Assembly: GCA_963796455.1 (NCBI GenBank)
Contig: CAWCLO010000004.1
Coordinates: forward strand, 1,120,001-1,184,000
Source: Candidatus Sulfomarinibacteraceae bacterium
GTDB lineage: Bacteria > Acidobacteriota > Thermoanaerobaculia > Thermoanaerobaculales > Sulfomarinibacteraceae
Direction: 5' to 3'
DNA: 64,000 nucleotides
The notes below the pieces were generated by a model that was not told where the DNA came from, did no database searches, and saw only the letters and a list, made by a program, of their open reading frames with translations. This document shows, piece by piece, positions 1 through 64,000 of the stretch (its first letter is position 1; each line of letters opens with the position of its first letter). The translations under genes were made by a program, and so were the position numbers.

Positions 1-2
1 AA

Positions 3-971
3 TACCCCGCCGCGTTGGCCCACGTTCTCCGGTCCCTGCCGCCGCCACTCGTGGACGGCGAAAAGCTGAGCGGAGGAATTCTGGTCTGGCCCTGTTGCCA
101 ATTCGTGGAAGACCACGGCGTGGACGACCCCGATCATTCGCTCCCGGCTCTGTATGAATTGACCCGCCGCTTCAGCGCCGAATTCGCCATCAGACCCTTT
201 CTGGTCAACTACCCCGATCGCACTCTCGCGCTGCTTCATGAGTGGACAACGGACGTCGATCTCCACGTGCGCCGGCTGTGCTCCGAAGGCAGCCGCCCGA
301 GGCTCCCGTGGGGCCTCCGTCTCCAGTTCCTGGTGGATGACCCCTCCCCCACTCTTCCGATTCTCGAGACGTTGCGCGACGACCCGGAAGAATATGTGCG
401 CCGGTCGGTCGCCAATCACCTCAACGACATCGCCAAGGACAACCCCGATGTGGTCGTGGATGTCTGCCGCCGATGGCTGAAGGGCGCCCCGAAGGAGCGC
501 GAGAAGCTCGTCAAGCACGCCCTCCGCAGCCTGGTCAAACAGGGCAATCCCGATGCCCTCACGTTGCTTGGTTTCGGCCCCCCGAAGATCGAGGTGGTGC
601 GCTTCACAGCCCCCGATGCAGCCGAAGTCGGGGGTTCCGCCGAGCTCGAACTCGAACTCAAAAGCACCTCGAAAAAGAAACAGAACCTCGTCATCGACTA
701 TGCCTTTCACTTCCCGGGTGCAAAGGGCAAGACCAACCGCAAGGTCTTCAAGTGGCGCACTGCCACCATCGAGCCCGGCGGCACGCTGCGCTGTCGCAAA
801 AGCCACTCTTTCAAAGAGGTCTCTACCAGACGCACCTTGCCGGGAACCTATCGCTTCGAGGTCATGGTGAATGGTGAGAGCTTTGGGGAGGTGGGGGTGG
901 CGGTTTCAGAGCCGCGAGGGTTGAGCGCCAAACGTCCCATCCGCTCAAATCCACCGCGTGGCAAGTGTTGA
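3..971 (+). CDS. DNA alkylation repair enzyme (AlkC/AlkD-like HEAT-repeat protein), 5'-partial
   Basis: Frame is open from the window start. Motifs TRRFSAEFAIRPF, HVRRLCSEGSRPRLPW and YVRRSVANHLNDIAK, plus a C-terminal Ig-like domain (KVFKW, HSFK..TR), fit this family. Confidence 0.85.
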   Translation, partial: YPAALAHVLRSLPPPLVDGEKLSGGILVWPCCQFVEDHGVDDPDHSLPALYELTRRFSAEFAIRPFLVNYPDRTLALLHEWTTDVDLHVRRLCSEGSRPRLPWGLRLQFLVDDPSPTLPILETLRDDPEEYVRRSVANHLNDIAKDNPDVVVDVCRRWLKGAPKEREKLVKHALRSLVKQGNPDALTLLGFGPPKIEVVRFTAPDAAEVGGSAELELELKSTSKKKQNLVIDYAFHFPGAKGKTNRKVFKWRTATIEPGGTLRCRKSHSFKEVSTRRTLPGTYRFEVMVNGESFGEVGVAVSEPRGLSAKRPIRSNPPRGKC

Positions 972-996
972 CAAACGGCACACATTGTACGACATT
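968..996 (+). promoter_or_regulatory. sigma70-type promoter of the TA operon, probably leaderless
   Basis: TTGACA 968-973, 17-bp spacer, GACATT 991-996. The ATG lies 6 nt later and there is no SD. Confidence 0.55.
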
Positions 997-1002
997 AGTC
1001 TT

Positions 1003-1278
1003 ATGAAATATTTCTCCTGGAGCCCAGGGAAAAACCGATTGCTTCAGGAGACCCGAGGTATTTCATTTGAGGAGGTTGTATTCCACGTGGAGAGGGGCGA
1101 TGTGCTCGATATCTTGGAACACCCAAATCTGGAGAAATACTCGGGGCAACGGATCATGGTCGTTCATGTCGAAGGTTACGCATACCTCGTACCGTTCGTC
1201 GAAGACGATTCAGAGGTCTTTCTGAAAACGATCATTCCCAGTCGCAAAGCGACGCGGGATGATCTCGGAGGTGCCTGA
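1003..1278 (+). CDS. type II TA toxin, BrnT-like ribonuclease
   Basis: MKYFSWSPGKN...RGISFEEV...YLVPFV...FLKTIIPSRKAT pattern. Start moved from 958 to the ATG at 1003. Stop overlaps the antitoxin start (TGATG). Confidence 0.8.
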   Translation: MKYFSWSPGKNRLLQETRGISFEEVVFHVERGDVLDILEHPNLEKYSGQRIMVVHVEGYAYLVPFVEDDSEVFLKTIIPSRKATRDDLGGA

Positions 1279-1553
1279 TGGCCAAACTGGACAAAGAAGA
1301 GAAGGAACTCCTCAAATCATTCGAAGATGGGGAATGGAGATCGGTTTCCAACAAAAAACGGGAAGAGGGTCGTCTCCAGGATTACGCGGCCGCGACCTTC
1401 AAGAAAGACCGTCGAATCAACATCAGGATTTCGAGCAAGGACCTCAATGCACTCCAGAAGAGAGCGCTCGAGGAAGGAATCCCGTATCAGACTCTCGTTT
1501 CGAGCGTCCTCCACAAGTACGTTTCAGGACGTCTTCGTGAAGAATCAGCCTGA
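1278..1553 (+). CDS. type II TA antitoxin, CopG/BrnA-like ribbon-helix-helix
   Basis: C-terminal RINIRISSKDL...ALEEGIPYQTLVSSVLHKYV. Translationally coupled to the toxin, with GGAGG upstream. Confidence 0.85.
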   Translation: MAKLDKEEKELLKSFEDGEWRSVSNKKREEGRLQDYAAATFKKDRRINIRISSKDLNALQKRALEEGIPYQTLVSSVLHKYVSGRLREESA

Positions 1554-1888
1554 CACGTCGTTCCGACGGGCTCTCACCCATGCCCGGTTGCTGACGGCCC
1601 ATGGGTGCTCAAGGCACCCCTAAAGGAAAATCAAAGTACATCCGGAATGGGTCTCCTTGATGAGATCAGGGCTTCTCTCGGTTACAATTGTTTCGAGAGT
1701 GAGACCCGAAAACCGGCCCAGGCTCTGGCCCCGATCCAGCGATTGCCGGGTTGGGAGGACATTGAATGAACAGTGCACAACCCCGAGAATCCGGACTGAT
1801 CGGTCCGACCCGAACCTCAGGGAATTGTCCGACATTCAATCTCCGCACGATCCCCGGTCGTAGCGAACGAACACAAGTAGAGGTGATC

Positions 1889-4576
1889 ATGAAGAATCCC
1901 GCCCACGCCACCGTAATCGCCGCAGCATTGATCGTCGCCACCGTCGTCCTCCTGTTCGCGCCACCTTCCGAAGCCGCATACCTCAGGGACGTGCCCCAGG
2001 TTCTCATGCAACCTGACGGCTCGCGAATCGAGTGTTTTGCAAGTGGTGACGAGTATTACAACTGGCTGCACGATGCCGACGGATTCGTCATCATTCGTGA
2101 CCCTGACAGCGGGTATTGGGTATGGGCCGAAAAAGTGCAGGGTGATCTTGCCCCGACGGACTTTGTCGTCGGACGCATCCCACCCCGTTTTCTCGATCTC
2201 GAACCGCGGGTCGCTCCGGATCAAAGGATCCTCGAGCTGAGGAGATCCACCCTCTTCCAGGCTCCACCCGCCGAACCGGCGCCCTCGACGGGAACGATGG
2301 AAAACGTCGTCATCTTTATTCGTTTCAGTGATGAATCCGAATTCGGGCAACCCATCAGCGGCTACGACGACAGTTTCAATTCCACGACGCCGGGCATCAG
2401 CTCGATGAAGGCCTACTATCGAGAGGTCTCCTACAACCAGCTCACCATCAACTCGACCTTCTACCCCACTCCGGGCACCAACGTCGTCTCCTACCAGGAC
2501 GCTCAACCGCGCGCCTACTATCAACCCTATGATGCCACCACGAACCCGATCGGTTATACGGGAGGCAACGCGGGAACCGAGCGCACCACCCGCGAGCACA
2601 CACTGTTGAAAAACGCGGTCGATGCGGTGTCGTCACAGGTGCCAGGGAGCCTCGATGTCGATGGCGACGATGACGGTTATGTCGACAACGTGGTTTTCGT
2701 CATCTACGGCTCACCCACCGGCTGGAGTTCGCTCCTGTGGCCTCATCGGTGGTCCCTCTACACGCAGACAGCCTATATCAACGGAGCGCAGGTCTCGGAC
2801 TACAACTTCCAGCTCAGCGCGGCCTTCGGCGTCGGCGTCCTCTGCCACGAGATGTTTCACTCTCTTGGTGCGCCCGACCTCTACCACTACACATCGAACG
2901 GTGTTTCCCCTGCCTACAAGTGGGACATCATGGAATACGACCTGAGTCCGCCGCAACACATGACCATGTATATGAAAAAGAGGTACGCCAATTGGATCGC
3001 CTCCATCCCGGAGATCACGAGCAACGGCACCTACACCCTCAACCCGGTGACGTCTTCAACCAACCATGCCTACAAGATCGCCTCGCCTCACACCGCCAAC
3101 GAATACTTTGTCGTGGAGTACCGGCGCAAGACGGGTACCTTCGAGAGCTCGATCCCCGGTTCCGGTCTCATCGTCTATCGCATCAACACGGCGGCGGACG
3201 GAGTCGGCAACCGCAACGGTCCGCCTGATGAACTCTATGTCTATCGCCCCAACGGCTCCAACACGGTCGAAGGCGACCCGACTGACGCAAACTTCAGCCT
3301 CGATGTCGGCCGGACCCAGATCAACGACTCCACCAACCCCTCGGCCTTCCTCCAGGATGACAGCTCGGGCGGTCTCGATATTTCCGATATCACCGCGGCC
3401 GGGGCCACCATTTCATTCACGGTGACCGTGGATCTCGGCGACGATTTCTCGATCTCGGCCACCCCCTCGAGCCGCGAGGTCTGCCAGGGATCGAACGCCG
3501 CGTTCGACGTGTCCGTGCAGCAGATCGGCTCCTTCACCGGTTCCGTGACGCTCAGTTCAAGCGGCACGCCCACCGGCACAACCGCGGGATTTTCAACCAA
3601 CCCGGTGAATCCGGTCCCGGGCACCAGCACCTTCACTGTGAGCAACACCGGCGCCGCGTCGCCGGGCACATCAACTATCACCATCACCGGCACCGGGAGC
3701 CCTGGGACCCACAACGACACAGTCGATCTCACCATCGTCACGACACCCGCCACCAGCACACTGCAGAGCCCCGCGAACGGTGCAACCGGACAATCGACCT
3801 CGCCTACCTTCCAATGGACCGCGGTCGCCGGAGCCACCTCTTATACGATCCAGATCGCGCGCGACTCCGGATTCCAGAACATTGTCAACAGCACCGCCGT
3901 CCAGACCACCAACTACTCCGGTGCCACCCTCGACGCCGCCACGACCTACTACTGGCGGGTCACCGCCTCGAATACCTGCGGCGCTGGAGCCGCTTCGGCA
4001 ACGTTTTCCCTGACCACCGACGACGGATCGACCCAATGCACAAATGTCCTTCTCGAACCCGGATTCGAGGCAGGGGGCGGATCCGCGTGGTCGGAGTCCT
4101 CGGGCAATGGTTGGGCCATCGTTACTACCGACTATCCGCGCACCGGTTCCTATTCCGGATGGCTGGGCGGGGGGAACAACGAAAGCGCTGATCTCTCGCA
4201 GGCGCCGGCCATCGCCGCCGGGGCCTCCTCCGCCACCCTCACATACTGGTACCTGCTCGATTCGAGCGATTATTGCGGCTACGATTATGGCGGCGTCGAG
4301 ATCAACGGAACACCTCCGGCCGGACACAATTACGACCTCTGCACCACGACCGACACCGGTTCGAGTTGGACCAAATCGGCCGCTGTCGATCTGTTGTCCC
4401 TCGCCGGCACTTCGCCCACCATCAACTTCTTTATAACGACCGATGGATCAAACTCGAGCAGCGTCGTCGTCGACGATGTGATGCTCGAGGTCTGTGTGTC
4501 TTCGGGAACCCCGGCAATGTTCAGCGATGGTTTCGAATCCGGGAGCACATCCTCCTGGAGCAACACCGTGCCGTAG
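1889..4576 (+). CDS. secreted M6-family (immune inhibitor A-like) metalloprotease with Ig/FN3 and carbohydrate-binding-like domains and a FSDGFESG tail
   Basis: GAGGTG SD before the ATG at 1889, signal peptide, QPDG..GDEYYNW propeptide, LWPH, HEMFHSLGAPDLY zinc motif, EYFVVEYR, and C-terminal MFSDGFESGSTSSWS. Confidence 0.88.
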   Translation: MKNPAHATVIAAALIVATVVLLFAPPSEAAYLRDVPQVLMQPDGSRIECFASGDEYYNWLHDADGFVIIRDPDSGYWVWAEKVQGDLAPTDFVVGRIPPRFLDLEPRVAPDQRILELRRSTLFQAPPAEPAPSTGTMENVVIFIRFSDESEFGQPISGYDDSFNSTTPGISSMKAYYREVSYNQLTINSTFYPTPGTNVVSYQDAQPRAYYQPYDATTNPIGYTGGNAGTERTTREHTLLKNAVDAVSSQVPGSLDVDGDDDGYVDNVVFVIYGSPTGWSSLLWPHRWSLYTQTAYINGAQVSDYNFQLSAAFGVGVLCHEMFHSLGAPDLYHYTSNGVSPAYKWDIMEYDLSPPQHMTMYMKKRYANWIASIPEITSNGTYTLNPVTSSTNHAYKIASPHTANEYFVVEYRRKTGTFESSIPGSGLIVYRINTAADGVGNRNGPPDELYVYRPNGSNTVEGDPTDANFSLDVGRTQINDSTNPSAFLQDDSSGGLDISDITAAGATISFTVTVDLGDDFSISATPSSREVCQGSNAAFDVSVQQIGSFTGSVTLSSSGTPTGTTAGFSTNPVNPVPGTSTFTVSNTGAASPGTSTITITGTGSPGTHNDTVDLTIVTTPATSTLQSPANGATGQSTSPTFQWTAVAGATSYTIQIARDSGFQNIVNSTAVQTTNYSGATLDAATTYYWRVTASNTCGAGAASATFSLTTDDGSTQCTNVLLEPGFEAGGGSAWSESSGNGWAIVTTDYPRTGSYSGWLGGGNNESADLSQAPAIAAGASSATLTYWYLLDSSDYCGYDYGGVEINGTPPAGHNYDLCTTTDTGSSWTKSAAVDLLSLAGTSPTINFFITTDGSNSSSVVVDDVMLEVCVSSGTPAMFSDGFESGSTSSWSNTVP

Positions 4577-4666
4577 TCCGGTCACCGACGCGCCGCGGAA
4601 ACAGGCCGCGGGTCGTGCCGACTTCCGATCTCGGGCATTTTCCGCCCGCCGGTCTACAATTGGGCC

Positions 4667-5785
4667 ATGGCCCACAAACAGAAATTCGACGTCGAAAACT
4701 GGCCGGGGTTGATCAGATCCCGAATCACGAAACAGCGGCACCAGCCCGGCACCGCCCCCGGAACCCTCCCTTCACCCGCCGATAGGACGGGAGAGAGCCG
4801 AACACGGGTCGTCGCCTTCAATTCCACTGATCTGACGGACCTCGCCCACCCGGATACTGGCAGTCTGTCCGGAATCGGGGATAGCATGACCACGTGGGTG
4901 AACGTCGAAGGCCACGGCGTGGCACAGATCGCGGATCTCGGCGCGCGGCTCGAAGTTCATCCTCTCGCACTGGAGGATGTTCTTCATGTGGGCCAACGAC
5001 CAAAGGTCGAGGACTTCGAGGAATCCCTCTTTCTCGTTATCGATCATTTTTCGATGACTGCCGACGGCGGCGGGCTGACCAAGGAACAGGTCAGCCTGGT
5101 GATTCAGAACGGTCTCGTGCTGTCGGTTCGGGAACACGCCTCCGATCTTTTCGAACCGGTGTATCAGAGGCTGAAGTCCGGCAAGGGTCGAATCCGGGTC
5201 GGTGGCGCCGGCTATCTCGCCTACGCGCTCATCGACACCGTCGTGGATCACCTGTTTCCGGTGTTGGAACACATCGGTGATCGACTCGATATCCTCGAGG
5301 CTTCGATCCTGGACGACCCGTCCCAGGATGATCTCAGCACGCTCCACCTGATCAAGCACGACCTGCTTTTGTTGCGGAAGTCGATGTGGCCGACACGGGA
5401 GCTGCTTCGCAATCGGCTGCTGATCGATTCACCTCTGATCGGAGAACAGACCCAACTCTATCTTCGAGACGTCGCCGACCACGCCACAGTGGCGGTCGAC
5501 ATGATCGAAAGCTACCGCGAAATGGTGGCCAGCCTCAACGATCTGTACCTGACGAACATATCGATCAGATCCAACGAGATCATGAAGGTGCTGACCACCA
5601 TCGCGACCATTTTCATTCCGCTTTCGTTCATCGCCGGTCTGTACGGAATGAACTTCAACACCGCGGCAAGCCCGCTGAACATGCCCGAACTCAATTGGCG
5701 TTGGGGCTATCCGATGGCGTTGATCCTTATGGCCGCGGTCGCCGGAGGCCTGCTCATCTACTTCCGGCGCAGACGTTGGTTTTGA
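4667..5785 (+). CDS. corA: magnesium/cobalt transporter CorA
   Basis: HPLALED..QRPKVE, NEIMKVLT, GLYGMNF signature, MPELNW and two C-terminal TM helices. Confidence 0.95.
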   Translation: MAHKQKFDVENWPGLIRSRITKQRHQPGTAPGTLPSPADRTGESRTRVVAFNSTDLTDLAHPDTGSLSGIGDSMTTWVNVEGHGVAQIADLGARLEVHPLALEDVLHVGQRPKVEDFEESLFLVIDHFSMTADGGGLTKEQVSLVIQNGLVLSVREHASDLFEPVYQRLKSGKGRIRVGGAGYLAYALIDTVVDHLFPVLEHIGDRLDILEASILDDPSQDDLSTLHLIKHDLLLLRKSMWPTRELLRNRLLIDSPLIGEQTQLYLRDVADHATVAVDMIESYREMVASLNDLYLTNISIRSNEIMKVLTTIATIFIPLSFIAGLYGMNFNTAASPLNMPELNWRWGYPMALILMAAVAGGLLIYFRRRRWF

Positions 5786-5864
5786 CGCTCTTCACCTCAA
5801 GACGGGGCACCTATGCGTCACATTCCTGGGGTGCCCCGAAAAAGAGACAGCCTATGATCCGCAC

Positions 5865-6875
5865 CTAGTTGTGGACGTACGAGACATTCCGTGAACCCTC
5901 GGAGTTGAGATAGATAAGGATTGAAGTACGGGCGACCTCACGGTCATCTTCGACCGCAATAATCGGCCGACCGGTCACCATGCCCTTTCCGTATTTGCCG
6001 TTGACCCGACAGTAAAAGAATACTTTCTGCGGGCTCTCGGCAGCCGCAAGTTCAAGGCTGGGTTCATAACCCTTGTCAGGGGCTTCGGTCATCCCCCTCA
6101 TCGCGATTTCGGGGCGGAAAGGGATCTCGCCAGGGTCGTAGACGACAAAGCCGTCACCCACGGAAGGATGACTGAACCTGATCCAGCCCTGTTCGAGCCC
6201 TTTCTGCGGGTACCGTCGACCCTCCACTTCGAGATCCGACTTTGGGAGTGCCGTTCCATACCCTTCGGCGGCGACGAGAAAGACATGGGGCCAGTCGAAG
6301 TCCCGTTTTTCTCCATTCCTCCAGAGCCACGATTCTCTATTTCCTTGCCTTTTGACCTCGACAACAGAGACCGGGCCCCGCGTATCGGCACGCAAGATCC
6401 CCTGCCGTTTCTCCAGCGGTGCTCTCTCTGCCTGTTTCTCGAGGACGATTTCAATCTCCACGATTTCGGCCCCTCCCGGATTTGTCCGTGGGGTCTCTTC
6501 ATTGAACGAAAATGACCACTGCTCGGAATAGAACCCGGGCTTCAAAAACGAGAGATTGACCGACGAGATGTCGCTCCGCTCGATTCGGAATTCGCCATCG
6601 GCACGAAGGCTCTCCCTGACGATTTCTTTTCTCGCGACGACGTCGCCAAGCTTTCGGAAATAGTAATTGACCTTCACGTCCATCAACGGTTGGCCGTTTG
6701 TTGAAACCACGCGGCCGCGAATATCGATATCGCCCTTCAGCATTTCAGTCCAGGCTTCCAACTGGCGAAGCATTTCTTCCTGATTCGGATACTCCTGCGC
6801 CCAGACCGGGCTGACCAGGAGGAGCAGTAAACTGAGAGCGAATCCAGTCTTCAATTCAACCCAAAATCTGTGCAT
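5865..6875 (-). CDS. secreted hypothetical protein; paralog of 24532..25536, putative orphan immunity protein
   Basis: Signal peptide (VWA-QE). Shares blocks DIRGRVVS, YYFRxLGD, ISSVNLS, GDGFVVYDPGE, MRGMTEAP, YGKGMVTGRPIIA and GSRNVSY with 24532..25536. Confidence 0.75.
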   Translation of the reverse strand: MHRFWVELKTGFALSLLLLLVSPVWAQEYPNQEEMLRQLEAWTEMLKGDIDIRGRVVSTNGQPLMDVKVNYYFRKLGDVVARKEIVRESLRADGEFRIERSDISSVNLSFLKPGFYSEQWSFSFNEETPRTNPGGAEIVEIEIVLEKQAERAPLEKRQGILRADTRGPVSVVEVKRQGNRESWLWRNGEKRDFDWPHVFLVAAEGYGTALPKSDLEVEGRRYPQKGLEQGWIRFSHPSVGDGFVVYDPGEIPFRPEIAMRGMTEAPDKGYEPSLELAAAESPQKVFFYCRVNGKYGKGMVTGRPIIAVEDDREVARTSILIYLNSEGSRNVSYVHN

Positions 6876-7038
6876 TTGTTGATTCCCCCTGAGGCCGCCA
6901 GTTTGGTCTATCGATTGGTTTCGATATTGGTGCTGTTCCGTCGAACCTCAAGCTTACTCCAAGAGATTGAAATGAATCGGCTCGGTTCAGGCTGCCGATG
7001 ACCTGTCGGCGACTTTCGGAAATCTGGCACATTGACCT

Positions 7039-8529
7039 TTACGGGCTCCGCCAGTTTTCGTCAAAATCCAACCCGAAATGCTGTTCGACGATGGCCCGGG
7101 CAATGTTTTCCGCCAGCAGTTCGTTTGCGAGATCGGTCAGGTGACCGAAATCGCCGGCAAAGAGATCGGAGAAATAGACCTCAACCCCATCTCTTTGCAC
7201 CAGTTCGGTAAAGAACGAGTTGTCAACATAGATGGATCCTTCATCGTGATCGAAGATCTGTTTGAGCGACTCAACCCTCCGACCCGGGTACTGGACGGCG
7301 ACATGGTCGATTCCGTTACTGTCGAGGATCCCCCGCACCTTTAGATAGTTGCTCCGCGTTCGAGGATTGACATAGTCTTCACGGATTCGCGTTTCGAGGA
7401 CCCTCAGCCTTTCGGCCTCCTCCATTCTCCCGTGCCGTTCACAGAACTCGATCAGCCATGGATAATATCGAGAATCCCCGGGGCTGATACGGTCGACGAT
7501 CTCTCGCAAGTACTGCTCCGCACGATCGATGTTTCCTGCCTTCTCGTGGACCCGGGCAAGAGCTCCCGCGTAGTGGATCTGGGTATTGGTGTCATCTTCT
7601 GAAACGAGATCGTTCCGCAGCTCGAGCAATGATTCGATCGCACAATCCAATTGGCCCAGATTTTCGTACGAAGTGGCGAAACCGTCAACGATGTCGATTG
7701 AAGGTCCGGGGATCGACTCAGCACCCTGGACAAGGATTTGATGCGCGTTGTCCAAATCACCGATTTTCGTGTAAATGAAGAAAAGCTCGACATAAGCTCC
7801 TACCGTGGTCGGTTCAGAAACGAGGATGTCGAGGAGAATGCGCTCAGCTTCCTCAAACCTCGATTTCGAAAAGAGGGTGCGAGCCTGCGACAGCAGGATT
7901 TCGGTAGCCTCATCGGGGCTCGATCGAAAGCTCGGAACCCGCGCGTTCTCACGACCGCCGATTGAACCGGTTTGATCGCTCCAAACGATTCCTTCAGCCA
8001 CCTTCAACCTCTCAACATCGGCGGCGCCGAAAAGCCTTTTCTGAACCCCTACTCGCAGAACCCGATAGAGCTTGTAGATCCTCATCGAGCCATACCATCT
8101 TCCTCTGCCTGGTTCGATCAGACTTCCATAGGTGTGGGTCCTGCCGGCGTCGTTGACACCCATCATCGTGACTACCAGATGAGGCTCATAAGTGGCGATG
8201 TCTTCTTCCAGAAAGGCAAGGATTTCGCCTGTAATAGTGCCGAACCGACCTCCGTTGATGACGCTGACCTGTACTCCGCTGAACTGGGCGTCGAAGATAG
8301 CCTGAAGATATTCGGGATAACTACGGGTCCAGGGCTCACCTATTGTGGTCGACTCGCCGAGGCAGAGAACCCGGAACTCACCGCCCTTTTCGAGCTGAGC
8401 TCGATTTTCCCCCGCCTGCCGGTAGTCCAACGCCCACCCGGCAGCCCGCATGCCCCCTTCGAGCAGGAGGACGGCGAGCAGGATGCCAAAAACAACGAGC
8501 CCGATACGGGCCAACCAGTTGTTACCCAC
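7039..8529 (-). CDS. membrane-anchored SGNH/GDSL hydrolase-like protein with inserted TPR repeats
   Basis: N-terminal TM helix, VLCLGESTT (block I), NGG, MGVND (block III), DFGH (block V) and a central helical TPR-like region. Confidence 0.75.
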   Translation of the reverse strand: MGNNWLARIGLVVFGILLAVLLLEGGMRAAGWALDYRQAGENRAQLEKGGEFRVLCLGESTTIGEPWTRSYPEYLQAIFDAQFSGVQVSVINGGRFGTITGEILAFLEEDIATYEPHLVVTMMGVNDAGRTHTYGSLIEPGRGRWYGSMRIYKLYRVLRVGVQKRLFGAADVERLKVAEGIVWSDQTGSIGGRENARVPSFRSSPDEATEILLSQARTLFSKSRFEEAERILLDILVSEPTTVGAYVELFFIYTKIGDLDNAHQILVQGAESIPGPSIDIVDGFATSYENLGQLDCAIESLLELRNDLVSEDDTNTQIHYAGALARVHEKAGNIDRAEQYLREIVDRISPGDSRYYPWLIEFCERHGRMEEAERLRVLETRIREDYVNPRTRSNYLKVRGILDSNGIDHVAVQYPGRRVESLKQIFDHDEGSIYVDNSFFTELVQRDGVEVYFSDLFAGDFGHLTDLANELLAENIARAIVEQHFGLDFDENWRSP

Positions 8530-8576
8530 TGAAACATGTTACCTAAGGTGGCTCAACGGTTGGTGGGGTCGATCGG

Positions 8577-8630
8577 AAAGGTGCCATGCGCCCCCTGGCA
8601 CCTTTATTGGAACCTGGCACTGATGGCACC
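8577..8630. repeat. miniature element made of the two RAYT-element termini
   Basis: AAAGGTGCCA (8577-8586), 9 nt, TGGCACCTTT (8596-8605), then partial copies ACCTGGCAC (8612-8620) and TGGCACC (8624-8630). These match bases 2-11 of the 31-bp TIR. Confidence 0.75.
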
Positions 8631-8642
8631 GATGTCACGCCG

Positions 8643-11600
8643 TCACGGAGAGGTCCCCGACCACCTCGATGTGTCTCCGGATTCGAAATCGTCGACGAAG
8701 ACATTTTCGTTCGCGATAAAAATCACCGCTGCTTCATCACAGGGTCCGGGGCTAAATGTTCTCACCCAATACCATCCCGAGGCAGATGCCGGGATCTCGA
8801 TCGCGGAGGTGGTCTCCCCCGTGATCCACTGGTATCCATCGAAATCGCCATCGACCATCAAGGCTGTGGACTCGATTTTCGCGATCGACCTGATGGAAGG
8901 GGCAACGCATCCGGAATCGGCCGTCATCGCAGTGACCGTTGGGGTCGAGTCGCTGAAAACCATGTTCGTGTTGTTCTCGTGCGGCTCAGTGAAGGTCGAC
9001 ACTGCGAAATCATACGGAGAGCCTGGCTGGAGCCACGTGACCGGGTAGCTGTCGTTGGCCTTTGTCCAGGTCCAACCGGCGGATTCCCAATCCTCGGATC
9101 CAGCGAGTTTCGAGAAGGGCTCGTAGGCTCCGACATCTGCCGAATACGGAATCGGCACCCAGCTCAACCACACCGTGTGGTCGCCCACAGAAACGATCTC
9201 GAGCAGGCCGGGGGCCACTGTCTGCGTGTCTCCCCAATAACCGTCGAAGGTCCCATGCTTTTGGTCCACAAATTCCCTTGTCTCTTCATTCTCAGCTTGA
9301 AGCGCGTTCCAGGACAGCCTCAATCCGCTGCCGTCCCACAACTGCTTCAACTCGGTGATCCGCGATGGAATCTCCCCGGACAGACGGTTGGATCTCAGAT
9401 TCGCGTTCTCAAGCGCCGAGAGGTCGCAAAACTCGTTCGGGATGAGACCGCTCAAAGCGTTTGCCGCCAGGTTGAGATCCGCCAACTGGCTCAGAAATCC
9501 AATTTCGGTCGGGATCGGCCCGGTGAATTCGTTGAAACTGAGATTGAGGGTTCTCAGCGCGCTCAGGTTCCCGAGCTCAAGCGGAACGGTACCGACGAGG
9601 TTGTTCGATTCCAGGTCGATCGTAACGATCTGCGGGACACTGTTGCACCACACTCCAAACCACGAACACTCTGTACCCCGATCGTTGAAATCAATGTCGT
9701 CGATGCGCCAACCTGTACGGTCGGTCCAGTCAGCGCCGTTGGCTGCGTTGTAGAGCGCGATGAGCGTCGCCCGCTCATCCTCCGGAATGGCGGTAGGCGG
9801 TCCCCCCGTGCAACCGAGAACATCCACCGGCACACGGACGAGATTGGTGTCCTCGGACTCTCCGGCAGTTGCCCGAACGAGATAGTGATAGGTCTCAGGC
9901 GGCGAGACCGCATGAACGTCGGTGTAGGTGGTCGTCGGCACAAGCGCAGCGATGCGGTCGGATTCCGAGGGTTGGAAGTCGGGCGAGGTGCTCCGGTAGA
10001 TTCGGTAGGACACGTCGTCGCCGCAAACGGATTCGCCGACATCGGTCCAGTCGAGCCGTACGCTGCAGACGCTATTGGGGAGGAGCACCGCCGAATCCAA
10101 CCCGGAGAAGTCCGGTTCGTCGGCCTGTCCGTCGCAGTCATTGTCTGCGCCGTCGCAGAATTCTGCCGCGCCTGGATACGTCAGTTCTTCCATGTCATCA
10201 CAGTCGTCGTCGCTGATGACATAGCCGAAAGGCGCTGTGCACCCCAGGGTCGGCCGATCCGGATCACCGTGGCCGTCGGAGTCGACGTCCATGAAGAACT
10301 GTTCCGCACAGACGCGGTAGAGTTCCCGACCGTACTCATCATCATCAGCAGAGAACACGAGGTCGTTGCCGACGGTTGGCCCGATGAACGGGGAGGATCC
10401 GGACGGCCCCGGGTTGACCTCTGCCAGCAAGCGAGTGCCTGCCGAGGTGCCGTCCGTGGTCCACAGCTCACTCCCGTGGTCCGGAGTGATGGGATTCAAG
10501 ACCAGGACGCCGTTGACCATTTTCATCCCGAACGGGTCCGAGCCCGTTGGGCCTGGCCAAAAATCAAGCACCAGCAAGGTGCCGTCAGCGGTGCCGTCTG
10601 AGCGCCACAACTCTTCGCCGTGAGCTCCATCGTCCGCAAGGAAGTACACCTCGTCGCCGCCTGCGACGAAATACCAAGGAGACGAGGCGGTGATACCAGG
10701 ATTGATGTCCTTCACCATCCAGGTACCGGCCTCGGTACCGTCACTCCGCCACAGTTCCAATCCCTCCGACACCGTACGGGCTCCGAAGTACGCGATTTCC
10801 CCCACCCTCACGATCTCAGACATGTATATTTCCCACGAGCTGCCTGGGCCCGACCGGATATCTTTCACGATCCACGTTCCGGCCTCGGTGCCGTCGCTCC
10901 GCCACAGTTCCTTGCCCGCAACCCCATCGTCCGCCCAGAAAAGAGCAAAGCCATCCATCGCGGTCAAGTTCCCCGGATCCGACCCTGTCGATCCGGTGGC
11001 GATGTCCTTGACCATCGACGTACCCATTGGCGTACCGTCGGAGATCCACAGTTCCTGTCCATTGGCTCCATCGTCGGCACGAAACAGAACCTGGTTGGCA
11101 AACGGCAGGAGGTACCACGGCCCCCCCGACTCGGGGCCGGGATTGATATCCAAAACCATCTCGGTGCCGGCGGTCGTGCCATCGCTCACCCACAACTCGC
11201 GCCCGTTGGCACCGTCATCGCCGTCGAAGAACTGTCCCCCCGGAAGTCACGGATCCGAAGACGAACGAAGCGCCGACCGGGTTGATGTCCTTGAGCAACG
11301 ACGTCCCCTCCGGAGTGCAATCGGTCGTCCACAGCTCCTGGGAATAAGACCCCGGATGTGGCAACAAAAAAAGCTGGTTTCCCAACAAGGACCGCGCGGA
11401 GGGGCTCGAGTGACCTGTCTCGTGCACGTCGAAAATCAGATTGGTACCGCCCGTTGTCGCATCGCTGGTCCAGGGCTCGGATCCGTGGGGTCCGTCGTTC
11501 GCACTGAAAAAGACATCGCCGTTTCCACAGGTTGCGAAGAAACCGACACCTCGATCGACTGGTCAGCGCCAGCGGGTCAAGCCAACAGTCCCACCTGCGG

Positions 11601-12992
11601 TTCCGTCGGTGATCCAGGGCCGGGTCACCGTCTGTTTCGTCGATGGCGTGAAAGAAAACCGCGGTGCCGGTGCTCAAAAAGCCATGGTTCGAAATCTTGC
11701 TGCTGTCGGGGCCGAGGTCGATATCTTCGATGATCACCGTGCCTTCGGCGGTGCCATCTCGGGGCACCTCCATGGTTCACTCCCATGCGTCCCGTCAGAG
11801 GCGGTGAAAACCACACCGAAGTCGGTCACAACCATCTCTGAGATCGTGGTCCAGTCAGGACCCGGAGTGATGTCTTTAACCATCGCGGTGCCCAGGGTGG
11901 TGCCGTCGGAAGCCCACAGTTCCCGACCCGAGATCCCGTCGTTGGCATCGAAAAAAACAGCGACGGGGTAGCCGCGAGGAGTTCGGGTGAGGAGTTCGAC
12001 GGCCCTTCCCAGACGTCCTTGACCATCGTCGTGCCTGCTTGGCTGCCATCGGATTTCCAGAGTTCGGTTCCATTGACGCCGTCAGATGCCGCGAAGAACA
12101 GCTGAGAATCGAAAACTCTCAAGTATCTTGGGGATGAGCTCGACGAACCACTCCGGATGTCCTTCACCATCAAGGTTCCGGAGTCTGTACCGTTGGACCG
12201 CCACAATTCGGTTCCGTTCGTTCCGTCGGAGGCTGCGAACACGACACCGGACACAAATGCCAGGTTCCGCGATGCCAGGGACGAGTTCGAACCAGGGTTG
12301 GGAGACGAGGGTCGTGCCCGGTCCGGTCCCATCCGAGATCCACAATTCGTATCCGTGTGTCCCGTCGTCCGCCCGTATTATTACCCCGCTGCTGGTCGCC
12401 ACCATGTAGTAAATCGAGGATGAGTCGGCACCGGGTCGGATATCTTTGACCATCACGGTGCCGGCCGCGGTGCCGTCGCTGACCCACAACTCTTTGCCAT
12501 GAGTACCGTCGTCTGCCGTGAAGAACAGCTTGCCCGCTGCTGCAATCGAGTATTGCGGCAGGCCGGACGGACTTCCTTCCAAAATGTCCTTGACCATCCA
12601 GGTGCCGCCGGGCGTCCCGTCAGTGCGCCACAGCTCTCAACCACCTTATCCCATCGTTGGCGGCGAAATAGACGATGTCTCCAATTCGTCTGAACCCAGA
12701 TGGCCCACTGTCGGATGAGCCGGTCGATGTCGAATAAGAGTGTCGTGCCGGCAGCCGTCCCGTCCGTATACCGAGAGTTCAACCCCCTCACGATCGTTCT
12801 GACCGTTGAAGACGACGACGCTGCCTGTCCACCCCAAGGTAGGCGTAATCCTGAAAACGATCCGCGGGGGTGGCCGGCCCAGTATTGATGTCCCGAACCA
12901 AGACCGGCGTTTGTGCACAAAGAACAGGCGTCACCAATGTCAACGCCATCGACGAATGGTGACCGCCACGGGGGCCTCCACCGCCCCGCCAC
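8643..12992 (-). pseudogene. ELWxxDGT-repeat protein with Cys/Asp metal-binding motif, plant-type LRRs, FN3 and FxDxFESG tail; 5' half multiply frameshifted
   Basis: ELW.SDGT..GT..VKDI repeats continue across ORFs 12788, 12453, 12082, 11826/11876, 11186 and the intact 850-aa ORF 8643..11195. That ORF has DCDD..YPGAAEFCDGADNDCDG, L.G.IP LRRs and VFVDDFESGDTSRWS. Likely start is the GTG at 12992 after GAGGAGG. The frameshifts may be read errors. Confidence 0.8.
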
Positions 12993-13116
12993 GGCTCCCT
13001 CCTCGCCTGAGCACGGGACTCCGCAGCTGCGTTCACCGTCAATGGATGGTTCCTTTCAACCCCTCGGGACGTCCCTTTCTTCAAAACAAATCACCTCAAA
13101 CAATGACTTGAACGAG

Positions 13117-13170
13117 TCAATACCCCCGTACCTGGCACCTTTATGGCACCTTTACCTTTTTGGCACCTTT
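13117..13170. repeat. solo TIR of the RAYT-like element with stuttered end repeats
   Basis: TCAATACCCCCGTACCTGGCACCTTTA (13117-13143) is identical to 24449-24475. Further TGGCACCTTT copies at 13144-13153 and 13161-13170. No transposase is adjacent. Confidence 0.9.
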
Positions 13171-14078
13171 ATTTTCATTCTCGGCTTGTGTAACTGCAAA
13201 TAGGAGGTAACGATTTTGCTTTCGAAAAGTGTGACCGCCGTTTCGGACGACGTGACCTTGGCGATATGATCCAGTACCGGGGAAAATGCCTCGATGGTCG
13301 GCTCAACCTGATTACTATTCTTGGACAAGCTCTCCGATCCGATGTCCAGCTTTGCAGTCACAGGCGCCTCGTCTCGAGGTCCGACGATTCGCAGCGTCCA
13401 GGTCGGCGCACCATCCATGCTACCCCGGGTCAGGAGGGCGAACGATGTCGAGACATCGTCGCGCAACCGGTAGGCCGCCAAAACATCGTAGCTCACGCGA
13501 CGAGTTTTCTGTTTCAGGAGATAGACTCTCGTCGACAACCACTCAGGATAATAATCCTCACGGTCTGACCGTTCCGGAAATTGGCGGAACGCAAGAATGC
13601 CCGTGACCCGGCCGCGATCCACAATGAAATCGGTTCGATAGCCAACCAGCAACGAGCTTCCGATGCTTTCATCCACGAGAACGTCTGCAAGATGGGCACC
13701 ATTCGAAGACGAAGAAAAGACCCAGAGATGATGAGGGGGCCGTTGCCGGGATCCAAATTGAGTGATGACGACCACCGAACGCTCGTCAGTCCACGTTTTG
13801 CACCGAATCTCCACCGCGCCTGGGAACCCCGGGAGATCGGCGCCGTCCAGCCAGTCCCCGAACGCCCCGAGCACGTCCTCTGTTCCTTGGAAGCAGTCAC
13901 TCTCGATGTCGGCCCAAATCTCAACCCGACGATCACCGTAGTCATGATTCGGGGCGAGATTTTTCAACCTGCCTCTCAGATCCTCGTAACGAACGGAAGA
14001 CACCAGTTGCAGATCGACTGCCTGCGCAGCGAACGATGAGAGCATAATGGAAAAAATGACTATGAAGGGCATCTTCAT
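13152..14078 (-). CDS. secreted hypothetical protein, putative immunity protein for the upstream lytic transglycosylase domain
   Basis: Signal peptide (AAQA-VD). Starts 3 nt after the toxin stop. Its last codons and stop lie inside the TIR stutter. Confidence 0.6.
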   Translation of the reverse strand: MKMPFIVIFSIMLSSFAAQAVDLQLVSSVRYEDLRGRLKNLAPNHDYGDRRVEIWADIESDCFQGTEDVLGAFGDWLDGADLPGFPGAVEIRCKTWTDERSVVVITQFGSRQRPPHHLWVFSSSSNGAHLADVLVDESIGSSLLVGYRTDFIVDRGRVTGILAFRQFPERSDREDYYPEWLSTRVYLLKQKTRRVSYDVLAAYRLRDDVSTSFALLTRGSMDGAPTWTLRIVGPRDEAPVTAKLDIGSESLSKNSNQVEPTIEAFSPVLDHIAKVTSSETAVTLFESKIVTSYLQLHKPRMKIKVPKR

Positions 14079-14081
14079 CTC

Positions 14082-16643
14082 CTACGGCGGAACCGTTGCG
14101 CCCCAGATGGTTGGGTCTTGAGAAAAGAGGTGCATCTGTTTGAGCACAGCGTTCGCATAGGGATCGCCCGCCCCATTATAGTCACCCAACATCTCCTTGA
14201 TCTGCTGACGAAGTGTCGCTTCCTCGCAGTTGATACCGCAAGCCGATTCGAAGTTCTGAGATTTGTTGAGGATGAAGCTGGCCAGGGCCGTGCCGACCTG
14301 GATGGAAACCGCAGGGTTGAGGACCTGGTCGAACAGATGGCTGTCTTCATCGCCGAAATCGTATTCGATCCTCATCATCTTGCCCCGTTGAGTGGGGTAA
14401 TCATGATTGAGAACTCCGTACTGCATCAACCCGAAGGAACCGGAGAGAAGGTACTGTGAATTGACGGAGTACTGCGGATCGTACAACGAGTTGTCGAAAA
14501 GATTGATCATCAGATGTTCGTGGGAGGTGCCGTCACGCATGAAGTTGAAACCACCACACCCGGTCGCACCCGCGTTGGTCGATATCCACCCGCTGATCGA
14601 AGTGGTGGTGAGATCCCCCGCGGGGAGATTTGCCGTGGGATAGATCTTGCAGTCGGGAACGTCAGCGAGGCCGTTCAGGAGGGTTTCGAGGTCGGCGATC
14701 CCGGCGGGAAGGGTGAGGATTTTTTCGCCTCTCCTGTCGGTGCCCGTACCGTAGCCGATATCTCTCTGCACTTGAGGGTACAGGGTAATCGAGAGCCCGG
14801 CAGGGGCCGCCAAACCCAGGTTCAATTGTGAACTCGCCGGACCGTACTCGATGCTGAAACGCTGCCCCACTGGTGAAGCGGCCGGGTATTCATCCATCGG
14901 GAGGTCGGCAACGCTGCCCGGTTTCCCATGCCGTCGATGCCCGACCTGAATCCAATCGTTGATTCTGGCGCCGAATTCGCCCTGAGGAGGGTTGCAGACC
15001 GGTGGTGGAGCGGAGCCCGCGTACGGTGTGATGCACGCGGGTGAATTCCTCGGCGTTACGGTGAACAACCTCAACGTCTCATTGGTCTGAAGATGACCCG
15101 CAAGACCCGCGTCAAACAGATCGAGCGTCATCGAGCCCGGCGGAATGGAGACCGCCCTGGATGGCGGATTGTTGTTTTCGGCTGTTCTGCCGGCAAAGGC
15201 GTACATGCAATAGGGCTCGACTTCAATGCGGTGGGCATTCGAGGTGTAGACCGAAAGGTCCTCGCACTTTCGGCCGGCCTGGATATCCCACCCTCCTCCA
15301 GCGAAATACTTGAAATCGAAGGTGTACGGCTCGTATTTGTAGGCGTTGGTTCGAATACGGATACTTGCAAAGACACCCGGTGTGGCCTGCCGGGTGGCAA
15401 AACCGCTTTCCTTCAGGATTAAGGCCTTGGCGACATCAGACGGGATTCCGTGACGATCGCAGAAATAGCTGATGATGTTGTCGATATTGAACCGGAGTGG
15501 ATCCGCGGGCGGGTCGGCTCCCACATTGCTGGCGCAATTGGTGTCTTCGGTACCCTGATTCTCCTGCCGACACCAATCGCTCTGGATGCGTTCCCGCGCC
15601 ACACCTCTGAGTTGGACCGTCGCCCAGTCGTTTGGATCCGCAGCGCCATTGAGCCGCACGATCATCGGAACCCGCGGGCTTCCGTAACCATAGGCCCTCA
15701 GGGCCGGATCGGGTGGCAGAAAGCTGTTGGGTATGGGTGGATTCGTTTGATCGAAGAGCGGATGGAGTTGGTCTGATGCGATGTGGAACGCGAGAATGCG
15801 TCCGGCATCGTCGGCGCCATCGGTGATGTTGCGGAAGCTCAAGGTGCGGATAGCGAAGTTCTTGGTGTCGTCGGGATCCAGGTAGTTGTACTGGATCGTC
15901 ACCGAGTTCTCGGCGGAATCAATGAGATACTCGAGCGCGCTGCCGCCGTTGACCGGATCGGTGACCGCTGAAAACCACGGCACAGCCAGCCCCGTTTCGC
16001 TCGGCCCGGCCGCGGGCCAACCATCTTTCCATTCAACAACAATCGGGTAGTCTCCGGCGCCCGGAGCACCGGTCGGCACCCTCTGCACCGCGTAGGTCAG
16101 CCGCCGGTGCTCGCCGAGCGGGATTTCTTTGACCAGGCCTTGGCCGTACATCCGGGCATCAATCCTGTCCATGGCGTCGGCGGCCGATGCGCCACCCTTG
16201 CCAACCTCGATTTTGAAGGCGGTTGCCGAGACCTCGAAATTCGCACAGTCGGTGCACGGTTCGGCCTCGCCGATAATTGCCGTCTTGGTGGGTTTGAGGC
16301 GAATCTCGGCAAGGTGGCTCGTCGAGTAGAATCCGGCCCGCGTTTCTTTGAAATTCACGGTCACGATCTCGGCGTGACCTTCGGCATCCTCGTATCGCAG
16401 CGACAGGTCATCGGGCGGTGACTTACCCGCTGTTGTGATGTACTCGAGCCAATAGGTTTTTTCGAACTCGATCTCTTCATGGGCGACCGGAGAATAATCC
16501 TCCCTCAAAAAGCGAACCCCGGCAACGAAGAAGCTGTACGACTCCCGATCCCACTCGGTGTATTGGTTGATCAACTCGGGTGCCAACGGCTCTGCATAGA
16601 CACGGTAGTACCCCGGTTCCTTTGGTGCCTTGGACACCCACAC
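14082..16643 (-). CDS. C-terminal part of giant secreted protein 2, ending in a split SLT-type lytic transglycosylase domain
   Basis: GIPSDVAKALILKESGF, SFGLMQ, LNPAVSIQVG and DYNG..YANAVL. The frame is open back to ~16760 and overlaps the end of 16571..23017. It lacks its own signal peptide, so it is probably a frameshifted continuation. Confidence 0.7.
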   Translation of the reverse strand: MWVSKAPKEPGYYRVYAEPLAPELINQYTEWDRESYSFFVAGVRFLREDYSPVAHEEIEFEKTYWLEYITTAGKSPPDDLSLRYEDAEGHAEIVTVNFKETRAGFYSTSHLAEIRLKPTKTAIIGEAEPCTDCANFEVSATAFKIEVGKGGASAADAMDRIDARMYGQGLVKEIPLGEHRRLTYAVQRVPTGAPGAGDYPIVVEWKDGWPAAGPSETGLAVPWFSAVTDPVNGGSALEYLIDSAENSVTIQYNYLDPDDTKNFAIRTLSFRNITDGADDAGRILAFHIASDQLHPLFDQTNPPIPNSFLPPDPALRAYGYGSPRVPMIVRLNGAADPNDWATVQLRGVARERIQSDWCRQENQGTEDTNCASNVGADPPADPLRFNIDNIISYFCDRHGIPSDVAKALILKESGFATRQATPGVFASIRIRTNAYKYEPYTFDFKYFAGGGWDIQAGRKCEDLSVYTSNAHRIEVEPYCMYAFAGRTAENNNPPSRAVSIPPGSMTLDLFDAGLAGHLQTNETLRLFTVTPRNSPACITPYAGSAPPPVCNPPQGEFGARINDWIQVGHRRHGKPGSVADLPMDEYPAASPVGQRFSIEYGPASSQLNLGLAAPAGLSITLYPQVQRDIGYGTGTDRRGEKILTLPAGIADLETLLNGLADVPDCKIYPTANLPAGDLTTTSISGWISTNAGATGCGGFNFMRDGTSHEHLMINLFDNSLYDPQYSVNSQYLLSGSFGLMQYGVLNHDYPTQRGKMMRIEYDFGDEDSHLFDQVLNPAVSIQVGTALASFILNKSQNFESACGINCEEATLRQQIKEMLGDYNGAGDPYANAVLKQMHLFSQDPTIWGATVPP

Positions 16644-19600
16644 GGCCGTACCCTTGTACGATTCGGCCGATCCCCGAACCTCCCTGTGTTCGTCTGTACA
16701 TCGAGTGTCGAAGACGGATCTCCGAATGGGGTGATCACGACACCGCCGGCCCCGTCGTCATCGACAGATCCCGCGGTCATTTCGACCTCGAGATACTTTG
16801 TCGGCTTACCGTTGGAGTCAACGAGCAGGTGCGTCGCACTTGACGTCGGGCCGTTGACGTACACATGGTAAGGAATGTTGTAAAACGGATTCTGGGGGTG
16901 AGGATCGCTGAGTTCGTCCACCATCACGGGATGGATTCGGAGCCAGATTCTGTTGCCGAGGCGACCATAAACCCCCTCGCCAGGTTGCATCGGGTAGCTT
17001 CCGGTCCCGAGCCTGATGTAACCCTCACAGAAGAAGGAGTTGCTTTCGGGGCAGGACCAAACCGTCATGGGTACCTCATCGACAACCTCGATCGTGACCG
17101 AATTCTCGATGTAGCTCCCGTCAACCCGCCGAACTCTCAGGTTCTTCGTATGAGCCCCTTCAGGCAAGGTTGAACTCGTCTTTTGTAGGGCCCGCATTGC
17201 GTACGTAGGTATGTCCTTCGGCCAGGTGACGGCATACCACAACTGATCGCCGGGGCCGCCACCGTCGCTCAGTCCCACCTCGACAGCATTGGTGAGATCA
17301 TTCTCTTCACCCCGGTATCCCGCCTCGACGGTGATGTTTTCGTATTGATCCCGGAGGAGGAACTGCGGCCCCAGAGGGGCAAAATAGTGCACGCCTTCAT
17401 CTTCGATCATGGAATACACGGGATGGCGGATCCGCGGAATCCTTTTCACCCGGTATTCCGGTGCGAGGAACTGCACAGTTTCGGGCTGTTCGGGCTCCGG
17501 TGCCACCGGTAGCAGCCCGGTGCTATTGATTCGGCGGCGGGCGAAGTTCCCTGAAGCGCCCGATTGCTGAATCTGAACCGGAAAGGAAACCGACCCGTGG
17601 AGAATCTCGTTTGTTGCATAGTGGAACGGATCGGGTTCACCCTTGAGGAACCTCAGATAATTCGCGATGCTGCCCGGTCGATAAAGAATGGACAGGCTGA
17701 AGTCGTGCACGCTGTCGCACCATGTCGTTCCGCCGTCGATGCTGACCATCGGGTCGTGGTGGGGCCTCGAGGCCGGCAGAATGGCGCGCAGATTGATCGG
17801 CACTTGGCCAGAGATGTCCTCTTCGATCGTGGCGGGCGGGGTCGAATCGTCCAGGAAAATCGCCATCACCCGCGTCGCGACAATCCCCTCGGGTTCGAGC
17901 ACGGTCAGGTCCTCGAGCCTTTCGAGAGCTTTGTTCTCCAGATCGAGAAACTCGATTTCGACCCCTGCGAGCGCACGGGCGTGCGGCGGTAGGACCAATT
18001 TCACCACGCTGTAGCGGGGATTCAAACCGCAGTTTGTGCCAGTAGTCTTCTCTGGAGAGCCCGATAGGAATTCTTGGGTTTTCGATTCGTCCTTCGGCCA
18101 GGCGTCACGCCGGGTCTGGCGAATTCTATCGATCTCCATTCGACTCAACCGTTCGTCCCCGGAGATGGCCCCGTTGCCCAGTTTCAATATGCCTATGATC
18201 GGGTCGATTTGGCCTCCTGATGGCGCTGAGACGGGGCCATATTTTGCGCCTGTACCCGCCGGTAGAATCAGCTCAGGCTCTATCTCCACGGCTAGGTCTT
18301 CATTGAGTGTCACGGCAGTGCTGACACTCCCGTTCCATCCGGAAAGCGTCTCTTCGCCGAAATACGCCGCGCCAGAGATCAGCTTCCAGGTCACCGCAAC
18401 CGCCGATGCGGGCCGGCCGAACAGGTCCATCACATGGGCCCGCAGGGAGGTCGAAGGAGGGAGGATTTCATCGGTCGATAGATCAACCTCTCCCTCGAGA
18501 ACCAGGTGGGCGGTGGTCTCATGCGCCACGATTTCGAAGCCGTCGGTTGCCGGCTCTTCAAGGAGCTCGAGGGAGACCAGGTACTGACCGGTCCCCTGCC
18601 GGGTGGAAACGACGAAGAAATGCGAGCCCGAAACCCGGGTTGTCCACTCCACCGTGGCGTTTGTGTCGTCGGGCCCCCTGTCATCCGAGAATCCTTCAAA
18701 TGTATAGATGCCGTCTGGATCGGTTATCACCAGTTCGGGGTCGGTTGGTCGGCTGTCGTCTCCTTGACCGGAGGATCCCGGGACGGCGTCGAGCATCACG
18801 CGGACTTTCACGCCCTCACCGGCCACGAAAATGAAATAGTCCTTGTCGCCCGGTTCCCCCCATTCGCCTCGCCACACCTGGCCTGGAATGATTGGGTGTG
18901 CACATTCCGATCCCTCGCCGCCACACGAATCATCCTCTTCGTTCATGACGATCAGGGGATTCTCGGTGGTGCCGCTATTCTCAACACGGAAGGCATTCAG
19001 CCATCCGCTGCGCGATGTCCCGTTGAGGTCATCCCCGACACTCACGAAGTATGGGTTATCCAGTGGTGGCAGCTCTCCGGCCTGTGGCGTGATCTCGAGG
19101 TATCCACCTGCCTGCACCTCGCCGTAGTAGATCATGGGTTCAACGTCATCCTCGAGATCGTCATCGAGAAAGACGTACCCGTCGCCCCCGACGACCCAGG
19201 TCCGCGAATAGACGCGGAACGTCGCGTCCTCAACCACCTGACCAGGTGCCACTCCGTCAAGCGTATGGCCGACAGTCAGATTGATTGGCGGGGGCTCGCC
19301 GAAAAACCACCCGTTCGAGCCACAACCCTCCGCCGGATAACGTCCCCTCAGCACGATTTGGTAGCGGCCGACCGGCAAGCCGACATCTACCGGACTTACT
19401 GTAAGGTTCTTGTTGGCGGTCGAGAATCCGTCACCAAAGTCATCGGGTCCCAGAGTCAAGATCGGCCAATGGCGGTATATATCGTCGGCGCCGTAAACGG
19501 TCCAGCTGAATGCGAATGGCTCGAGTTCGGGAGATGTTGCATCTGCAGACAGGTCGAATTCATCCCACGGCGCCACATTGAGGGGGCCAACCGGTTCGTC

Positions 19601-22600
19601 AACCGACACCGTAGCCGCCCCTGGATACAAGGTACAGGTCGTCCACAACCTGACGTCATAACTGTCGCACCGCCCTTCCCCTAGTGCCCGTTCGCACGGG
19701 AGAGATCCGTTTTCAGGCCAGTAACGATCCGGAAGGTCGTCCACAGAAGCCGCAACGATGAGTCGTGCTTTGTAGTCGGAGTAGAACCCGTTATGCATGA
19801 TCGTTTTGGTGCGGAGATCTTCGAGGTCAGATGTCGGATCCATCGTCATCCTGGAAGACCACGGATATCCGGGCGAATTCTGCGATCCGATCGTCCATAA
19901 CGCAACCCCGCCCTCGGGCATCGATGATGTACTGCCGTCGAGGGGAATAATCAGGCCCGGCTTTCCGTAAACCGGGCTTTCTGACGGCTCGGTTACGACG
20001 GCAAAAACGAGCGGCGACTCGCGGTTTACAATGGCGGAGACGCAAGGCTCTTCGGGTGTCCCGAGTGCGAGGCCAGTTTGGTCCTCAGCGCAGAATTCGA
20101 TCGTGTTTTCGCCACGAACCAGAGGCACCTCGGCCACAAACCAGCCCCAATTTCCCTCGGACCTCAGCTGCTCGACGGCATAGAACGCGCGCACCGCCAT
20201 CGGGTTTTCCGTCGACATATTGGAGACCGTGATGACGTCGTGCCCGAGATTTTGGTCGGCATCGGTCACGCGAAAAGCGATTTCTCCCAGTGACTCCTCT
20301 TCCGGCGAATCGATGAGCACGGAATCGATGACAACATCCAGGTTTGGCGCAAGATTCGAAAAAGTGGAGTCCACGGTCAGAGGGGTGGTCGCACTGCCGG
20401 AGTCGCAATAAACGTAAGCAGAGAGGCTGTCGTTGATGAGACCACCACTGTCGTTGAGGATGTCCCTGCCGATTGCACCATAGGTATCGAATGAGGGCGA
20501 GACAGCCCGCCGGTAGAGGTCGTATTCGTCGTCGGCAAGGGTCATTGCAGGAAGTGACCATTCCCCATTGACATCCGTCCCTACGAACTGTCGATCCTGA
20601 CCTTCGAAATCGATGAGGTTGGCGTAAATGGCGTCGCTGTCATAGTCCTTGACGACGCGGTAGGTACGATCGCCATCCGTACAGTCAGGTGAGTAGCGGC
20701 TGACAGGGCCGACACCGCTCAGCGTAAACTCCGGCGTTGCGATCAAATCGCCGGTAAGAAAAGGCCTGAAGGGGCTGTACCTGACTCGGTCTTGGCCGTC
20801 AACCACGTTTTCGTGAATCACGATCAGTAAAGCCCGTTCGCTATATCCACCGTCTGGCGTCCGGACCTCGAATCGAAGCCCGTTGACTCCGAAGCGTGCC
20901 CCGTCGAGAGCGATCTGAATCCAGTCTTCACCCGAAGGAATAGTGACCTCGAGATCCGGATCCTCATTTCTTACCACGCACGCCGGCACATCTCGGCCCT
21001 GAAAATGATCGAGGTTTGCCGGCCACTCGATTCGGGCGTCTTCGCCAATACCATTCTTCTGCTGGAACGTTTCTTCGTTGAAGAAGACCCGTATGGTCGT
21101 CCCTGCGAGGGTCTGGCCGGGCTCGGCCTCCAGGCGAAGATCGAGGGAGCCCTCACACACCGTTTTGGTGGCACCGCTCGGGCAAGCCCAGTCGACCGAT
21201 AAAAGGCTGGGCACGACACGCGGAGCGGACCAAACCGGAATCTCCACCGGCAATCCAGGTCCCTGGTCGGTTCGCCCGAGATAAACGCCTCCGATCATAG
21301 TCGGCATGCGGTAGTGGTAGGTCGCGCCTTCGACCACCTGGCGATCGATAAAGAAATAGTCGGAAAGTGAATGTGGATAGTCTTCTATTCGATTCCACGT
21401 GGCGCCGCCGTCATCGCTCCGTTCGAGCCACGGTTGCTCGGGGCGTTCCCATCGAAGAAACACCCCGCCTGGCAAGGCGTAGGAAGTCTCGAATCCGCGA
21501 ACGTGTCCGTAGCCCGCCGCATCCAGGTCGACCTCAGCACTCGCGCATTCGTATCCCGTCAAACCGAAAACACAGGGCGGTTCAGCTCCCCGAAGATCGG
21601 GATCCGACGGCATGGCCTCCGGTGTCGCAATAACGACTCGCACCACGTAACCCGTATCTGCCTCGGACGAAGTGAAGCTTGTCGACAGCGACGAAGTGGA
21701 AGTGACGATCGGCATCGGATCTTCACCGTTAGCGGCCAGTACGGCGAGCCGGACTTCAAACCCGGCTGGCACCCGCGAGTCAGAGGCGTCAATATCGAAG
21801 ACGTCACCGTCGTAGAAAAATGTCCCCGGTAAGGGTAGATCTATAACCGCAGACGGCTCGTCGTCGACGATTGTCCCCGTGGCGACAAAAGATTCCCCGA
21901 GTGACGCCCCGACCGGGTTGCTCAGAACGACCGTGAACTCTTCGTCAGCCTCGGCCAGTTGATCGTTGGTGATTTCGATTTCGATCGTTCCGGCGGATTC
22001 TCCGGCGAGGATTTCCAGAACGCCTGAAACCGGAGTGAAGTCCTCACCCTCCGTCGCCGAGCCGCCTTCGGTCTCGAACTCGACACTTGCATCGACGCCG
22101 GAAACGGCTGACAACACGACCTCGAGTTCGAGGGTGCCGGCACCCTCGCTCACATCGACGGCCGACTGGGAGAACGCGATCTCTGGTGGAAGGTCGTTGT
22201 CTTCGATAGTAATCGTCGTTCGAATCTGATCACCGAGCACGGCGTTGATGGGGTTCGAGATCTCGATATCAAAGGTCTCGGTCCCTTCATACAGGTCGTC
22301 ATCGAAGAGATAGATTGGAATCGCACGGTTGTTCGACGGACCGTTGAACGACCATGACCCGTCCGGCGCCTGGAAGTCCTCACCAGCTACCGCTGTGCCA
22401 TTGGTCGAAGTGAGGGAAAAAACAACGCTGGTAAATGGCACCGTCGACAGGTAGGCGTGCGCTACGATTTGTCCGTCCCCCTCAGACGCTGAAAGTGCCG
22501 GACCTTCAAGTGTGATGATCGGGGGGTCGTCATCGATGATGTCGATGTTCTTCCACGAAGAGCCCTCGAGCACTGCTCCATCAATGGTGTCGAGTCGGAT

Positions 22601-23017
22601 TCTGAATGTATGGGGAGACACTTCACCAATCTCGTCGTCGACGATAGTGATCTGTATGGATCCATTCAGCTGCCCATCCGGAATAGTCGTCTCGCCAGAG
22701 ACGGGGAAGAAATCAACGCCCCCTTCCGCCGTAAGGTCCGTTGTCGACCACAGGACCGTGACCTGAGAATCGCTGGCAAAGGACAGCTCCAACTGAATCT
22801 CGATCAGACCCGCCGCCTCTTCCACGCTGTAGGATTGGTCGGCAAAACTCAGGCTCGGAGGGTCGGGAATCTGGGTGCTCCATGACGACAGGTCCCCTGA
22901 CTCAAAACCGTCGTAGAAGATCTGTTCCTGGGCTTCGCCCCAAGCCCCGGCTGACGCACTCACGATTAATAGTAGAATCGCGATCCGCGTCACATGCGGC
23001 GCCGGGTGGGACATCAC
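16571..23017 (-). CDS. giant secreted protein 2, N-terminal part (FYDGFESG motif, three Calx-beta, FN3/Ig-like, PPC-like domain)
   Basis: Signal peptide (AWG-E), IFYDGFESGDLSSWS, three TAxxGxDF...IxDD Calx-beta units and GDKDYFIF..G PPC-like motif. AGGAGGA SD; the ATG at 23014 is an alternative start. Confidence 0.8.
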   Translation of the reverse strand: MMSHPAPHVTRIAILLLIVSASAGAWGEAQEQIFYDGFESGDLSSWSTQIPDPPSLSFADQSYSVEEAAGLIEIQLELSFASDSQVTVLWSTTDLTAEGGVDFFPVSGETTIPDGQLNGSIQITIVDDEIGEVSPHTFRIRLDTIDGAVLEGSSWKNIDIIDDDPPIITLEGPALSASEGDGQIVAHAYLSTVPFTSVVFSLTSTNGTAVAGEDFQAPDGSWSFNGPSNNRAIPIYLFDDDLYEGTETFDIEISNPINAVLGDQIRTTITIEDNDLPPEIAFSQSAVDVSEGAGTLELEVVLSAVSGVDASVEFETEGGSATEGEDFTPVSGVLEILAGESAGTIEIEITNDQLAEADEEFTVVLSNPVGASLGESFVATGTIVDDEPSAVIDLPLPGTFFYDGDVFDIDASDSRVPAGFEVRLAVLAANGEDPMPIVTSTSSLSTSFTSSEADTGYVVRVVIATPEAMPSDPDLRGAEPPCVFGLTGYECASAEVDLDAAGYGHVRGFETSYALPGGVFLRWERPEQPWLERSDDGGATWNRIEDYPHSLSDYFFIDRQVVEGATYHYRMPTMIGGVYLGRTDQGPGLPVEIPVWSAPRVVPSLLSVDWACPSGATKTVCEGSLDLRLEAEPGQTLAGTTIRVFFNEETFQQKNGIGEDARIEWPANLDHFQGRDVPACVVRNEDPDLEVTIPSGEDWIQIALDGARFGVNGLRFEVRTPDGGYSERALLIVIHENVVDGQDRVRYSPFRPFLTGDLIATPEFTLSGVGPVSRYSPDCTDGDRTYRVVKDYDSDAIYANLIDFEGQDRQFVGTDVNGEWSLPAMTLADDEYDLYRRAVSPSFDTYGAIGRDILNDSGGLINDSLSAYVYCDSGSATTPLTVDSTFSNLAPNLDVVIDSVLIDSPEEESLGEIAFRVTDADQNLGHDVITVSNMSTENPMAVRAFYAVEQLRSEGNWGWFVAEVPLVRGENTIEFCAEDQTGLALGTPEEPCVSAIVNRESPLVFAVVTEPSESPVYGKPGLIIPLDGSTSSMPEGGVALWTIGSQNSPGYPWSSRMTMDPTSDLEDLRTKTIMHNGFYSDYKARLIVAASVDDLPDRYWPENGSLPCERALGEGRCDSYDVRLWTTCTLYPGAATVSVDEPVGPLNVAPWDEFDLSADATSPELEPFAFSWTVYGADDIYRHWPILTLGPDDFGDGFSTANKNLTVSPVDVGLPVGRYQIVLRGRYPAEGCGSNGWFFGEPPPINLTVGHTLDGVAPGQVVEDATFRVYSRTWVVGGDGYVFLDDDLEDDVEPMIYYGEVQAGGYLEITPQAGELPPLDNPYFVSVGDDLNGTSRSGWLNAFRVENSGTTENPLIVMNEEDDSCGGEGSECAHPIIPGQVWRGEWGEPGDKDYFIFVAGEGVKVRVMLDAVPGSSGQGDDSRPTDPELVITDPDGIYTFEGFSDDRGPDDTNATVEWTTRVSGSHFFVVSTRQGTGQYLVSLELLEEPATDGFEIVAHETTAHLVLEGEVDLSTDEILPPSTSLRAHVMDLFGRPASAVAVTWKLISGAAYFGEETLSGWNGSVSTAVTLNEDLAVEIEPELILPAGTGAKYGPVSAPSGGQIDPIIGILKLGNGAISGDERLSRMEIDRIRQTRRDAWPKDESKTQEFLSGSPEKTTGTNCGLNPRYSVVKLVLPPHARALAGVEIEFLDLENKALERLEDLTVLEPEGIVATRVMAIFLDDSTPPATIEEDISGQVPINLRAILPASRPHHDPMVSIDGGTTWCDSVHDFSLSILYRPGSIANYLRFLKGEPDPFHYATNEILHGSVSFPVQIQQSGASGNFARRRINSTGLLPVAPEPEQPETVQFLAPEYRVKRIPRIRHPVYSMIEDEGVHYFAPLGPQFLLRDQYENITVEAGYRGEENDLTNAVEVGLSDGGGPGDQLWYAVTWPKDIPTYAMRALQKTSSTLPEGAHTKNLRVRRVDGSYIENSVTIEVVDEVPMTVWSCPESNSFFCEGYIRLGTGSYPMQPGEGVYGRLGNRIWLRIHPVMVDELSDPHPQNPFYNIPYHVYVNGPTSSATHLLVDSNGKPTKYLEVEMTAGSVDDDGAGGVVITPFGDPSSTLDVQTNTGRFGDRPNRTRVRPCGCPRHQRNRGTTVSMQSRWHPS

Positions 23018-23245
23018 TCCTCCTTTATACCTTGAAAATCCGGAGGATACTTTGCCGGTTTTGCCTTCATGGTGAACGGAGAACCCCTTTCACCCTCACG
23101 AAATCGCCCTCACTGAATACGATATGGCCCGACTCGTCCAACCGCAATGGGCCGATTGAGTGGTTTTTCTCATCAAAGTGAGTGGTTTTGCTCAAGTATT
23201 CGTCTGATTCTTGGACATTATGCGAGCAAAAGGGCCTGTTGTTCC
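22933..23245 (-). repeat. duplicated promoter/leader/signal-peptide module, copy A
   Basis: 22933-23177 aligns ungapped to 58018-58262, and 23102-23245 aligns ungapped to 61628-61771. Confidence 0.9.
23157..23194. promoter_or_regulatory. tandem TGAG-N8-CTCA operator-like sites, 22-bp period
   Basis: TGAGTGGTTTTTCTCA (23157-23172) and TGAGTGGTTTTGCTCA (23179-23194). Homologs at 61683-61698, 61705-61720 and 58242-58257. Confidence 0.55.
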
Positions 23246-23252
23246 GTAAAGG

Positions 23253-23490
23253 TAAAGGTGCCAGGTACGGGGGTATTGATGTTTTGGCTCACAACGGTTC
23301 CTCCGCTCGCGCGAGGATTGCTGAATCGACTTCATTCATCTTATCGCCGAACTGGCTGTCCTCGACTCTGATAAAGGTGCCAGGTACGGGGGTATTGATG
23401 TTTTGGCTCACAACGGTTCCTCCGCTCGCGCGAGGATTGCTGAATCGACTTCATTCATCTTATCGCCGAACTGGCTGTCCTCGACTCTGA
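23253..23490. repeat. 119-bp exact tandem duplication of TIR plus transposase 3' end
   Basis: 23253-23371 equals 23372-23490. Confidence 0.9.
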
Positions 23491-24475
23491 GGTCAGAGGC
23501 CTTGCTCACCCATCGGCTCGCTGTTTCGATGTACTTGTTAAGGCCGAAAGCCATCTCCTTGACCGAAAACCCATACAATTCGACGCCAAGCCACGCAAGT
23601 GTCATCCGAGCCGTTACGATCGGCTCACTTCGTTTTCGACTCCTGAGGTCATTCAACGAGATGCCGCAAGCTTCTGCACCCAGTCCGAGGAATTGTTCCA
23701 GGTCGACCTTGGGTCTCACCATGACTGTGCTCAGTCCATCCATGCCGATTCTCGGTCGATTCTGGTCAACCGCGATTTCATCTCCACTTGCTTGTTTTGG
23801 AGGACGACCGATTCGCCACCACGGAAGCCGACCTGGGCCCTCCTTCTGCCACTCCTCTGAACGCCCATGCGTCATCGCTGCTCGGTATCCAGCTTTTGCT
23901 CGACTACGGTTTGGATCGAAAGCAAAAAGCGTTTCGTCTCGATCGATGAGTCCCCGTCCGACGGCCCTGCCGATCACCTCCCGATGACCGCTCCATCGGT
24001 ATTTAGCTGGGTTCGGAACGATTCCGGCAGTCACTGGGTTGAGGTGGATGTATGCAATCAGTTTTCTGAGGTATTCAGGATCATCCACGAACCGGGAACG
24101 ATAGCGACCCTGCCAAAACGGACCAAAGACCCGATGACGGCCGTTGTAGCTCTGCGAAAACCGGTGATGGATGGTTCGCATCGAACGCGACAGCGCCACC
24201 TCTCCCATACGAACGGCAAGGTGGTAGTGGTTGGACATGATGCACCAGGCCAGGATCTGAAGATCATCCCGCTTTTTCACCCTGGCGATAAGATCCTCTA
24301 GGCGCTCCGCTTCATCCTCGTTGCGAAAGATGTGCTCACCGCGGGAAACCCGGTTGTAAACGTGATAGATGCCGCCCGCAACCAGAATCCTCGGCCGTCG
24401 TCCCATGTTTTGACCCCACCAGAATGAATTGGTGGAGGGATCATAACATCAATACCCCCGTACCTGGCACCTTTA
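23372..24475 (-). mobile_element. TIR-bounded RAYT-like element, copy 1
   Basis: Perfect 31-bp inverted repeats TAAAGGTGCCAGGTACGGGGGTATTGATGTT at 23372-23402 and reverse complement 24445-24475. Decayed end repeats extend to 24520. Confidence 0.85.
23408..24406 (-). CDS. HUH Y1 tyrosine transposase (RAYT/TnpA-REP-like) with C-terminal DnaA-C-like HTH
   Basis: YHVYNR, CIMSNHYHL (HUH), FWQGRY, YIHLNPV (catalytic Tyr) and YRWS, followed by a helical HTH-like C-terminal domain. Confidence 0.9.
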   Translation of the reverse strand: MGRRPRILVAGGIYHVYNRVSRGEHIFRNEDEAERLEDLIARVKKRDDLQILAWCIMSNHYHLAVRMGEVALSRSMRTIHHRFSQSYNGRHRVFGPFWQGRYRSRFVDDPEYLRKLIAYIHLNPVTAGIVPNPAKYRWSGHREVIGRAVGRGLIDRDETLFAFDPNRSRAKAGYRAAMTHGRSEEWQKEGPGRLPWWRIGRPPKQASGDEIAVDQNRPRIGMDGLSTVMVRPKVDLEQFLGLGAEACGISLNDLRSRKRSEPIVTARMTLAWLGVELYGFSVKEMAFGLNKYIETASRWVSKASDLRVEDSQFGDKMNEVDSAILARAEEPL

Positions 24476-24531
24476 TGTGGCACCTTTACCTTTATGGCAT
24501 TTTCTTTGTTTACCTTTACGAAACTATGTTG

Positions 24532-25536
24532 TCAATCGTGGAGGTACGAAACGTTTCGAGATCCGTTGGGATTCAGATACAAAAGCAATGCTGCGCGAGC
24601 AACTTCACGATCATTTTCGAGCGCGATAATCGGCCGACCTGTCACCATACCCTTCCCATAATTGCCCTGAACCTTGAAGTAGAAATAGACCGTCGACGGG
24701 CTTCTTGCGGCCGACAACTCGAGGTTGTCCTGATAACCGGATTCGGGTGCTTCGGTCATTCCTCGCATCCCGATTTCGGGCCATACACCCACCTCTCCGG
24801 GATCGTAAACAACAAAACCATCGCCGTCATCGAGGTCATTGAATCTGAGCCAACCGAGGCCTAGACCCTTTCTGGCACGGCTGTCGCCCTTCTTCTTGAA
24901 CTCTGCGGCAGGCAGTCGGGAGTTTTTGCCCTGGTCCGCTTCAAGATAAACGTACGGCCAACTCAACTCCTGCTTCTTCCCGTCTTTGATGAGCCAGGTT
25001 TCTCCGGCTGTCTGGCGTTTGACACCGACGACCAACACCGGGCCCTGATACTCGGCCCCGAGTATCCCCTCATGTTTCTTCAAAGCAACCGGAATAGGTT
25101 CCTTTTGTAGAACGATTTCGATATCCAATTTTTCAACCCCACCGGGATTTTGTCGGGGAACCTCTGGATGGAATGCAAACGACCATATTTCCGGGTAATA
25201 GCCGTCCTTCAGTATTGAGAGGTTGACAGAGGAAATCCGGCGTCGACTTATTCGAAAATCTCCGTCGACTTCGATGCGCTTATAGTCGATCTTCCTGTTG
25301 GATACTTGATCACCAAGATCCCGAAAATAGTACTTAACCGCAACTTCACTCAACGGCGTGCCGTTCTCGGAGACAACTCGACCACGGATATCGACGTCGC
25401 CAACATGAGAATCTACGATTTCCCGATCAATCTCAAGTAGAGATTCCTGAGATTCTTGGGCGCACGCAGAGCATACGAACAAGAACAGAAAACCCGAGAC
25501 TGGAATCAAGAGGCGTCCAATTACTATCTCCCTCAT
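24532..25536 (-). CDS. secreted/lipoprotein-like hypothetical, putative immunity protein of the alpha/beta-hydrolase toxin tip
   Basis: Hydrophobic signal (FLFVCSACA). Starts 4 nt after the TAG (25541-25543) of the hydrolase remnant. Paralog of 5865..6875. Confidence 0.7.
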   Translation of the reverse strand: MREIVIGRLLIPVSGFLFLFVCSACAQESQESLLEIDREIVDSHVGDVDIRGRVVSENGTPLSEVAVKYYFRDLGDQVSNRKIDYKRIEVDGDFRISRRRISSVNLSILKDGYYPEIWSFAFHPEVPRQNPGGVEKLDIEIVLQKEPIPVALKKHEGILGAEYQGPVLVVGVKRQTAGETWLIKDGKKQELSWPYVYLEADQGKNSRLPAAEFKKKGDSRARKGLGLGWLRFNDLDDGDGFVVYDPGEVGVWPEIGMRGMTEAPESGYQDNLELSAARSPSTVYFYFKVQGNYGKGMVTGRPIIALENDREVARAALLLYLNPNGSRNVSYLHD

Positions 25537-25540
25537 CCGA

Positions 25541-26348
25541 CTACTCCGTTCCGGCAGGAATTATGCCGTTTGGTTGTTCATCCGTTTTCACCGAAAAGTT
25601 TTGGTACCACCGCCAAATCTCGGCAGGCGGCCCCTCGAAACCAGCTATGTTCTTTTGGTCGCCAGCCGAAAAGCGAAGAATCAATACTATAGAAGTTCTC
25701 AGCCGAAGACTCACCTTGGTTTATACTCGGCCATCCCAGCGGGTTTGCTAACCTTCTTAAAAACAATGACACGCCACCGTTGGGGAAGTCAGGATTGGCA
25801 TGGCGGGGATTTCGTACCAAAGGTCTGGACGATTCCCTGGTTCATGCACCTGAAAGTCATCTGCTACGGGAACCCTGTTGCTCTGGCTAATCCGCGTCCA
25901 ATTATCCTCCTCACCCTGGGACAATTATCGTTTCCAGGATCCTCGAACTGGGGCAACGTGGTCCTACTAAGAGGAAGGGCGTCGTTGTATTTCATCAGTT
26001 CGAGCACGAAGTCCTCTGAGGCAAAGCTGTTGAATAGCGCATCCATCTGCTCTGATACCGGGTGCCCCTCTTGACCAAACCAGAACGCCCAAGATCCACG
26101 CATTAACTCCTCGACAGAGAAGCTGACGGTGCGCGCTGTAGATTGCCGGGCGCTGATCCCACAGAGTTTCTTCCAAATTGCCGCTTCAACGGAGATCATA
26201 TTGTGGATGAGCTTCTGGTCACTCTCGACTGAATTTAACCGCAAGGCGTCAAGGGTCACGAGATTCCCGAGACTATGAACTAAAAGGTTCACGTTCTCTC
26301 GCTCAGCACCCCATTCACCCAGCACTATTTCTCAAAGAAACTGCTTTG
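25541..26348 (-). pseudogene. 5'-truncated, frameshifted alpha/beta-hydrolase (lipase/esterase-like toxin tip)
   Basis: VNLLVHSLGNLVTLDAL nucleophile elbow, NSFASEDFVL (Asp) and GWRPKEHSWF (His) lie in different frames. The product ends ...QPNGIIPAGTE*. It begins abruptly at the TIR (26349). Confidence 0.65.
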
Positions 26349-27448
26349 TAAAGGTGCCAGGTACGGGGGTATTGATGTTTTGGCTCACAACGGTTCCTCC
26401 GCTCGCGCGAGGATTGCTGAATCGACTTCATTCATCTTATCGCCAAACAGGCTGTCCTCGACTCTGAGATCCGAGGCCTTGCTCACCCATCGGCTCGCTG
26501 TTTCGATGTACTTGTTAAGGCCGAAAGCCATCTCCTTGACCGAAAACCCATACAATTCGACGCCAAGCCACGCAAGTGTCATCCGAGCCGTTACGATCGG
26601 CTCACTTCGTTTTCGACTCCTGAGGTCATTCAACGAGATGCCGCAAGCTTCTGCACCCAGTCCGAGGAATTGTTCCAGGTCGACCTTGGGTCTCACCATG
26701 ACTGTGCTCAGTCCATCCATGCCGATTCTCGGTCGATTCTGATCAACCGCGATTTCATCTCCACCTGCTTGTTTTGAAGGACGACCGATTCGCCACCACG
26801 GAAGCTGACCTGGGCCCTCCTTCTGCCACTCCTCTGTACGCCCATGCGTCATCGCTGATCGGTATCCAGCTTTTGCTCGACTACGGTTTGGATCGAAAGC
26901 AAAAAGCGTTTCGTCTCGATCGATGAGTCTCCGTCCAACGGCCCTGCCGATCACCTCCCGATGACCGCTCCATCGGTATTTAGCTGGGTTCGGAACGATT
27001 CCGGCAGTCACTGGGTTGAGGTGGATGTAGGCAATCAGCTTCCTCAGGTATTCAGGATCATCCACGAACCGGGAACGATAGCGACCCTGCCAAAACGGAC
27101 CAAAAACCCGATGACGTCCGTTGTAGCTCTGCGAAAACCGGTGATGGATCGTTCGCATCGAACGCGACAGCGCCACCTCTCCCATTCGAACCGCAAGGTG
27201 GTAGTGGTTGGACATGATGCACCAGGCCAGGATCTGAAGATCATCCCGCTTCTTCACCCTGGCGATAAGATCCTCTAGGCGCTCCGCCTCATCCTCGTTG
27301 CGAAAGATGTGCTCACCGCGCGAAACCCGGTTGTAAACGTGATAGATGCCACCCGCAACCAGAATCCTCGGCCGTCGTCCCATGTTTTGACCCCACCAGA
27401 ATTGGTGGAGGGATCATAACATCAATACCCCCGTACCTGGCACCTATA
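26349..27448 (-). mobile_element. TIR-bounded RAYT-like element, copy 2
   Basis: TIRs at 26349-26379 and 27418-27448 (30/31 match). Same orientation as copy 1. Confidence 0.85.
26385..27383 (-). CDS. HUH Y1 tyrosine transposase (RAYT-like), copy 2
   Basis: 332 aa with 7 amino-acid differences from copy 1 by my count, plus synonymous changes. Confidence 0.9.
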   Translation of the reverse strand: MGRRPRILVAGGIYHVYNRVSRGEHIFRNEDEAERLEDLIARVKKRDDLQILAWCIMSNHYHLAVRMGEVALSRSMRTIHHRFSQSYNGRHRVFGPFWQGRYRSRFVDDPEYLRKLIAYIHLNPVTAGIVPNPAKYRWSGHREVIGRAVGRRLIDRDETLFAFDPNRSRAKAGYRSAMTHGRTEEWQKEGPGQLPWWRIGRPSKQAGGDEIAVDQNRPRIGMDGLSTVMVRPKVDLEQFLGLGAEACGISLNDLRSRKRSEPIVTARMTLAWLGVELYGFSVKEMAFGLNKYIETASRWVSKASDLRVEDSLFGDKMNEVDSAILARAEEPL

Positions 27449-27467
27449 TAATATTACTTTAACTGTT

Positions 27468-28241
27468 TTATTGACACCATTTACCGAAAGTACCGTGAAC
27501 ACCCATGTTCAAAAAGATGCCGTCATTATTCAATGATTCGGAATGATCCAATTCTCTGAAATAGTCCGATTCATCTATGATGACCAAATTACTATTTTCG
27601 CGACCTAAATCAAGAAAAAATTTTCCCTCAAAATCATTGTCTAATATTATCCCGGTTCCGTCGTTCAAAATGGAAACAGATCTAACGCGACATTCCATTT
27701 CATTCCAAGGAAATTCAATCCGTCTTAAGATTTCACTTTCCTTGAACTGAATGATATTTACTTGTGTCTCTTTATCTCGATATGGATAGCCAGATATGTC
27801 TATACAAAACCATGTATCGTTAACTCTAACAAAGCTATCCCACAACTGCACGGGATTATGCACCGTCAAAAAGGGAAGTGGAACTACGTTCCCGTTACGC
27901 TGAATTGAATACTTTGCATTTACGAAATCTGAACGCCACATTTTCCCATCAACAGCCAATACATACCGCCCGCGTTCCAGCACTGTTACCACAACTCTTT
28001 CATCTATTCCGTTTGACTTCTTACAAACAGCCATCTCAAAAACGTGTTCTTTTTCGAATTCTGGAGAACAACCACAATAAACTGAAACGAGAATAAATAT
28101 TCCAAAAAAATTACTGAATATCCAAAAAGAATTAGATAAATTTTCGAAAACACGATCAAACTTTTGATGAGGTTCAACAGATATTAAATCGACAATATTT
28201 GAATTCAGAATCATTCTAAACCTTTGGTTAGATATATTCAC
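27468..28241 (-). CDS. low-GC putative Rhs immunity protein, possible lipoprotein
   Basis: GTGA overlap with the Rhs stop, visibly AT-rich, and a hydrophobic stretch ending SVYCGC. The true start may lie further downstream. Confidence 0.7.
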   Translation of the reverse strand: MNISNQRFRMILNSNIVDLISVEPHQKFDRVFENLSNSFWIFSNFFGIFILVSVYCGCSPEFEKEHVFEMAVCKKSNGIDERVVVTVLERGRYVLAVDGKMWRSDFVNAKYSIQRNGNVVPLPFLTVHNPVQLWDSFVRVNDTWFCIDISGYPYRDKETQVNIIQFKESEILRRIEFPWNEMECRVRSVSILNDGTGIILDNDFEGKFFLDLGRENSNLVIIDESDYFRELDHSESLNNDGIFLNMGVHGTFGKWCQ

Positions 28242-29575
28242 CTTCTCTGTGCCAGGGGATACCCATAACTTGTGGATGGAATTGATTGGCCAACGACCTC
28301 AACGGCAGAACCGAACCCGGAAAATTCTGCCCCACCCGTCCTCAAACTCTGGACAAAACGATGTTGGATTTTCGCGTGTCTGTTAAAAGATCGGATCCAG
28401 CTAGCCGGTGCACGCTCTTCCAGGTAAATGAAGGATTCGTTGGGAAAGCGAAGTCGTATCCGAGTCTTCCAAGCCAAAGACCTCGCATCTTCATTGCCTT
28501 CTACATCAAAGGTCGTGCGAACATCCTTTTCAATATGTGACCACCAGGTAGGTACACGCCCGCGTGCGATCGCCGCGCTCTCCAGGAAATTATAGGAAGT
28601 CCTGGCAGCCTCAAGGGCCTTTTCTCCCGCTCGATAGGGCTGATCCGGAGCCTGATTGTACAATCCTCCGCGAGAAATAGAAATCGCCACGGAACCAGCA
28701 ATCCCGTACCTAAGATCGAAAAAGTGGCCGATCCCGCCTCTAGGATTTAGTAGTCCCGTGAAACCCTCGTGTGCCCAGGTGTCCGCCCATGAGTGCAAGG
28801 CAATTCCTAAACTTATTAGGTTTCCGGTTCGCTCCGCTCTTATGAGGTTCAGTTTCGCAATAGGATTTGCCCTTTTCACAGGATGCCATTCAGGAGAGAC
28901 AAAGTGGAAAGAATAGAGGCGCCCTGGTAGGGATTCTAGCGAGCCCCAAAACAAAGGCAAAGGGCCTCCACCGGGATACGGTCGGGTGGTTGCGGAATCG
29001 TCAACAAACTGCGAAGCCCAGGATATTTGCGCCGCTTCATCTTGAGAGAAATCAGCTTCGCGAGCCAAGTAGTAGACAGCATAATAGTGAAAATCTATCG
29101 CATAGAGTCCTGAAGGATCCACAAAGTTGTTTGCGCTGAATTCAATCCATTTGTAAGGGTTCTGTGAAGAGTGCTTTACCGGATCTCTTCCAATAAACCC
29201 GACCTCTCCGGAACTCCACCGCGCCCGGTAGTAATACAACCCCAACTCCTCATGCCACGTCCGCCCCTGGAAGAGACTGGTGAGGCCGTAGCGGCTCTGG
29301 GCGAGCGGCGTGCTGTGGTCGGGTTTTGAGTATGCAACGAAGGTCTGATCAGTGAAGGTCGCGATGTGGGTGAAGTCGATTGACGGAAAGGCTACCGCAT
29401 TCGGAGTAGTTGCCAGGTCCTCCAGATTGATCTGGGTGACCTCGTAACGCTGCTGCGGATACCACGGAGCCCCAGTCTCGGCTGTCCACTTGAAGAGGTT
29501 TCCGCCCAGGCGTTCGCTTGATCCGGCGACGGCGTTCTCTCCCCGGTTCACAACGATTGCATCGGCAACATCCAA
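28238..29575 (-). CDS. Rhs-associated core end and C-terminal toxin domain (DUF6765-like)
   Basis: FQGRTWHEELGLYYYRARW...RDP...NPY...NFVDPSGL (DPSGL at 29105-29119). The tip contains DFHYYAVYYLA, SQFVDD, FHF and LGIALHSWADTWAHEGF. Confidence 0.85.
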   Translation of the reverse strand: MDVADAIVVNRGENAVAGSSERLGGNLFKWTAETGAPWYPQQRYEVTQINLEDLATTPNAVAFPSIDFTHIATFTDQTFVAYSKPDHSTPLAQSRYGLTSLFQGRTWHEELGLYYYRARWSSGEVGFIGRDPVKHSSQNPYKWIEFSANNFVDPSGLYAIDFHYYAVYYLAREADFSQDEAAQISWASQFVDDSATTRPYPGGGPLPLFWGSLESLPGRLYSFHFVSPEWHPVKRANPIAKLNLIRAERTGNLISLGIALHSWADTWAHEGFTGLLNPRGGIGHFFDLRYGIAGSVAISISRGGLYNQAPDQPYRAGEKALEAARTSYNFLESAAIARGRVPTWWSHIEKDVRTTFDVEGNEDARSLAWKTRIRLRFPNESFIYLEERAPASWIRSFNRHAKIQHRFVQSLRTGGAEFSGFGSAVEVVGQSIPSTSYGYPLAQRR

Positions 29576-31000
29576 CCCGTCAACCGGGACAACCGGTTCG
29601 TCGAAGAGGACAAGACGCCATCGGGGGCATCGAGCACCGCAAGGACCGCCGGCGGCGAGGCATCCATCAAGGTCTCATACGTCTGCGGGTCACGTCCGGT
29701 GAAGCTCAAGATCAAGCACCCACATTTCGTTTCCACTTCGATCGGTCAGACCGTCCAGGTGGAGTGCATAGCTCAGGCCGGTCTGAATCGTAGCGCCGCC
29801 AGGGTGATTCCCCGTCTGATCATCATCAAGCGTCACCACGAAATCGACGGCCTCTCCCCCATCGGGAGTCAGGGTCGCCGTCACGTTTTCAAGGTTGTCG
29901 TCGAGCAACTCGTCGAATCCGATCTCAAACACTTCTTCCCTCACGATGTCGGCCGTCGGACGCTGGCCGTCACCGGTCCACGCGACCCGGGTGGCTCGCG
30001 GTGGGGTGTCGTCCTCGGCGGAGAGGCGCGGCGTGCCGTCGGTCTGGTACTCCACTCCGCTCGACGATTCGGCCCTCGCCGTCAGTCAGAAGCTGAACGC
30101 TGCCGAGAAGATCGGTGATCGGCCACAGGGTTTCATCAAGCTCTCCGTCGGCATCGGTATCGACCTGTTCAACCGCCAGGTCATCGATCCAGCGACCCCA
30201 GTGGTGGCGGCGATCGAGCTGCCAGTCAGTGCCACCAGCTTCCTGCACGTACTCCGCTACGACCTGGTCGCCGTCATGGAGATAGACCCGACTATCGCCA
30301 GCAGCTCGCCACTTTGCCACCAGCCTCCCCAGGGGATCGACAATCAGCTTGGTCGTGGCGGAGTCCTGGTCGACGCCGACCAGCCGATCTCGCCAGTCAT
30401 GGCTGAAGGTTTCCGTGGATATAGCGGTTCCGCCCTGCATCAGATGTCGTGCCTCCGAGATTTCCGTTGTCATCCCAATCGTAGCTGAAGTTACCCGAGG
30501 CCACGACCTGGTGGAGACCATCGGAGTCGTGGTCCGGCTGGGCGTCGAACTGAAATCCATCGGAAACCCTGCGCCGGGACTCGAGTTCATCGACCTGATT
30601 GACGGTCCACCACTCCTCTATCTGCCGCGGTTCGAGACCTTCGGAGTAAGCAACCAGATCACCGTCGATACCCGCCACTGCAGGTAGGTTCTGGTTCAGG
30701 TTGCTCTCGAGGTGGCCTACACCGTCGTAGTGGAATTGCTCAATGAGTCCTCCGAGTGTCCTCACGTTCTTTGCTGGCGCCGGAGGCTCGCGTTCGGTCC
30801 AACCAAAGGCCAGCCGGTGGACCGGCGCCGAGATCACGGAATCCCGCGCCCCATAACGCCGGTTCGTCACCTCGATGGGCCTGCCCTCTCCGTCATAGCT
30901 CATAGGCCGTTGCGAGGCCGTTTGCCCGCTCGATTCCGATGAGCCGTCCACCCGCGTAATCCGCACCCCAGAGCTGCTGTCTCGCTAACCGTAAGCGAAG
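29576..31000 (-). pseudogene. frameshift-fragmented late YD repeats and Rhs core with inserted Ig-like domains
   Basis: Fragments FHYDGVGHL, FSYDWDDNGNL, HDWRDRLVGV, VDPLGRLV, YLHDGDQVVAEY and TDLLGSVQLLTD occur in alternating frames. Confidence 0.75.
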
Positions 31001-34000
31001 TCAGCCGATCGCCATCGAATCGTACCCCCGAACAAGGTTCGCCAAGCTAGTCGGGCATGCCGACGGATACCATGGACGATTGGCATCGTCGAAATACTCC
31101 GGCTCAAGGTCACGCTCGCCAAAGCCCAACACCGGCAACCCAAGGCTTTCCGAGAGCTGATTGCCGACACTGTCCCATGTGAAGCCGAGACGCACATCGT
31201 TGTCGAAGGCCGACGTCAAATGACCGATCTCGTCGTAGTCGAAGTCCACCGTTCCGCCCGGTTGGTCGGCCGAGGCGGTCACGGTATCGAGACGCCCGGT
31301 GGTTGTATCGATCGCAAAGGTCACGAGGGTTTGGTCAGCCCTCTTGATCCCGGCCATTTCACCATCCGGGTGGTAGGTGAAGCTTCGCTCCGAATCATCC
31401 GGGTAGACGATCGCTTTGAGACGGCCGTTCTTGTAGTAGCGGTATGTGGTGGTGTTGCCTTCGTGATCTTCATAGGCCACCAGATTGCCGCGCTCATCGT
31501 AGGTTCGGGTGATTTCCGCACCGTCGGGGCGCGTTTCCGTGACGACCCGACCAAGATCACCATAGGTCCATTTCGTAAGCCGATGGGTCGCCTGCTCGCC
31601 CTCGACGCTGGGGTTTGAGTCCGGCGTCAGCACCCTTTCCTTGCGCCCGAGACTGTCATAGAAGGTGGTTGTGGTTCGCCCACCGGGGCCTGTCACCTGG
31701 TGTACCCGACCCTGCTCGTCATATACGGTCGTCGTCGTGAGGGCCCACGAAGTCTCACCTTCATCAAAGCTCACCGTTCGCGTACGGACCTTGCCGTCCG
31801 GGTAGTACCCGGTCTCGACAATTGATCCGTCCGGGAGCGTACGCAGTATTTCCCGTCCCGCATCGTCGTAGTCGAAGGACGTGCGCCGGTCGAGCGGATC
31901 TTCGATCCACTCCACAAGACCGAGCTTGGGCCCACTGGTTTCAAAGTACTTGGTTGTAGTCGTCAGCACCTCGTCCGCATCCGGATCGTAGGCCTGCCCA
32001 AGTGGAAAACGATGAACCGAGTGGGTTCGTTGCCGGCCAATGGCGTCATAACCGAACTCTTCCCAGGCCCAGAGTTTCTCGGCCTCTTCGAGCCCGGTTT
32101 TCAACTCGCGATCAAAGAGCCGTCCGTCGGGTGAGAAAGTGAGAACCTCGCGCACACCCGTCAGATCACTGCGACCCGTTTGGCGCCCGAGCCTGTCGTA
32201 TTGGTTCGTCCATACCTTGCCACCCGGCGTGGTCGTGGTCAGAAGCCGACCGGAACCCGGCTCGTAGCCATACCCGGTCACCAGCTCAAAAGTCGTGCCG
32301 CCGGCATCATCTTCGGTCCATCTCTCGGTCCGGGTGTCCGTCCTGCCCGCGCTGTCATAGAGGTATGCCGTCTCGACGCCGGCCTTCGTGCTCGTCCACA
32401 GGCGTCCTGCATCGTCGTAGGACATGCCGTTGCTTTCGGTGACACCGTTCTGACTGCGGGTGATGCTCGAGATCATTCCCGCCGAGGTGTATCCCGGAAC
32501 CGTAGTCGTTGCTCCACCTCCACCCGTCCCGCTGGATATTGACTGGATGCGGCCGGCGGTGTCATAAGCGGTGCGGGTCTCTGTCTCGCCGCTCGTTGTC
32601 CGAAGCGTCCACCCGAGATCGTTGCTCTGGGTCGTCGTGCTTCGTGGCAACGGTTGGGTGCCGCCATCATTCGTCGTCTGGAAGGTATAGCTCGACTCGG
32701 CATGCCCGAGCAGGTTCCTGCCGATCCTTGTCGTCGCCGTGCCAACGGTTGACGTTGAAATGGATAGCTCAAGCTCTCCACTGCCGTGCATCGTGTCGTC
32801 GAAATCGAGAGTATTGGAGGCCCCGGTCGAGCTGGTCTGGGTCGAGACACGGCCCACCTGATCCAGGTATCTCGTGGTCTGGGTTCCATCGGGCGCCCTC
32901 GTAATGACTGTTTGAGGATCAGGGCGTTGGATACTGGTGGTGATGGGACCAGACGGTCCTGGGCTTCGTTCGATCAGTGAGATTTGGCCATCAACATAGT
33001 CGTAGCGTGTCATCAGCGTACTGACAGGGCTCTCGTCGCCAACTGTTCCTGGCGTCGTCGTCACTATCTCCGGAAGGAACGAGTAGCGTCGATGCCCGTC
33101 GTAATAAACTGTCGTCGTCGAAATCCCTGCTGGGTCGCGAACCGATCGAAGGCGTCCATCCTTGTCAATCTGCGTGCTCGTCGTAAGAACACCTCCGACC
33201 GTGACGGTGCCATCCCAGCCATCGCTCCCGTTTTCAACCAGGCTGATCTGGGTCAGGGTCGGGGGGCCGGCCGGGGTCACACCCTCGACAATCGTCCACT
33301 GGGTTTCGGAGTCTTCGGTGATGGTGGTGTCGATCGCCGGTCCCGTCGCATCGTCTCGGCCGCGGGTCACCTTCTGGACGCGACCCTCCTCCCAGTCGAC
33401 GTCAATCAGCACGTTGCCCTTCGAATCTTCGATCATCTTGATTTGATCGCCACGCTCGAGATCCATCGGTAGTACCGAACTCTTCGCAGACGCGTCTTTG
33501 GTATAGGTTTCGATCACATCGCCAGGCGATCCCTCATAGGCGAGCTGGACACCTTTGATTCCCGCTTTCTGCATCCGACCGGAGTCATCGTAGGCGTAGA
33601 GATACGTTCGACCGGCCGAATCCTCCACCGACGTCACCAAACCCGGCGGTGAATTCCCGTCTCCGAGCTCCGAATCCTCATCTTCGTAGTTGAAGATCAT
33701 CGTTCGCGGTTTGAGTTCGGTTGATCGTGTCCCGTTCGACTGAACAATTTGCGCCAGGGTCCCGTCGGCGTACCAGAGGAGCTTGAGTTCGGAGCCGGCT
33801 TCCTCGTTTTTTCGGTAGCGGTCACGAACTCTGGTGGGCAGGCCCTCGGCGGAGTACTCGGTGTAGCCTCCATCGGGGGTCAGCATCAACCATCCCCCGC
33901 CGGCCCTGCGCTTCAACTCGCCGGGATGGGCCCAAGCCGTCAAGGGGTTCCCTGCAGCGGTTGGATGACCGGACGCCGATTTGCCGAATACATACCGATC

Positions 34001-36994
34001 CCCAGAAGATGTAAAGAGATCCACGGTCCCGTCCGGGTTGGGCCGCAGCCGATCCAGGCCCGACAATTCCCATCCCCAGCCGAAGAGACCGAAGAGAATC
34101 CCTGCCGACGAGTACTGGCGGCCGACCACCACATCCATTCCGGGAGCCGGCAGCGCCAGGTCGGTTCGGGCGAGCGTCAGCGCACCCGTGGACAATTCGA
34201 CCTCCGGCACCATCGCCCCGCGAGCCTCGATGCCAGGATCTCGACCGACCGGCGGCGACGGCATCCACGGCAGGGTGACGGCCTCGTCAGTGGGCACGAG
34301 ACCGGCTTCAACGTAGCCTTGCAGCCAGCTGGAGCTTGTTTCGTCGATTTTCAAGGACACACGAATTCGATAGGCAGATGCGAGCTCGATCGGCTCGATG
34401 CCTTCCGGAATGATCAGATCGTCGCGATCGCAGTTTCGGCACACTGCGTAATGACCAGTGCCATCAACCTGTTCCTCGAGTTGGTTTCGTAGATCTCCGT
34501 TCTCCGGGATCTTCGTCCAATAGTCCGCCCGTGCGCGTTCATCGGCGATCAGCAGAATGGGCTGCGCAGCGATGAAATTGTGGCGCGCCGGGTCGTCCAG
34601 ACGCAGACCGGTCTGGCGGCGCAGCTCGACCTCGGTGCTCGACGGGAGGAATGGTTCAGGACGATCCGGAACCACGCCCCCTCCGGGAGCCAGGCCTTCG
34701 ACTCGGACCTTGATGCTGTTTTGGTGATCCGGAATACCCACGATGCGGGCTGTGACCCACGCCAAATAGGGAGCCTTCTCGCCGGTTTCAGCCTCGGGAG
34801 CCTCTGGGGCGCCCAGGGGTTGCAGGTACTCGATGCGCTCGCGAATACCATCACCATCAGTGTCTGGACCCACCATCTCGATCACAGGCGGTTTGTATTG
34901 AACGGGCGCCGAGCCAGTGACCGCAATTCCATGGGTCGGATTGATCACGAGCGGGCCCATGCCGGAGCCCGACGGCAATTTGATATCCGCCACCAGATCG
35001 ACTGACCACGACGTTGGATCTTCAGTGCCGTCGAGCGAGAAAACCGCAAGGCGACTGTCGCTGTCGCGGACCACGATGAGGCGATCGATAGGATCGATGG
35101 CGACGTGGCTCGCACTCCATCCCAGCGCGTATCCGCGACCCCAGTCCACCTTGCCGTCGACACCAACTTCACCGTAATTGAGTGTCCGGTGACCGACCAC
35201 CCCAACAACGGTCTTCTCTTCCCATTGACCGTCGACGTTAAAAGAAAGTCGGGCCACATCGATGTCGGTAAGATCGGAACCGGAAGACGAGCGGACGCAA
35301 TCGATCCAATCGGGCTTCAGGGTGCCGCCGCTTCTTCTGATCCCCCACACACCCTCATAGCGCGATGCGGCCAACAGCGTCGGATCGCCGTCTTCAGGCC
35401 GACTCACAGCGATCCTCCCGAGATAAACCGAATCCGCGGAACCGAGTTCGCGGCACGGTACATTCGGGTTGTCGGGATGCCTGAACCACCCCAGAAGATC
35501 TTCGTTTTGGGCGACGCTCACGAGGGCGAAATTGTGGCCGCCCCCTGAAAAGTCGAGAGCGGACAACGCCGTAGCACCCGCTGAGGCGTGAGCCCAGACC
35601 AAGGTGTCGGTGTGAGCCCGCAAACGGATGGGATAGTTCAACGGCAGCACTTCATCGCCATCGAGTTCGAGATTTGCGTATTCGACGACGAGCGGGCCAC
35701 TTGCCGGCGCAACCCGGCGGCGGAGAACCCGTCCCGTCACGGCATCGTGGAGGATCACCGGGTGGTACGGCTTCATGAGATTCTCGGGGATGGTCATCTC
35801 GGTCCACCCATCCTCAGTCCCATTCAATGTCGCCGAAATGCCCTGGGCTGACTCGAGACCATCAACGGCATCCTGAGCCGTGAAGTTCACCTGATTCGAA
35901 AAGACCTCGATTCTCAGATCGCCCGGGCCGACGCTGGTCAATGGTCTCGAAAGCTCCTGAACGGCCAGAACCGGCGCCGGATCGACCGGGTCATCACCCT
36001 CGGGGGCCAAATCCTCGAAGCGATAGAGACGGAGAGCGACGTGCTGGTTGACCTTGCCTTCGAGAGAGATGACATGTCCGAAACCATCACTTGCGACGCC
36101 GGCGACTGCGATCTCTGTTTCAGCCCGGCCGAGTTCTGCAGGATCCTCGGGGTTTGAAATGTCCCATGCGGTCAGACCCTGATCCCGCCCCGCGACCAGC
36201 AGCACATCCCCTTCGAGGGCAACGTCCGCCACGAGGCCGTCGATCATCGGATTACCGGACACGGCGTCGGCCACCTTGAACGGCAGAACGATCGGATGGG
36301 CCTTTTCTGCACCAAGGTTTTCAAACGCACTGGCCAGGAGTGTCAGTTCGTAGCTCGCTCCGGCACGCCAGGCAGTCTCGGGCTCGATGAAAACAATGTC
36401 TCCCGAGACATCAAGCCGGGGAGTCAGGCTCCCTTGGGATGGATCGGTCTGATTGAGCTGGACGTCAGCTTCGGTGAGTCTGTCCTGGAGAAACGTCGGC
36501 GGGTCCTTCTCGACGCGGCGGTCGAAGGTCATTGCGAGAATCTGGCTACCTGATGAAAGCACCGGCTCGACGATCAAAAGCATGCGATCGCCAACTTTGG
36601 CGGGAATCGACAGACCGAGATCCGAGTCGCTCGAAGAGACGCCCTTTCGCAAAATGCCTGTCTTCAGGTTGTAGAGATGGACCGTACGACCGGCAGGTAG
36701 CGAGCCCGCAGCGATCGTGCAGTTGAGGGCCGAGGCGTAGCTGTCCTTGCTGGCCTCGATCAAATGGCTCAGTGGCGACCGACCTACCGCCGCGTCAAAG
36801 CTGAAGAACATGAAGGGGTCCGCTTCCAGCAGCCGAGGCTCTTTTTCATAGCCCGGGGCATCTTCGACTGGGATGTCGATCCAGCCATCGGATCCCGGCG
36901 CCGGATAGCCGCGCTCGGAGTATGTGAAGCCGGTGTCGGGATCGGTCACGTGCCAGCACGAAGTCGTCGTCCGGGCGAATTGGGACCGTGGCAC
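31001..36994 (-). CDS. Rhs protein middle part: LVIVD-like repeats, DUF6531-like domain and YD repeats
   Basis: GLTAWDISNPEDP, VELSTGALTLARTDL...GRQYSS...FGWGW and many YDxxGR repeats. Joins the upstream ORF by a frameshift near 36950. Confidence 0.85.
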   Translation of the reverse strand: MPRSQFARTTTSCWHVTDPDTGFTYSERGYPAPGSDGWIDIPVEDAPGYEKEPRLLEADPFMFFSFDAAVGRSPLSHLIEASKDSYASALNCTIAAGSLPAGRTVHLYNLKTGILRKGVSSSDSDLGLSIPAKVGDRMLLIVEPVLSSGSQILAMTFDRRVEKDPPTFLQDRLTEADVQLNQTDPSQGSLTPRLDVSGDIVFIEPETAWRAGASYELTLLASAFENLGAEKAHPIVLPFKVADAVSGNPMIDGLVADVALEGDVLLVAGRDQGLTAWDISNPEDPAELGRAETEIAVAGVASDGFGHVISLEGKVNQHVALRLYRFEDLAPEGDDPVDPAPVLAVQELSRPLTSVGPGDLRIEVFSNQVNFTAQDAVDGLESAQGISATLNGTEDGWTEMTIPENLMKPYHPVILHDAVTGRVLRRRVAPASGPLVVEYANLELDGDEVLPLNYPIRLRAHTDTLVWAHASAGATALSALDFSGGGHNFALVSVAQNEDLLGWFRHPDNPNVPCRELGSADSVYLGRIAVSRPEDGDPTLLAASRYEGVWGIRRSGGTLKPDWIDCVRSSSGSDLTDIDVARLSFNVDGQWEEKTVVGVVGHRTLNYGEVGVDGKVDWGRGYALGWSASHVAIDPIDRLIVVRDSDSRLAVFSLDGTEDPTSWSVDLVADIKLPSGSGMGPLVINPTHGIAVTGSAPVQYKPPVIEMVGPDTDGDGIRERIEYLQPLGAPEAPEAETGEKAPYLAWVTARIVGIPDHQNSIKVRVEGLAPGGGVVPDRPEPFLPSSTEVELRRQTGLRLDDPARHNFIAAQPILLIADERARADYWTKIPENGDLRNQLEEQVDGTGHYAVCRNCDRDDLIIPEGIEPIELASAYRIRVSLKIDETSSSWLQGYVEAGLVPTDEAVTLPWMPSPPVGRDPGIEARGAMVPEVELSTGALTLARTDLALPAPGMDVVVGRQYSSAGILFGLFGWGWELSGLDRLRPNPDGTVDLFTSSGDRYVFGKSASGHPTAAGNPLTAWAHPGELKRRAGGGWLMLTPDGGYTEYSAEGLPTRVRDRYRKNEEAGSELKLLWYADGTLAQIVQSNGTRSTELKPRTMIFNYEDEDSELGDGNSPPGLVTSVEDSAGRTYLYAYDDSGRMQKAGIKGVQLAYEGSPGDVIETYTKDASAKSSVLPMDLERGDQIKMIEDSKGNVLIDVDWEEGRVQKVTRGRDDATGPAIDTTITEDSETQWTIVEGVTPAGPPTLTQISLVENGSDGWDGTVTVGGVLTTSTQIDKDGRLRSVRDPAGISTTTVYYDGHRRYSFLPEIVTTTPGTVGDESPVSTLMTRYDYVDGQISLIERSPGPSGPITTSIQRPDPQTVITRAPDGTQTTRYLDQVGRVSTQTSSTGASNTLDFDDTMHGSGELELSISTSTVGTATTRIGRNLLGHAESSYTFQTTNDGGTQPLPRSTTTQSNDLGWTLRTTSGETETRTAYDTAGRIQSISSGTGGGGATTTVPGYTSAGMISSITRSQNGVTESNGMSYDDAGRLWTSTKAGVETAYLYDSAGRTDTRTERWTEDDAGGTTFELVTGYGYEPGSGRLLTTTTPGGKVWTNQYDRLGRQTGRSDLTGVREVLTFSPDGRLFDRELKTGLEEAEKLWAWEEFGYDAIGRQRTHSVHRFPLGQAYDPDADEVLTTTTKYFETSGPKLGLVEWIEDPLDRRTSFDYDDAGREILRTLPDGSIVETGYYPDGKVRTRTVSFDEGETSWALTTTTVYDEQGRVHQVTGPGGRTTTTFYDSLGRKERVLTPDSNPSVEGEQATHRLTKWTYGDLGRVVTETRPDGAEITRTYDERGNLVAYEDHEGNTTTYRYYKNGRLKAIVYPDDSERSFTYHPDGEMAGIKRADQTLVTFAIDTTTGRLDTVTASADQPGGTVDFDYDEIGHLTSAFDNDVRLGFTWDSVGNQLSESLGLPVLGFGERDLEPEYFDDANRPWYPSACPTSLANLVRGYDSMAIG

Positions 36995-39900
36995 CCGTTC
37001 CGGTGGTCAAGGTTTCGAGTTTCCCGAGATAGGCGTAGCCCGAGATTTCCGACGCGTCGCTCGGCCCGGAACCGCCATAGTCAAAGGCCACCAGCGCGGC
37101 CGACGAGGGAGCGAAGTGGGTGAAGGCGTACACCACATCCGCGGCTGAATCCATGAACATCGCCTTGACCTGAACGTCGCCCTCGACGGTCCCCTTGGCG
37201 ACGAAGAGTCTACCGACGAGATCGGCGTTCTTGGTCTTCTTGGCGTCCGAAACAATCGGTTCGAGGATGACCACGTCCATGGACTGACGGATACCGGGCA
37301 GCAACGGGTCGGGATTTCCTTCGGCGGCGGCCTTTGCCAGAGCCTTGGCGGCGTCTTCCGGCAAGATGTCTTCTGCCGGCGATGTGATGTAGGCCTGGGC
37401 GGTCGCATCCCACGTGGCGGTCCGCATCAACATCGGGTGCGGTTTTCCCGCGACTTCGATCCGCATGCAGGCGTGGAAGGTGGCATCCGTGTCCGAAGGC
37501 GCGTCGCCCGGGATCACCAGCTGCAGCGTTCGGGCGGCCTCGACCGTCAGATCGAGGCGGGCCGCAGCCCGGGCCTCGGCAAAAGAGGGCCAGCTGCTTA
37601 GCGGCAGGACGTCGGCGTGCTTGAGCAGGCCGGCTCTGACCGTCGCGGTGTCGGGGAACGCGGCCCAGGGCGCGGTCACTCCGATTCCCTCGGTTGTGAC
37701 AAACGTGCCCCCGTCCACATTGAAGTAGGCCGCGAGGCCGTCAGGGGTCAGCCACGGCAATAGCGGGATGACGTAGAGGTCGTTTTCTTGATTATTCGAG
37801 TCGGAGAGATGCAGCAGCAGAGTGTCGCCGATTTCGAACAGGAAATCGTCTGCCGGGTCAATGAGATACCTGAAGGCACCGTTTCCGTCTGCCTGGAAGG
37901 AATCTCCTCCCTGACCGGGATATTCGATCCGCATCCAGATATTTGAAGGTACGGCGCCCTCTTCGCCCTCGATGACGACCGCGGTCGGGTTGGCAGAATC
38001 ACGCCCAGGCATGAAAATCCTGATCTTCGATTCGTCCACATCCTCATTCCCGATATACCGTTCAACACCAAAAACGAATCGGTTGTCCTCGATATCGAGG
38101 GCGTAACCCTGGAGGTCGTGGAGATTGACGTCCACGGTAACGACAACCTGCGCCGCCGACGGGAAGCTCGAGACCGGCGTCCAGGTGAGACGAGTTCGGG
38201 ATTCTGACAGGTCGAGGGTTCCTTCTTTGGGCGTATTGGTCTCGCCCGCCACGATCAGGACATCGATACCCCAGGGATTTTCCGGATCAATACCGAGCGG
38301 CTCGGAGAAATCCACCGTGATGGTGGTGGCGGTAGAGACACGATCCGCGCCGTTTGCCGGCGAGGTCGCGATGATTCGCGGCCGGACGACCTCGATCAGG
38401 ATATCGAGGCCCTCACTCACATCGCCGGCGGTCGCGGTCGCCGTCAGCTGACCCGAATTCCGGGAAACCAGCTGTTCTGCAGAAAGGTCGACCGTGCCAG
38501 CAGGTGCCGCCAGCGCGTAGATGCCGTTGTCGGCGAGTTGGACGAGGCCTCCGGTCGCGGTCACGAGACAGTTCGCGGTTGCGGGGTCGCCGTCGACATC
38601 GAATATGGCGCCGGTCAGGAGGCCCCAATCTTCGGTCGTCGATCTCGCCAGGACATACAACGAAGTCCGCGAAACGCCGGGGGCCGGGAAGCCGGCCAGC
38701 TGATCGGGGCCGCACACGATCCGGTCTCCCTCGAGCGCTCCAAGGCCCACCAGTCGCCAGGAAGAAACGCCATCCGCCTCAACCGGACTCAACAGCAGAT
38801 ACTGGCGATCGGGCTCCCCGGCTCCGGGGAAGCTGAGCGTTGCCGGTACCGAGAACGTCGAATCGCCAATTCCGAGATTTGCTGCGGACACCGCTTCGAG
38901 CCCAGCCGGCAACACCAGTGGCAGAGCGTCCAGAGATTGACCAGCCAACTCGATGCCGATGACCCGATCGAGTGCTCCCGGCGGCACGACGAGACCGATG
39001 CCGTCCGGGCTCGACAGCCCGGCACCGTCGGGACCGACCAGATCCTGGGTGCGGACCTCGTCGGGGAGGGTGCGGATGTTGATCGTTTTCACACCGGCAT
39101 CCAGAGCGATTCGGCGTGCGGTCTCGGAAGCACCAAGACCAAACGTGGCGGCCAGAGTGTCATCCGGTTGGCGGTAGAGGAAAAGATCGATCGCAACCGG
39201 TGGCGCCACCAGCACTCCCCCATCGACCACGTGCAGAACCTCATCAAGGCGGGCCTCTACCGGGTGGCCTGAAGGGGTGATCGTCTCCGGGTCGGCAACA
39301 ACCGTGGCCAAAGAGGTCTCCATCGGCAGGATGACCGGCGGGTCGAGCGTCAGGGTGGCGGTCATGGGGCTGGGTTCGAGGGGGTCAGCCGTCGGCAGAA
39401 CCGATCCGATGGCGACCACACCGGGGCTGGTCGGATCGGGGTCGGCTGCGAGCAGGACGAATATTCCGGCCTGGGCAACATCGAGAGTCCCACCGAGATT
39501 CTCAGAGATCCAGGCATGACTGCCTTCGTCGTATCGTGCGATCACGGCGTCGGGCGGCACCACAGCGGTGAACTCGAGGACCGCCGGTGGATCGAGGGCT
39601 ACATCCTCAGGCAGACCGACGTGTGCGGCGGCGAGGGGTCTCCAACCGAGGGGCAAAAGATCCGGCAGACCTTGTTCTGAAACCGGACTGAATTCGAGTT
39701 CGACGCCGCCTGTGGGCAGTGATGCGGATGAGATGGTGAGTCGGGCAGAATCAACCTCGACCTGCGTCGAGTCCTCAATCAACACCAGATCGGAGCGTTC
39801 GCTCAAGCGAACATCGAAAAGCAGCGTCGCAGTGTTCGGGATCGGTACCGAACGCCGCCATGTCGGCAGATATCCGTCGGCCTCGATCCGCACGACGACC

Positions 39901-42900
39901 GGCGACGAGACGACTGGCAACTGGAACCGGCCGCGTCCGTCGGCCGTCACCACAGGCGGGTCGCCAACGATCGGCGCACCATCCTGTTCAAGCACGATAC
40001 GAGCACCTGGCAGTTCGAGGCTGTTTTTATCCGAAAAGACCTCACCGGCAATAAAGGTCGTTGCCGACGGATCGGCAAAGAGCTGTGAGTACGGAGTCGC
40101 CGGGTTGCCTGCAAGATCGGTGATCTCTGAGCTCAACTCGAGAACCAGAGGCAGATCGCCCACCTGAGGCGGCGTCACGAGTTCGATCAACAGCTCAGCG
40201 CCGGACATACTTACCGTGAAGGTGAGCGGACCCAACTGGCCATCCACGACGACTGAAGTTCCCACCGCAACCGTGGCCTCGTCCAAAGCTTCGTTGAATC
40301 GAACACTGATGGTCGTATCACCATCCCAGTTCGAACTCACAACATGGGGAGGTGAGCAATCGAGCTCCACGACGACGTAGCTCGGGGTCGACTGATTGCC
40401 CGATGGGTCTTCGGCGGTCACTTCGATTTCGACCGCACCCTCCCCCACCGCTGCTTCGAGCCGAAGCGTGAAGGAACCGTCAGCTTCAACATCGACAGAG
40501 GCGGGATGCACGTCACCCGCGGCAATGACCCGAGAACCGGCCTCGGCCAGACCGGTGACTTCGAGCGTATCGAAACATGCGGGACTCACCACCGCATCGA
40601 CGATCGGCGGTTGCGGCGGCGTTGAGTCGAGGGTGGAGAATGTCGCCGTCCGGCCCGCCTCGAGGGGGTGGCCGGCACGATCGGTGGCGGCTGCGTCGAC
40701 TTCGAGCAGGTATTCGGTGTCGTCCGCAAGGCCCTCAACCGGCACCACATCGATTTCGGATCCGTCGCCGACGGCCGAAAGTGCGACTTCGAGGGTCGCG
40801 CCGCCGGCGATCAGGCGGATGCGACCGTTCAGAGAATCAAAATCCATCGCTTCGGAAAAACGAATCCGCGGTCTGGCGCTGACGGGGACTCCGGTTGCGC
40901 CGTCGGCCGGAATGGTGGCCACAACGCTCGGGGCAACTGTGTCGACCTCGACATCGATCGAACGGGTGCCGGTATTTCCGGCATCGTCCCACGCCCGCGC
41001 AAGGATCGTGTTGGGGCCTTCATTGAGTTCGAGATCGGCCAGGGTGAAGCTTCCCGACTCGCCGAGGACGGCATCCTGTCCGTTGACCGTCACCCGATCC
41101 GTGCCACCCACGTCACTGACCGTTCCGGTCACGGTCACGGAAGAGGTTGCCAAAACGTCGCCCGCAGCCGGCGAAGTGATTCGAAGCTCCGGTGCCGAAA
41201 GATCGATCCTGATTTCCCGATTGACCGAGGCCGCGTTGCCGACCTCGTCCCGTGCCTCGACCGCGACCGAACGGCTTCCTTCTCCGAGCTGAAGATCAGT
41301 GTTGAAACTGCCATCGGGCCCGACCGTCACGTTTTGCGAATTCACGGTCACCGTCAGCTGATGGGCATCGCTTGCCGAACCGGACACTGCCACCGCCGAC
41401 GAGCCAAGGATCGCCGATGCTCCGGGTTCCTCGACGACCAGAACAGGTGCAGTGGTGTCCCGCTCGACCGTGAGAACCAACTCGCTGGTGTTGCCGGCGC
41501 GATCAACCCCCGCCACCGTCAGAACATTGGCCCCTTCCTGAGACAGGGCAACCTGAGCCTGGAAGCTCGAACCAGCAAGGGATGCGCTGCGGCCCGCAAC
41601 CGTCACGCTCTCGAGGTGGGGGTCGTCTGCGGTTCCGGTCACCGTCACCGTGGTGTCGCCGACCAGATCACCATCGGCGGGTGCGGTCACCGACAGGGTC
41701 GGCCCGGCACTGTCGAGAGTCACCGTGATCGTCGCAGTGCTCTCGTTGCCGACATCGTCGGTCGCAGTGATCGAGATGATATTCGCGCCTTCAGAGAGCG
41801 CCAGACCGGCAAAGCTGAAGGTCCCGGCCGTGATGGTCGCAGGCTGACCGTCGACCGTGACAGCCACCGCGTCGTCGCAGGCGCCGGTCAGAAGAGGCGA
41901 CGGCACCGAAATGACCGACCCATCGACCAGGGAGAGACCGCTGATCGCCGGCGGGGTGACATCGATCCTGAAGCCGAGCTCGAGCGACGAGGTGTTGCCG
42001 GCCGCGTCTTCAGCGGCGACAACGAGAACATAGCTTCCCTCGTCGGCGATCGGTGTGCCCGAAGCAAACGGGGCCCCGTTGAGGGTGATGGTCAGGGTCA
42101 CGGCCGTATCGTCTGCGGCATCGATCACCGGGGCGACCGGCTGGTTCGAGACCAGGCCGTCGACCAGGGCGGATCCTCCGTTCGTCACCGAGATGACGGG
42201 CGGCGCGGAGTCGAGGACTACGTTTCGGACGATCGTCGTTTCTTGAAAAACGGAATCCGCCGCAACAACTGTGATCGTATTGGCGCCCTCGACCAGAATC
42301 ACCTGGGACGAGAAAGAACCGTCAGACCCAAAGGCGGCCGGTGTTCCGTTGACGGTCAGGCGATCGAGATTCGCGTCGATCGCCGTTCCGGTGACAGTCA
42401 GGTTTTCAAATCGCGTTACGGCGCCCTCGACCGGCGCGGTCAGGGTGAGCTCCGGGGCCAGGGTGTCACGGTAATACGAGAGATCGAACTCGGTCGTGTT
42501 TCCCGCACCGTCAATTGCTCGCAGCGGCAACAGGTTCAGACCTTCTTGTTCGAGGGGGATTCCCGAGACGCTCCAACCGATGTAATTGGTGCCCTGCTGG
42601 ACAAATGTCGCCAAAATACCGGCCACTGTGACCTCGACGGCATCGTCGTCGACCCTGCCCGCCACGATGATCGTCGTCGATTTGACGACGGTGCCCGGGA
42701 AAGGTGAGAGGTCGTCGATAAGCGGTGGATTGGTATCGATTGAAAAAGCGCGGTTCGCCGAACTCGTGTTGCCCGCCTGATCCACCGCATTGACCGCGAA
42801 TACGTGGGAACCCGAGGCGGCGAAGGGCGCACCAAGGAGATAACTCTCGCCGTCGATCGTGGCTGTGAGATCAACTTCTGTCGCATCAGCGGCGATCACC

Positions 42901-44369
42901 GTGATGACGGCCGGCCGGCCGAGCAGGAGATCGTCCGTCCACTCCGCCCCGGACTCGAAGACGGTGAGGATTGGTGGGGTGGTATCGAGAACCACCGAAA
43001 TCGTCGTCTGAGTGGTGTTCCCAAGCGCGTCGACGGCAACCGCAACAACCTGGTTCGTTCCCTCGACAAGAACTATCGAGGCCGTGAAACTGCCGCCACC
43101 AACCGTCGCGGGCACACCATTGACCGAGACGCTCGCGAGGTTCGGATCGACCACTGTCCCGGAGACCGAGAGCTGTGTCTGATCGGTCACGAATCCATCG
43201 ACTGGCGAGGTGATGGCGATTTCGGGCGAAAGACTGTCGACGATCAGAACATGATTCCGGTCGGTTGTTCGGCCCGCCCCGTCCTCGGCGTGGAGGATCA
43301 ACGTGTTGACACCCTCGATCAAGTTCAAACCTGCGGAAAAGCTCCGCCAGTCCCCTGATGGATCACCCAAAGAAGCCGGCACGCCTGAAACGGTCACCGA
43401 GACCGCGTCCGCCGACACCTGACCGGAAAGTGTCAGCACATTGATTCCAAGAACCGTATTGTTGGGAGGCTGGACATCGTAGAAATCCGGCGCCGAGAAA
43501 TCGATCGAAAAGGTCGACGTAGCAGAAGCCGTCTCGGTCCCCGTCGTGGCCGTCACTTCGATCGTGTGAAAACCCTCGGAACCGAATGAACTGCCAAGGG
43601 CATAGGCCGCGCCATCAATCGCGGCCGACAGTTGCGGCGAACCCGAGCCGCCCTCGACCGCGGCCGTGAGCACCACCGCACGATCAAAAAGCTGCCCGTC
43701 TTCGAGCGGCGTGCCGCTCTCGAGGATCGTGATCGAAAGCGGTTCGTCGACCGCAGCAAAGAGCCGATAGATCACCGTGCCCTGCCGGTGGCGGCCGACG
43801 ACAGCGCTTCCCCAGACCTGTCCGTCCCGCTCCTTGATATAGCCGGCGATGGCCTCACCACCCGAATCGACCGCTGCAAAAAGGGTGGTGACACGCGAAG
43901 ACCGCCGCGTCCGCAACCGCACGATCGCCGCCCGCACATCGGTCATGTCCACCGCGCCCAGCCGATTGTCGACCGAGTGCCAGTCGAGCCGCCGTTCCAC
44001 ATACCACGGCCGGTCCGCCCGGCCATCACAATTTCGATCAACCGGCGGCAGTCCGAGGCTGGCGTGCGAGGCCGGGTCGACCGGAGCGTAACCCGCATAA
44101 CGATTCATATACGGATCGCAGCCGCCGCTCTTGATCAACGACCGGCTCCGCTCCTTGGCCCGGATATTGACTTCGGCCGGCGGTTCCTCAAAAGAAAGCT
44201 CCAGGCGTTCGCCATCGGGAAGTGTGACCACCATCCCGTCATCGGTGGAAGTGATCTTCGGCAGATCTGCCTCGGACGCCGACTGGGACGCTGGGGTCTG
44301 TGCGCCTGCAGGCAGCGGAATGGCGAGCGCTACAACGGCAATGGCTATAAAACGACGAAGTCGAGTCAT
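36846..44369 (-). CDS. Rhs protein N-terminal part: Sec signal, about 12 Ig-like repeats, Big_5-like and ZU5-like domains
   Basis: Signal peptide (PAGA-Q), repeated P.L.IT.P..G...VTGT..D....VTVNG...L.EG.N...A.D.AGN units, and GLVVPPGAL. ATGA overlap with the 4578-aa gene. Confidence 0.85.
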   Translation of the reverse strand: MTRLRRFIAIAVVALAIPLPAGAQTPASQSASEADLPKITSTDDGMVVTLPDGERLELSFEEPPAEVNIRAKERSRSLIKSGGCDPYMNRYAGYAPVDPASHASLGLPPVDRNCDGRADRPWYVERRLDWHSVDNRLGAVDMTDVRAAIVRLRTRRSSRVTTLFAAVDSGGEAIAGYIKERDGQVWGSAVVGRHRQGTVIYRLFAAVDEPLSITILESGTPLEDGQLFDRAVVLTAAVEGGSGSPQLSAAIDGAAYALGSSFGSEGFHTIEVTATTGTETASATSTFSIDFSAPDFYDVQPPNNTVLGINVLTLSGQVSADAVSVTVSGVPASLGDPSGDWRSFSAGLNLIEGVNTLILHAEDGAGRTTDRNHVLIVDSLSPEIAITSPVDGFVTDQTQLSVSGTVVDPNLASVSVNGVPATVGGGSFTASIVLVEGTNQVVAVAVDALGNTTQTTISVVLDTTPPILTVFESGAEWTDDLLLGRPAVITVIAADATEVDLTATIDGESYLLGAPFAASGSHVFAVNAVDQAGNTSSANRAFSIDTNPPLIDDLSPFPGTVVKSTTIIVAGRVDDDAVEVTVAGILATFVQQGTNYIGWSVSGIPLEQEGLNLLPLRAIDGAGNTTEFDLSYYRDTLAPELTLTAPVEGAVTRFENLTVTGTAIDANLDRLTVNGTPAAFGSDGSFSSQVILVEGANTITVVAADSVFQETTIVRNVVLDSAPPVISVTNGGSALVDGLVSNQPVAPVIDAADDTAVTLTITLNGAPFASGTPIADEGSYVLVVAAEDAAGNTSSLELGFRIDVTPPAISGLSLVDGSVISVPSPLLTGACDDAVAVTVDGQPATITAGTFSFAGLALSEGANIISITATDDVGNESTATITVTLDSAGPTLSVTAPADGDLVGDTTVTVTGTADDPHLESVTVAGRSASLAGSSFQAQVALSQEGANVLTVAGVDRAGNTSELVLTVERDTTAPVLVVEEPGASAILGSSAVAVSGSASDAHQLTVTVNSQNVTVGPDGSFNTDLQLGEGSRSVAVEARDEVGNAASVNREIRIDLSAPELRITSPAAGDVLATSSVTVTGTVSDVGGTDRVTVNGQDAVLGESGSFTLADLELNEGPNTILARAWDDAGNTGTRSIDVEVDTVAPSVVATIPADGATGVPVSARPRIRFSEAMDFDSLNGRIRLIAGGATLEVALSAVGDGSEIDVVPVEGLADDTEYLLEVDAAATDRAGHPLEAGRTATFSTLDSTPPQPPIVDAVVSPACFDTLEVTGLAEAGSRVIAAGDVHPASVDVEADGSFTLRLEAAVGEGAVEIEVTAEDPSGNQSTPSYVVVELDCSPPHVVSSNWDGDTTISVRFNEALDEATVAVGTSVVVDGQLGPLTFTVSMSGAELLIELVTPPQVGDLPLVLELSSEITDLAGNPATPYSQLFADPSATTFIAGEVFSDKNSLELPGARIVLEQDGAPIVGDPPVVTADGRGRFQLPVVSSPVVVRIEADGYLPTWRRSVPIPNTATLLFDVRLSERSDLVLIEDSTQVEVDSARLTISSASLPTGGVELEFSPVSEQGLPDLLPLGWRPLAAAHVGLPEDVALDPPAVLEFTAVVPPDAVIARYDEGSHAWISENLGGTLDVAQAGIFVLLAADPDPTSPGVVAIGSVLPTADPLEPSPMTATLTLDPPVILPMETSLATVVADPETITPSGHPVEARLDEVLHVVDGGVLVAPPVAIDLFLYRQPDDTLAATFGLGASETARRIALDAGVKTINIRTLPDEVRTQDLVGPDGAGLSSPDGIGLVVPPGALDRVIGIELAGQSLDALPLVLPAGLEAVSAANLGIGDSTFSVPATLSFPGAGEPDRQYLLLSPVEADGVSSWRLVGLGALEGDRIVCGPDQLAGFPAPGVSRTSLYVLARSTTEDWGLLTGAIFDVDGDPATANCLVTATGGLVQLADNGIYALAAPAGTVDLSAEQLVSRNSGQLTATATAGDVSEGLDILIEVVRPRIIATSPANGADRVSTATTITVDFSEPLGIDPENPWGIDVLIVAGETNTPKEGTLDLSESRTRLTWTPVSSFPSAAQVVVTVDVNLHDLQGYALDIEDNRFVFGVERYIGNEDVDESKIRIFMPGRDSANPTAVVIEGEEGAVPSNIWMRIEYPGQGGDSFQADGNGAFRYLIDPADDFLFEIGDTLLLHLSDSNNQENDLYVIPLLPWLTPDGLAAYFNVDGGTFVTTEGIGVTAPWAAFPDTATVRAGLLKHADVLPLSSWPSFAEARAAARLDLTVEAARTLQLVIPGDAPSDTDATFHACMRIEVAGKPHPMLMRTATWDATAQAYITSPAEDILPEDAAKALAKAAAEGNPDPLLPGIRQSMDVVILEPIVSDAKKTKNADLVGRLFVAKGTVEGDVQVKAMFMDSAADVVYAFTHFAPSSAALVAFDYGGSGPSDASEISGYAYLGKLETLTTGTGATVPIRPDDDFVLARDRSRHRLHILRARLSGAGIRWLDRHPSRRCPGL

Positions 44370-47300
44370 GGCGCGCCTCCATCGTCATCGAGAATTCGGA
44401 CGTAGCCGACTGATGGCACCCCAGGTTCTGCGCCTTCAAACCCGCCCGGCCTCAAAATGAAAAATTCGTCATTCTCCCGGTAGGAGTCGTCAAAAATAAG
44501 GAATTCGATGTCGGCGTGGGTGGCGCCACTCTCAAAGACTGTATTCTGTTCGGGCCATTCACCCTCCGGCACGCCATAGTCGAGGGTATATCGGGTTGAC
44601 CGGTCGAACACAGCCCACCCTGCCATCACGTCCTCTTCGCTGAACCTGGAAAGATCAAGACCCACAGTGACAACAGCGCCATCTTCAGGTACATCGATCA
44701 ATGTGCTGGACAAACTAACTCTGGGTGGTGGCGCGCCCTCGCGAATGGTCATGCCAAATCCGGTTACAGCAAGGCGGGCTCCGGAAGGATTGAATAGTTC
44801 GATCGAAAAGTCTTCGAACTCATCTCCCAGCCCGTCGTTCACCAGGGGAACATGAACGATCTTTAGATACTCGCCCGGCTCGAAAATCAGACGCCCTTCT
44901 GTTCGGATGAAATCTTCCCCTTCGAGAGCACTCCCGCTGAATGTCTTGAATCGGACTGTGACCTCGGTTTTTGCCGGTTCGGAGAGCAACACCTGCGCCT
45001 GCGCCGCGCCTTCGGTCTCCCACCATTGATATGGACCACCTTCGAAGCCTACCGTAAGCCCGGCGGACTGATCGGCACCTATATCCCATGAGCCGACTCT
45101 TTGGCGACGATCCATATCGGCCGCAAACGGATGATCCAGATACTCTGACAAATCTACGCCCTGGCCACAGGCCGTGTTCAGCCCCTCGAGCCACCAGTCG
45201 ACCAAATGGACATACTGTTGAGATTGCTCCTGCCCGGTGGTTCTCCAGACGGTCAGGCGGATCACTTTGAATTCAACAGGAGCCTCGAAATCAACTCCAG
45301 TGGCCATGCGCTCGGTATTGTCAGCGTCTCTTCGGTCGACAAGTTCGATATATGAACCGGATGGAGGATCGAGATCCTCGAGCCTCATGGCAGCTTCAAC
45401 CATCCAGTCATGAGAATCCGCGTTGCTCAACCGGATTCCCGTCCCAGCAATCATCCTTGGTTGGCTGAACTCGACCGTGATGACTGCGGGATTGATCGCC
45501 TCAGTCACGGCGAGGGTGTCCGCATTGTTATCGAATACCATGGCGACGTCATACGGATTAAAATTGTGAACCATCATCGCTTCGCCGGCCTGGACCAGAT
45601 CCCAGGCAGTGCACGCGAGGTGATAGTCCGCATCAACCGTTGGTGTGCCGTTCAAAAAAGCCACCGGACCGAAATCCCCCGCCGGTGGATTGGGTGCGGA
45701 ACCGTCGGTAGCGATGTTGTTTGCCGATCCGGCGACAAATTCACCAACAAAGCACGGCCCGCATCCGACCGCCAGGTTGTTGATGGCGGTGATGCTTCCA
45801 TCACGGGAATTGAACCCGTAGCCGGCACCTACGACGGTGTTGTTGAGGGCGAAGAAGTTCAAATCCACACCCGTGACGTCAACTGCGAAAACTTGCGAGT
45901 TTGAAACGCCATCGGTCACATGGATCACGGAATTGCGTAAGACGAGGTCGGCAACGGCAGCGGTACTGACGACAACACCGTTTCTCATTCCATAACTCGT
46001 CTCTCCTCCTTCGATCTGTATGAGCAGACCGTTGAGATCGACGGTTCCGTCCAGCGAGTCCAGAAAGATCCCGGTGGCAGACGTCTGCGAATCCCCCTGC
46101 ACACGGAACTGAAGCCCTTCAATGGTGACGTTGCCGACCGAGCACCAAATGGCGCGATAGCCGAAGACTGAGAGACGATACGCCGAATCCGACCACCGCC
46201 CTTCGTGCCGCTGGCTGACGCCGCGAATCTCGCCCGAATCCGGGGCTGCGATTCGGATGTCGTGAGTCGGTGATGTCACCCAGTTCTCGATTCGAACCGG
46301 GGTCACGTCTGGCGCTCCCCCATAGCAGAGAATTTCAAGGGATCTGCCAACGGACACCAGATCGTAGGTTCCGAGATGTTCGTTGTCAGCCGAAACCCAC
46401 ATCGCAGCTTCAAGAGACCCGAACGCAGGGGCAATTGCCGTCGCGGTGACACCGGCTATATCGGCAGGCGGTCGACCCAAAGCGTCGTGGACGCGACACC
46501 TGGTATCGGATTCGCAATCACCGATAAAGAGCGCCTCGAGACCGTCGATGAAAACTTGATCGCCCACGTCCGGTCCGTCGGGTAGCGGCGTCTCAAACAC
46601 CGCTTGACCGTGAACGATGCTCAAATCGATCGGTTCTACCAAGAAATTGTAGGGATCGACCCCAACCGAATACGTGACTCGAACCGGCGGCGCATCCACA
46701 TCAGTGATTACGACCTCTGCTTCGATCGGTTCGCGGACCTCGATCCCGGGAGCCGAAAGAAGTTCGACCCTGAACGATTGCGAACCTTCGGTGACATCGT
46801 CGTCTACCAACCGGATGACGATGTCCCCCCGTTGCCGTCCGGGTTCGAAAAGTAACGTTCCTTCCGTGGCCTCGAAATCGGCGCCACCCTCAGCCGTACC
46901 ATCAATCGTCCGATACTGGACTTCCACCGCTTCGGTCGGGATCTCGGACAGCTCGATCGTCATCCGGACACCGCCTGCCGATTCGGCGATTTCGTAGATG
47001 GCTGAGTCAAACGACGCGAATATCGACCCGGGTTCGGGTAGCGCGCCGAGGTTGACCGTGGTGGTCATGCCTACCGAGTCGAACGCGCGGAGGATCACGA
47101 GATCGCCCTGCAGCCCACCCGGCAGCAGAATATCGGTGGCGTTGCCCGAGAGGATCGTCGCGGCGGTTTCGCCCACTTCAACCCAACCACCCGGCAGAGC
47201 TCTCCAGAGCGAAACAAAGAGGTCGACCGGGCCATCCGGATCGATCACTCCGCCCGCAGGAATCCGGAGACGGTAGTCGCCGTCGAGGTAGATCAGATTC

Positions 47301-50300
47301 TCCTCGGAAAGGGTTATCGACGGCGATCCGTCAGCCTGCGGCAGGGCCCAGATGATCTGTTCCGATTCGGTCGACTGCGGATGTTGGTCGCCGACAACCA
47401 GCCAGATTTCGTCCCCGACCGCACCCTGAATCGAAGCCCCTTCAAAACCGTAGATGAAGGTCCCGCAATCCCAGGTACACGACGCCTCTTCAAGGACCAG
47501 ATCCACGTCCTCGAAAATTGCAGTCGTTCTGTTTTCGAGGCGGGCGAAAGAGACTCCGTCGAAGCTTTCCAACGGGAAACCACAGGGATCTTCCGAAGAG
47601 CAGCTCCCGATGCTGCCAACCACGTACTCCGTCCCGTTGGCCGTCAATGACAGATACTCGTCGCGGACCATCGGCGGTTCGAAGTTTTGCGGAAGTGGTT
47701 CGGGAATCGGCACTCTGGACTCGTTGCCAAACTCGTCTCGAGCAACAATCTCGAGGACTGCACCCGTGCGATCAGAAACCGGGCTGAGATCGATTCCGCC
47801 GTCGGTCCGCAGCTGGAGTGGATAGACATTCTCCGGCTGCTCGGGATCGATCGCGAAGACCACGTCGATTTCGGAATCATCAAAGATAACCGGTTCCTCG
47901 CTGACGAGCCAATATCCAAAGTCAAAGGCCAGCACACCGATTCCAGCAGCATCGATGCCAGGAGGCAAGAAATCGGGCATGCCTCCGAGATCGAGAACCG
48001 AGGTCTTCGGCTCGGGGTGTTGGTCGGTCGCTTCCAGAAGCAGCGTCTCTCCCGGTTCGGCGTCGAAACCAATCGAGAAATTGCCGACCGATGAGATCTC
48101 CTGGCTCCACGAGATCCCGGCCGTCACATTTCTGACCGTGACATCCACTCTCCAGTTTTCGTCGGTGATCGCACCGGGAAGTCCGTCCACCCGATAGCGG
48201 TACTCGAGTCCTTGCCCATCTTGATTGACGATACTCACCAAGGAAGGATCGATGGTCGGAGCGTCGTCGTTCGCAGGTAATGTGCCGACCAAAGCTTCAC
48301 CCACAAACGGATCGTAGTGGCTGTCTGTCGCCTCCAGCCGGATTTCGTCACCCGAAGCCCCACTGATGTCTCGCCTGAAAAAGGAACCGTTGGGTTCAAG
48401 ATAATAGGTAACGTCCGTGCCCGCAGTGTCATTTACCACGGTGACCCTGTTGACCCCATCGGGATCGGTAACGGCTCCCGCGAACCCTTCGATCCAGAAC
48501 TTTCTGGCGAAGGCACTCAGAACGATCGTTTCGGGGTTGATCGAGGGTGCCTCGTCATTTGGTTCCTCGAGGATGGAGCGATATTCCACATCCACCGATC
48601 CGAAATCGTCGTGGTCATAAAAACGCACTCTTGCTTCGCCGCGAACGGTCACCGAGTCGAATCGATAGACACCCCGCCAGAGATCACCCGCGATGATTTC
48701 CGGATCTCCATCCAGAGTCAGCGTAAACCCGTCCACCGAAGCGACGCGCCATTTGCCCTTCGATTCGTTTTCGTCGCTGTCCAGGACCTCGACCCAATGG
48801 CCGACGAAGTACTGTGGAACGACCTGGTCGCGATCGGTCACGAGAGTCTGTCCGCCGCTACCGGCGAGCACCGATCCGCTGCCCAGGGTCGGAGGCAAGG
48901 TGTATCGCCCGCGATATCCCGCGTTGTCGACCACGAGATCGCCGAAGATCGAATCCGGTCCTTGGAGGTAGACGGTACCGGCTCCTCCCGCTCTCCAGTA
49001 GTACCCACCATCCGCTCTGATAGCGCCTACGATTTCGTCATCGATTTCGCCGTACTCCAGAGCGACCGCTCCTCCACCTGCGCTCGTCCGGTCGCGATTG
49101 TTCGCGTTGCCGCCGCGTGCCTCGATGACACCTTCGCCGGTGATGGTTCCGGCGGTGATCCAGATCGATCCGCCGGCGGCGCCGTGTTGGTACGTCTCGG
49201 TCGCCGTTGACCCGTTCGCCGAAATCGCTGCGCGGTCGGCAATTCTCACCGAATCGGCCAGGATCCGGACCACGCCTCCCCCGGGCAATCCTGAATCGGG
49301 ATTGCGGCTCCCACCACCGAATTCCTGTGGGCGATACACACTTCCATAGGTTGAGCCCGGGGTGCCGTACGAAGAACCCTCGCCGAGATGGGAGCCGGCA
49401 CTTCGGGCATCATCAGCGAGCGTCGCGGAAGGATGAGTTTCGCCGCCCGAATATCCGAGACCGGTCACATCGATTGCTCCACCGCATCGAATGTCCAGGA
49501 CGCCCAAATCAGTGAGAATCAGACTCTCCGCTTGCCGGGAGATAAGGGTCGCACCCTGCAAAAGGGTCAGATTTTGCGGCCGGAGGGCGGTGGCAGCCGT
49601 ATGGGTTCCCGGGCCCAAGATCAGATCCTCGCCGAGATGGTCGACAAGCAGCTCCCGTTCACCGGTGAGCACGGTCCCATACGGCACCGTGAGAATTGCG
49701 GAGGCCGAGCCCTCGTTGCCGTTCCAATCACGTGCGACGATACGAATGACGAAATCATCGCCTGCCGTCGCGTCCGCGGGCGGAGTCCAAAGGAACTCGC
49801 CCATCCAGGAGGTTTCACCGAGAGGCACTTCCTCGAGAACCGGTTCGCCATCGACAAGGATGGAGTAGTACTGGACCTCATCATCGTCATCGATCGCAAA
49901 GGTGAAGACCACCTCACTATCCGGCAGGCAATAGTCGCCGGATCTCGGACAGAGGAACGACACCACCGGGTCATCGGGCCCCTGCGCGGGAATGACCGAT
50001 AGTGTTCCTTCCAGGGTGCCCGTGTTGCCCGCCGGATCGACGGCCGACAGGGTCCAAGGAACCGTGCGAGCTTCGTCGGTTTCGCTCACAGTCCAGATCG
50101 CGGCGGCCGCCGCGGTCCACCCCGGTCCAGGAAGCACAGGGTCGGCGATTTCGACCGCGACCGTCTGACCGTCGATTTCCAGTGAAGCCGATTCAACGGC
50201 GACCTCGTCCTCGAGCTCGAACTGGAACTCGATCTGCTGGCCGCTCCGATAGTTCAAATCAAAATCAGGAGCAGTGACCGAAAGGGTTGGTGACGCGGTA

Positions 50301-53300
50301 TCACCCGCCACCGTGATGACCAGCGGCGTCAACGAGCTGCGCTGCTCGAGGGTGTCCTCGACTTCGCACGACACCAGCAGTTGTTCGCCAGCGACCGCGT
50401 CGAATGGGATGCGGTATTCCCGGGAATCGGAACCCGTCGTTCCAGAAAGCACAACAGTCCACTCCTGCTCGATGACCCCGGTTGTCGAAACATAGGCGGA
50501 GGCCAAACCGTGGTCATCCGCGAAATCAATCGTGACCGTCAGCAGGTGATTCGGCAAAACCTCGTTGGACGGCTCGGATCCGATCGTTCCGGTCGGAAGC
50601 CGATCATCCACAACCATGAGTTCGCGCGACGCGATCTCCGAGACATTCCCGGAAACATCTTCGGCCGCTGCGCCGAGCACCACCGAAGGCACGTCCACCG
50701 GCATCATCGCGGTTCCGCGGAACCGGCCGGGGATTGCGTCCGGAGAAACCATCAACGGCACCCCGTCGACTGTGAGCACAACCGAACGAAGTGAGTCATT
50801 TGAGGTCACTGCTGCCAGGACCGTGATCTCGCGGCCCTCCAAAGCAGTCCAGACCCCTCCCTGATCCATCGCCCCTTCCGGAAGCAGCAAGGTGATGACC
50901 GGTGCCTCGATATCACGGACTCTGAAGGTGAAGCTGTAGGCCTCAGCGAGGGCGAGTCCGGCGGCATCGGTAACACCATCGATGATGACGGTGTAGAAGG
51001 TGTCGAGTTCGAGAGCGGTGGCCGGTCGGATTCGAATGTCGAAACCGTCGCGCTGGAGGTCGAGGACCGCCTCGACCGGCTGACCACCCGCATCGAGTAG
51101 GCGGACCGTCGTTGCACTCAGCGACTCGGGATCCATCGACTCGGAACAGCTGATGATCGGCACCACGTCCGGTCCGACCGGTTGATCGCCGTCGGGGTCA
51201 TCGACCGGGACCGCGCCGAGCACCGAAGGCGGGATGGTGTCCCGGGTACGGAAGGTCGAATGCAGATCGAAGGATGGTCTTCGTCCCGCGAGGTCTTCCA
51301 CGTCGTCCAGAACGTCGATCAGATACAGCGTTTCACTCACCAGAGGACCATGGGCCAAGGTGACGCGGGTAAATGCTTCGAGCGGGCCGTCGCCGTCCGG
51401 ATCTGGTTCTTCGGAGAAGCTCCTTGTGAAAGGAACAGAACTTCCGGAACCCTGTTGCCTCAGCGAGATGTTCCCGCCAACCAAGGTCGCCAGGCGCATC
51501 CGCTCCGAAAAGTCGATGATGATGTCCGCGGTCGGATCGGCGTCCTGTCCACCGTTGACCGGCTCGATCGAGGCGACCCAGGGATTCGTCTCGTCGAGCA
51601 CCAGATCCGCGAGAATCAGGTGATCGGTGGCGACGACGATATCGCGCAGCGAGTGTCTGCCCAACCCGTTCGCGGCATAGGCCTCGAGCTGGTAGGTCTG
51701 ATTGGCCGCGAGCGACGGGAAGGTAAACCATCCCGTTTCGTCCGAGACGGCTTGGAACGTGCGATTGCTGAAAATCATCTTGACGAGCGCGCCGGCTGCC
51801 GGTTGCCCCATGGGATCGAGCGTCCGACCCTCGGCCGAAGCCGAGAGCTCGATTGCCATCTCGACCGATATGGTGCCGCTGTGATCTTCCTGCGATATCT
51901 CGATCTCGCGGGAACCGCCCAACAGCGCGCCGGTCGGGTCCGTCAGAGCCGCGGTCACGGTGTAGGTTCCGACGCCGAGTCCGCTGACCGGAATAATCGA
52001 GCCGTCATCGCCGGTCTGGGTCGTCACGTCGCGTCTGCCGTAGAAGCCGCTCCCGGTTATCCGAACCTTCGCCCCGACAACCGGCTCCCCTCCTTGAGTC
52101 ACCGCCACCGCGATTGCCGCCCGACCCATCAGCTCGAGTTCGACGACCTGATCACTCGGTGGATTCGACATCCAGCTCTCCGAGACGGCACCCAGCGCCG
52201 TCGTGAACTTGCGGCCGAGTATCTGCTCGACACCGGCGCTTTCACATGCACCGAGACACGCACCAACCTTGAATCTGCCCGACACCACATTTTCGAAGAC
52301 CGGTGCGACATCCATTGAAAGGTGCTGGACAGTTGGTGATGAACCACTTGGCTCGCGGAAGAAGTCATGACTGGATTGCTGGAACGCAACCGAAGGCACC
52401 TCGTCTGCAAGCGCCACACCGAAAGGATCGAGGACCCGGACCGCGATTTCAGCAGTTTCCGGTAACTCGAGTTCGATCGTGGTGGTCGGCGAGGTGACCG
52501 GGTTGATCGAAACCGTCGCCTCGACAAAAAGCGGAGAATCCGGATCGAAAGCCGTGATCACGGCCGTACCGGCCGATACGCCCTCAAAAACAAAGCCACC
52601 GTCGGCACCGGTGAACGCAGTCCATTCCCGCTGGTGCTGCTGGACCTGGCCGTTCTGGTTGAGAACCACCGATGTCCGGAGTTTGATCTGGCCGCCTTCA
52701 ACAGGTTCTTGATATTGATCCCGGAGGATCCCTTCAAGCCTTCCCATAGGCGACAGCGAAACGTCGAGCACCGCGTCGCGGACGCAGGTGGTGCCGAATC
52801 CAGAATTCGAGCTGTCACACAGCGACACGGTGGCGGAAATTCCTCCACGATTGCTGGCTGTATGGAAGGCGCGAACCTGATAATCGCGCCCCACCGGGAC
52901 GCTCGAAAAGAGGTATGTCCCGTCAGCAGCCGTGCTCTCGGTGGTCAGAATCTCGTAGTAGTAGCTCACCCGGCGGAAGAGCTGAACCGTCACCGACTCG
53001 ACCGGTTCTCCATTTTCGGGAAGGGTCACGGTGCCGCCGACCGTGCCGGTCGGGTGGAGGCACACGGGCTCAGCGAGAAGAGTCGTTTCTCCCGCCGGAC
53101 CAAGGCCTACGGTTTCGTAGGCGGATCCGTGAAGCGCCGAGGTTGCGGAGAGGGTCCAGGTCCCGACCATCTGCCCGGCAAACATGAACGATGCACGATC
53201 GTCCTCATCGAGCTCGAGATCGAGCACCCGATTTTCGATCTCCCCGATTTCGAGATTGGAGATAAACGGTTTCGGCACCCCATTGGGCCACATGCTGATC

Positions 53301-56300
53301 CGGACCGAGGACCCCGCCTTGGCGGATTTCTTGTCGAAACACAATGCCACCTGGCCCTCGGTCGCGGCTCGTCCGCGCAACGAGAGCACGAGATCGTCGA
53401 TCACCTGCCCCGAACCCATGTTGCCGTTGAGCCATGCGATGCCATGGCCCGGATGGTAGACGCGAATGCTGTACGCCCCTCGCGGTACGAGTCCGAAGTT
53501 GAAGGTACCGTCCTGTTGGGAAGGTTGCTTGTGCAGCGCGATGAGGTTGCCTCCCGTACCGGTGATCCACAGCTCGACGGTGGCTTCCGCCACCGCGATC
53601 GGGCCCTCCGGGCCGGGGCGAACCACCGTGCCGCCGACAATTCCCGGTGCCTGGAAGTTGATGACCAGTTCCCGACCGTCAACTCCATCGATAAACATCG
53701 AAGCGGAGACGGGACCGTAAAAACCACTCGACGCGACGGCGACAAGGGATCCGACATTGGTCGGCAGATCTTCGACCAGACAAACGCCTTCCGGGTCGAG
53801 TTCGCATTCGGTCCAACCTTCATCCGGAACCTGTCCGATCCTGCCGGTGGATGTCACGCCGGGCACCCGATAACTGATGGGTGTGATCGGAGCCACCTCA
53901 CCACCACCGACCGTATCCGCCTCGACACGAATGGTGGCGCTGACCAATCCGCCGAGAATGAGATTTGTCGCGGCAGAGTGCCCCGGATAGAGCACTTTCA
54001 CTTTACCTCGTGCGAGTCTTTGGCCGAGCCGGACCAGGACATCATGTTCTCCAGGCGGTACGTCTTCGATCCGGATGCTTCCGTCGCCGCCGGTCCTGCC
54101 CCCATACCCACTTCCGAAATGGGCGAGCGCCACCTCGGCACCGAACTCGGGAGATCCGGAGCCATTGGCTACATTGACCGTCACCGAACCCAGACCCTGG
54201 TCCTCTCGCAATACGAAGTCGAGGACCAGGACCTGGCCGTCGGCCGTCAGATCGACCGTCTTGGTCGTCGAGGCCGCGGTCACCGGATCCCAGACCTCGA
54301 GATCGATCTGCCCGAGCGGCAGATTCGAAAGATCGTAGAGTCCGCCCTCATCCGCAAGAGCGAAGAGCCCCTGTTGACGGGCAACCACATAAGCTCCGGC
54401 CACCGGCGTTTCGACTCCACCCGAAAGCAGGGTCACCTTCCCGGTGATCGTGCCGGTCGCGCTCGCCCGGACCACCAGTTCCGCTGTGTTCATGGCATCG
54501 CCCAGCAGATCGACCACCACCTCACCGACGTAGCGGCCGAGAGTCGGGCTCCAGGCTTTGAAACGGGCGATTCCGGGGGGCACATCTTCCATCGAGAAGA
54601 GACCGTTCGAGTCGGTTCTCGCGGCATGGGTGGCACCCTGGTAACCGGCGGGAATCACATAGACATCGAGATCGGGAATCGGTTGCGCGGTCTCACCATC
54701 AATCACAGATCCCTCAACCTGCGCCAAGGGCTGGGCGAAATCGTGCAGCACCAACTCGATGGCCGCTTCGGCTCCCGGAGCAGTGATTTGTGCCGTTCCG
54801 GAGGTATAGGTCGGGCCGTCCTTGGCTACCACCTGAACCGGGCCTACCGGAAGATCCTCGAGACGGAAGCTGCCCGAGGCGTCGGGCTCCGTCTGGCGTC
54901 CTTCCCAGGGGTTTGTGATCGAGCGGGCGATGACCACCGGATTGACAAGGGCTGATCCATCGGCCTTCCGAAGAGTCCCCACGACATCACCGCGACCAAC
55001 CATCGCCAGCGTCAGAGTGCGCACCTGATTGTCGCCGGGCAAACGCCCCACCAACCGGGTGTCGCGTCCGTTTTCGGGATCAACGGCTCTTACTGTAAAG
55101 GCGGCATGTTGGCTCGGAATGGCTTCATCGCGATACCTGACGGCATCAAAAAGGAACCCACCCGAGGCATCTGCCCGGACGCGATCGGAGAGGCCCGGAT
55201 ACCAATTGCAGCCGTCTATCGGGTGACAGATCTCGAAGAGTTCGTAGAGCTCGAGCTCGGCATGAGGCAGTGGACCACCATCCGGACCGAGAACAACCCC
55301 ACGAACGACTCCGCTTTCGAGCCCTTCCCCCACATCGATCAAGAAATCGGAAATGTCGAGCTCTCCCCCACCGACCATGGGCAGTGGCGCCGACCCACTT
55401 GAAAGCTTCAGTTCAGCATGAGGGTTGAGAGGTTCGCTGAAAGTCACCACAAGGATGCGCGGATCGAGTTGAACACGGAACGAACGCCCATGTCTGGACC
55501 GCGAAAAGGATTCCACCGATCCCTGACCATCATCGATATCGAGGACGGAGTCGATCAGCCATTCCTCTGCTTCGATCTCTGCAACGGCATCGCCATCCAC
55601 AGGCTGGCTGAGCAACAGAACGACGTTGCGGTATCCACCGCTTCGAACCGGATTGACGGTTTGGCTGAAGCCCGCACGAATCACCCTGGGTGCCGGTGCT
55701 CCGCGATCGACCGCCACGATTTCTTCCCACCAATCCCGCAGTGAATCGCCATTGGAGTCGCTTTCGATCCAGGTGCTCTCCAGCAACGGCCCGATGTTGA
55801 AAAATGCCAGACTGCCATTCCCGGTATCAACTTCCTGTGATGGAGCAAACCGGCGTGTGCTGCCGTCCGGCATGACGAGAATCGCCTCGATGTCCACCGC
55901 TCCCGACCGGGTGCCCCAGAGTTGGACCTGATAGCTCTCCTCGAACCACGATCCGTCTTTTTCAACCGGCACGGCAACGATCCCGATCTCGCCGGACCAC
56001 GCATCCGAGTCGAGTCCAAGGATTGATCCGCCTTCGAGATCGCGGGTAAAGAACTCGACATCCGACCGTTGCCCGACAACGGTACGCCCAGAGGAGTTCC
56101 CCACCATCGCCAATCGAGCCCCACCCTCAAAACCAGCACCCTCAGCGCTAACCAGAACCATCGGTCTGCCGGAAATCGCGAGCTCTTCGAGTTCCGCCAG
56201 GGCTTCCGAGGCACCGAGTTCTTCCATCCGTGCCCCGAGATAACTGGCGGTGGCGTTCTCGAGCTGATGACCGCGGCGCGATTGGCGCCTCAATACATCA

Positions 56301-58102
56301 AAGCTCGGACTCCAACGGGTCGAACCCATCCACTCGAGACCGAAGCCGACCACCGAACGGGCTAGGGGTTCGCCAAAAGCGAGCCGTTGACCGGCAGCGG
56401 CGAGTTCGGTGCCCCGCAACATGACGATCGCCTCGCCTACCGGCGGCAGATCGACCTCGACGCCGTTCGGCGCATTGGCGAGCGAGTGCGCAAGCCCGAG
56501 GAGTTCGATAGCGGGCTCGAGGACTGCTTTCGGCAAAGCGTCGACCACCGGTGGCAGGACGATGGACTCCGGCGAAAGAGGGATACCAAGTTCGCCGACG
56601 CCGATTTCGAAGACAAATCTGGCGTCGATTGCGTTCGACGAATTGAATGCGCTTGCAACCACCCTCCCGGTTCGAAGTGAATTGAGTTTCCACTTGACCA
56701 TCGCGGTTGTCCCCGGCAACAACTCCGCCACCCGTTGAATCGGGTTGTTGTCACCGTCCTCTATCTCGTCATAGAGGTCGTCGTTGGCACCAACAAGCCG
56801 GGCACCGGAGATCGCGTTCGTCGGCAGCTCCAAAGACAAATCGTAGACGGGAGTCGTCGAGACATTGGTTACTGCTACGCGGAAATCATAGAACTCTCCG
56901 GTGCGTACGACGTTCGGATGGAAGAAGGTCATCGCAAAACGCGGGTCGCGCACCACCACGACACCGGGAATCTTGCCTTCCACGGAAGCCGTCCGACCCG
57001 AGGTCAGACCATGGATCTCCCCTGTCAGGTGGGCTGTCAGGCGGTGCTGGCCTTCCCGTAAACCCTCAACCAGCCACGTTGCCTGTCCGCGAGCCTGGGC
57101 GACGATGAAGATCAGATCATCACTGGTTCCGGGTTCGCCGTCTGGCCCGGGATCCATAACCGGTACCGGCTCGCCGGGGATCGTCGGCGGGTCGGTTTCA
57201 GCTTGTCTGAGGCCGTCACTCGACAACTCGAGCACGCCCGTCAGGTTGCGCAATTCGAGACCGCTGTCGGCGAGTGCGCCGTTTTGCACCACCATGATGA
57301 CTGAAAAGAACTGATTGAGAAACGCCATATCGGTCGGGATGATGATGAAGCCTGGAATTGGTGTGGCTTCGATGGCCTCGGTGTCGATATCCGGCAGATC
57401 CAACAAGGTCCTCGGAATCGGTTCGAGACCGCCGGTATTGACGGTTGGCACCGGGATCTCGGGGAGCTCCGGCCCGATCGGCAGGGAGTAGGACTCCGGA
57501 GCCTCGAGCAATGTCATGCCCTGCGGTCCAAGCATCACGTCAAACGGGATTTCAACGGTCCCACCTTCGACCTGGAAACCCACCGTGTAGTGCCAGGCCG
57601 TGTAGTTGTCCGCATCGATGACGATGCCGTAGGCATCCATCTCATCGGGTGTCAAAGCTCTCGACGTGATCGACGAGATGACCAGCCGGTGAACCAGGAT
57701 CTCGGCGGTATCCGGTTCGGCCGACGAAATCGTCCGGTTTCCCTCCACCAGCCGAATTCCGGAGAGCGTGTAGGTTCCTTCGCGATTCAGTCCCGGAATT
57801 CGAAATGCATCGCCGGGAGAGGTCGTCAGCCGAAGCGGCTCGTCGAATCCGGGACCGCTGAGGTCGCCCTCGACCCGCAGCCCGGGGGGAATTTGATCAG
57901 GACGCAGTTCTCCCAAAGATGTAAATACAACAGTGGCTAAACCTGGCGCGACTTCTTGAAATGCGGGTGAAACCCTGAGGACCGCCCCGCGGATCTCGAG
58001 TTGGCCGGTTGCCAGTTCTTCGCCCCAAGCCCCGGCTGCCGCACTCACGATTAGTAGTAGAATCGCGATCCGCCTCGCATGCGGCGCCGGGTGAGACATC
58101 AC
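44366..58102 (-). CDS. giant secreted protein 1 (4578 aa): carboxypeptidase-regulatory-like repeats, Big_5/Ig domains, Gly-rich region, Calx-beta, beta-helix-like region
   Basis: Intact 13.7-kb ORF with signal peptide, G.V.G.V...G.F...VP.G repeats, I.FSE.M Big_5-like units, GAAGGSIWI/GGGAV Gly-rich block and three Calx-beta-like units. The ATG at 58099 is an alternative start. Confidence 0.85.
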   Translation of the reverse strand: MMSHPAPHARRIAILLLIVSAAAGAWGEELATGQLEIRGAVLRVSPAFQEVAPGLATVVFTSLGELRPDQIPPGLRVEGDLSGPGFDEPLRLTTSPGDAFRIPGLNREGTYTLSGIRLVEGNRTISSAEPDTAEILVHRLVISSITSRALTPDEMDAYGIVIDADNYTAWHYTVGFQVEGGTVEIPFDVMLGPQGMTLLEAPESYSLPIGPELPEIPVPTVNTGGLEPIPRTLLDLPDIDTEAIEATPIPGFIIIPTDMAFLNQFFSVIMVVQNGALADSGLELRNLTGVLELSSDGLRQAETDPPTIPGEPVPVMDPGPDGEPGTSDDLIFIVAQARGQATWLVEGLREGQHRLTAHLTGEIHGLTSGRTASVEGKIPGVVVVRDPRFAMTFFHPNVVRTGEFYDFRVAVTNVSTTPVYDLSLELPTNAISGARLVGANDDLYDEIEDGDNNPIQRVAELLPGTTAMVKWKLNSLRTGRVVASAFNSSNAIDARFVFEIGVGELGIPLSPESIVLPPVVDALPKAVLEPAIELLGLAHSLANAPNGVEVDLPPVGEAIVMLRGTELAAAGQRLAFGEPLARSVVGFGLEWMGSTRWSPSFDVLRRQSRRGHQLENATASYLGARMEELGASEALAELEELAISGRPMVLVSAEGAGFEGGARLAMVGNSSGRTVVGQRSDVEFFTRDLEGGSILGLDSDAWSGEIGIVAVPVEKDGSWFEESYQVQLWGTRSGAVDIEAILVMPDGSTRRFAPSQEVDTGNGSLAFFNIGPLLESTWIESDSNGDSLRDWWEEIVAVDRGAPAPRVIRAGFSQTVNPVRSGGYRNVVLLLSQPVDGDAVAEIEAEEWLIDSVLDIDDGQGSVESFSRSRHGRSFRVQLDPRILVVTFSEPLNPHAELKLSSGSAPLPMVGGGELDISDFLIDVGEGLESGVVRGVVLGPDGGPLPHAELELYELFEICHPIDGCNWYPGLSDRVRADASGGFLFDAVRYRDEAIPSQHAAFTVRAVDPENGRDTRLVGRLPGDNQVRTLTLAMVGRGDVVGTLRKADGSALVNPVVIARSITNPWEGRQTEPDASGSFRLEDLPVGPVQVVAKDGPTYTSGTAQITAPGAEAAIELVLHDFAQPLAQVEGSVIDGETAQPIPDLDVYVIPAGYQGATHAARTDSNGLFSMEDVPPGIARFKAWSPTLGRYVGEVVVDLLGDAMNTAELVVRASATGTITGKVTLLSGGVETPVAGAYVVARQQGLFALADEGGLYDLSNLPLGQIDLEVWDPVTAASTTKTVDLTADGQVLVLDFVLREDQGLGSVTVNVANGSGSPEFGAEVALAHFGSGYGGRTGGDGSIRIEDVPPGEHDVLVRLGQRLARGKVKVLYPGHSAATNLILGGLVSATIRVEADTVGGGEVAPITPISYRVPGVTSTGRIGQVPDEGWTECELDPEGVCLVEDLPTNVGSLVAVASSGFYGPVSASMFIDGVDGRELVINFQAPGIVGGTVVRPGPEGPIAVAEATVELWITGTGGNLIALHKQPSQQDGTFNFGLVPRGAYSIRVYHPGHGIAWLNGNMGSGQVIDDLVLSLRGRAATEGQVALCFDKKSAKAGSSVRISMWPNGVPKPFISNLEIGEIENRVLDLELDEDDRASFMFAGQMVGTWTLSATSALHGSAYETVGLGPAGETTLLAEPVCLHPTGTVGGTVTLPENGEPVESVTVQLFRRVSYYYEILTTESTAADGTYLFSSVPVGRDYQVRAFHTASNRGGISATVSLCDSSNSGFGTTCVRDAVLDVSLSPMGRLEGILRDQYQEPVEGGQIKLRTSVVLNQNGQVQQHQREWTAFTGADGGFVFEGVSAGTAVITAFDPDSPLFVEATVSINPVTSPTTTIELELPETAEIAVRVLDPFGVALADEVPSVAFQQSSHDFFREPSGSSPTVQHLSMDVAPVFENVVSGRFKVGACLGACESAGVEQILGRKFTTALGAVSESWMSNPPSDQVVELELMGRAAIAVAVTQGGEPVVGAKVRITGSGFYGRRDVTTQTGDDGSIIPVSGLGVGTYTVTAALTDPTGALLGGSREIEISQEDHSGTISVEMAIELSASAEGRTLDPMGQPAAGALVKMIFSNRTFQAVSDETGWFTFPSLAANQTYQLEAYAANGLGRHSLRDIVVATDHLILADLVLDETNPWVASIEPVNGGQDADPTADIIIDFSERMRLATLVGGNISLRQQGSGSSVPFTRSFSEEPDPDGDGPLEAFTRVTLAHGPLVSETLYLIDVLDDVEDLAGRRPSFDLHSTFRTRDTIPPSVLGAVPVDDPDGDQPVGPDVVPIISCSESMDPESLSATTVRLLDAGGQPVEAVLDLQRDGFDIRIRPATALELDTFYTVIIDGVTDAAGLALAEAYSFTFRVRDIEAPVITLLLPEGAMDQGGVWTALEGREITVLAAVTSNDSLRSVVLTVDGVPLMVSPDAIPGRFRGTAMMPVDVPSVVLGAAAEDVSGNVSEIASRELMVVDDRLPTGTIGSEPSNEVLPNHLLTVTIDFADDHGLASAYVSTTGVIEQEWTVVLSGTTGSDSREYRIPFDAVAGEQLLVSCEVEDTLEQRSSLTPLVITVAGDTASPTLSVTAPDFDLNYRSGQQIEFQFELEDEVAVESASLEIDGQTVAVEIADPVLPGPGWTAAAAAIWTVSETDEARTVPWTLSAVDPAGNTGTLEGTLSVIPAQGPDDPVVSFLCPRSGDYCLPDSEVVFTFAIDDDDEVQYYSILVDGEPVLEEVPLGETSWMGEFLWTPPADATAGDDFVIRIVARDWNGNEGSASAILTVPYGTVLTGERELLVDHLGEDLILGPGTHTAATALRPQNLTLLQGATLISRQAESLILTDLGVLDIRCGGAIDVTGLGYSGGETHPSATLADDARSAGSHLGEGSSYGTPGSTYGSVYRPQEFGGGSRNPDSGLPGGGVVRILADSVRIADRAAISANGSTATETYQHGAAGGSIWITAGTITGEGVIEARGGNANNRDRTSAGGGAVALEYGEIDDEIVGAIRADGGYYWRAGGAGTVYLQGPDSIFGDLVVDNAGYRGRYTLPPTLGSGSVLAGSGGQTLVTDRDQVVPQYFVGHWVEVLDSDENESKGKWRVASVDGFTLTLDGDPEIIAGDLWRGVYRFDSVTVRGEARVRFYDHDDFGSVDVEYRSILEEPNDEAPSINPETIVLSAFARKFWIEGFAGAVTDPDGVNRVTVVNDTAGTDVTYYLEPNGSFFRRDISGASGDEIRLEATDSHYDPFVGEALVGTLPANDDAPTIDPSLVSIVNQDGQGLEYRYRVDGLPGAITDENWRVDVTVRNVTAGISWSQEISSVGNFSIGFDAEPGETLLLEATDQHPEPKTSVLDLGGMPDFLPPGIDAAGIGVLAFDFGYWLVSEEPVIFDDSEIDVVFAIDPEQPENVYPLQLRTDGGIDLSPVSDRTGAVLEIVARDEFGNESRVPIPEPLPQNFEPPMVRDEYLSLTANGTEYVVGSIGSCSSEDPCGFPLESFDGVSFARLENRTTAIFEDVDLVLEEASCTWDCGTFIYGFEGASIQGAVGDEIWLVVGDQHPQSTESEQIIWALPQADGSPSITLSEENLIYLDGDYRLRIPAGGVIDPDGPVDLFVSLWRALPGGWVEVGETAATILSGNATDILLPGGLQGDLVILRAFDSVGMTTTVNLGALPEPGSIFASFDSAIYEIAESAGGVRMTIELSEIPTEAVEVQYRTIDGTAEGGADFEATEGTLLFEPGRQRGDIVIRLVDDDVTEGSQSFRVELLSAPGIEVREPIEAEVVITDVDAPPVRVTYSVGVDPYNFLVEPIDLSIVHGQAVFETPLPDGPDVGDQVFIDGLEALFIGDCESDTRCRVHDALGRPPADIAGVTATAIAPAFGSLEAAMWVSADNEHLGTYDLVSVGRSLEILCYGGAPDVTPVRIENWVTSPTHDIRIAAPDSGEIRGVSQRHEGRWSDSAYRLSVFGYRAIWCSVGNVTIEGLQFRVQGDSQTSATGIFLDSLDGTVDLNGLLIQIEGGETSYGMRNGVVVSTAAVADLVLRNSVIHVTDGVSNSQVFAVDVTGVDLNFFALNNTVVGAGYGFNSRDGSITAINNLAVGCGPCFVGEFVAGSANNIATDGSAPNPPAGDFGPVAFLNGTPTVDADYHLACTAWDLVQAGEAMMVHNFNPYDVAMVFDNNADTLAVTEAINPAVITVEFSQPRMIAGTGIRLSNADSHDWMVEAAMRLEDLDPPSGSYIELVDRRDADNTERMATGVDFEAPVEFKVIRLTVWRTTGQEQSQQYVHLVDWWLEGLNTACGQGVDLSEYLDHPFAADMDRRQRVGSWDIGADQSAGLTVGFEGGPYQWWETEGAAQAQVLLSEPAKTEVTVRFKTFSGSALEGEDFIRTEGRLIFEPGEYLKIVHVPLVNDGLGDEFEDFSIELFNPSGARLAVTGFGMTIREGAPPPRVSLSSTLIDVPEDGAVVTVGLDLSRFSEEDVMAGWAVFDRSTRYTLDYGVPEGEWPEQNTVFESGATHADIEFLIFDDSYRENDEFFILRPGGFEGAEPGVPSVGYVRILDDDGGAP

Positions 58103-58262
58103 TCCTCCTATATGCCGTGAAAATCCGGAGGATACCTTGCTGGTTTTGCCTTCATGGTGAACGGAGAACCCCTTTCACCGAAACGAAATCGCCCTCACTC
58201 AATACGATATGGCCCGGCTCGTCCAGCCGCAATGGTCCGATTGAATGGTTTTTCTCATCAAA
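58018..58262 (-). repeat. duplicated promoter/leader/signal-peptide module, copy B
   Basis: Ungapped match to 22933-23177. Encodes MMSHPAPHxxRIAILLLIVSAxAGAWGE. Confidence 0.9.
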
Positions 58263-58311
58263 TCTGGTGGTTTTGGGACGCGAATCGTTCAATTCGCGAT
58301 CAGATCGCTTC

Positions 58312-59937
58312 TCAATCGCCTACCGGGGTCCACCATGAAGTGTCTCCGCTTTCGAATCCGTCGCCATAGATGATCGTCGGGTCGATCAGGACCACGGCGG
58401 TCTCCTCACATGGGCCGGGACTCGTCACGGTGACCCAGTAGTTGGTGGCGGACTCTGGCGCAACCGAAATCGTGTCCGTCGTTTCCCCGGTACTCCAGGT
58501 GTGGCTGTCGTAAGCCCCGCCGACCGAGAGTTGATAAGGACGGCCGAACGGGGGATCGACGACAATTTCCGGAGCGGCGCACCCAAGATCGGAGGTCATC
58601 GCCGTCACCGATTCGCTCAGATTACTGGCGACGAGGTTCAGGTTGTCTTCGTGTGGGTTGGTATAGGCCGCAACTGCAAGGTCGAAGGATTCCCCCGAAT
58701 CAAGACCCGTGACCGGAAACAAAAGTGTCGCCTTGCCCGAGGTGAAGCCGGCCCGGATCCAGTCGTTCATCCCGATCTCGGAGTAGAAAACCGTATAGCC
58801 TCCTTCGTCCTCCGTGTAAGGGATCGAATCCCAGCTCACCCACACCGTGTGATCGCTCACCGAATCCACCACGAGGTTTAACGGAGCCACGGTCTGGGTA
58901 CCCTCGAATTCGTAATCGGGACGATGAGTCTCGTCGACGAAGGCCTGCACTGCCGGGTCATCAACAAACAGAGCATTCCAGGAAAGAATCATCCCGGTGG
59001 CGCCCGGTGCTGCCAGCTGTGTATTCGTGATCTCGATCGGAATCGCACCGCTGAACAGGTTTCCCCGAACGCTGAGCTTCCGGAGTCCAGTCAGATTTCC
59101 TATCTCAGGCGGAATGGACCCCGAGAAACTGTTGTCGTCCAGGACAATCGTATGCAATCTTGAAAATGTCCCGATTTCCGGTGGGATCGGCCCGGAGAAC
59201 TGATTGTACGAAAGAAGAAGCTGGGAAAGGGAAGAAAGATATTGAATCGACCACGGAATGGGTCCCGTCATCTGGTTGGATCGAAGATCGAGCGAACTCA
59301 GCGAATCCATATCTCCTATCTCGAGCGGGATCGAGCCCGAAAACCGATTCCAGCCGAGTTCGAGAAAAGCGAGTTTTCGCATCTGGCTCAATTCCACCGG
59401 CAACGGCCCGCTGAAATCGTTGGACGACAGATCGAGGGACCAGAGGATCGGCAATGAAATGAGTTCGACTGGGAAACCTCCAGTCAGACCGCAGTCACGG
59501 AGAACCAGAGTCGTCAAACTTGAAACGGAACCGAGATGAGCGAAAACGGCCCCCGCCAGGGTATTCTCCGAGAGATTGAGAAAACGGAGTTCGGTCAGGT
59601 TGGCGAGTTCGGCGGGGATGGACCCGCTCAAGTTGTTTCGCGCCAGATTGATCGACCGAACATGCTTTGGTTCGTAATTGAAGCAGGAAACGCCGTACCA
59701 TCCGCACTCGGTTCCAGGAGGGTTGAAATCGGAGTCGATGGAGTTTCTCCAGTTCGTCCTGTTGGTCCAGTTCTCCCCATCGGTTGCGTTGTACAGTGCG
59801 ATGAGCGCCTCACGTTCAATCTCCGGGACCTGAGCAATCGCTGTCGAACAGATCGGCGCGAGGAACAAAAGGCACCGCAAAATTCGTCGGTTGATTCCGC
59901 GATTGAATAACGACCAGATCGAGTTTTTCAAAATCAT
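58312..59937 (-). CDS. secreted plant-type LRR protein with FN3 domain and YGDGFESG tail
   Basis: Start reassigned to the ATG at 59937 (ATGA overlap). EREALIALYNAT.G.NW...C.WYGV.C cap, about 9 L.G.IP.E LRRs and IYGDGFESGDTSWW. Confidence 0.85.
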   Translation of the reverse strand: MILKNSIWSLFNRGINRRILRCLLFLAPICSTAIAQVPEIEREALIALYNATDGENWTNRTNWRNSIDSDFNPPGTECGWYGVSCFNYEPKHVRSINLARNNLSGSIPAELANLTELRFLNLSENTLAGAVFAHLGSVSSLTTLVLRDCGLTGGFPVELISLPILWSLDLSSNDFSGPLPVELSQMRKLAFLELGWNRFSGSIPLEIGDMDSLSSLDLRSNQMTGPIPWSIQYLSSLSQLLLSYNQFSGPIPPEIGTFSRLHTIVLDDNSFSGSIPPEIGNLTGLRKLSVRGNLFSGAIPIEITNTQLAAPGATGMILSWNALFVDDPAVQAFVDETHRPDYEFEGTQTVAPLNLVVDSVSDHTVWVSWDSIPYTEDEGGYTVFYSEIGMNDWIRAGFTSGKATLLFPVTGLDSGESFDLAVAAYTNPHEDNLNLVASNLSESVTAMTSDLGCAAPEIVVDPPFGRPYQLSVGGAYDSHTWSTGETTDTISVAPESATNYWVTVTSPGPCEETAVVLIDPTIIYGDGFESGDTSWWTPVGD

Positions 59938-61502
59938 GACCCCATGCTCGGAGCTGTCGGCGTTGGCGTTGGCGTCGGTGGGGGAAATGTCGGTGTCCGC
60001 GTTACGGTCGGTGTTCTGGTCGGCGTGACGGTGCCAGTCGGCGTGCGCGTCGGCAGCGTCGAGGTCCAGGTCTCGGAGGTACAGATTTCGCTGCAAGTGA
60101 AATCTGTGCCGACGACCCGGAGGTCGAGACACACCTCGAAGGTACCGTTCCAATGCTCAGGCGTGATGTAGGTGCCGTCGAAATCCACATACCAGAGGGT
60201 CGAGGAGCCTGGCTCAACGACCGCGAATTCGGGCTGCTGGGTTTCGACATCTATCGGTGAATAGCCGTTGCCGTCCCAATAGGCTGAAAAATGCGAATCT
60301 TCGGAAACGGCGAAGTAATCGACATACATGGTCGAGTCGGGAGCCCACAGCGGATAGGTGAATTGGGTCCGGGTGATCTCCACCTCCACCTCGAGATCAC
60401 TCGTGACCGTCGCGATCTGGCTGTTGCCACCTTCCCTCAGGTCGTCAATTGTCAGAAGTTCGCAGTCCACCCAACCCTCGGGTGGAAAGTAGCTGGACCA
60501 CACGGTCATATCGCCCGATTCGAAGCCATCGCTGAAAATGTCGTCCCCACCCACGCCGAAGACCTCGAAAAGGCTGAAGTCACTCATGACGAAGGCGAAA
60601 CCAGAGGCGGCAACGACACCCGTTGCCCGGCCGCGGGTCTCCATCTGCCCTGCGGATGGAACGAGCCTGCCGGAGTTCCTCTCATGGAGGTGAAGGCCAT
60701 CGTCCGCAACGGCCACGAGAAGATGTTTACCCGAAAGTTCTACGGAAAGCGCCTCTATGGAGAGGTCCCCGTCGAGCTCGACCGGATTCGATGGCTGCGA
60801 GATATCGACCACCCGCAAGCCGCCTTGTCCACCGGCCACGAAAACACGGGTGCGATCTACTGCCACGTCGAGGGCACTCGCGCCCGGCAGGAAACAGGAA
60901 GCCACTTCCACCGGAGCCGTGGGATCGCTGATGTCGATGATGCGGAGACCATAGTCCCCCGCGGCTACAAAAACCCTCGAATCACGAATCGCGATGGCTT
61001 GCGCCTCTCCCGGCATGGCAATGTGGCCCACCTCGACGGAGGTGCGGAGGTCGATGACTCGTACACCTCCCCTGCCGGCCGCCACAAAAGCCATGCGACG
61101 CTTTGTGACCACATCTCGTGCTTCCCCGGGAATCGAAATCCTTTCGACTTCCTGGGGATTGAAGGGATCAGAAATATCCACTAGTTTGAGCCCAGCCTCG
61201 CCGCCAGCGATGACCAGGTGCTGACCGGAAACAGACAGCGCATTGGCCGCAGTGCCGGGGAGGTCGAGCCTCGCGACCGGACCAAGCTCCGCCGGTTTTC
61301 GCAGATCGAAGACATGGAGGGCCTTCCCGTCCACTGCCGCAAAGGCGAACGGTCCAACGATCGCGATCGCCGTGGCCGGGCCGGGAAGATCGATCACCGC
61401 CACCGGTTCGACGCGATGATCTGCTGGGAGAAGAAAAGTCAGAGAGCCGAGCAACAGCACACCGACAATGACGAGATCAGCTCGAGGTGGTCGAATGCTC
61501 AA
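59934..61502 (-). CDS. LVIVD-repeat (beta-propeller) secreted protein with internal IFSDGFESG motif and Pro/Thr tail
   Basis: Repeated VAAG..GLRIIDISDP..P.EV units, AGGAGG before the TTG start and a TPT-rich C-terminus. Confidence 0.85.
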   Translation of the reverse strand: MSIRPPRADLVIVGVLLLGSLTFLLPADHRVEPVAVIDLPGPATAIAIVGPFAFAAVDGKALHVFDLRKPAELGPVARLDLPGTAANALSVSGQHLVIAGGEAGLKLVDISDPFNPQEVERISIPGEARDVVTKRRMAFVAAGRGGVRVIDLRTSVEVGHIAMPGEAQAIAIRDSRVFVAAGDYGLRIIDISDPTAPVEVASCFLPGASALDVAVDRTRVFVAGGQGGLRVVDISQPSNPVELDGDLSIEALSVELSGKHLLVAVADDGLHLHERNSGRLVPSAGQMETRGRATGVVAASGFAFVMSDFSLFEVFGVGGDDIFSDGFESGDMTVWSSYFPPEGWVDCELLTIDDLREGGNSQIATVTSDLEVEVEITRTQFTYPLWAPDSTMYVDYFAVSEDSHFSAYWDGNGYSPIDVETQQPEFAVVEPGSSTLWYVDFDGTYITPEHWNGTFEVCLDLRVVGTDFTCSEICTSETWTSTLPTRTPTGTVTPTRTPTVTRTPTFPPPTPTPTPTAPSMGS

Positions 61503-61627
61503 CGTGGCCCTCCTTGTCCTGCGACCGGACAGTTTCGAAGGTCAAATACGCCGTCCCGTCCAACTGTATTCCTCGACCAGCGGTTCGTTGCCGCCATGAT
61601 CCATTGATCAACCTCTTCAGGTAGCGG

Positions 61628-61771
61628 AATCGCCCTCATTGAATACGATATGGCCCGGCTCGTCCAACCGCAATGGTCCGATTGCATGGTTTTTCTCATC
61701 AAAGTGAGTGATTTTGCTCAACTCTTCGTCTGATTCTTGGACATCAATCGAGCAAACGGGCTTGTTGCTCC
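61628..61771 (-). repeat. conserved intergenic module, copy C, including the last codons of the pyruvyltransferase
   Basis: Ungapped match to 23102-23245. Confidence 0.9.
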
Positions 61772-62943
61772 AGCGCCGTACGTGCCTGGGTTTGAAGGGC
61801 CAAAGCATGATCGGTCAGAACCGCGCGGTCAACCTCGAGCACATCGACGGCACGATCGGCAATTGAATCGATCGGAGTCGCGCCTTCGGGATTTGTGGGA
61901 TCCCAGGTCTTGAGCATCAGATCGAGCTTGCGGACCCGGCTGCCGAACCCGACGTGCGGTACGCCATAAACGAGGGCGGTCTGGTTGGCGTGGAGGGAGC
62001 TGCCGACGACCAGGCGGGCGCCAGCTATCGCGGCCAGAATATCGGTCACATCCGGCGACGGCAGTAGAGTGACCGGGAGATCATCGAGAAGCTTCGCGAT
62101 CCGCCGGAGTGGCCCCTGGTCCTCGTGACCCGGCGCCTGCCCGAGAGGCAGCAAAAGGCACGACAGACCGGCCCGGTCGTGGATCTTCCGGATCTGATCC
62201 GCCAGATCCTCGGTCACCCCCCACGAAGGATAGCGACCGACCTGAAACACGAAGTACTGTTCCCTCATCCCGGAGAGAAGATCTCGGGTTTCGGGAGATG
62301 CCGCCGAAAACGCCTCGTCGCGAGGGAATATCTCGGAGATCAACACCGCCGGATCCGGGGTCAGGTGAATATCGAGCGGGAGATTCAATTCTTCCAGTGC
62401 GCTCTTTGTTTCGGTGTCACGGACCCCAAGATAGCCCGCCCGGGCGAGCCTGGTCCGAGCGGCGTCGCGAAAGCTCTCGGGCAAGGAGCCGAGACCGATC
62501 CCGCCCACACCGTTGCAGGTGACCGGCGCGTCGAGGCCGAGATCGACTGCATCGAGTACCCACGGCTGCGGGCGATCGCCGGAAAGTAGTCGGCGGCAGA
62601 GGCCATCGACGGGTCCCGCTCCGACGAACTTTGCGAGGATTTTGACGGCCAGCGTTCGACGGGGACCGGCAAGACCTGAATACGCGTCCGACCAACGGGC
62701 CGAAAGCAATTCACCACCCGCAAGCACGACGAGCCGCGCTCGAGGATGGCCTTCCCTCAGCTCGGTTATCGGTCGCGTCTTGACGCCTCCCCGTTCACGC
62801 AGATCGGAACCTCGGATCGAGTAGAACCGATAGTCGGCCTCGACGCCCATCCCGGAGAGGGTCTGTTGGACGACGATCGGGAAAAGCAGGTCGCCGAAGT
62901 TGAAACGATCAAAAGCGCCGACGACTGCGATCACCGGTTTCAC
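61744..62943 (-). CDS. polysaccharide pyruvyltransferase family protein
   Basis: NFGDLL, LAGGE, GVRD, PDPA and SSLHA...YGVP motifs. GTGA overlap with the flippase. Confidence 0.85.
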   Translation of the reverse strand: MKPVIAVVGAFDRFNFGDLLFPIVVQQTLSGMGVEADYRFYSIRGSDLRERGGVKTRPITELREGHPRARLVVLAGGELLSARWSDAYSGLAGPRRTLAVKILAKFVGAGPVDGLCRRLLSGDRPQPWVLDAVDLGLDAPVTCNGVGGIGLGSLPESFRDAARTRLARAGYLGVRDTETKSALEELNLPLDIHLTPDPAVLISEIFPRDEAFSAASPETRDLLSGMREQYFVFQVGRYPSWGVTEDLADQIRKIHDRAGLSCLLLPLGQAPGHEDQGPLRRIAKLLDDLPVTLLPSPDVTDILAAIAGARLVVGSSLHANQTALVYGVPHVGFGSRVRKLDLMLKTWDPTNPEGATPIDSIADRAVDVLEVDRAVLTDHALALQTQARTALEQQARLLD

Positions 62944-63998
62944 ACTGTCACCTCATGGCGGTTGATGTCCGCCAGCACAAATCGATGCGCAAGCCAGGTC
63001 TGGGCGAGCAGCGAGACCGCGACCCGAATCAACCAGGCCGTCGCGGTCCCTTCGATTCCGAATCGCAGCGTCAGAGCGATCAGGTAAACGAAGTAGAGCG
63101 GCGTCTCCACGAGTTGGAAGACGGCGGGCACATCGGGCCGCCCCGCCGCCTGGAGGAGGTGGAAGGATGGCTGGATGAGCCCGTGAATCAGCATGCCGAC
63201 CGCCAGGATCGACGCCACCCCGGCGCTCTGGGCAGCGGCTTCCGGTCCGAGCCAGAGAGCGAGCAGTGGCCGGGAGAAGACCGCGATCACGATCACCGGC
63301 GGCGCGAGCATGGCCGCAATAAAGCCCAGCGAACGGCGATAAACGGTGTTGAGTCCGGCGCCACCCGACCCGATGAGTTGGCTGTAGGCCGGAAAGATGA
63401 CTCCCATCACGGCGGCTGGAATCACCGACAGGCGGTTGATGACTTCGAAGGGGGCTGCATAGTAGGCCACCGCCGCGATCGAAAGCAGCGCGCCGATGGC
63501 GAAGCGGTCTGCGTAGAGCATCAGCGAGGCCAGAACAGCGCTCACGGTCATCCAACCTCCCACCCGCGCCAACTGCGGGATTTCTCGGAAATTGAAAGAC
63601 CATCTCTCCGACGCCGCCTGCCGGGCGAGCACCAGAAAGGCGGCCAACGCCGCCCAGCGAATGCCGACAAATACCCACATGATCGGTATCAGGGTCGGCG
63701 CCACCCGAAGGGCGACGACGGGTCCCAACAAGAGCGCCGTTCCAAAAACCGTCCGCAGCAAGGTCAGCCGACCGAAGAGTTGGCGGGCTTCGAGGACACC
63801 GCGAAGACAGTTGCCGACAAGCACCGCCGGCACGGCAAACGCGAGGATCCGGACGGACGCCACCGCTTCCTCCTGCAACCATGCAGGAATCTCGAGCACC
63901 CGAAAAACGACGACCGGGGCGAGTCGAAAAAGCAGACCGGCCAGCACCAGACCGAGCACCGCGGTGATTCCAGCGGCGGTTCCAACAAGGCTCCCGAT
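62940..63998 (-). CDS. wzx: oligosaccharide/O-antigen flippase, 5'-partial
   Basis: Multi-TM protein with YADRFAIG...AVAYYAAP, VIFPAYS, LLQAAGRP and FGIEGTA.AW. Frame is open to the window end. Confidence 0.85.
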   Translation of the reverse strand: MGSLVGTAAGITAVLGLVLAGLLFRLAPVVVFRVLEIPAWLQEEAVASVRILAFAVPAVLVGNCLRGVLEARQLFGRLTLLRTVFGTALLLGPVVALRVAPTLIPIMWVFVGIRWAALAAFLVLARQAASERWSFNFREIPQLARVGGWMTVSAVLASLMLYADRFAIGALLSIAAVAYYAAPFEVINRLSVIPAAVMGVIFPAYSQLIGSGGAGLNTVYRRSLGFIAAMLAPPVIVIAVFSRPLLALWLGPEAAAQSAGVASILAVGMLIHGLIQPSFHLLQAAGRPDVPAVFQLVETPLYFVYLIALTLRFGIEGTATAWLIRVAVSLLAQTWLAHRFVLADINRHEVTV

Positions 63999-64000
63999 CC

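Follow-up and report, generated by a model that had tools for sequence, protein, structure and literature searches.

Known elements and arrays related to the locus

Displaced orphan tips and insertion sequences of the H-rpt/ISAs1 type are familiar constituents of E. coli Rhs loci. Gene capture by an HUH enzyme has been demonstrated for IS91/ISCR elements, which transpose by a one-ended rolling-circle route using Y2 Rep-like enzymes, have ends that are not inverted repeats, always carry captured genes to the same side of the transposase gene, and have built arrays beside integrons. IS200/IS605 elements possess subterminal hairpins and no terminal inverted repeats (TIRs), and encode a transposase of ~130-150 aa that has no HTH; for IS608, an orientation bias follows the direction of replication.

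The stretch of DNA analysed here, 64,000 nucleotides from a Candidatus Sulfomarinibacteraceae bacterium (the window), holds two copies of a TIR-bounded, RAYT-like Y1 HUH element with a DnaA_C-like C-terminus. The element is a member of the TIRYT/TIRtron class, TnpA_REP subclass 2.1.2, as that class is set out in the accessible text of Di Nocera, De Gregorio & Rocco 2013 (PMC3733652) and Quentin et al. 2018 (PMC6006769). To the extent of these texts, the two share a RAYT-like transposase of the Y1 HUH type (motifs HUH, WQ and YIHxNP) whose C-terminal HTH resembles Bac_DnaA_C. Long TIRs instead of REP hairpins, solo repeats, a copy number that is low to moderate, and occurrence in Planctomycetes-type genomes are also common to both, whereas the GGGGWSAS motif described in most TIRYT repeats is absent from the window repeat. 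Toxin loci, arrays and the reiteration of tips as a target are not mentioned in the accessible text of PMC3733652 and PMC6006769, and the association of TIRtrons with toxin loci seems to be new to the literature.

Other systems are less similar. REPtrons (a RAYT with REP/REPIN) have a related enzyme, inverted repeats flanking the gene and non-autonomous copies, but the window repeats are neither short hairpins nor numerous (nine matches to a TIR 26-mer at up to four mismatches in the 5.02-Mb genome, six of them inside the window), and several diverse transposase copies are present per genome, RAYTs being typically a single, vertically inherited gene in the accessible part of their literature. 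IS200/IS605 elements share the Y1 HUH catalytic domain (Pfam Y1_Tnp), flanks with no target duplication and orientation with replication, and differ from the 332-aa enzyme and 35-nt TIRs found here. IS91/ISCR elements likewise use an HUH enzyme; here it is a Y1 enzyme with TIRs, and capture is only hypothetical. Integrons and rAID-1, as far as the available text of Ross et al. (bioRxiv 10.1101/471110) describes them, are comparable in their co-oriented small cassettes, orphan immunity genes included, with a repeat behind each, but here every unit has an HUH gene, the repeats are transposon ends, toxin remnants are decaying, and a scan of 24 window ORFs detected no tyrosine recombinase. With E. 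coli Rhs loci the window shares an Rhs core, a variable C-terminal tip, an immunity gene, and downstream orphan modules with insertion sequences among them; it differs in that its orphan derives from a non-Rhs giant protein and has no Rhs core, and in that the inserted elements are Y1 HUH TIRtrons.

Toxin and immunity genes of the window

All genes in this section lie on the minus strand, which is the leading strand at this locus. The three toxin/immunity pairs proposed in the first-pass annotation are plausible, with putative immunity roles suggested by position. The first toxin gene is an Rhs (YD-repeat) gene (28238-36994) with RHS_repeat, DUF6531 and YD_repeat matches and, in a genome search, Rhs_assc_core at 35.5 bits; its core end and a C-terminal DUF6765 domain (E 2.9e-24) occupy 28238-29575. 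The gene is spread over frames -1/-2/-3/-1, and its orthologues in the relatives G008 and G001 are single ORFs. The putative immunity gene for the DUF6765 tip (27468-28241, 257 aa) overlaps the toxin ORF by 4 nt and encodes a hydrophobic N-terminal segment; it has no Pfam or NCBIfam match, and a 60% identical orthologue occupies the equivalent position in G008.

In the case of the second pair, the toxin domain, an alpha/beta-hydrolase of the lipase type, survives only as a 3' remnant (25541-26331) in at least three frames, its 5' end being cut 17 nt from the TIR tip of TIRtron copy 2. The lipase is intact in G014, where a 476-aa ORF with a GxSxG motif (AHSLGN) matches the remnant by tblastn in two frames (43% and 39%), and in L060, where it matches DUF900. 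The putative lipase immunity gene (24532-25536, 334 aa) is intact, and its signal-like N-terminus also points to such a role; homologues are found 3' of the lipase in G014 (51%), L060 (35%) and G006 (43%). A paralogue (5865-6875, 54%) accompanies a TPR/GDSL-like gene of 496 aa (7039-8529), and no element lies behind this pair (5865-8529).

The third module is likely to be carried by a Calx-beta giant surface protein of 2148 aa (16571-23017; Calx-beta E 3e-50), which in its N-terminal part shares 39% identity with the giant ORF preceding the lipase in G014. The giant ORF overlaps by 73 nt an 853-aa ORF (14082-16643) that may be lytic-transglycosylase-like, as suggested by motifs recognised by eye only (ES, GLMQ, YNGAG) and by a weak Atlas lead (0.87 to clusters in which 17-25% of members have SLT); it has no match in Pfam, NCBIfam or PDB. 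The putative immunity gene that follows (13152-14078, 308 aa) has a signal peptide-like start, again suggestive of immunity, and no family match in Pfam or NCBIfam, and its last eight codons consist of TIR-tip repeats. It had been proposed that two cassettes start with a gene cut at a TIR. This holds for the lipase, at 26349, but position 23245 is the edge of a 211-base 5' leader of the giant gene (23030-23240), a repeated module rather than a cut gene, with copies before two other window genes (58115-58275, 91%; 61625-61766, 90%) and no Rfam match. An ELWxxDGT-repeat/LRR surface protein gene (8643-12992; ELWxxDGT_rpt 334 bits, LRR, MopE) is apparently split over several frames, its 144-nt repeats extending to 12654 in other ORFs.

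TIRtron copies and repeat pieces

Both TIRtrons are on the minus strand, in agreement with the direction of replication. Copy 1 (23372-24476) has inverted ends at 23372-23405 and 24442-24476 and a transposase ORF at 23408-24406, and copy 2 (26349-27449) has inverted ends at 26349-26382 and 27415-27449 and a transposase ORF at 26385-27383. The 1.1-kb elements are 97.3% identical, with ends of 35-37 nt and no target duplication seen in their flanks. The earlier description of a TIR-bounded RAYT-like HUH element is upheld by these inverted ends and by matches of both 332-aa transposase ORFs to Y1_Tnp (47.9 bits) and NCBIfam REP_Tyr_transpos (88.9 bits, cut-off 80); a Bac_DnaA_C match at the C-terminus is sub-threshold (20 bits, cut-off 31.5). 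The copy 1 transposase has the motifs H60-Y-H62, W98-Q99 and Y119-IHLNP. Differences between the two transposases are 18 synonymous and 7 non-synonymous (pN/pS 0.12), with the catalytic and HTH parts unchanged, and because of this purifying selection the copies look like separate arrivals or long-maintained genes rather than the result of recent local duplication.

The tip is reiterated around the elements. A perfect 119-bp tandem copy (100%) of the transposase-3' end of copy 1, comprising the TIR and 84 bp, lies at 23253-23371 (minus strand), and extra partial tips lie just outside copy 1 at 24478-24499. Behind the 308-aa gene there is a 28-nt solo TIR (13117-13144) with two further tip copies (13117-13178 overall, tip fragments 13144-13178), and 3' of the ELWxxDGT gene two facing tip fragments with GGCAC repeats (8577-8630) represent either a scar or a minimal derivative. 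The TIR 26-mer matches the window six times at up to three mismatches, at the places given in the first-pass annotation, and never in 100 shuffles. Stop codons lie 18 nt (27468 gene), 55 nt (24532 gene) and 7 nt (13152 gene) from a repeat tip, within the ~60 bp originally noted. That the same end is met in the same orientation each time is true, but is not independent evidence, because it follows from the elements sharing the orientation of a series of minus-strand genes. Among members of the family in the genus, the tip (A/T)A(A/T)(A/C)GGTGCCAGG is common to all, and the inner TIR sequence varies with the transposase lineage.

Association with toxin loci in the genus

The link of this element family to polymorphic-toxin loci in the genus is real. 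A transposase copy lies within 3.5 kb downstream of 12 of the 16 Rhs core ends, where ~0.1 would be expected, and toxin arrays in five well-assembled genomes hold 14 of 29 full-length copies in ~0.3% of the DNA, array spans being estimated. Seven further genomes of the genus show the association, with several element lineages. Each array unit has its own full transposase gene, the transposases within an array are diverse, and broken and partial copies are common.

Homology among relatives ends at repeat tips. For instance, window positions 27467-30828 match G008 at 73% up to the immunity stop codon, after which G008 has an element of a different type (39% identical) behind the cassette and, 3' of the orthologue of the 257-aa gene, scraps of at least three element types. 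In G005, the end of the G008 element (95% over 243 nt) stops exactly at the tip, beside a different Rhs gene and immunity ORF. Mobility is indicated by one metagenome contig in which a 99%-identical end has another flank, and by 84 repeat matches (with a transposase in 35 cases, without in 32, undetermined in 17) spread over 69 metagenome loci. G001 carries a 251-bp end duplication, and its C4/C5 pair (95.7% over 4.26 kb, Rhs 3' end included) looks like a locus duplication.

The proposal that the HUH enzyme captures cassettes in an integron-like way is not supported. Every unit has a diverse transposase gene of its own rather than one enzyme serving many sites, the DUF6765/immunity cassette precedes a different element in G008, one and the same TIRtron end is met behind different cassettes, and lipase/immunity pairs and immunity homologues also occur with no element. 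Rhs orphan arrays of the sister family are mostly devoid of transposases (G033 has 21 core matches and no transposase match). In metagenomes the context was ordinary, with no recognised toxin, in 48 of 50 loci carrying this repeat, and neither circular junctions nor cassette presence/absence variants were seen in the low-depth contigs.

How the arrays may have formed

The leading account, which we hold about as firmly as we doubt it, treats TIRtrons as IS-like elements that are drawn to one another's tips, build up 3' of immunity genes, and supply breakpoints for rearrangement. According to this account, the leading strand bears a run of three polymorphic-toxin modules (Rhs-DUF6765, the lipase remnant, and the Calx-beta giant with the lytic-transglycosylase-like ORF), each followed by its own immunity gene, and TIRtrons, in which TIRs enclose the gene of a Y1 HUH transposase with a probable C-terminal HTH domain, have colonised this run repeatedly. 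Insertion would occur close 3' of stop codons, preferably at or beside pre-existing tips, leading to layered tip scraps, tandem end duplications and clusters, and resident elements would then serve as breakpoints. The 5' part of the lipase may have been lost by deletion beside copy 2, or by recombination between copies, the remnant presumably decaying afterwards while the immunity gene remained intact. The elements' part in cassette turnover would thus be passive, providing portable homology or breakpoints rather than a capture enzyme. Tip homing is supported by the hexamer GGTGCC, which lies no more than 46 nt beyond the repeat in 34 of the 105 unique instances, compared with 5 of 83 at 254-300 nt from the repeat and 1-2 of 105 for control hexamers. 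Also in favour of this account are the layered scraps at one site in G008, the end duplications in the window and in G001, the uncoupling of cassette and element between relatives, the cassettes that lack elements, the transposase-free Rhs orphan arrays of the sister family, the cut and frame-broken lipase with its intact counterparts in G014 and L060, and the agreement of orientation with replication.

Y1 enzymes are not known to carry out adjacent deletion or tip-directed insertion. Tip homing and tolerance alone do not by themselves explain why toxin loci are the seeds. Nor is a general 'junk-yard' effect enough, since the scan of Rhs-downstream arrays gave no match to any other transposase family. 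The very strong enrichment at toxin loci, the collinearity of lipase, immunity gene and element in three contexts, the alternation of single cassettes with elements of different lineages, and the divergence of the two window copies under purifying selection were counted against this account.

Active capture is an unlikely alternative, though the best of those considered. The TIRtron would mobilise DNA upstream of the transposase gene (the immunity gene and the toxin 3' part), either by missing one end, as in IS91/ISCR, or as a composite of two copies, and would land beside a resident tip; an array would then have been assembled from orphan immunity genes, every one delivered by its own element. 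Lipase, 334-aa gene and element are indeed collinear in the window, G014 and L060, with the junction alignment running through the tip, and cassettes alternate with elements of different lineages in the G001:C4, G008:C21, G005:C13 and G014:C6 arrays. The 5'-cut lipase abuts a transposase-3' end, an ORF with an Rhs-core-like stretch begins 55 nt past an element in L107 and is followed by a second element, and a PIN/HEPN cassette lies between two elements in L091; the low pN/pS also suggests separate arrivals. Of the 14 elements that come first behind an Rhs gene, 10 have the immunity gene at the 5' side of the transposase, but this bias is weak, the kin are non-independent, and a replication-strand bias predicts the same. 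Cassette and element are uncoupled in both resolvable comparisons (G000 vs G008, G008 vs G005), no unit of cassette plus element was found in near-identical form at two sites, and of the six genes in the 334-aa family three lack an element. To our knowledge, moreover, one-ended transposition is a property of Y2 rolling-circle enzymes and not of Y1 enzymes.

It is more improbable still that the array copies are domesticated, host-maintained nickases. Their cuts at the tip behind immunity genes would initiate recombination through which toxin-immunity modules are exchanged or gained, and they would resemble integrons, or the Bacteroidales rAID-1 immunity arrays, in function while relying on an HUH enzyme. 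Consistent with such a role are the purifying selection on the two window copies, whose catalytic and HTH parts are unchanged, the conservation of the tip in all lineages, and a similar neighbour, an amino-acid permease with a Usp domain, beside some singleton copies in G001 and G005, which would fit vertical inheritance if the positions are syntenic. There is also precedent in integron-like immunity arrays with a tyrosine recombinase, as outlined in the available text of bioRxiv 10.1101/471110. However, the arrays have many diverse copies, often broken or partial, rather than one enzyme; sister-family Rhs arrays form without a transposase; the window Rhs gene and lipase are decaying rather than being renewed; and tip-initiated recombination has no direct support.

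Coincidence or artefact is very improbable. The window pattern would then reflect poor assembly of a repeat region holding three local copies that are not independent, with no link to toxins. This would fit the frequent frame breaks in the Rhs gene, the lipase and the ELWxxDGT gene, a 2-nt indel in one metagenome contig where the lipase remnant shifts frame, and the reduction of the 'same end' argument to co-orientation. It is largely refuted by the genus-wide association, with its several element lineages and its excess of copies at Rhs ends, and three unbroken neighbouring ORFs of 6.4, 7.5 and 13.7 kb also speak against it.

Gene content and probable decay of the toxin locus

The toxin genes of the window are arranged on the minus strand, beginning with an Rhs gene (28241-36952) that ends in a DUF6765 domain, followed by a 257-aa ORF (27468..28241) and copy 2 of a TIRtron. 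Next come a lipase-type alpha/beta-hydrolase remnant, a 334-aa ORF (24532..25536), and TIRtron copy 1 with a duplicated end, and then a 2148-aa Calx-beta giant gene with its leader, an 853-aa ORF, a 308-aa ORF (13152..14078), a solo repeat, an ELWxxDGT/LRR gene, and a scar of a tip, the tip being the outer end of the terminal inverted repeat (TIR). All the parts of an Rhs polymorphic toxin locus are present, namely YD/RHS repeats, an Rhs core, a variable C-terminal domain and an adjacent putative immunity gene. The Rhs gene matches RHS_repeat (115 bits), YD_repeat_2x, DUF6531, Rhs_assc_core (35.5 bits) and DUF6765, and the putative immunity ORF of 257 aa downstream is conserved together with the toxin in the related genome G008.

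Judged from its reading frames, the main toxin gene looks inactivated. The Rhs gene runs through frames -1, -2, -3 and -1, with changes at ~36900, 30800, 30455 and 30056 and a short shift near 29650; its orthologues in G008 and G001 are single ORFs that read through. The lipase remnant is spread over at least three frames and begins mid-domain, 17 nucleotides from the tip at 26349, as the first-pass annotation of a cut gene at this site had proposed. Its identity as a lipase is drawn from relatives that carry the domain ahead of a homologue of the 334-aa ORF: in G014, a homologue that is 51% identical comes after an intact 476-aa open frame bearing AHSLGN, and in the metagenome locus L060 the domain, which matches DUF900, forms the end of a protein longer than 1600 aa, with the homologue next. 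The Rhs and lipase frame breaks are read as decay and not as general assembly error, since three neighbouring ORFs of 6.4-13.7 kb are unbroken. A 2-nt indel relative to one metagenome contig lies at the point where the lipase remnant shifts frame. The ELWxxDGT gene (8643-12992) seems to be frame-broken too, because four short ORFs upstream of its 850-aa ORF carry the repeats on in different frames.

Three toxin/immunity pairs had been proposed for the locus. All three are plausible, the immunity genes being putative by position. The Rhs-DUF6765 toxin is backed by Pfam and the lipase by relatives. For the third pair support is weak: the 853-aa ORF is a candidate lytic transglycosylase by virtue of ES, GLMQ and YNGAG motifs seen by eye and a weak Atlas lead (score 0.87), and it has no match in Pfam, NCBIfam or PDB (the best PDB hit, E 0.63, is noise). 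Its neighbour, the 308-aa ORF, has a signal-like start; a PDB hit to a designer PPR protein (E 1.2e-4) was judged uninformative, no single stretch passing alone. The 853-aa ORF also begins inside the tail of the giant ORF before it, the two sharing ~70 nt in different frames (16571-16643), and the G014 lipase does likewise (L028 15637-15706). Such an arrangement could mean that one gene is split, that a frameshift site is shared or that there are two genes.

A cut gene had also been suggested at 23245, a view that does not hold. The segment at 23030-23240 is one of three copies of a ~200-bp leader found before large surface-protein genes, recurring with 90-91% identity at 58115-58275 and 61625-61766, ahead of the genes starting at 58102 and 61502. 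It is also present elsewhere in the source genome (G000:C6:266180-266306, 71%), and sequences upstream in loci of G020 and G005 align with it as well. The leader may be a shared promoter or 5' UTR; an Rfam search of 22900-23300 returned no match.

Anatomy and classification of the TIRtrons

The two TIRtron copies (23372-24476 and 26349-27449) are 1.1 kb each, 97.3% identical and in direct orientation, and each encloses a 332-aa ORF on the minus strand between TIR arms of 35-37 nt that are 92-97% complementary and spaced by 1032-1036 nt. A 26-mer from the repeat has six window matches at up to one mismatch, and none in 100 shuffles, at the places where the first-pass annotation had noticed repeats. 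Allowing up to four mismatches, the 5.02-Mb assembly holds nine matches, six of them within the window; of the others, one stands alone at C4:242098 and two make up a diverged pair on C6. For the 11-mer TAAAGGTGCCA, nine of ten genome occurrences are in this locus. Smaller remains accompany the full elements: a perfect 119-bp tandem copy of the transposase-3' end (23253-23371), two extra tips (24478-24499), a 28-nt solo repeat (13117-13144) with two more tip copies after it, and two facing tip fragments (8577-8607). The C6 pair (G000:C6:4908-5413) is inverted, with its repeats ~500 bp apart, no transposase, and DUF4336 and FG-GAP genes adjoining; it looks like a miniature derivative. More tip matches are found nearby, at C6:3950 and C6:7523.

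The 332-aa ORF matches Pfam Y1_Tnp (47.9 bits, cut-off 23) and NCBIfam REP_Tyr_transpos (88.9 bits, cut-off 80), and its catalytic motifs, H60-Y-H62, W98-Q99 and Y119-IHLNP, are unchanged between both copies, in keeping with the earlier description of a TIR-bounded, RAYT-like HUH element. A Bac_DnaA_C match on residues 244-286 (E 6.9e-4, 20 bits) lies under the 31.5 cut-off, and a relative (L026:11416) reaches 23.6 bits. The TIR-flanked layout recurs at 13 of 15 transposase genes scanned in relatives, the two misses being a truncated ORF in L029, and L032. No other transposase family matched window ORFs at E up to 0.01.

In the available text of Di Nocera et al. 2013 (PMC3733652), RAYT-like genes between long inverted repeats are defined as TIRtrons, and in that of Quentin et al. 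2018 (PMC6006769) most TIRtron enzymes belong to TnpA_REP subclass 2.1, the 2.1.2 members having a Bac_DnaA_C-like or HTH (HTH_23, HTH_28) C-terminus. Because its enzyme family, motifs and TIR layout fit the published definition, the window element is assigned on sequence grounds to the described TIRYT/TIRtron class, with which it shares a RAYT-related Y1 HUH transposase (HUH, WQ and the catalytic Tyr in YIxxNP) and long terminal inverted repeats around the gene instead of REP hairpins, but not the GGGGWSAS motif, since no register of the window repeat ...GTACGGGGGTATTGA... fits GGGG[AT][CG]A[CG]. The accessible portions of both papers report this motif for the majority, not all, of TIRYT repeats.

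Other mobile systems fit less well. The many short palindromic REPs or REPINs of a REPtron (RAYT plus REP) are absent, there being only nine repeat matches in the genome, and a 9-mer of the tip occurs 70 times against 68-81 for control 9-mers, which is no excess. IS200/IS605 elements have subterminal hairpins and no inverted terminal repeats, whereas the window element ends in inverted repeats; hairpin ends were rejected for it, as the tip palindrome GGTGCCAGGCACC is limited to some relatives.

Association with toxin-immunity modules

Taken alone, the window provides a weak argument for a link to toxins. The recurrence of the same TIR end, in the same orientation, behind immunity genes had been put forward as independent evidence, and it reduces to the elements pointing the same way as a series of minus-strand genes; the three or four cases are probably not independent. 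Orientation of the elements could itself be set by replication-strand bias, since by GC skew the minus strand is the leading strand at the locus. Cumulative GC skew peaks at ~980000 on the same contig (G000:C4), ~140 kb before the window, so the locus is near a skew switch, which is probably the terminus.

The case is instead made by the relatives, where the anticipated enrichment at toxin/immunity loci was found. The transposase family is present in 33 of 41 related genomes. Among the matches listed, 12 of the 16 Rhs core ends (TIGR03696) in the genus, over eight genomes including the source genome, are followed on their own contig, 1.0-3.4 kb downstream, by a match or fragment of the transposase, where ~0.1 would be expected by chance from match numbers and genome sizes, with the reservation that kin are not independent and that G008:C3 and G008:C18 are near-duplicates. 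The four exceptions are G005:C5, G008:C30, G008:C33 and G024:C16:125118, the first three also checked by tblastn. On G001:C4, four elements come after a further Rhs gene that the core model did not detect. In the five best-assembled genomes (G000, G001, G005, G008 and G014), 14 of the 29 full-length copies among the matches listed (at least 286 residues covered) are in polymorphic-toxin arrays, which by our estimate add up to ~75 kb of 24.7 Mb. Ordinary genes adjoin the remaining 15, which are singletons, for instance NrfD/FeS, molybdopterin oxidoreductase, amino-acid permease, LpxD/FabH and AcrB genes. No other transposase family matched in the toxin arrays scanned. The concentration of TIRtrons behind toxin-immunity modules in this genus is real, and it appears to be unreported so far, there being no report in the available text of the literature that ties RAYT, TIRYT or tyrosine transposases to polymorphic toxins or Rhs.

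Among the singletons, transposase genes adjoin an amino-acid permease/Usp gene in two species (L167 in G001:C6 and L168 in G005:C1). Palindromic tips (GGTGCCNGGCACC) are present in L168 and in another G001 locus, L165, and the tip pattern finds none in L167.

Tips as breakpoints and possible recurrent targets

Comparison of relatives agrees with the proposal that breakpoints coincide with TIR tips. Window 27467-30828 aligns to G008 at 73%, with the alignment ending at the stop codon of the 257-aa ORF, beyond which are elements only 39% identical in protein. The flanks of G005:C13 and G008:C21 are 85-89% identical, and the element end common to both (95% over 243 nt) ends exactly at the tip, where a different Rhs paralogue and a different immunity ORF adjoin in G005:C13. 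The tips therefore act as breakpoints. Window 23372-24851 and 25982-26297 are collinear with G014 (67%). By these alignments, cassette and element are inherited together in some cases and separately in others.

The tip common to all paralogues examined is (A/T)A(A/T)(A/C)GGTGCCAGG, and the inner 15-20 nt of the repeat vary by lineage, often with a short direct repeat within. That the tip is shared and the inner repeat differs suggests that all lineages are cleaved at the same site and that each has its own binding site. Outside the repeat, partial tips recur systematically: of 105 unique instances, 34 have GGTGCC in the same orientation within 46 nt of the repeat, against 5 of 83 at a greater distance, and control hexamers give 1-2 of 105. 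In G008, the orthologue of the 257-aa gene has behind it first tip scraps, then a solo repeat belonging to a second type, next a partial tip and last a full element of a third type, a layering that indicates repeated hits at one site.

End duplications of 119 bp (window 23253-23371) and 251 bp (G001:C4; L025 12443-12945) are seen; both lengths leave a remainder of 2 on division by 3, possibly by chance. One metagenome contig has a 99%-identical element end with a different flank. Public-read (Logan) contigs, with shares of 0.05-0.16, showed no joints, and their depth is uninformative on circular forms or on the presence or absence of cassettes. Between the window copies there are 18 synonymous and 7 non-synonymous differences (pN/pS 0.12), all outside the catalytic and HTH parts, which argues that they are not a recent local duplicate. 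In a tree of 29 transposases, with rows hand-chosen from loci fetched for other reasons, array copies fall at four or more places.

The transposase stop (23385-23398 and 26385-26398) overlaps a GTG codon, ATG in relatives, creating GTGA or ATGA; outward reading would give MS(Q/R)NINTxVPGTF, continuing into the duplicated transposase C-terminus for copy 1 and in frame with the lipase remnant past one stop codon for copy 2. The repeat was rejected as the start of flanking genes, as outward frames are mostly 10-60 codons and long ones hold a normal start further on. Open frames from the tip after the transposase-3' end are long at 6 of the 21 ends examined in relatives, and these may be either cut or complete genes.

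Possible roles of the elements

The reading we favour, to which we give an even chance, is that the TIRtrons are IS-like elements that would home to tips, pile up behind immunity genes and, once piled up, cause deletions and exchanges. Ranked second, and doubtful, is active capture by TIRtrons in the manner of ISCR elements; IS91/ISCR elements differ in having a Y2 rolling-circle transposase, the window enzyme being of the Y1 family. Rather unlikely is a fuller version in which the genus TIRtrons are vehicles that deliver and stack toxin-immunity modules, nicking at the GGTGCCAGG tip, carrying the upstream immunity gene and a toxin piece, and docking at a resident tip; if true, HUH elements would be building up an integron-like stock of orphan immunity genes downstream of Rhs and other giant toxin genes, by a Y1 counterpart of ISCR-type capture. 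A domesticated enzyme that starts recombination, third in rank, is improbable.

Integron-like capture as such, the mechanism suggested by the first-pass annotation, is not supported. An integron relies on an IntI-type tyrosine recombinase, and a scan of 24 window ORFs gave no match to an integrase family; a single enzyme there serves one site per cassette, whereas here each unit has a full transposase gene, of differing lineages and with its own inner repeat, and cassette and element are uncoupled in the G008 and G005 comparisons. The closest functional precedent for immunity-gene collection is the rAID-1 array of Bacteroidales, which, in the available text of its description (bioRxiv 10.1101/471110), collects immunity genes via a XerD-type recombinase. 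That array combines a XerD-family recombinase with repetitive intergenic sequences and orphan immunity genes; here there is one orphan immunity gene (24532-25536), beside a dead toxin, and no recombinase is among the 24 window ORFs scanned.

TIRYTs are a widespread HUH class with no known activity, target or role, and the route by which new C-terminal toxin tips and immunity genes enter Rhs-like loci is unsettled. A genus that has half of its surveyed full-length TIRYT genes in toxin arrays, with homology breaks exactly at their tips, provides a concrete system for both questions. The predictions are that cleavage falls at the conserved tip, that binding is to the lineage-specific inner repeat and that tip-like sequence is the target; the system also lets transport of immunity genes by HUH elements be tested directly. 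Even if the elements are only passengers, they would be a clear case of target-site homing shaping toxin loci.

How far the association extends

The association is narrower in the sister family, where G034:C4 is the only array with a transposase among the matches listed (69 for the Rhs core; 61 weaker transposase matches exist besides those listed). There are no transposase matches in G033, which has 21 Rhs-core matches, or in G037, and G038, with 20, has one on another contig. Within the 334-aa family, an element lies behind three of six genes (window, G014 and L060) and is absent behind the other three (window 5865-6875, G006 and G008).

Metagenome contigs hold at least 119 stretches with the window-type repeat. 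Of 69 unique loci among the matches listed, annotation covered the 50 that measure 2.4 kb or more, including a scan of 176 flanking ORFs, and polymorphic-toxin context was found in L060 and L107 only; the remainder are beside Ser/Thr kinases, Fic, PIN/HEPN, peptidases, sulfatases, transporters and many unknowns. The 84 repeat matches among those listed comprise 35 with a transposase inside, 32 without one despite an interior of at least 1.2 kb, and 17 not judgeable. In one metagenome contig (L091 1468-7092), window-type elements in direct orientation lie on both sides of a 250-aa ORF, a PIN gene and a HEPN_LA2681 gene, so that the structure resembles a composite whose cargo is not Rhs.
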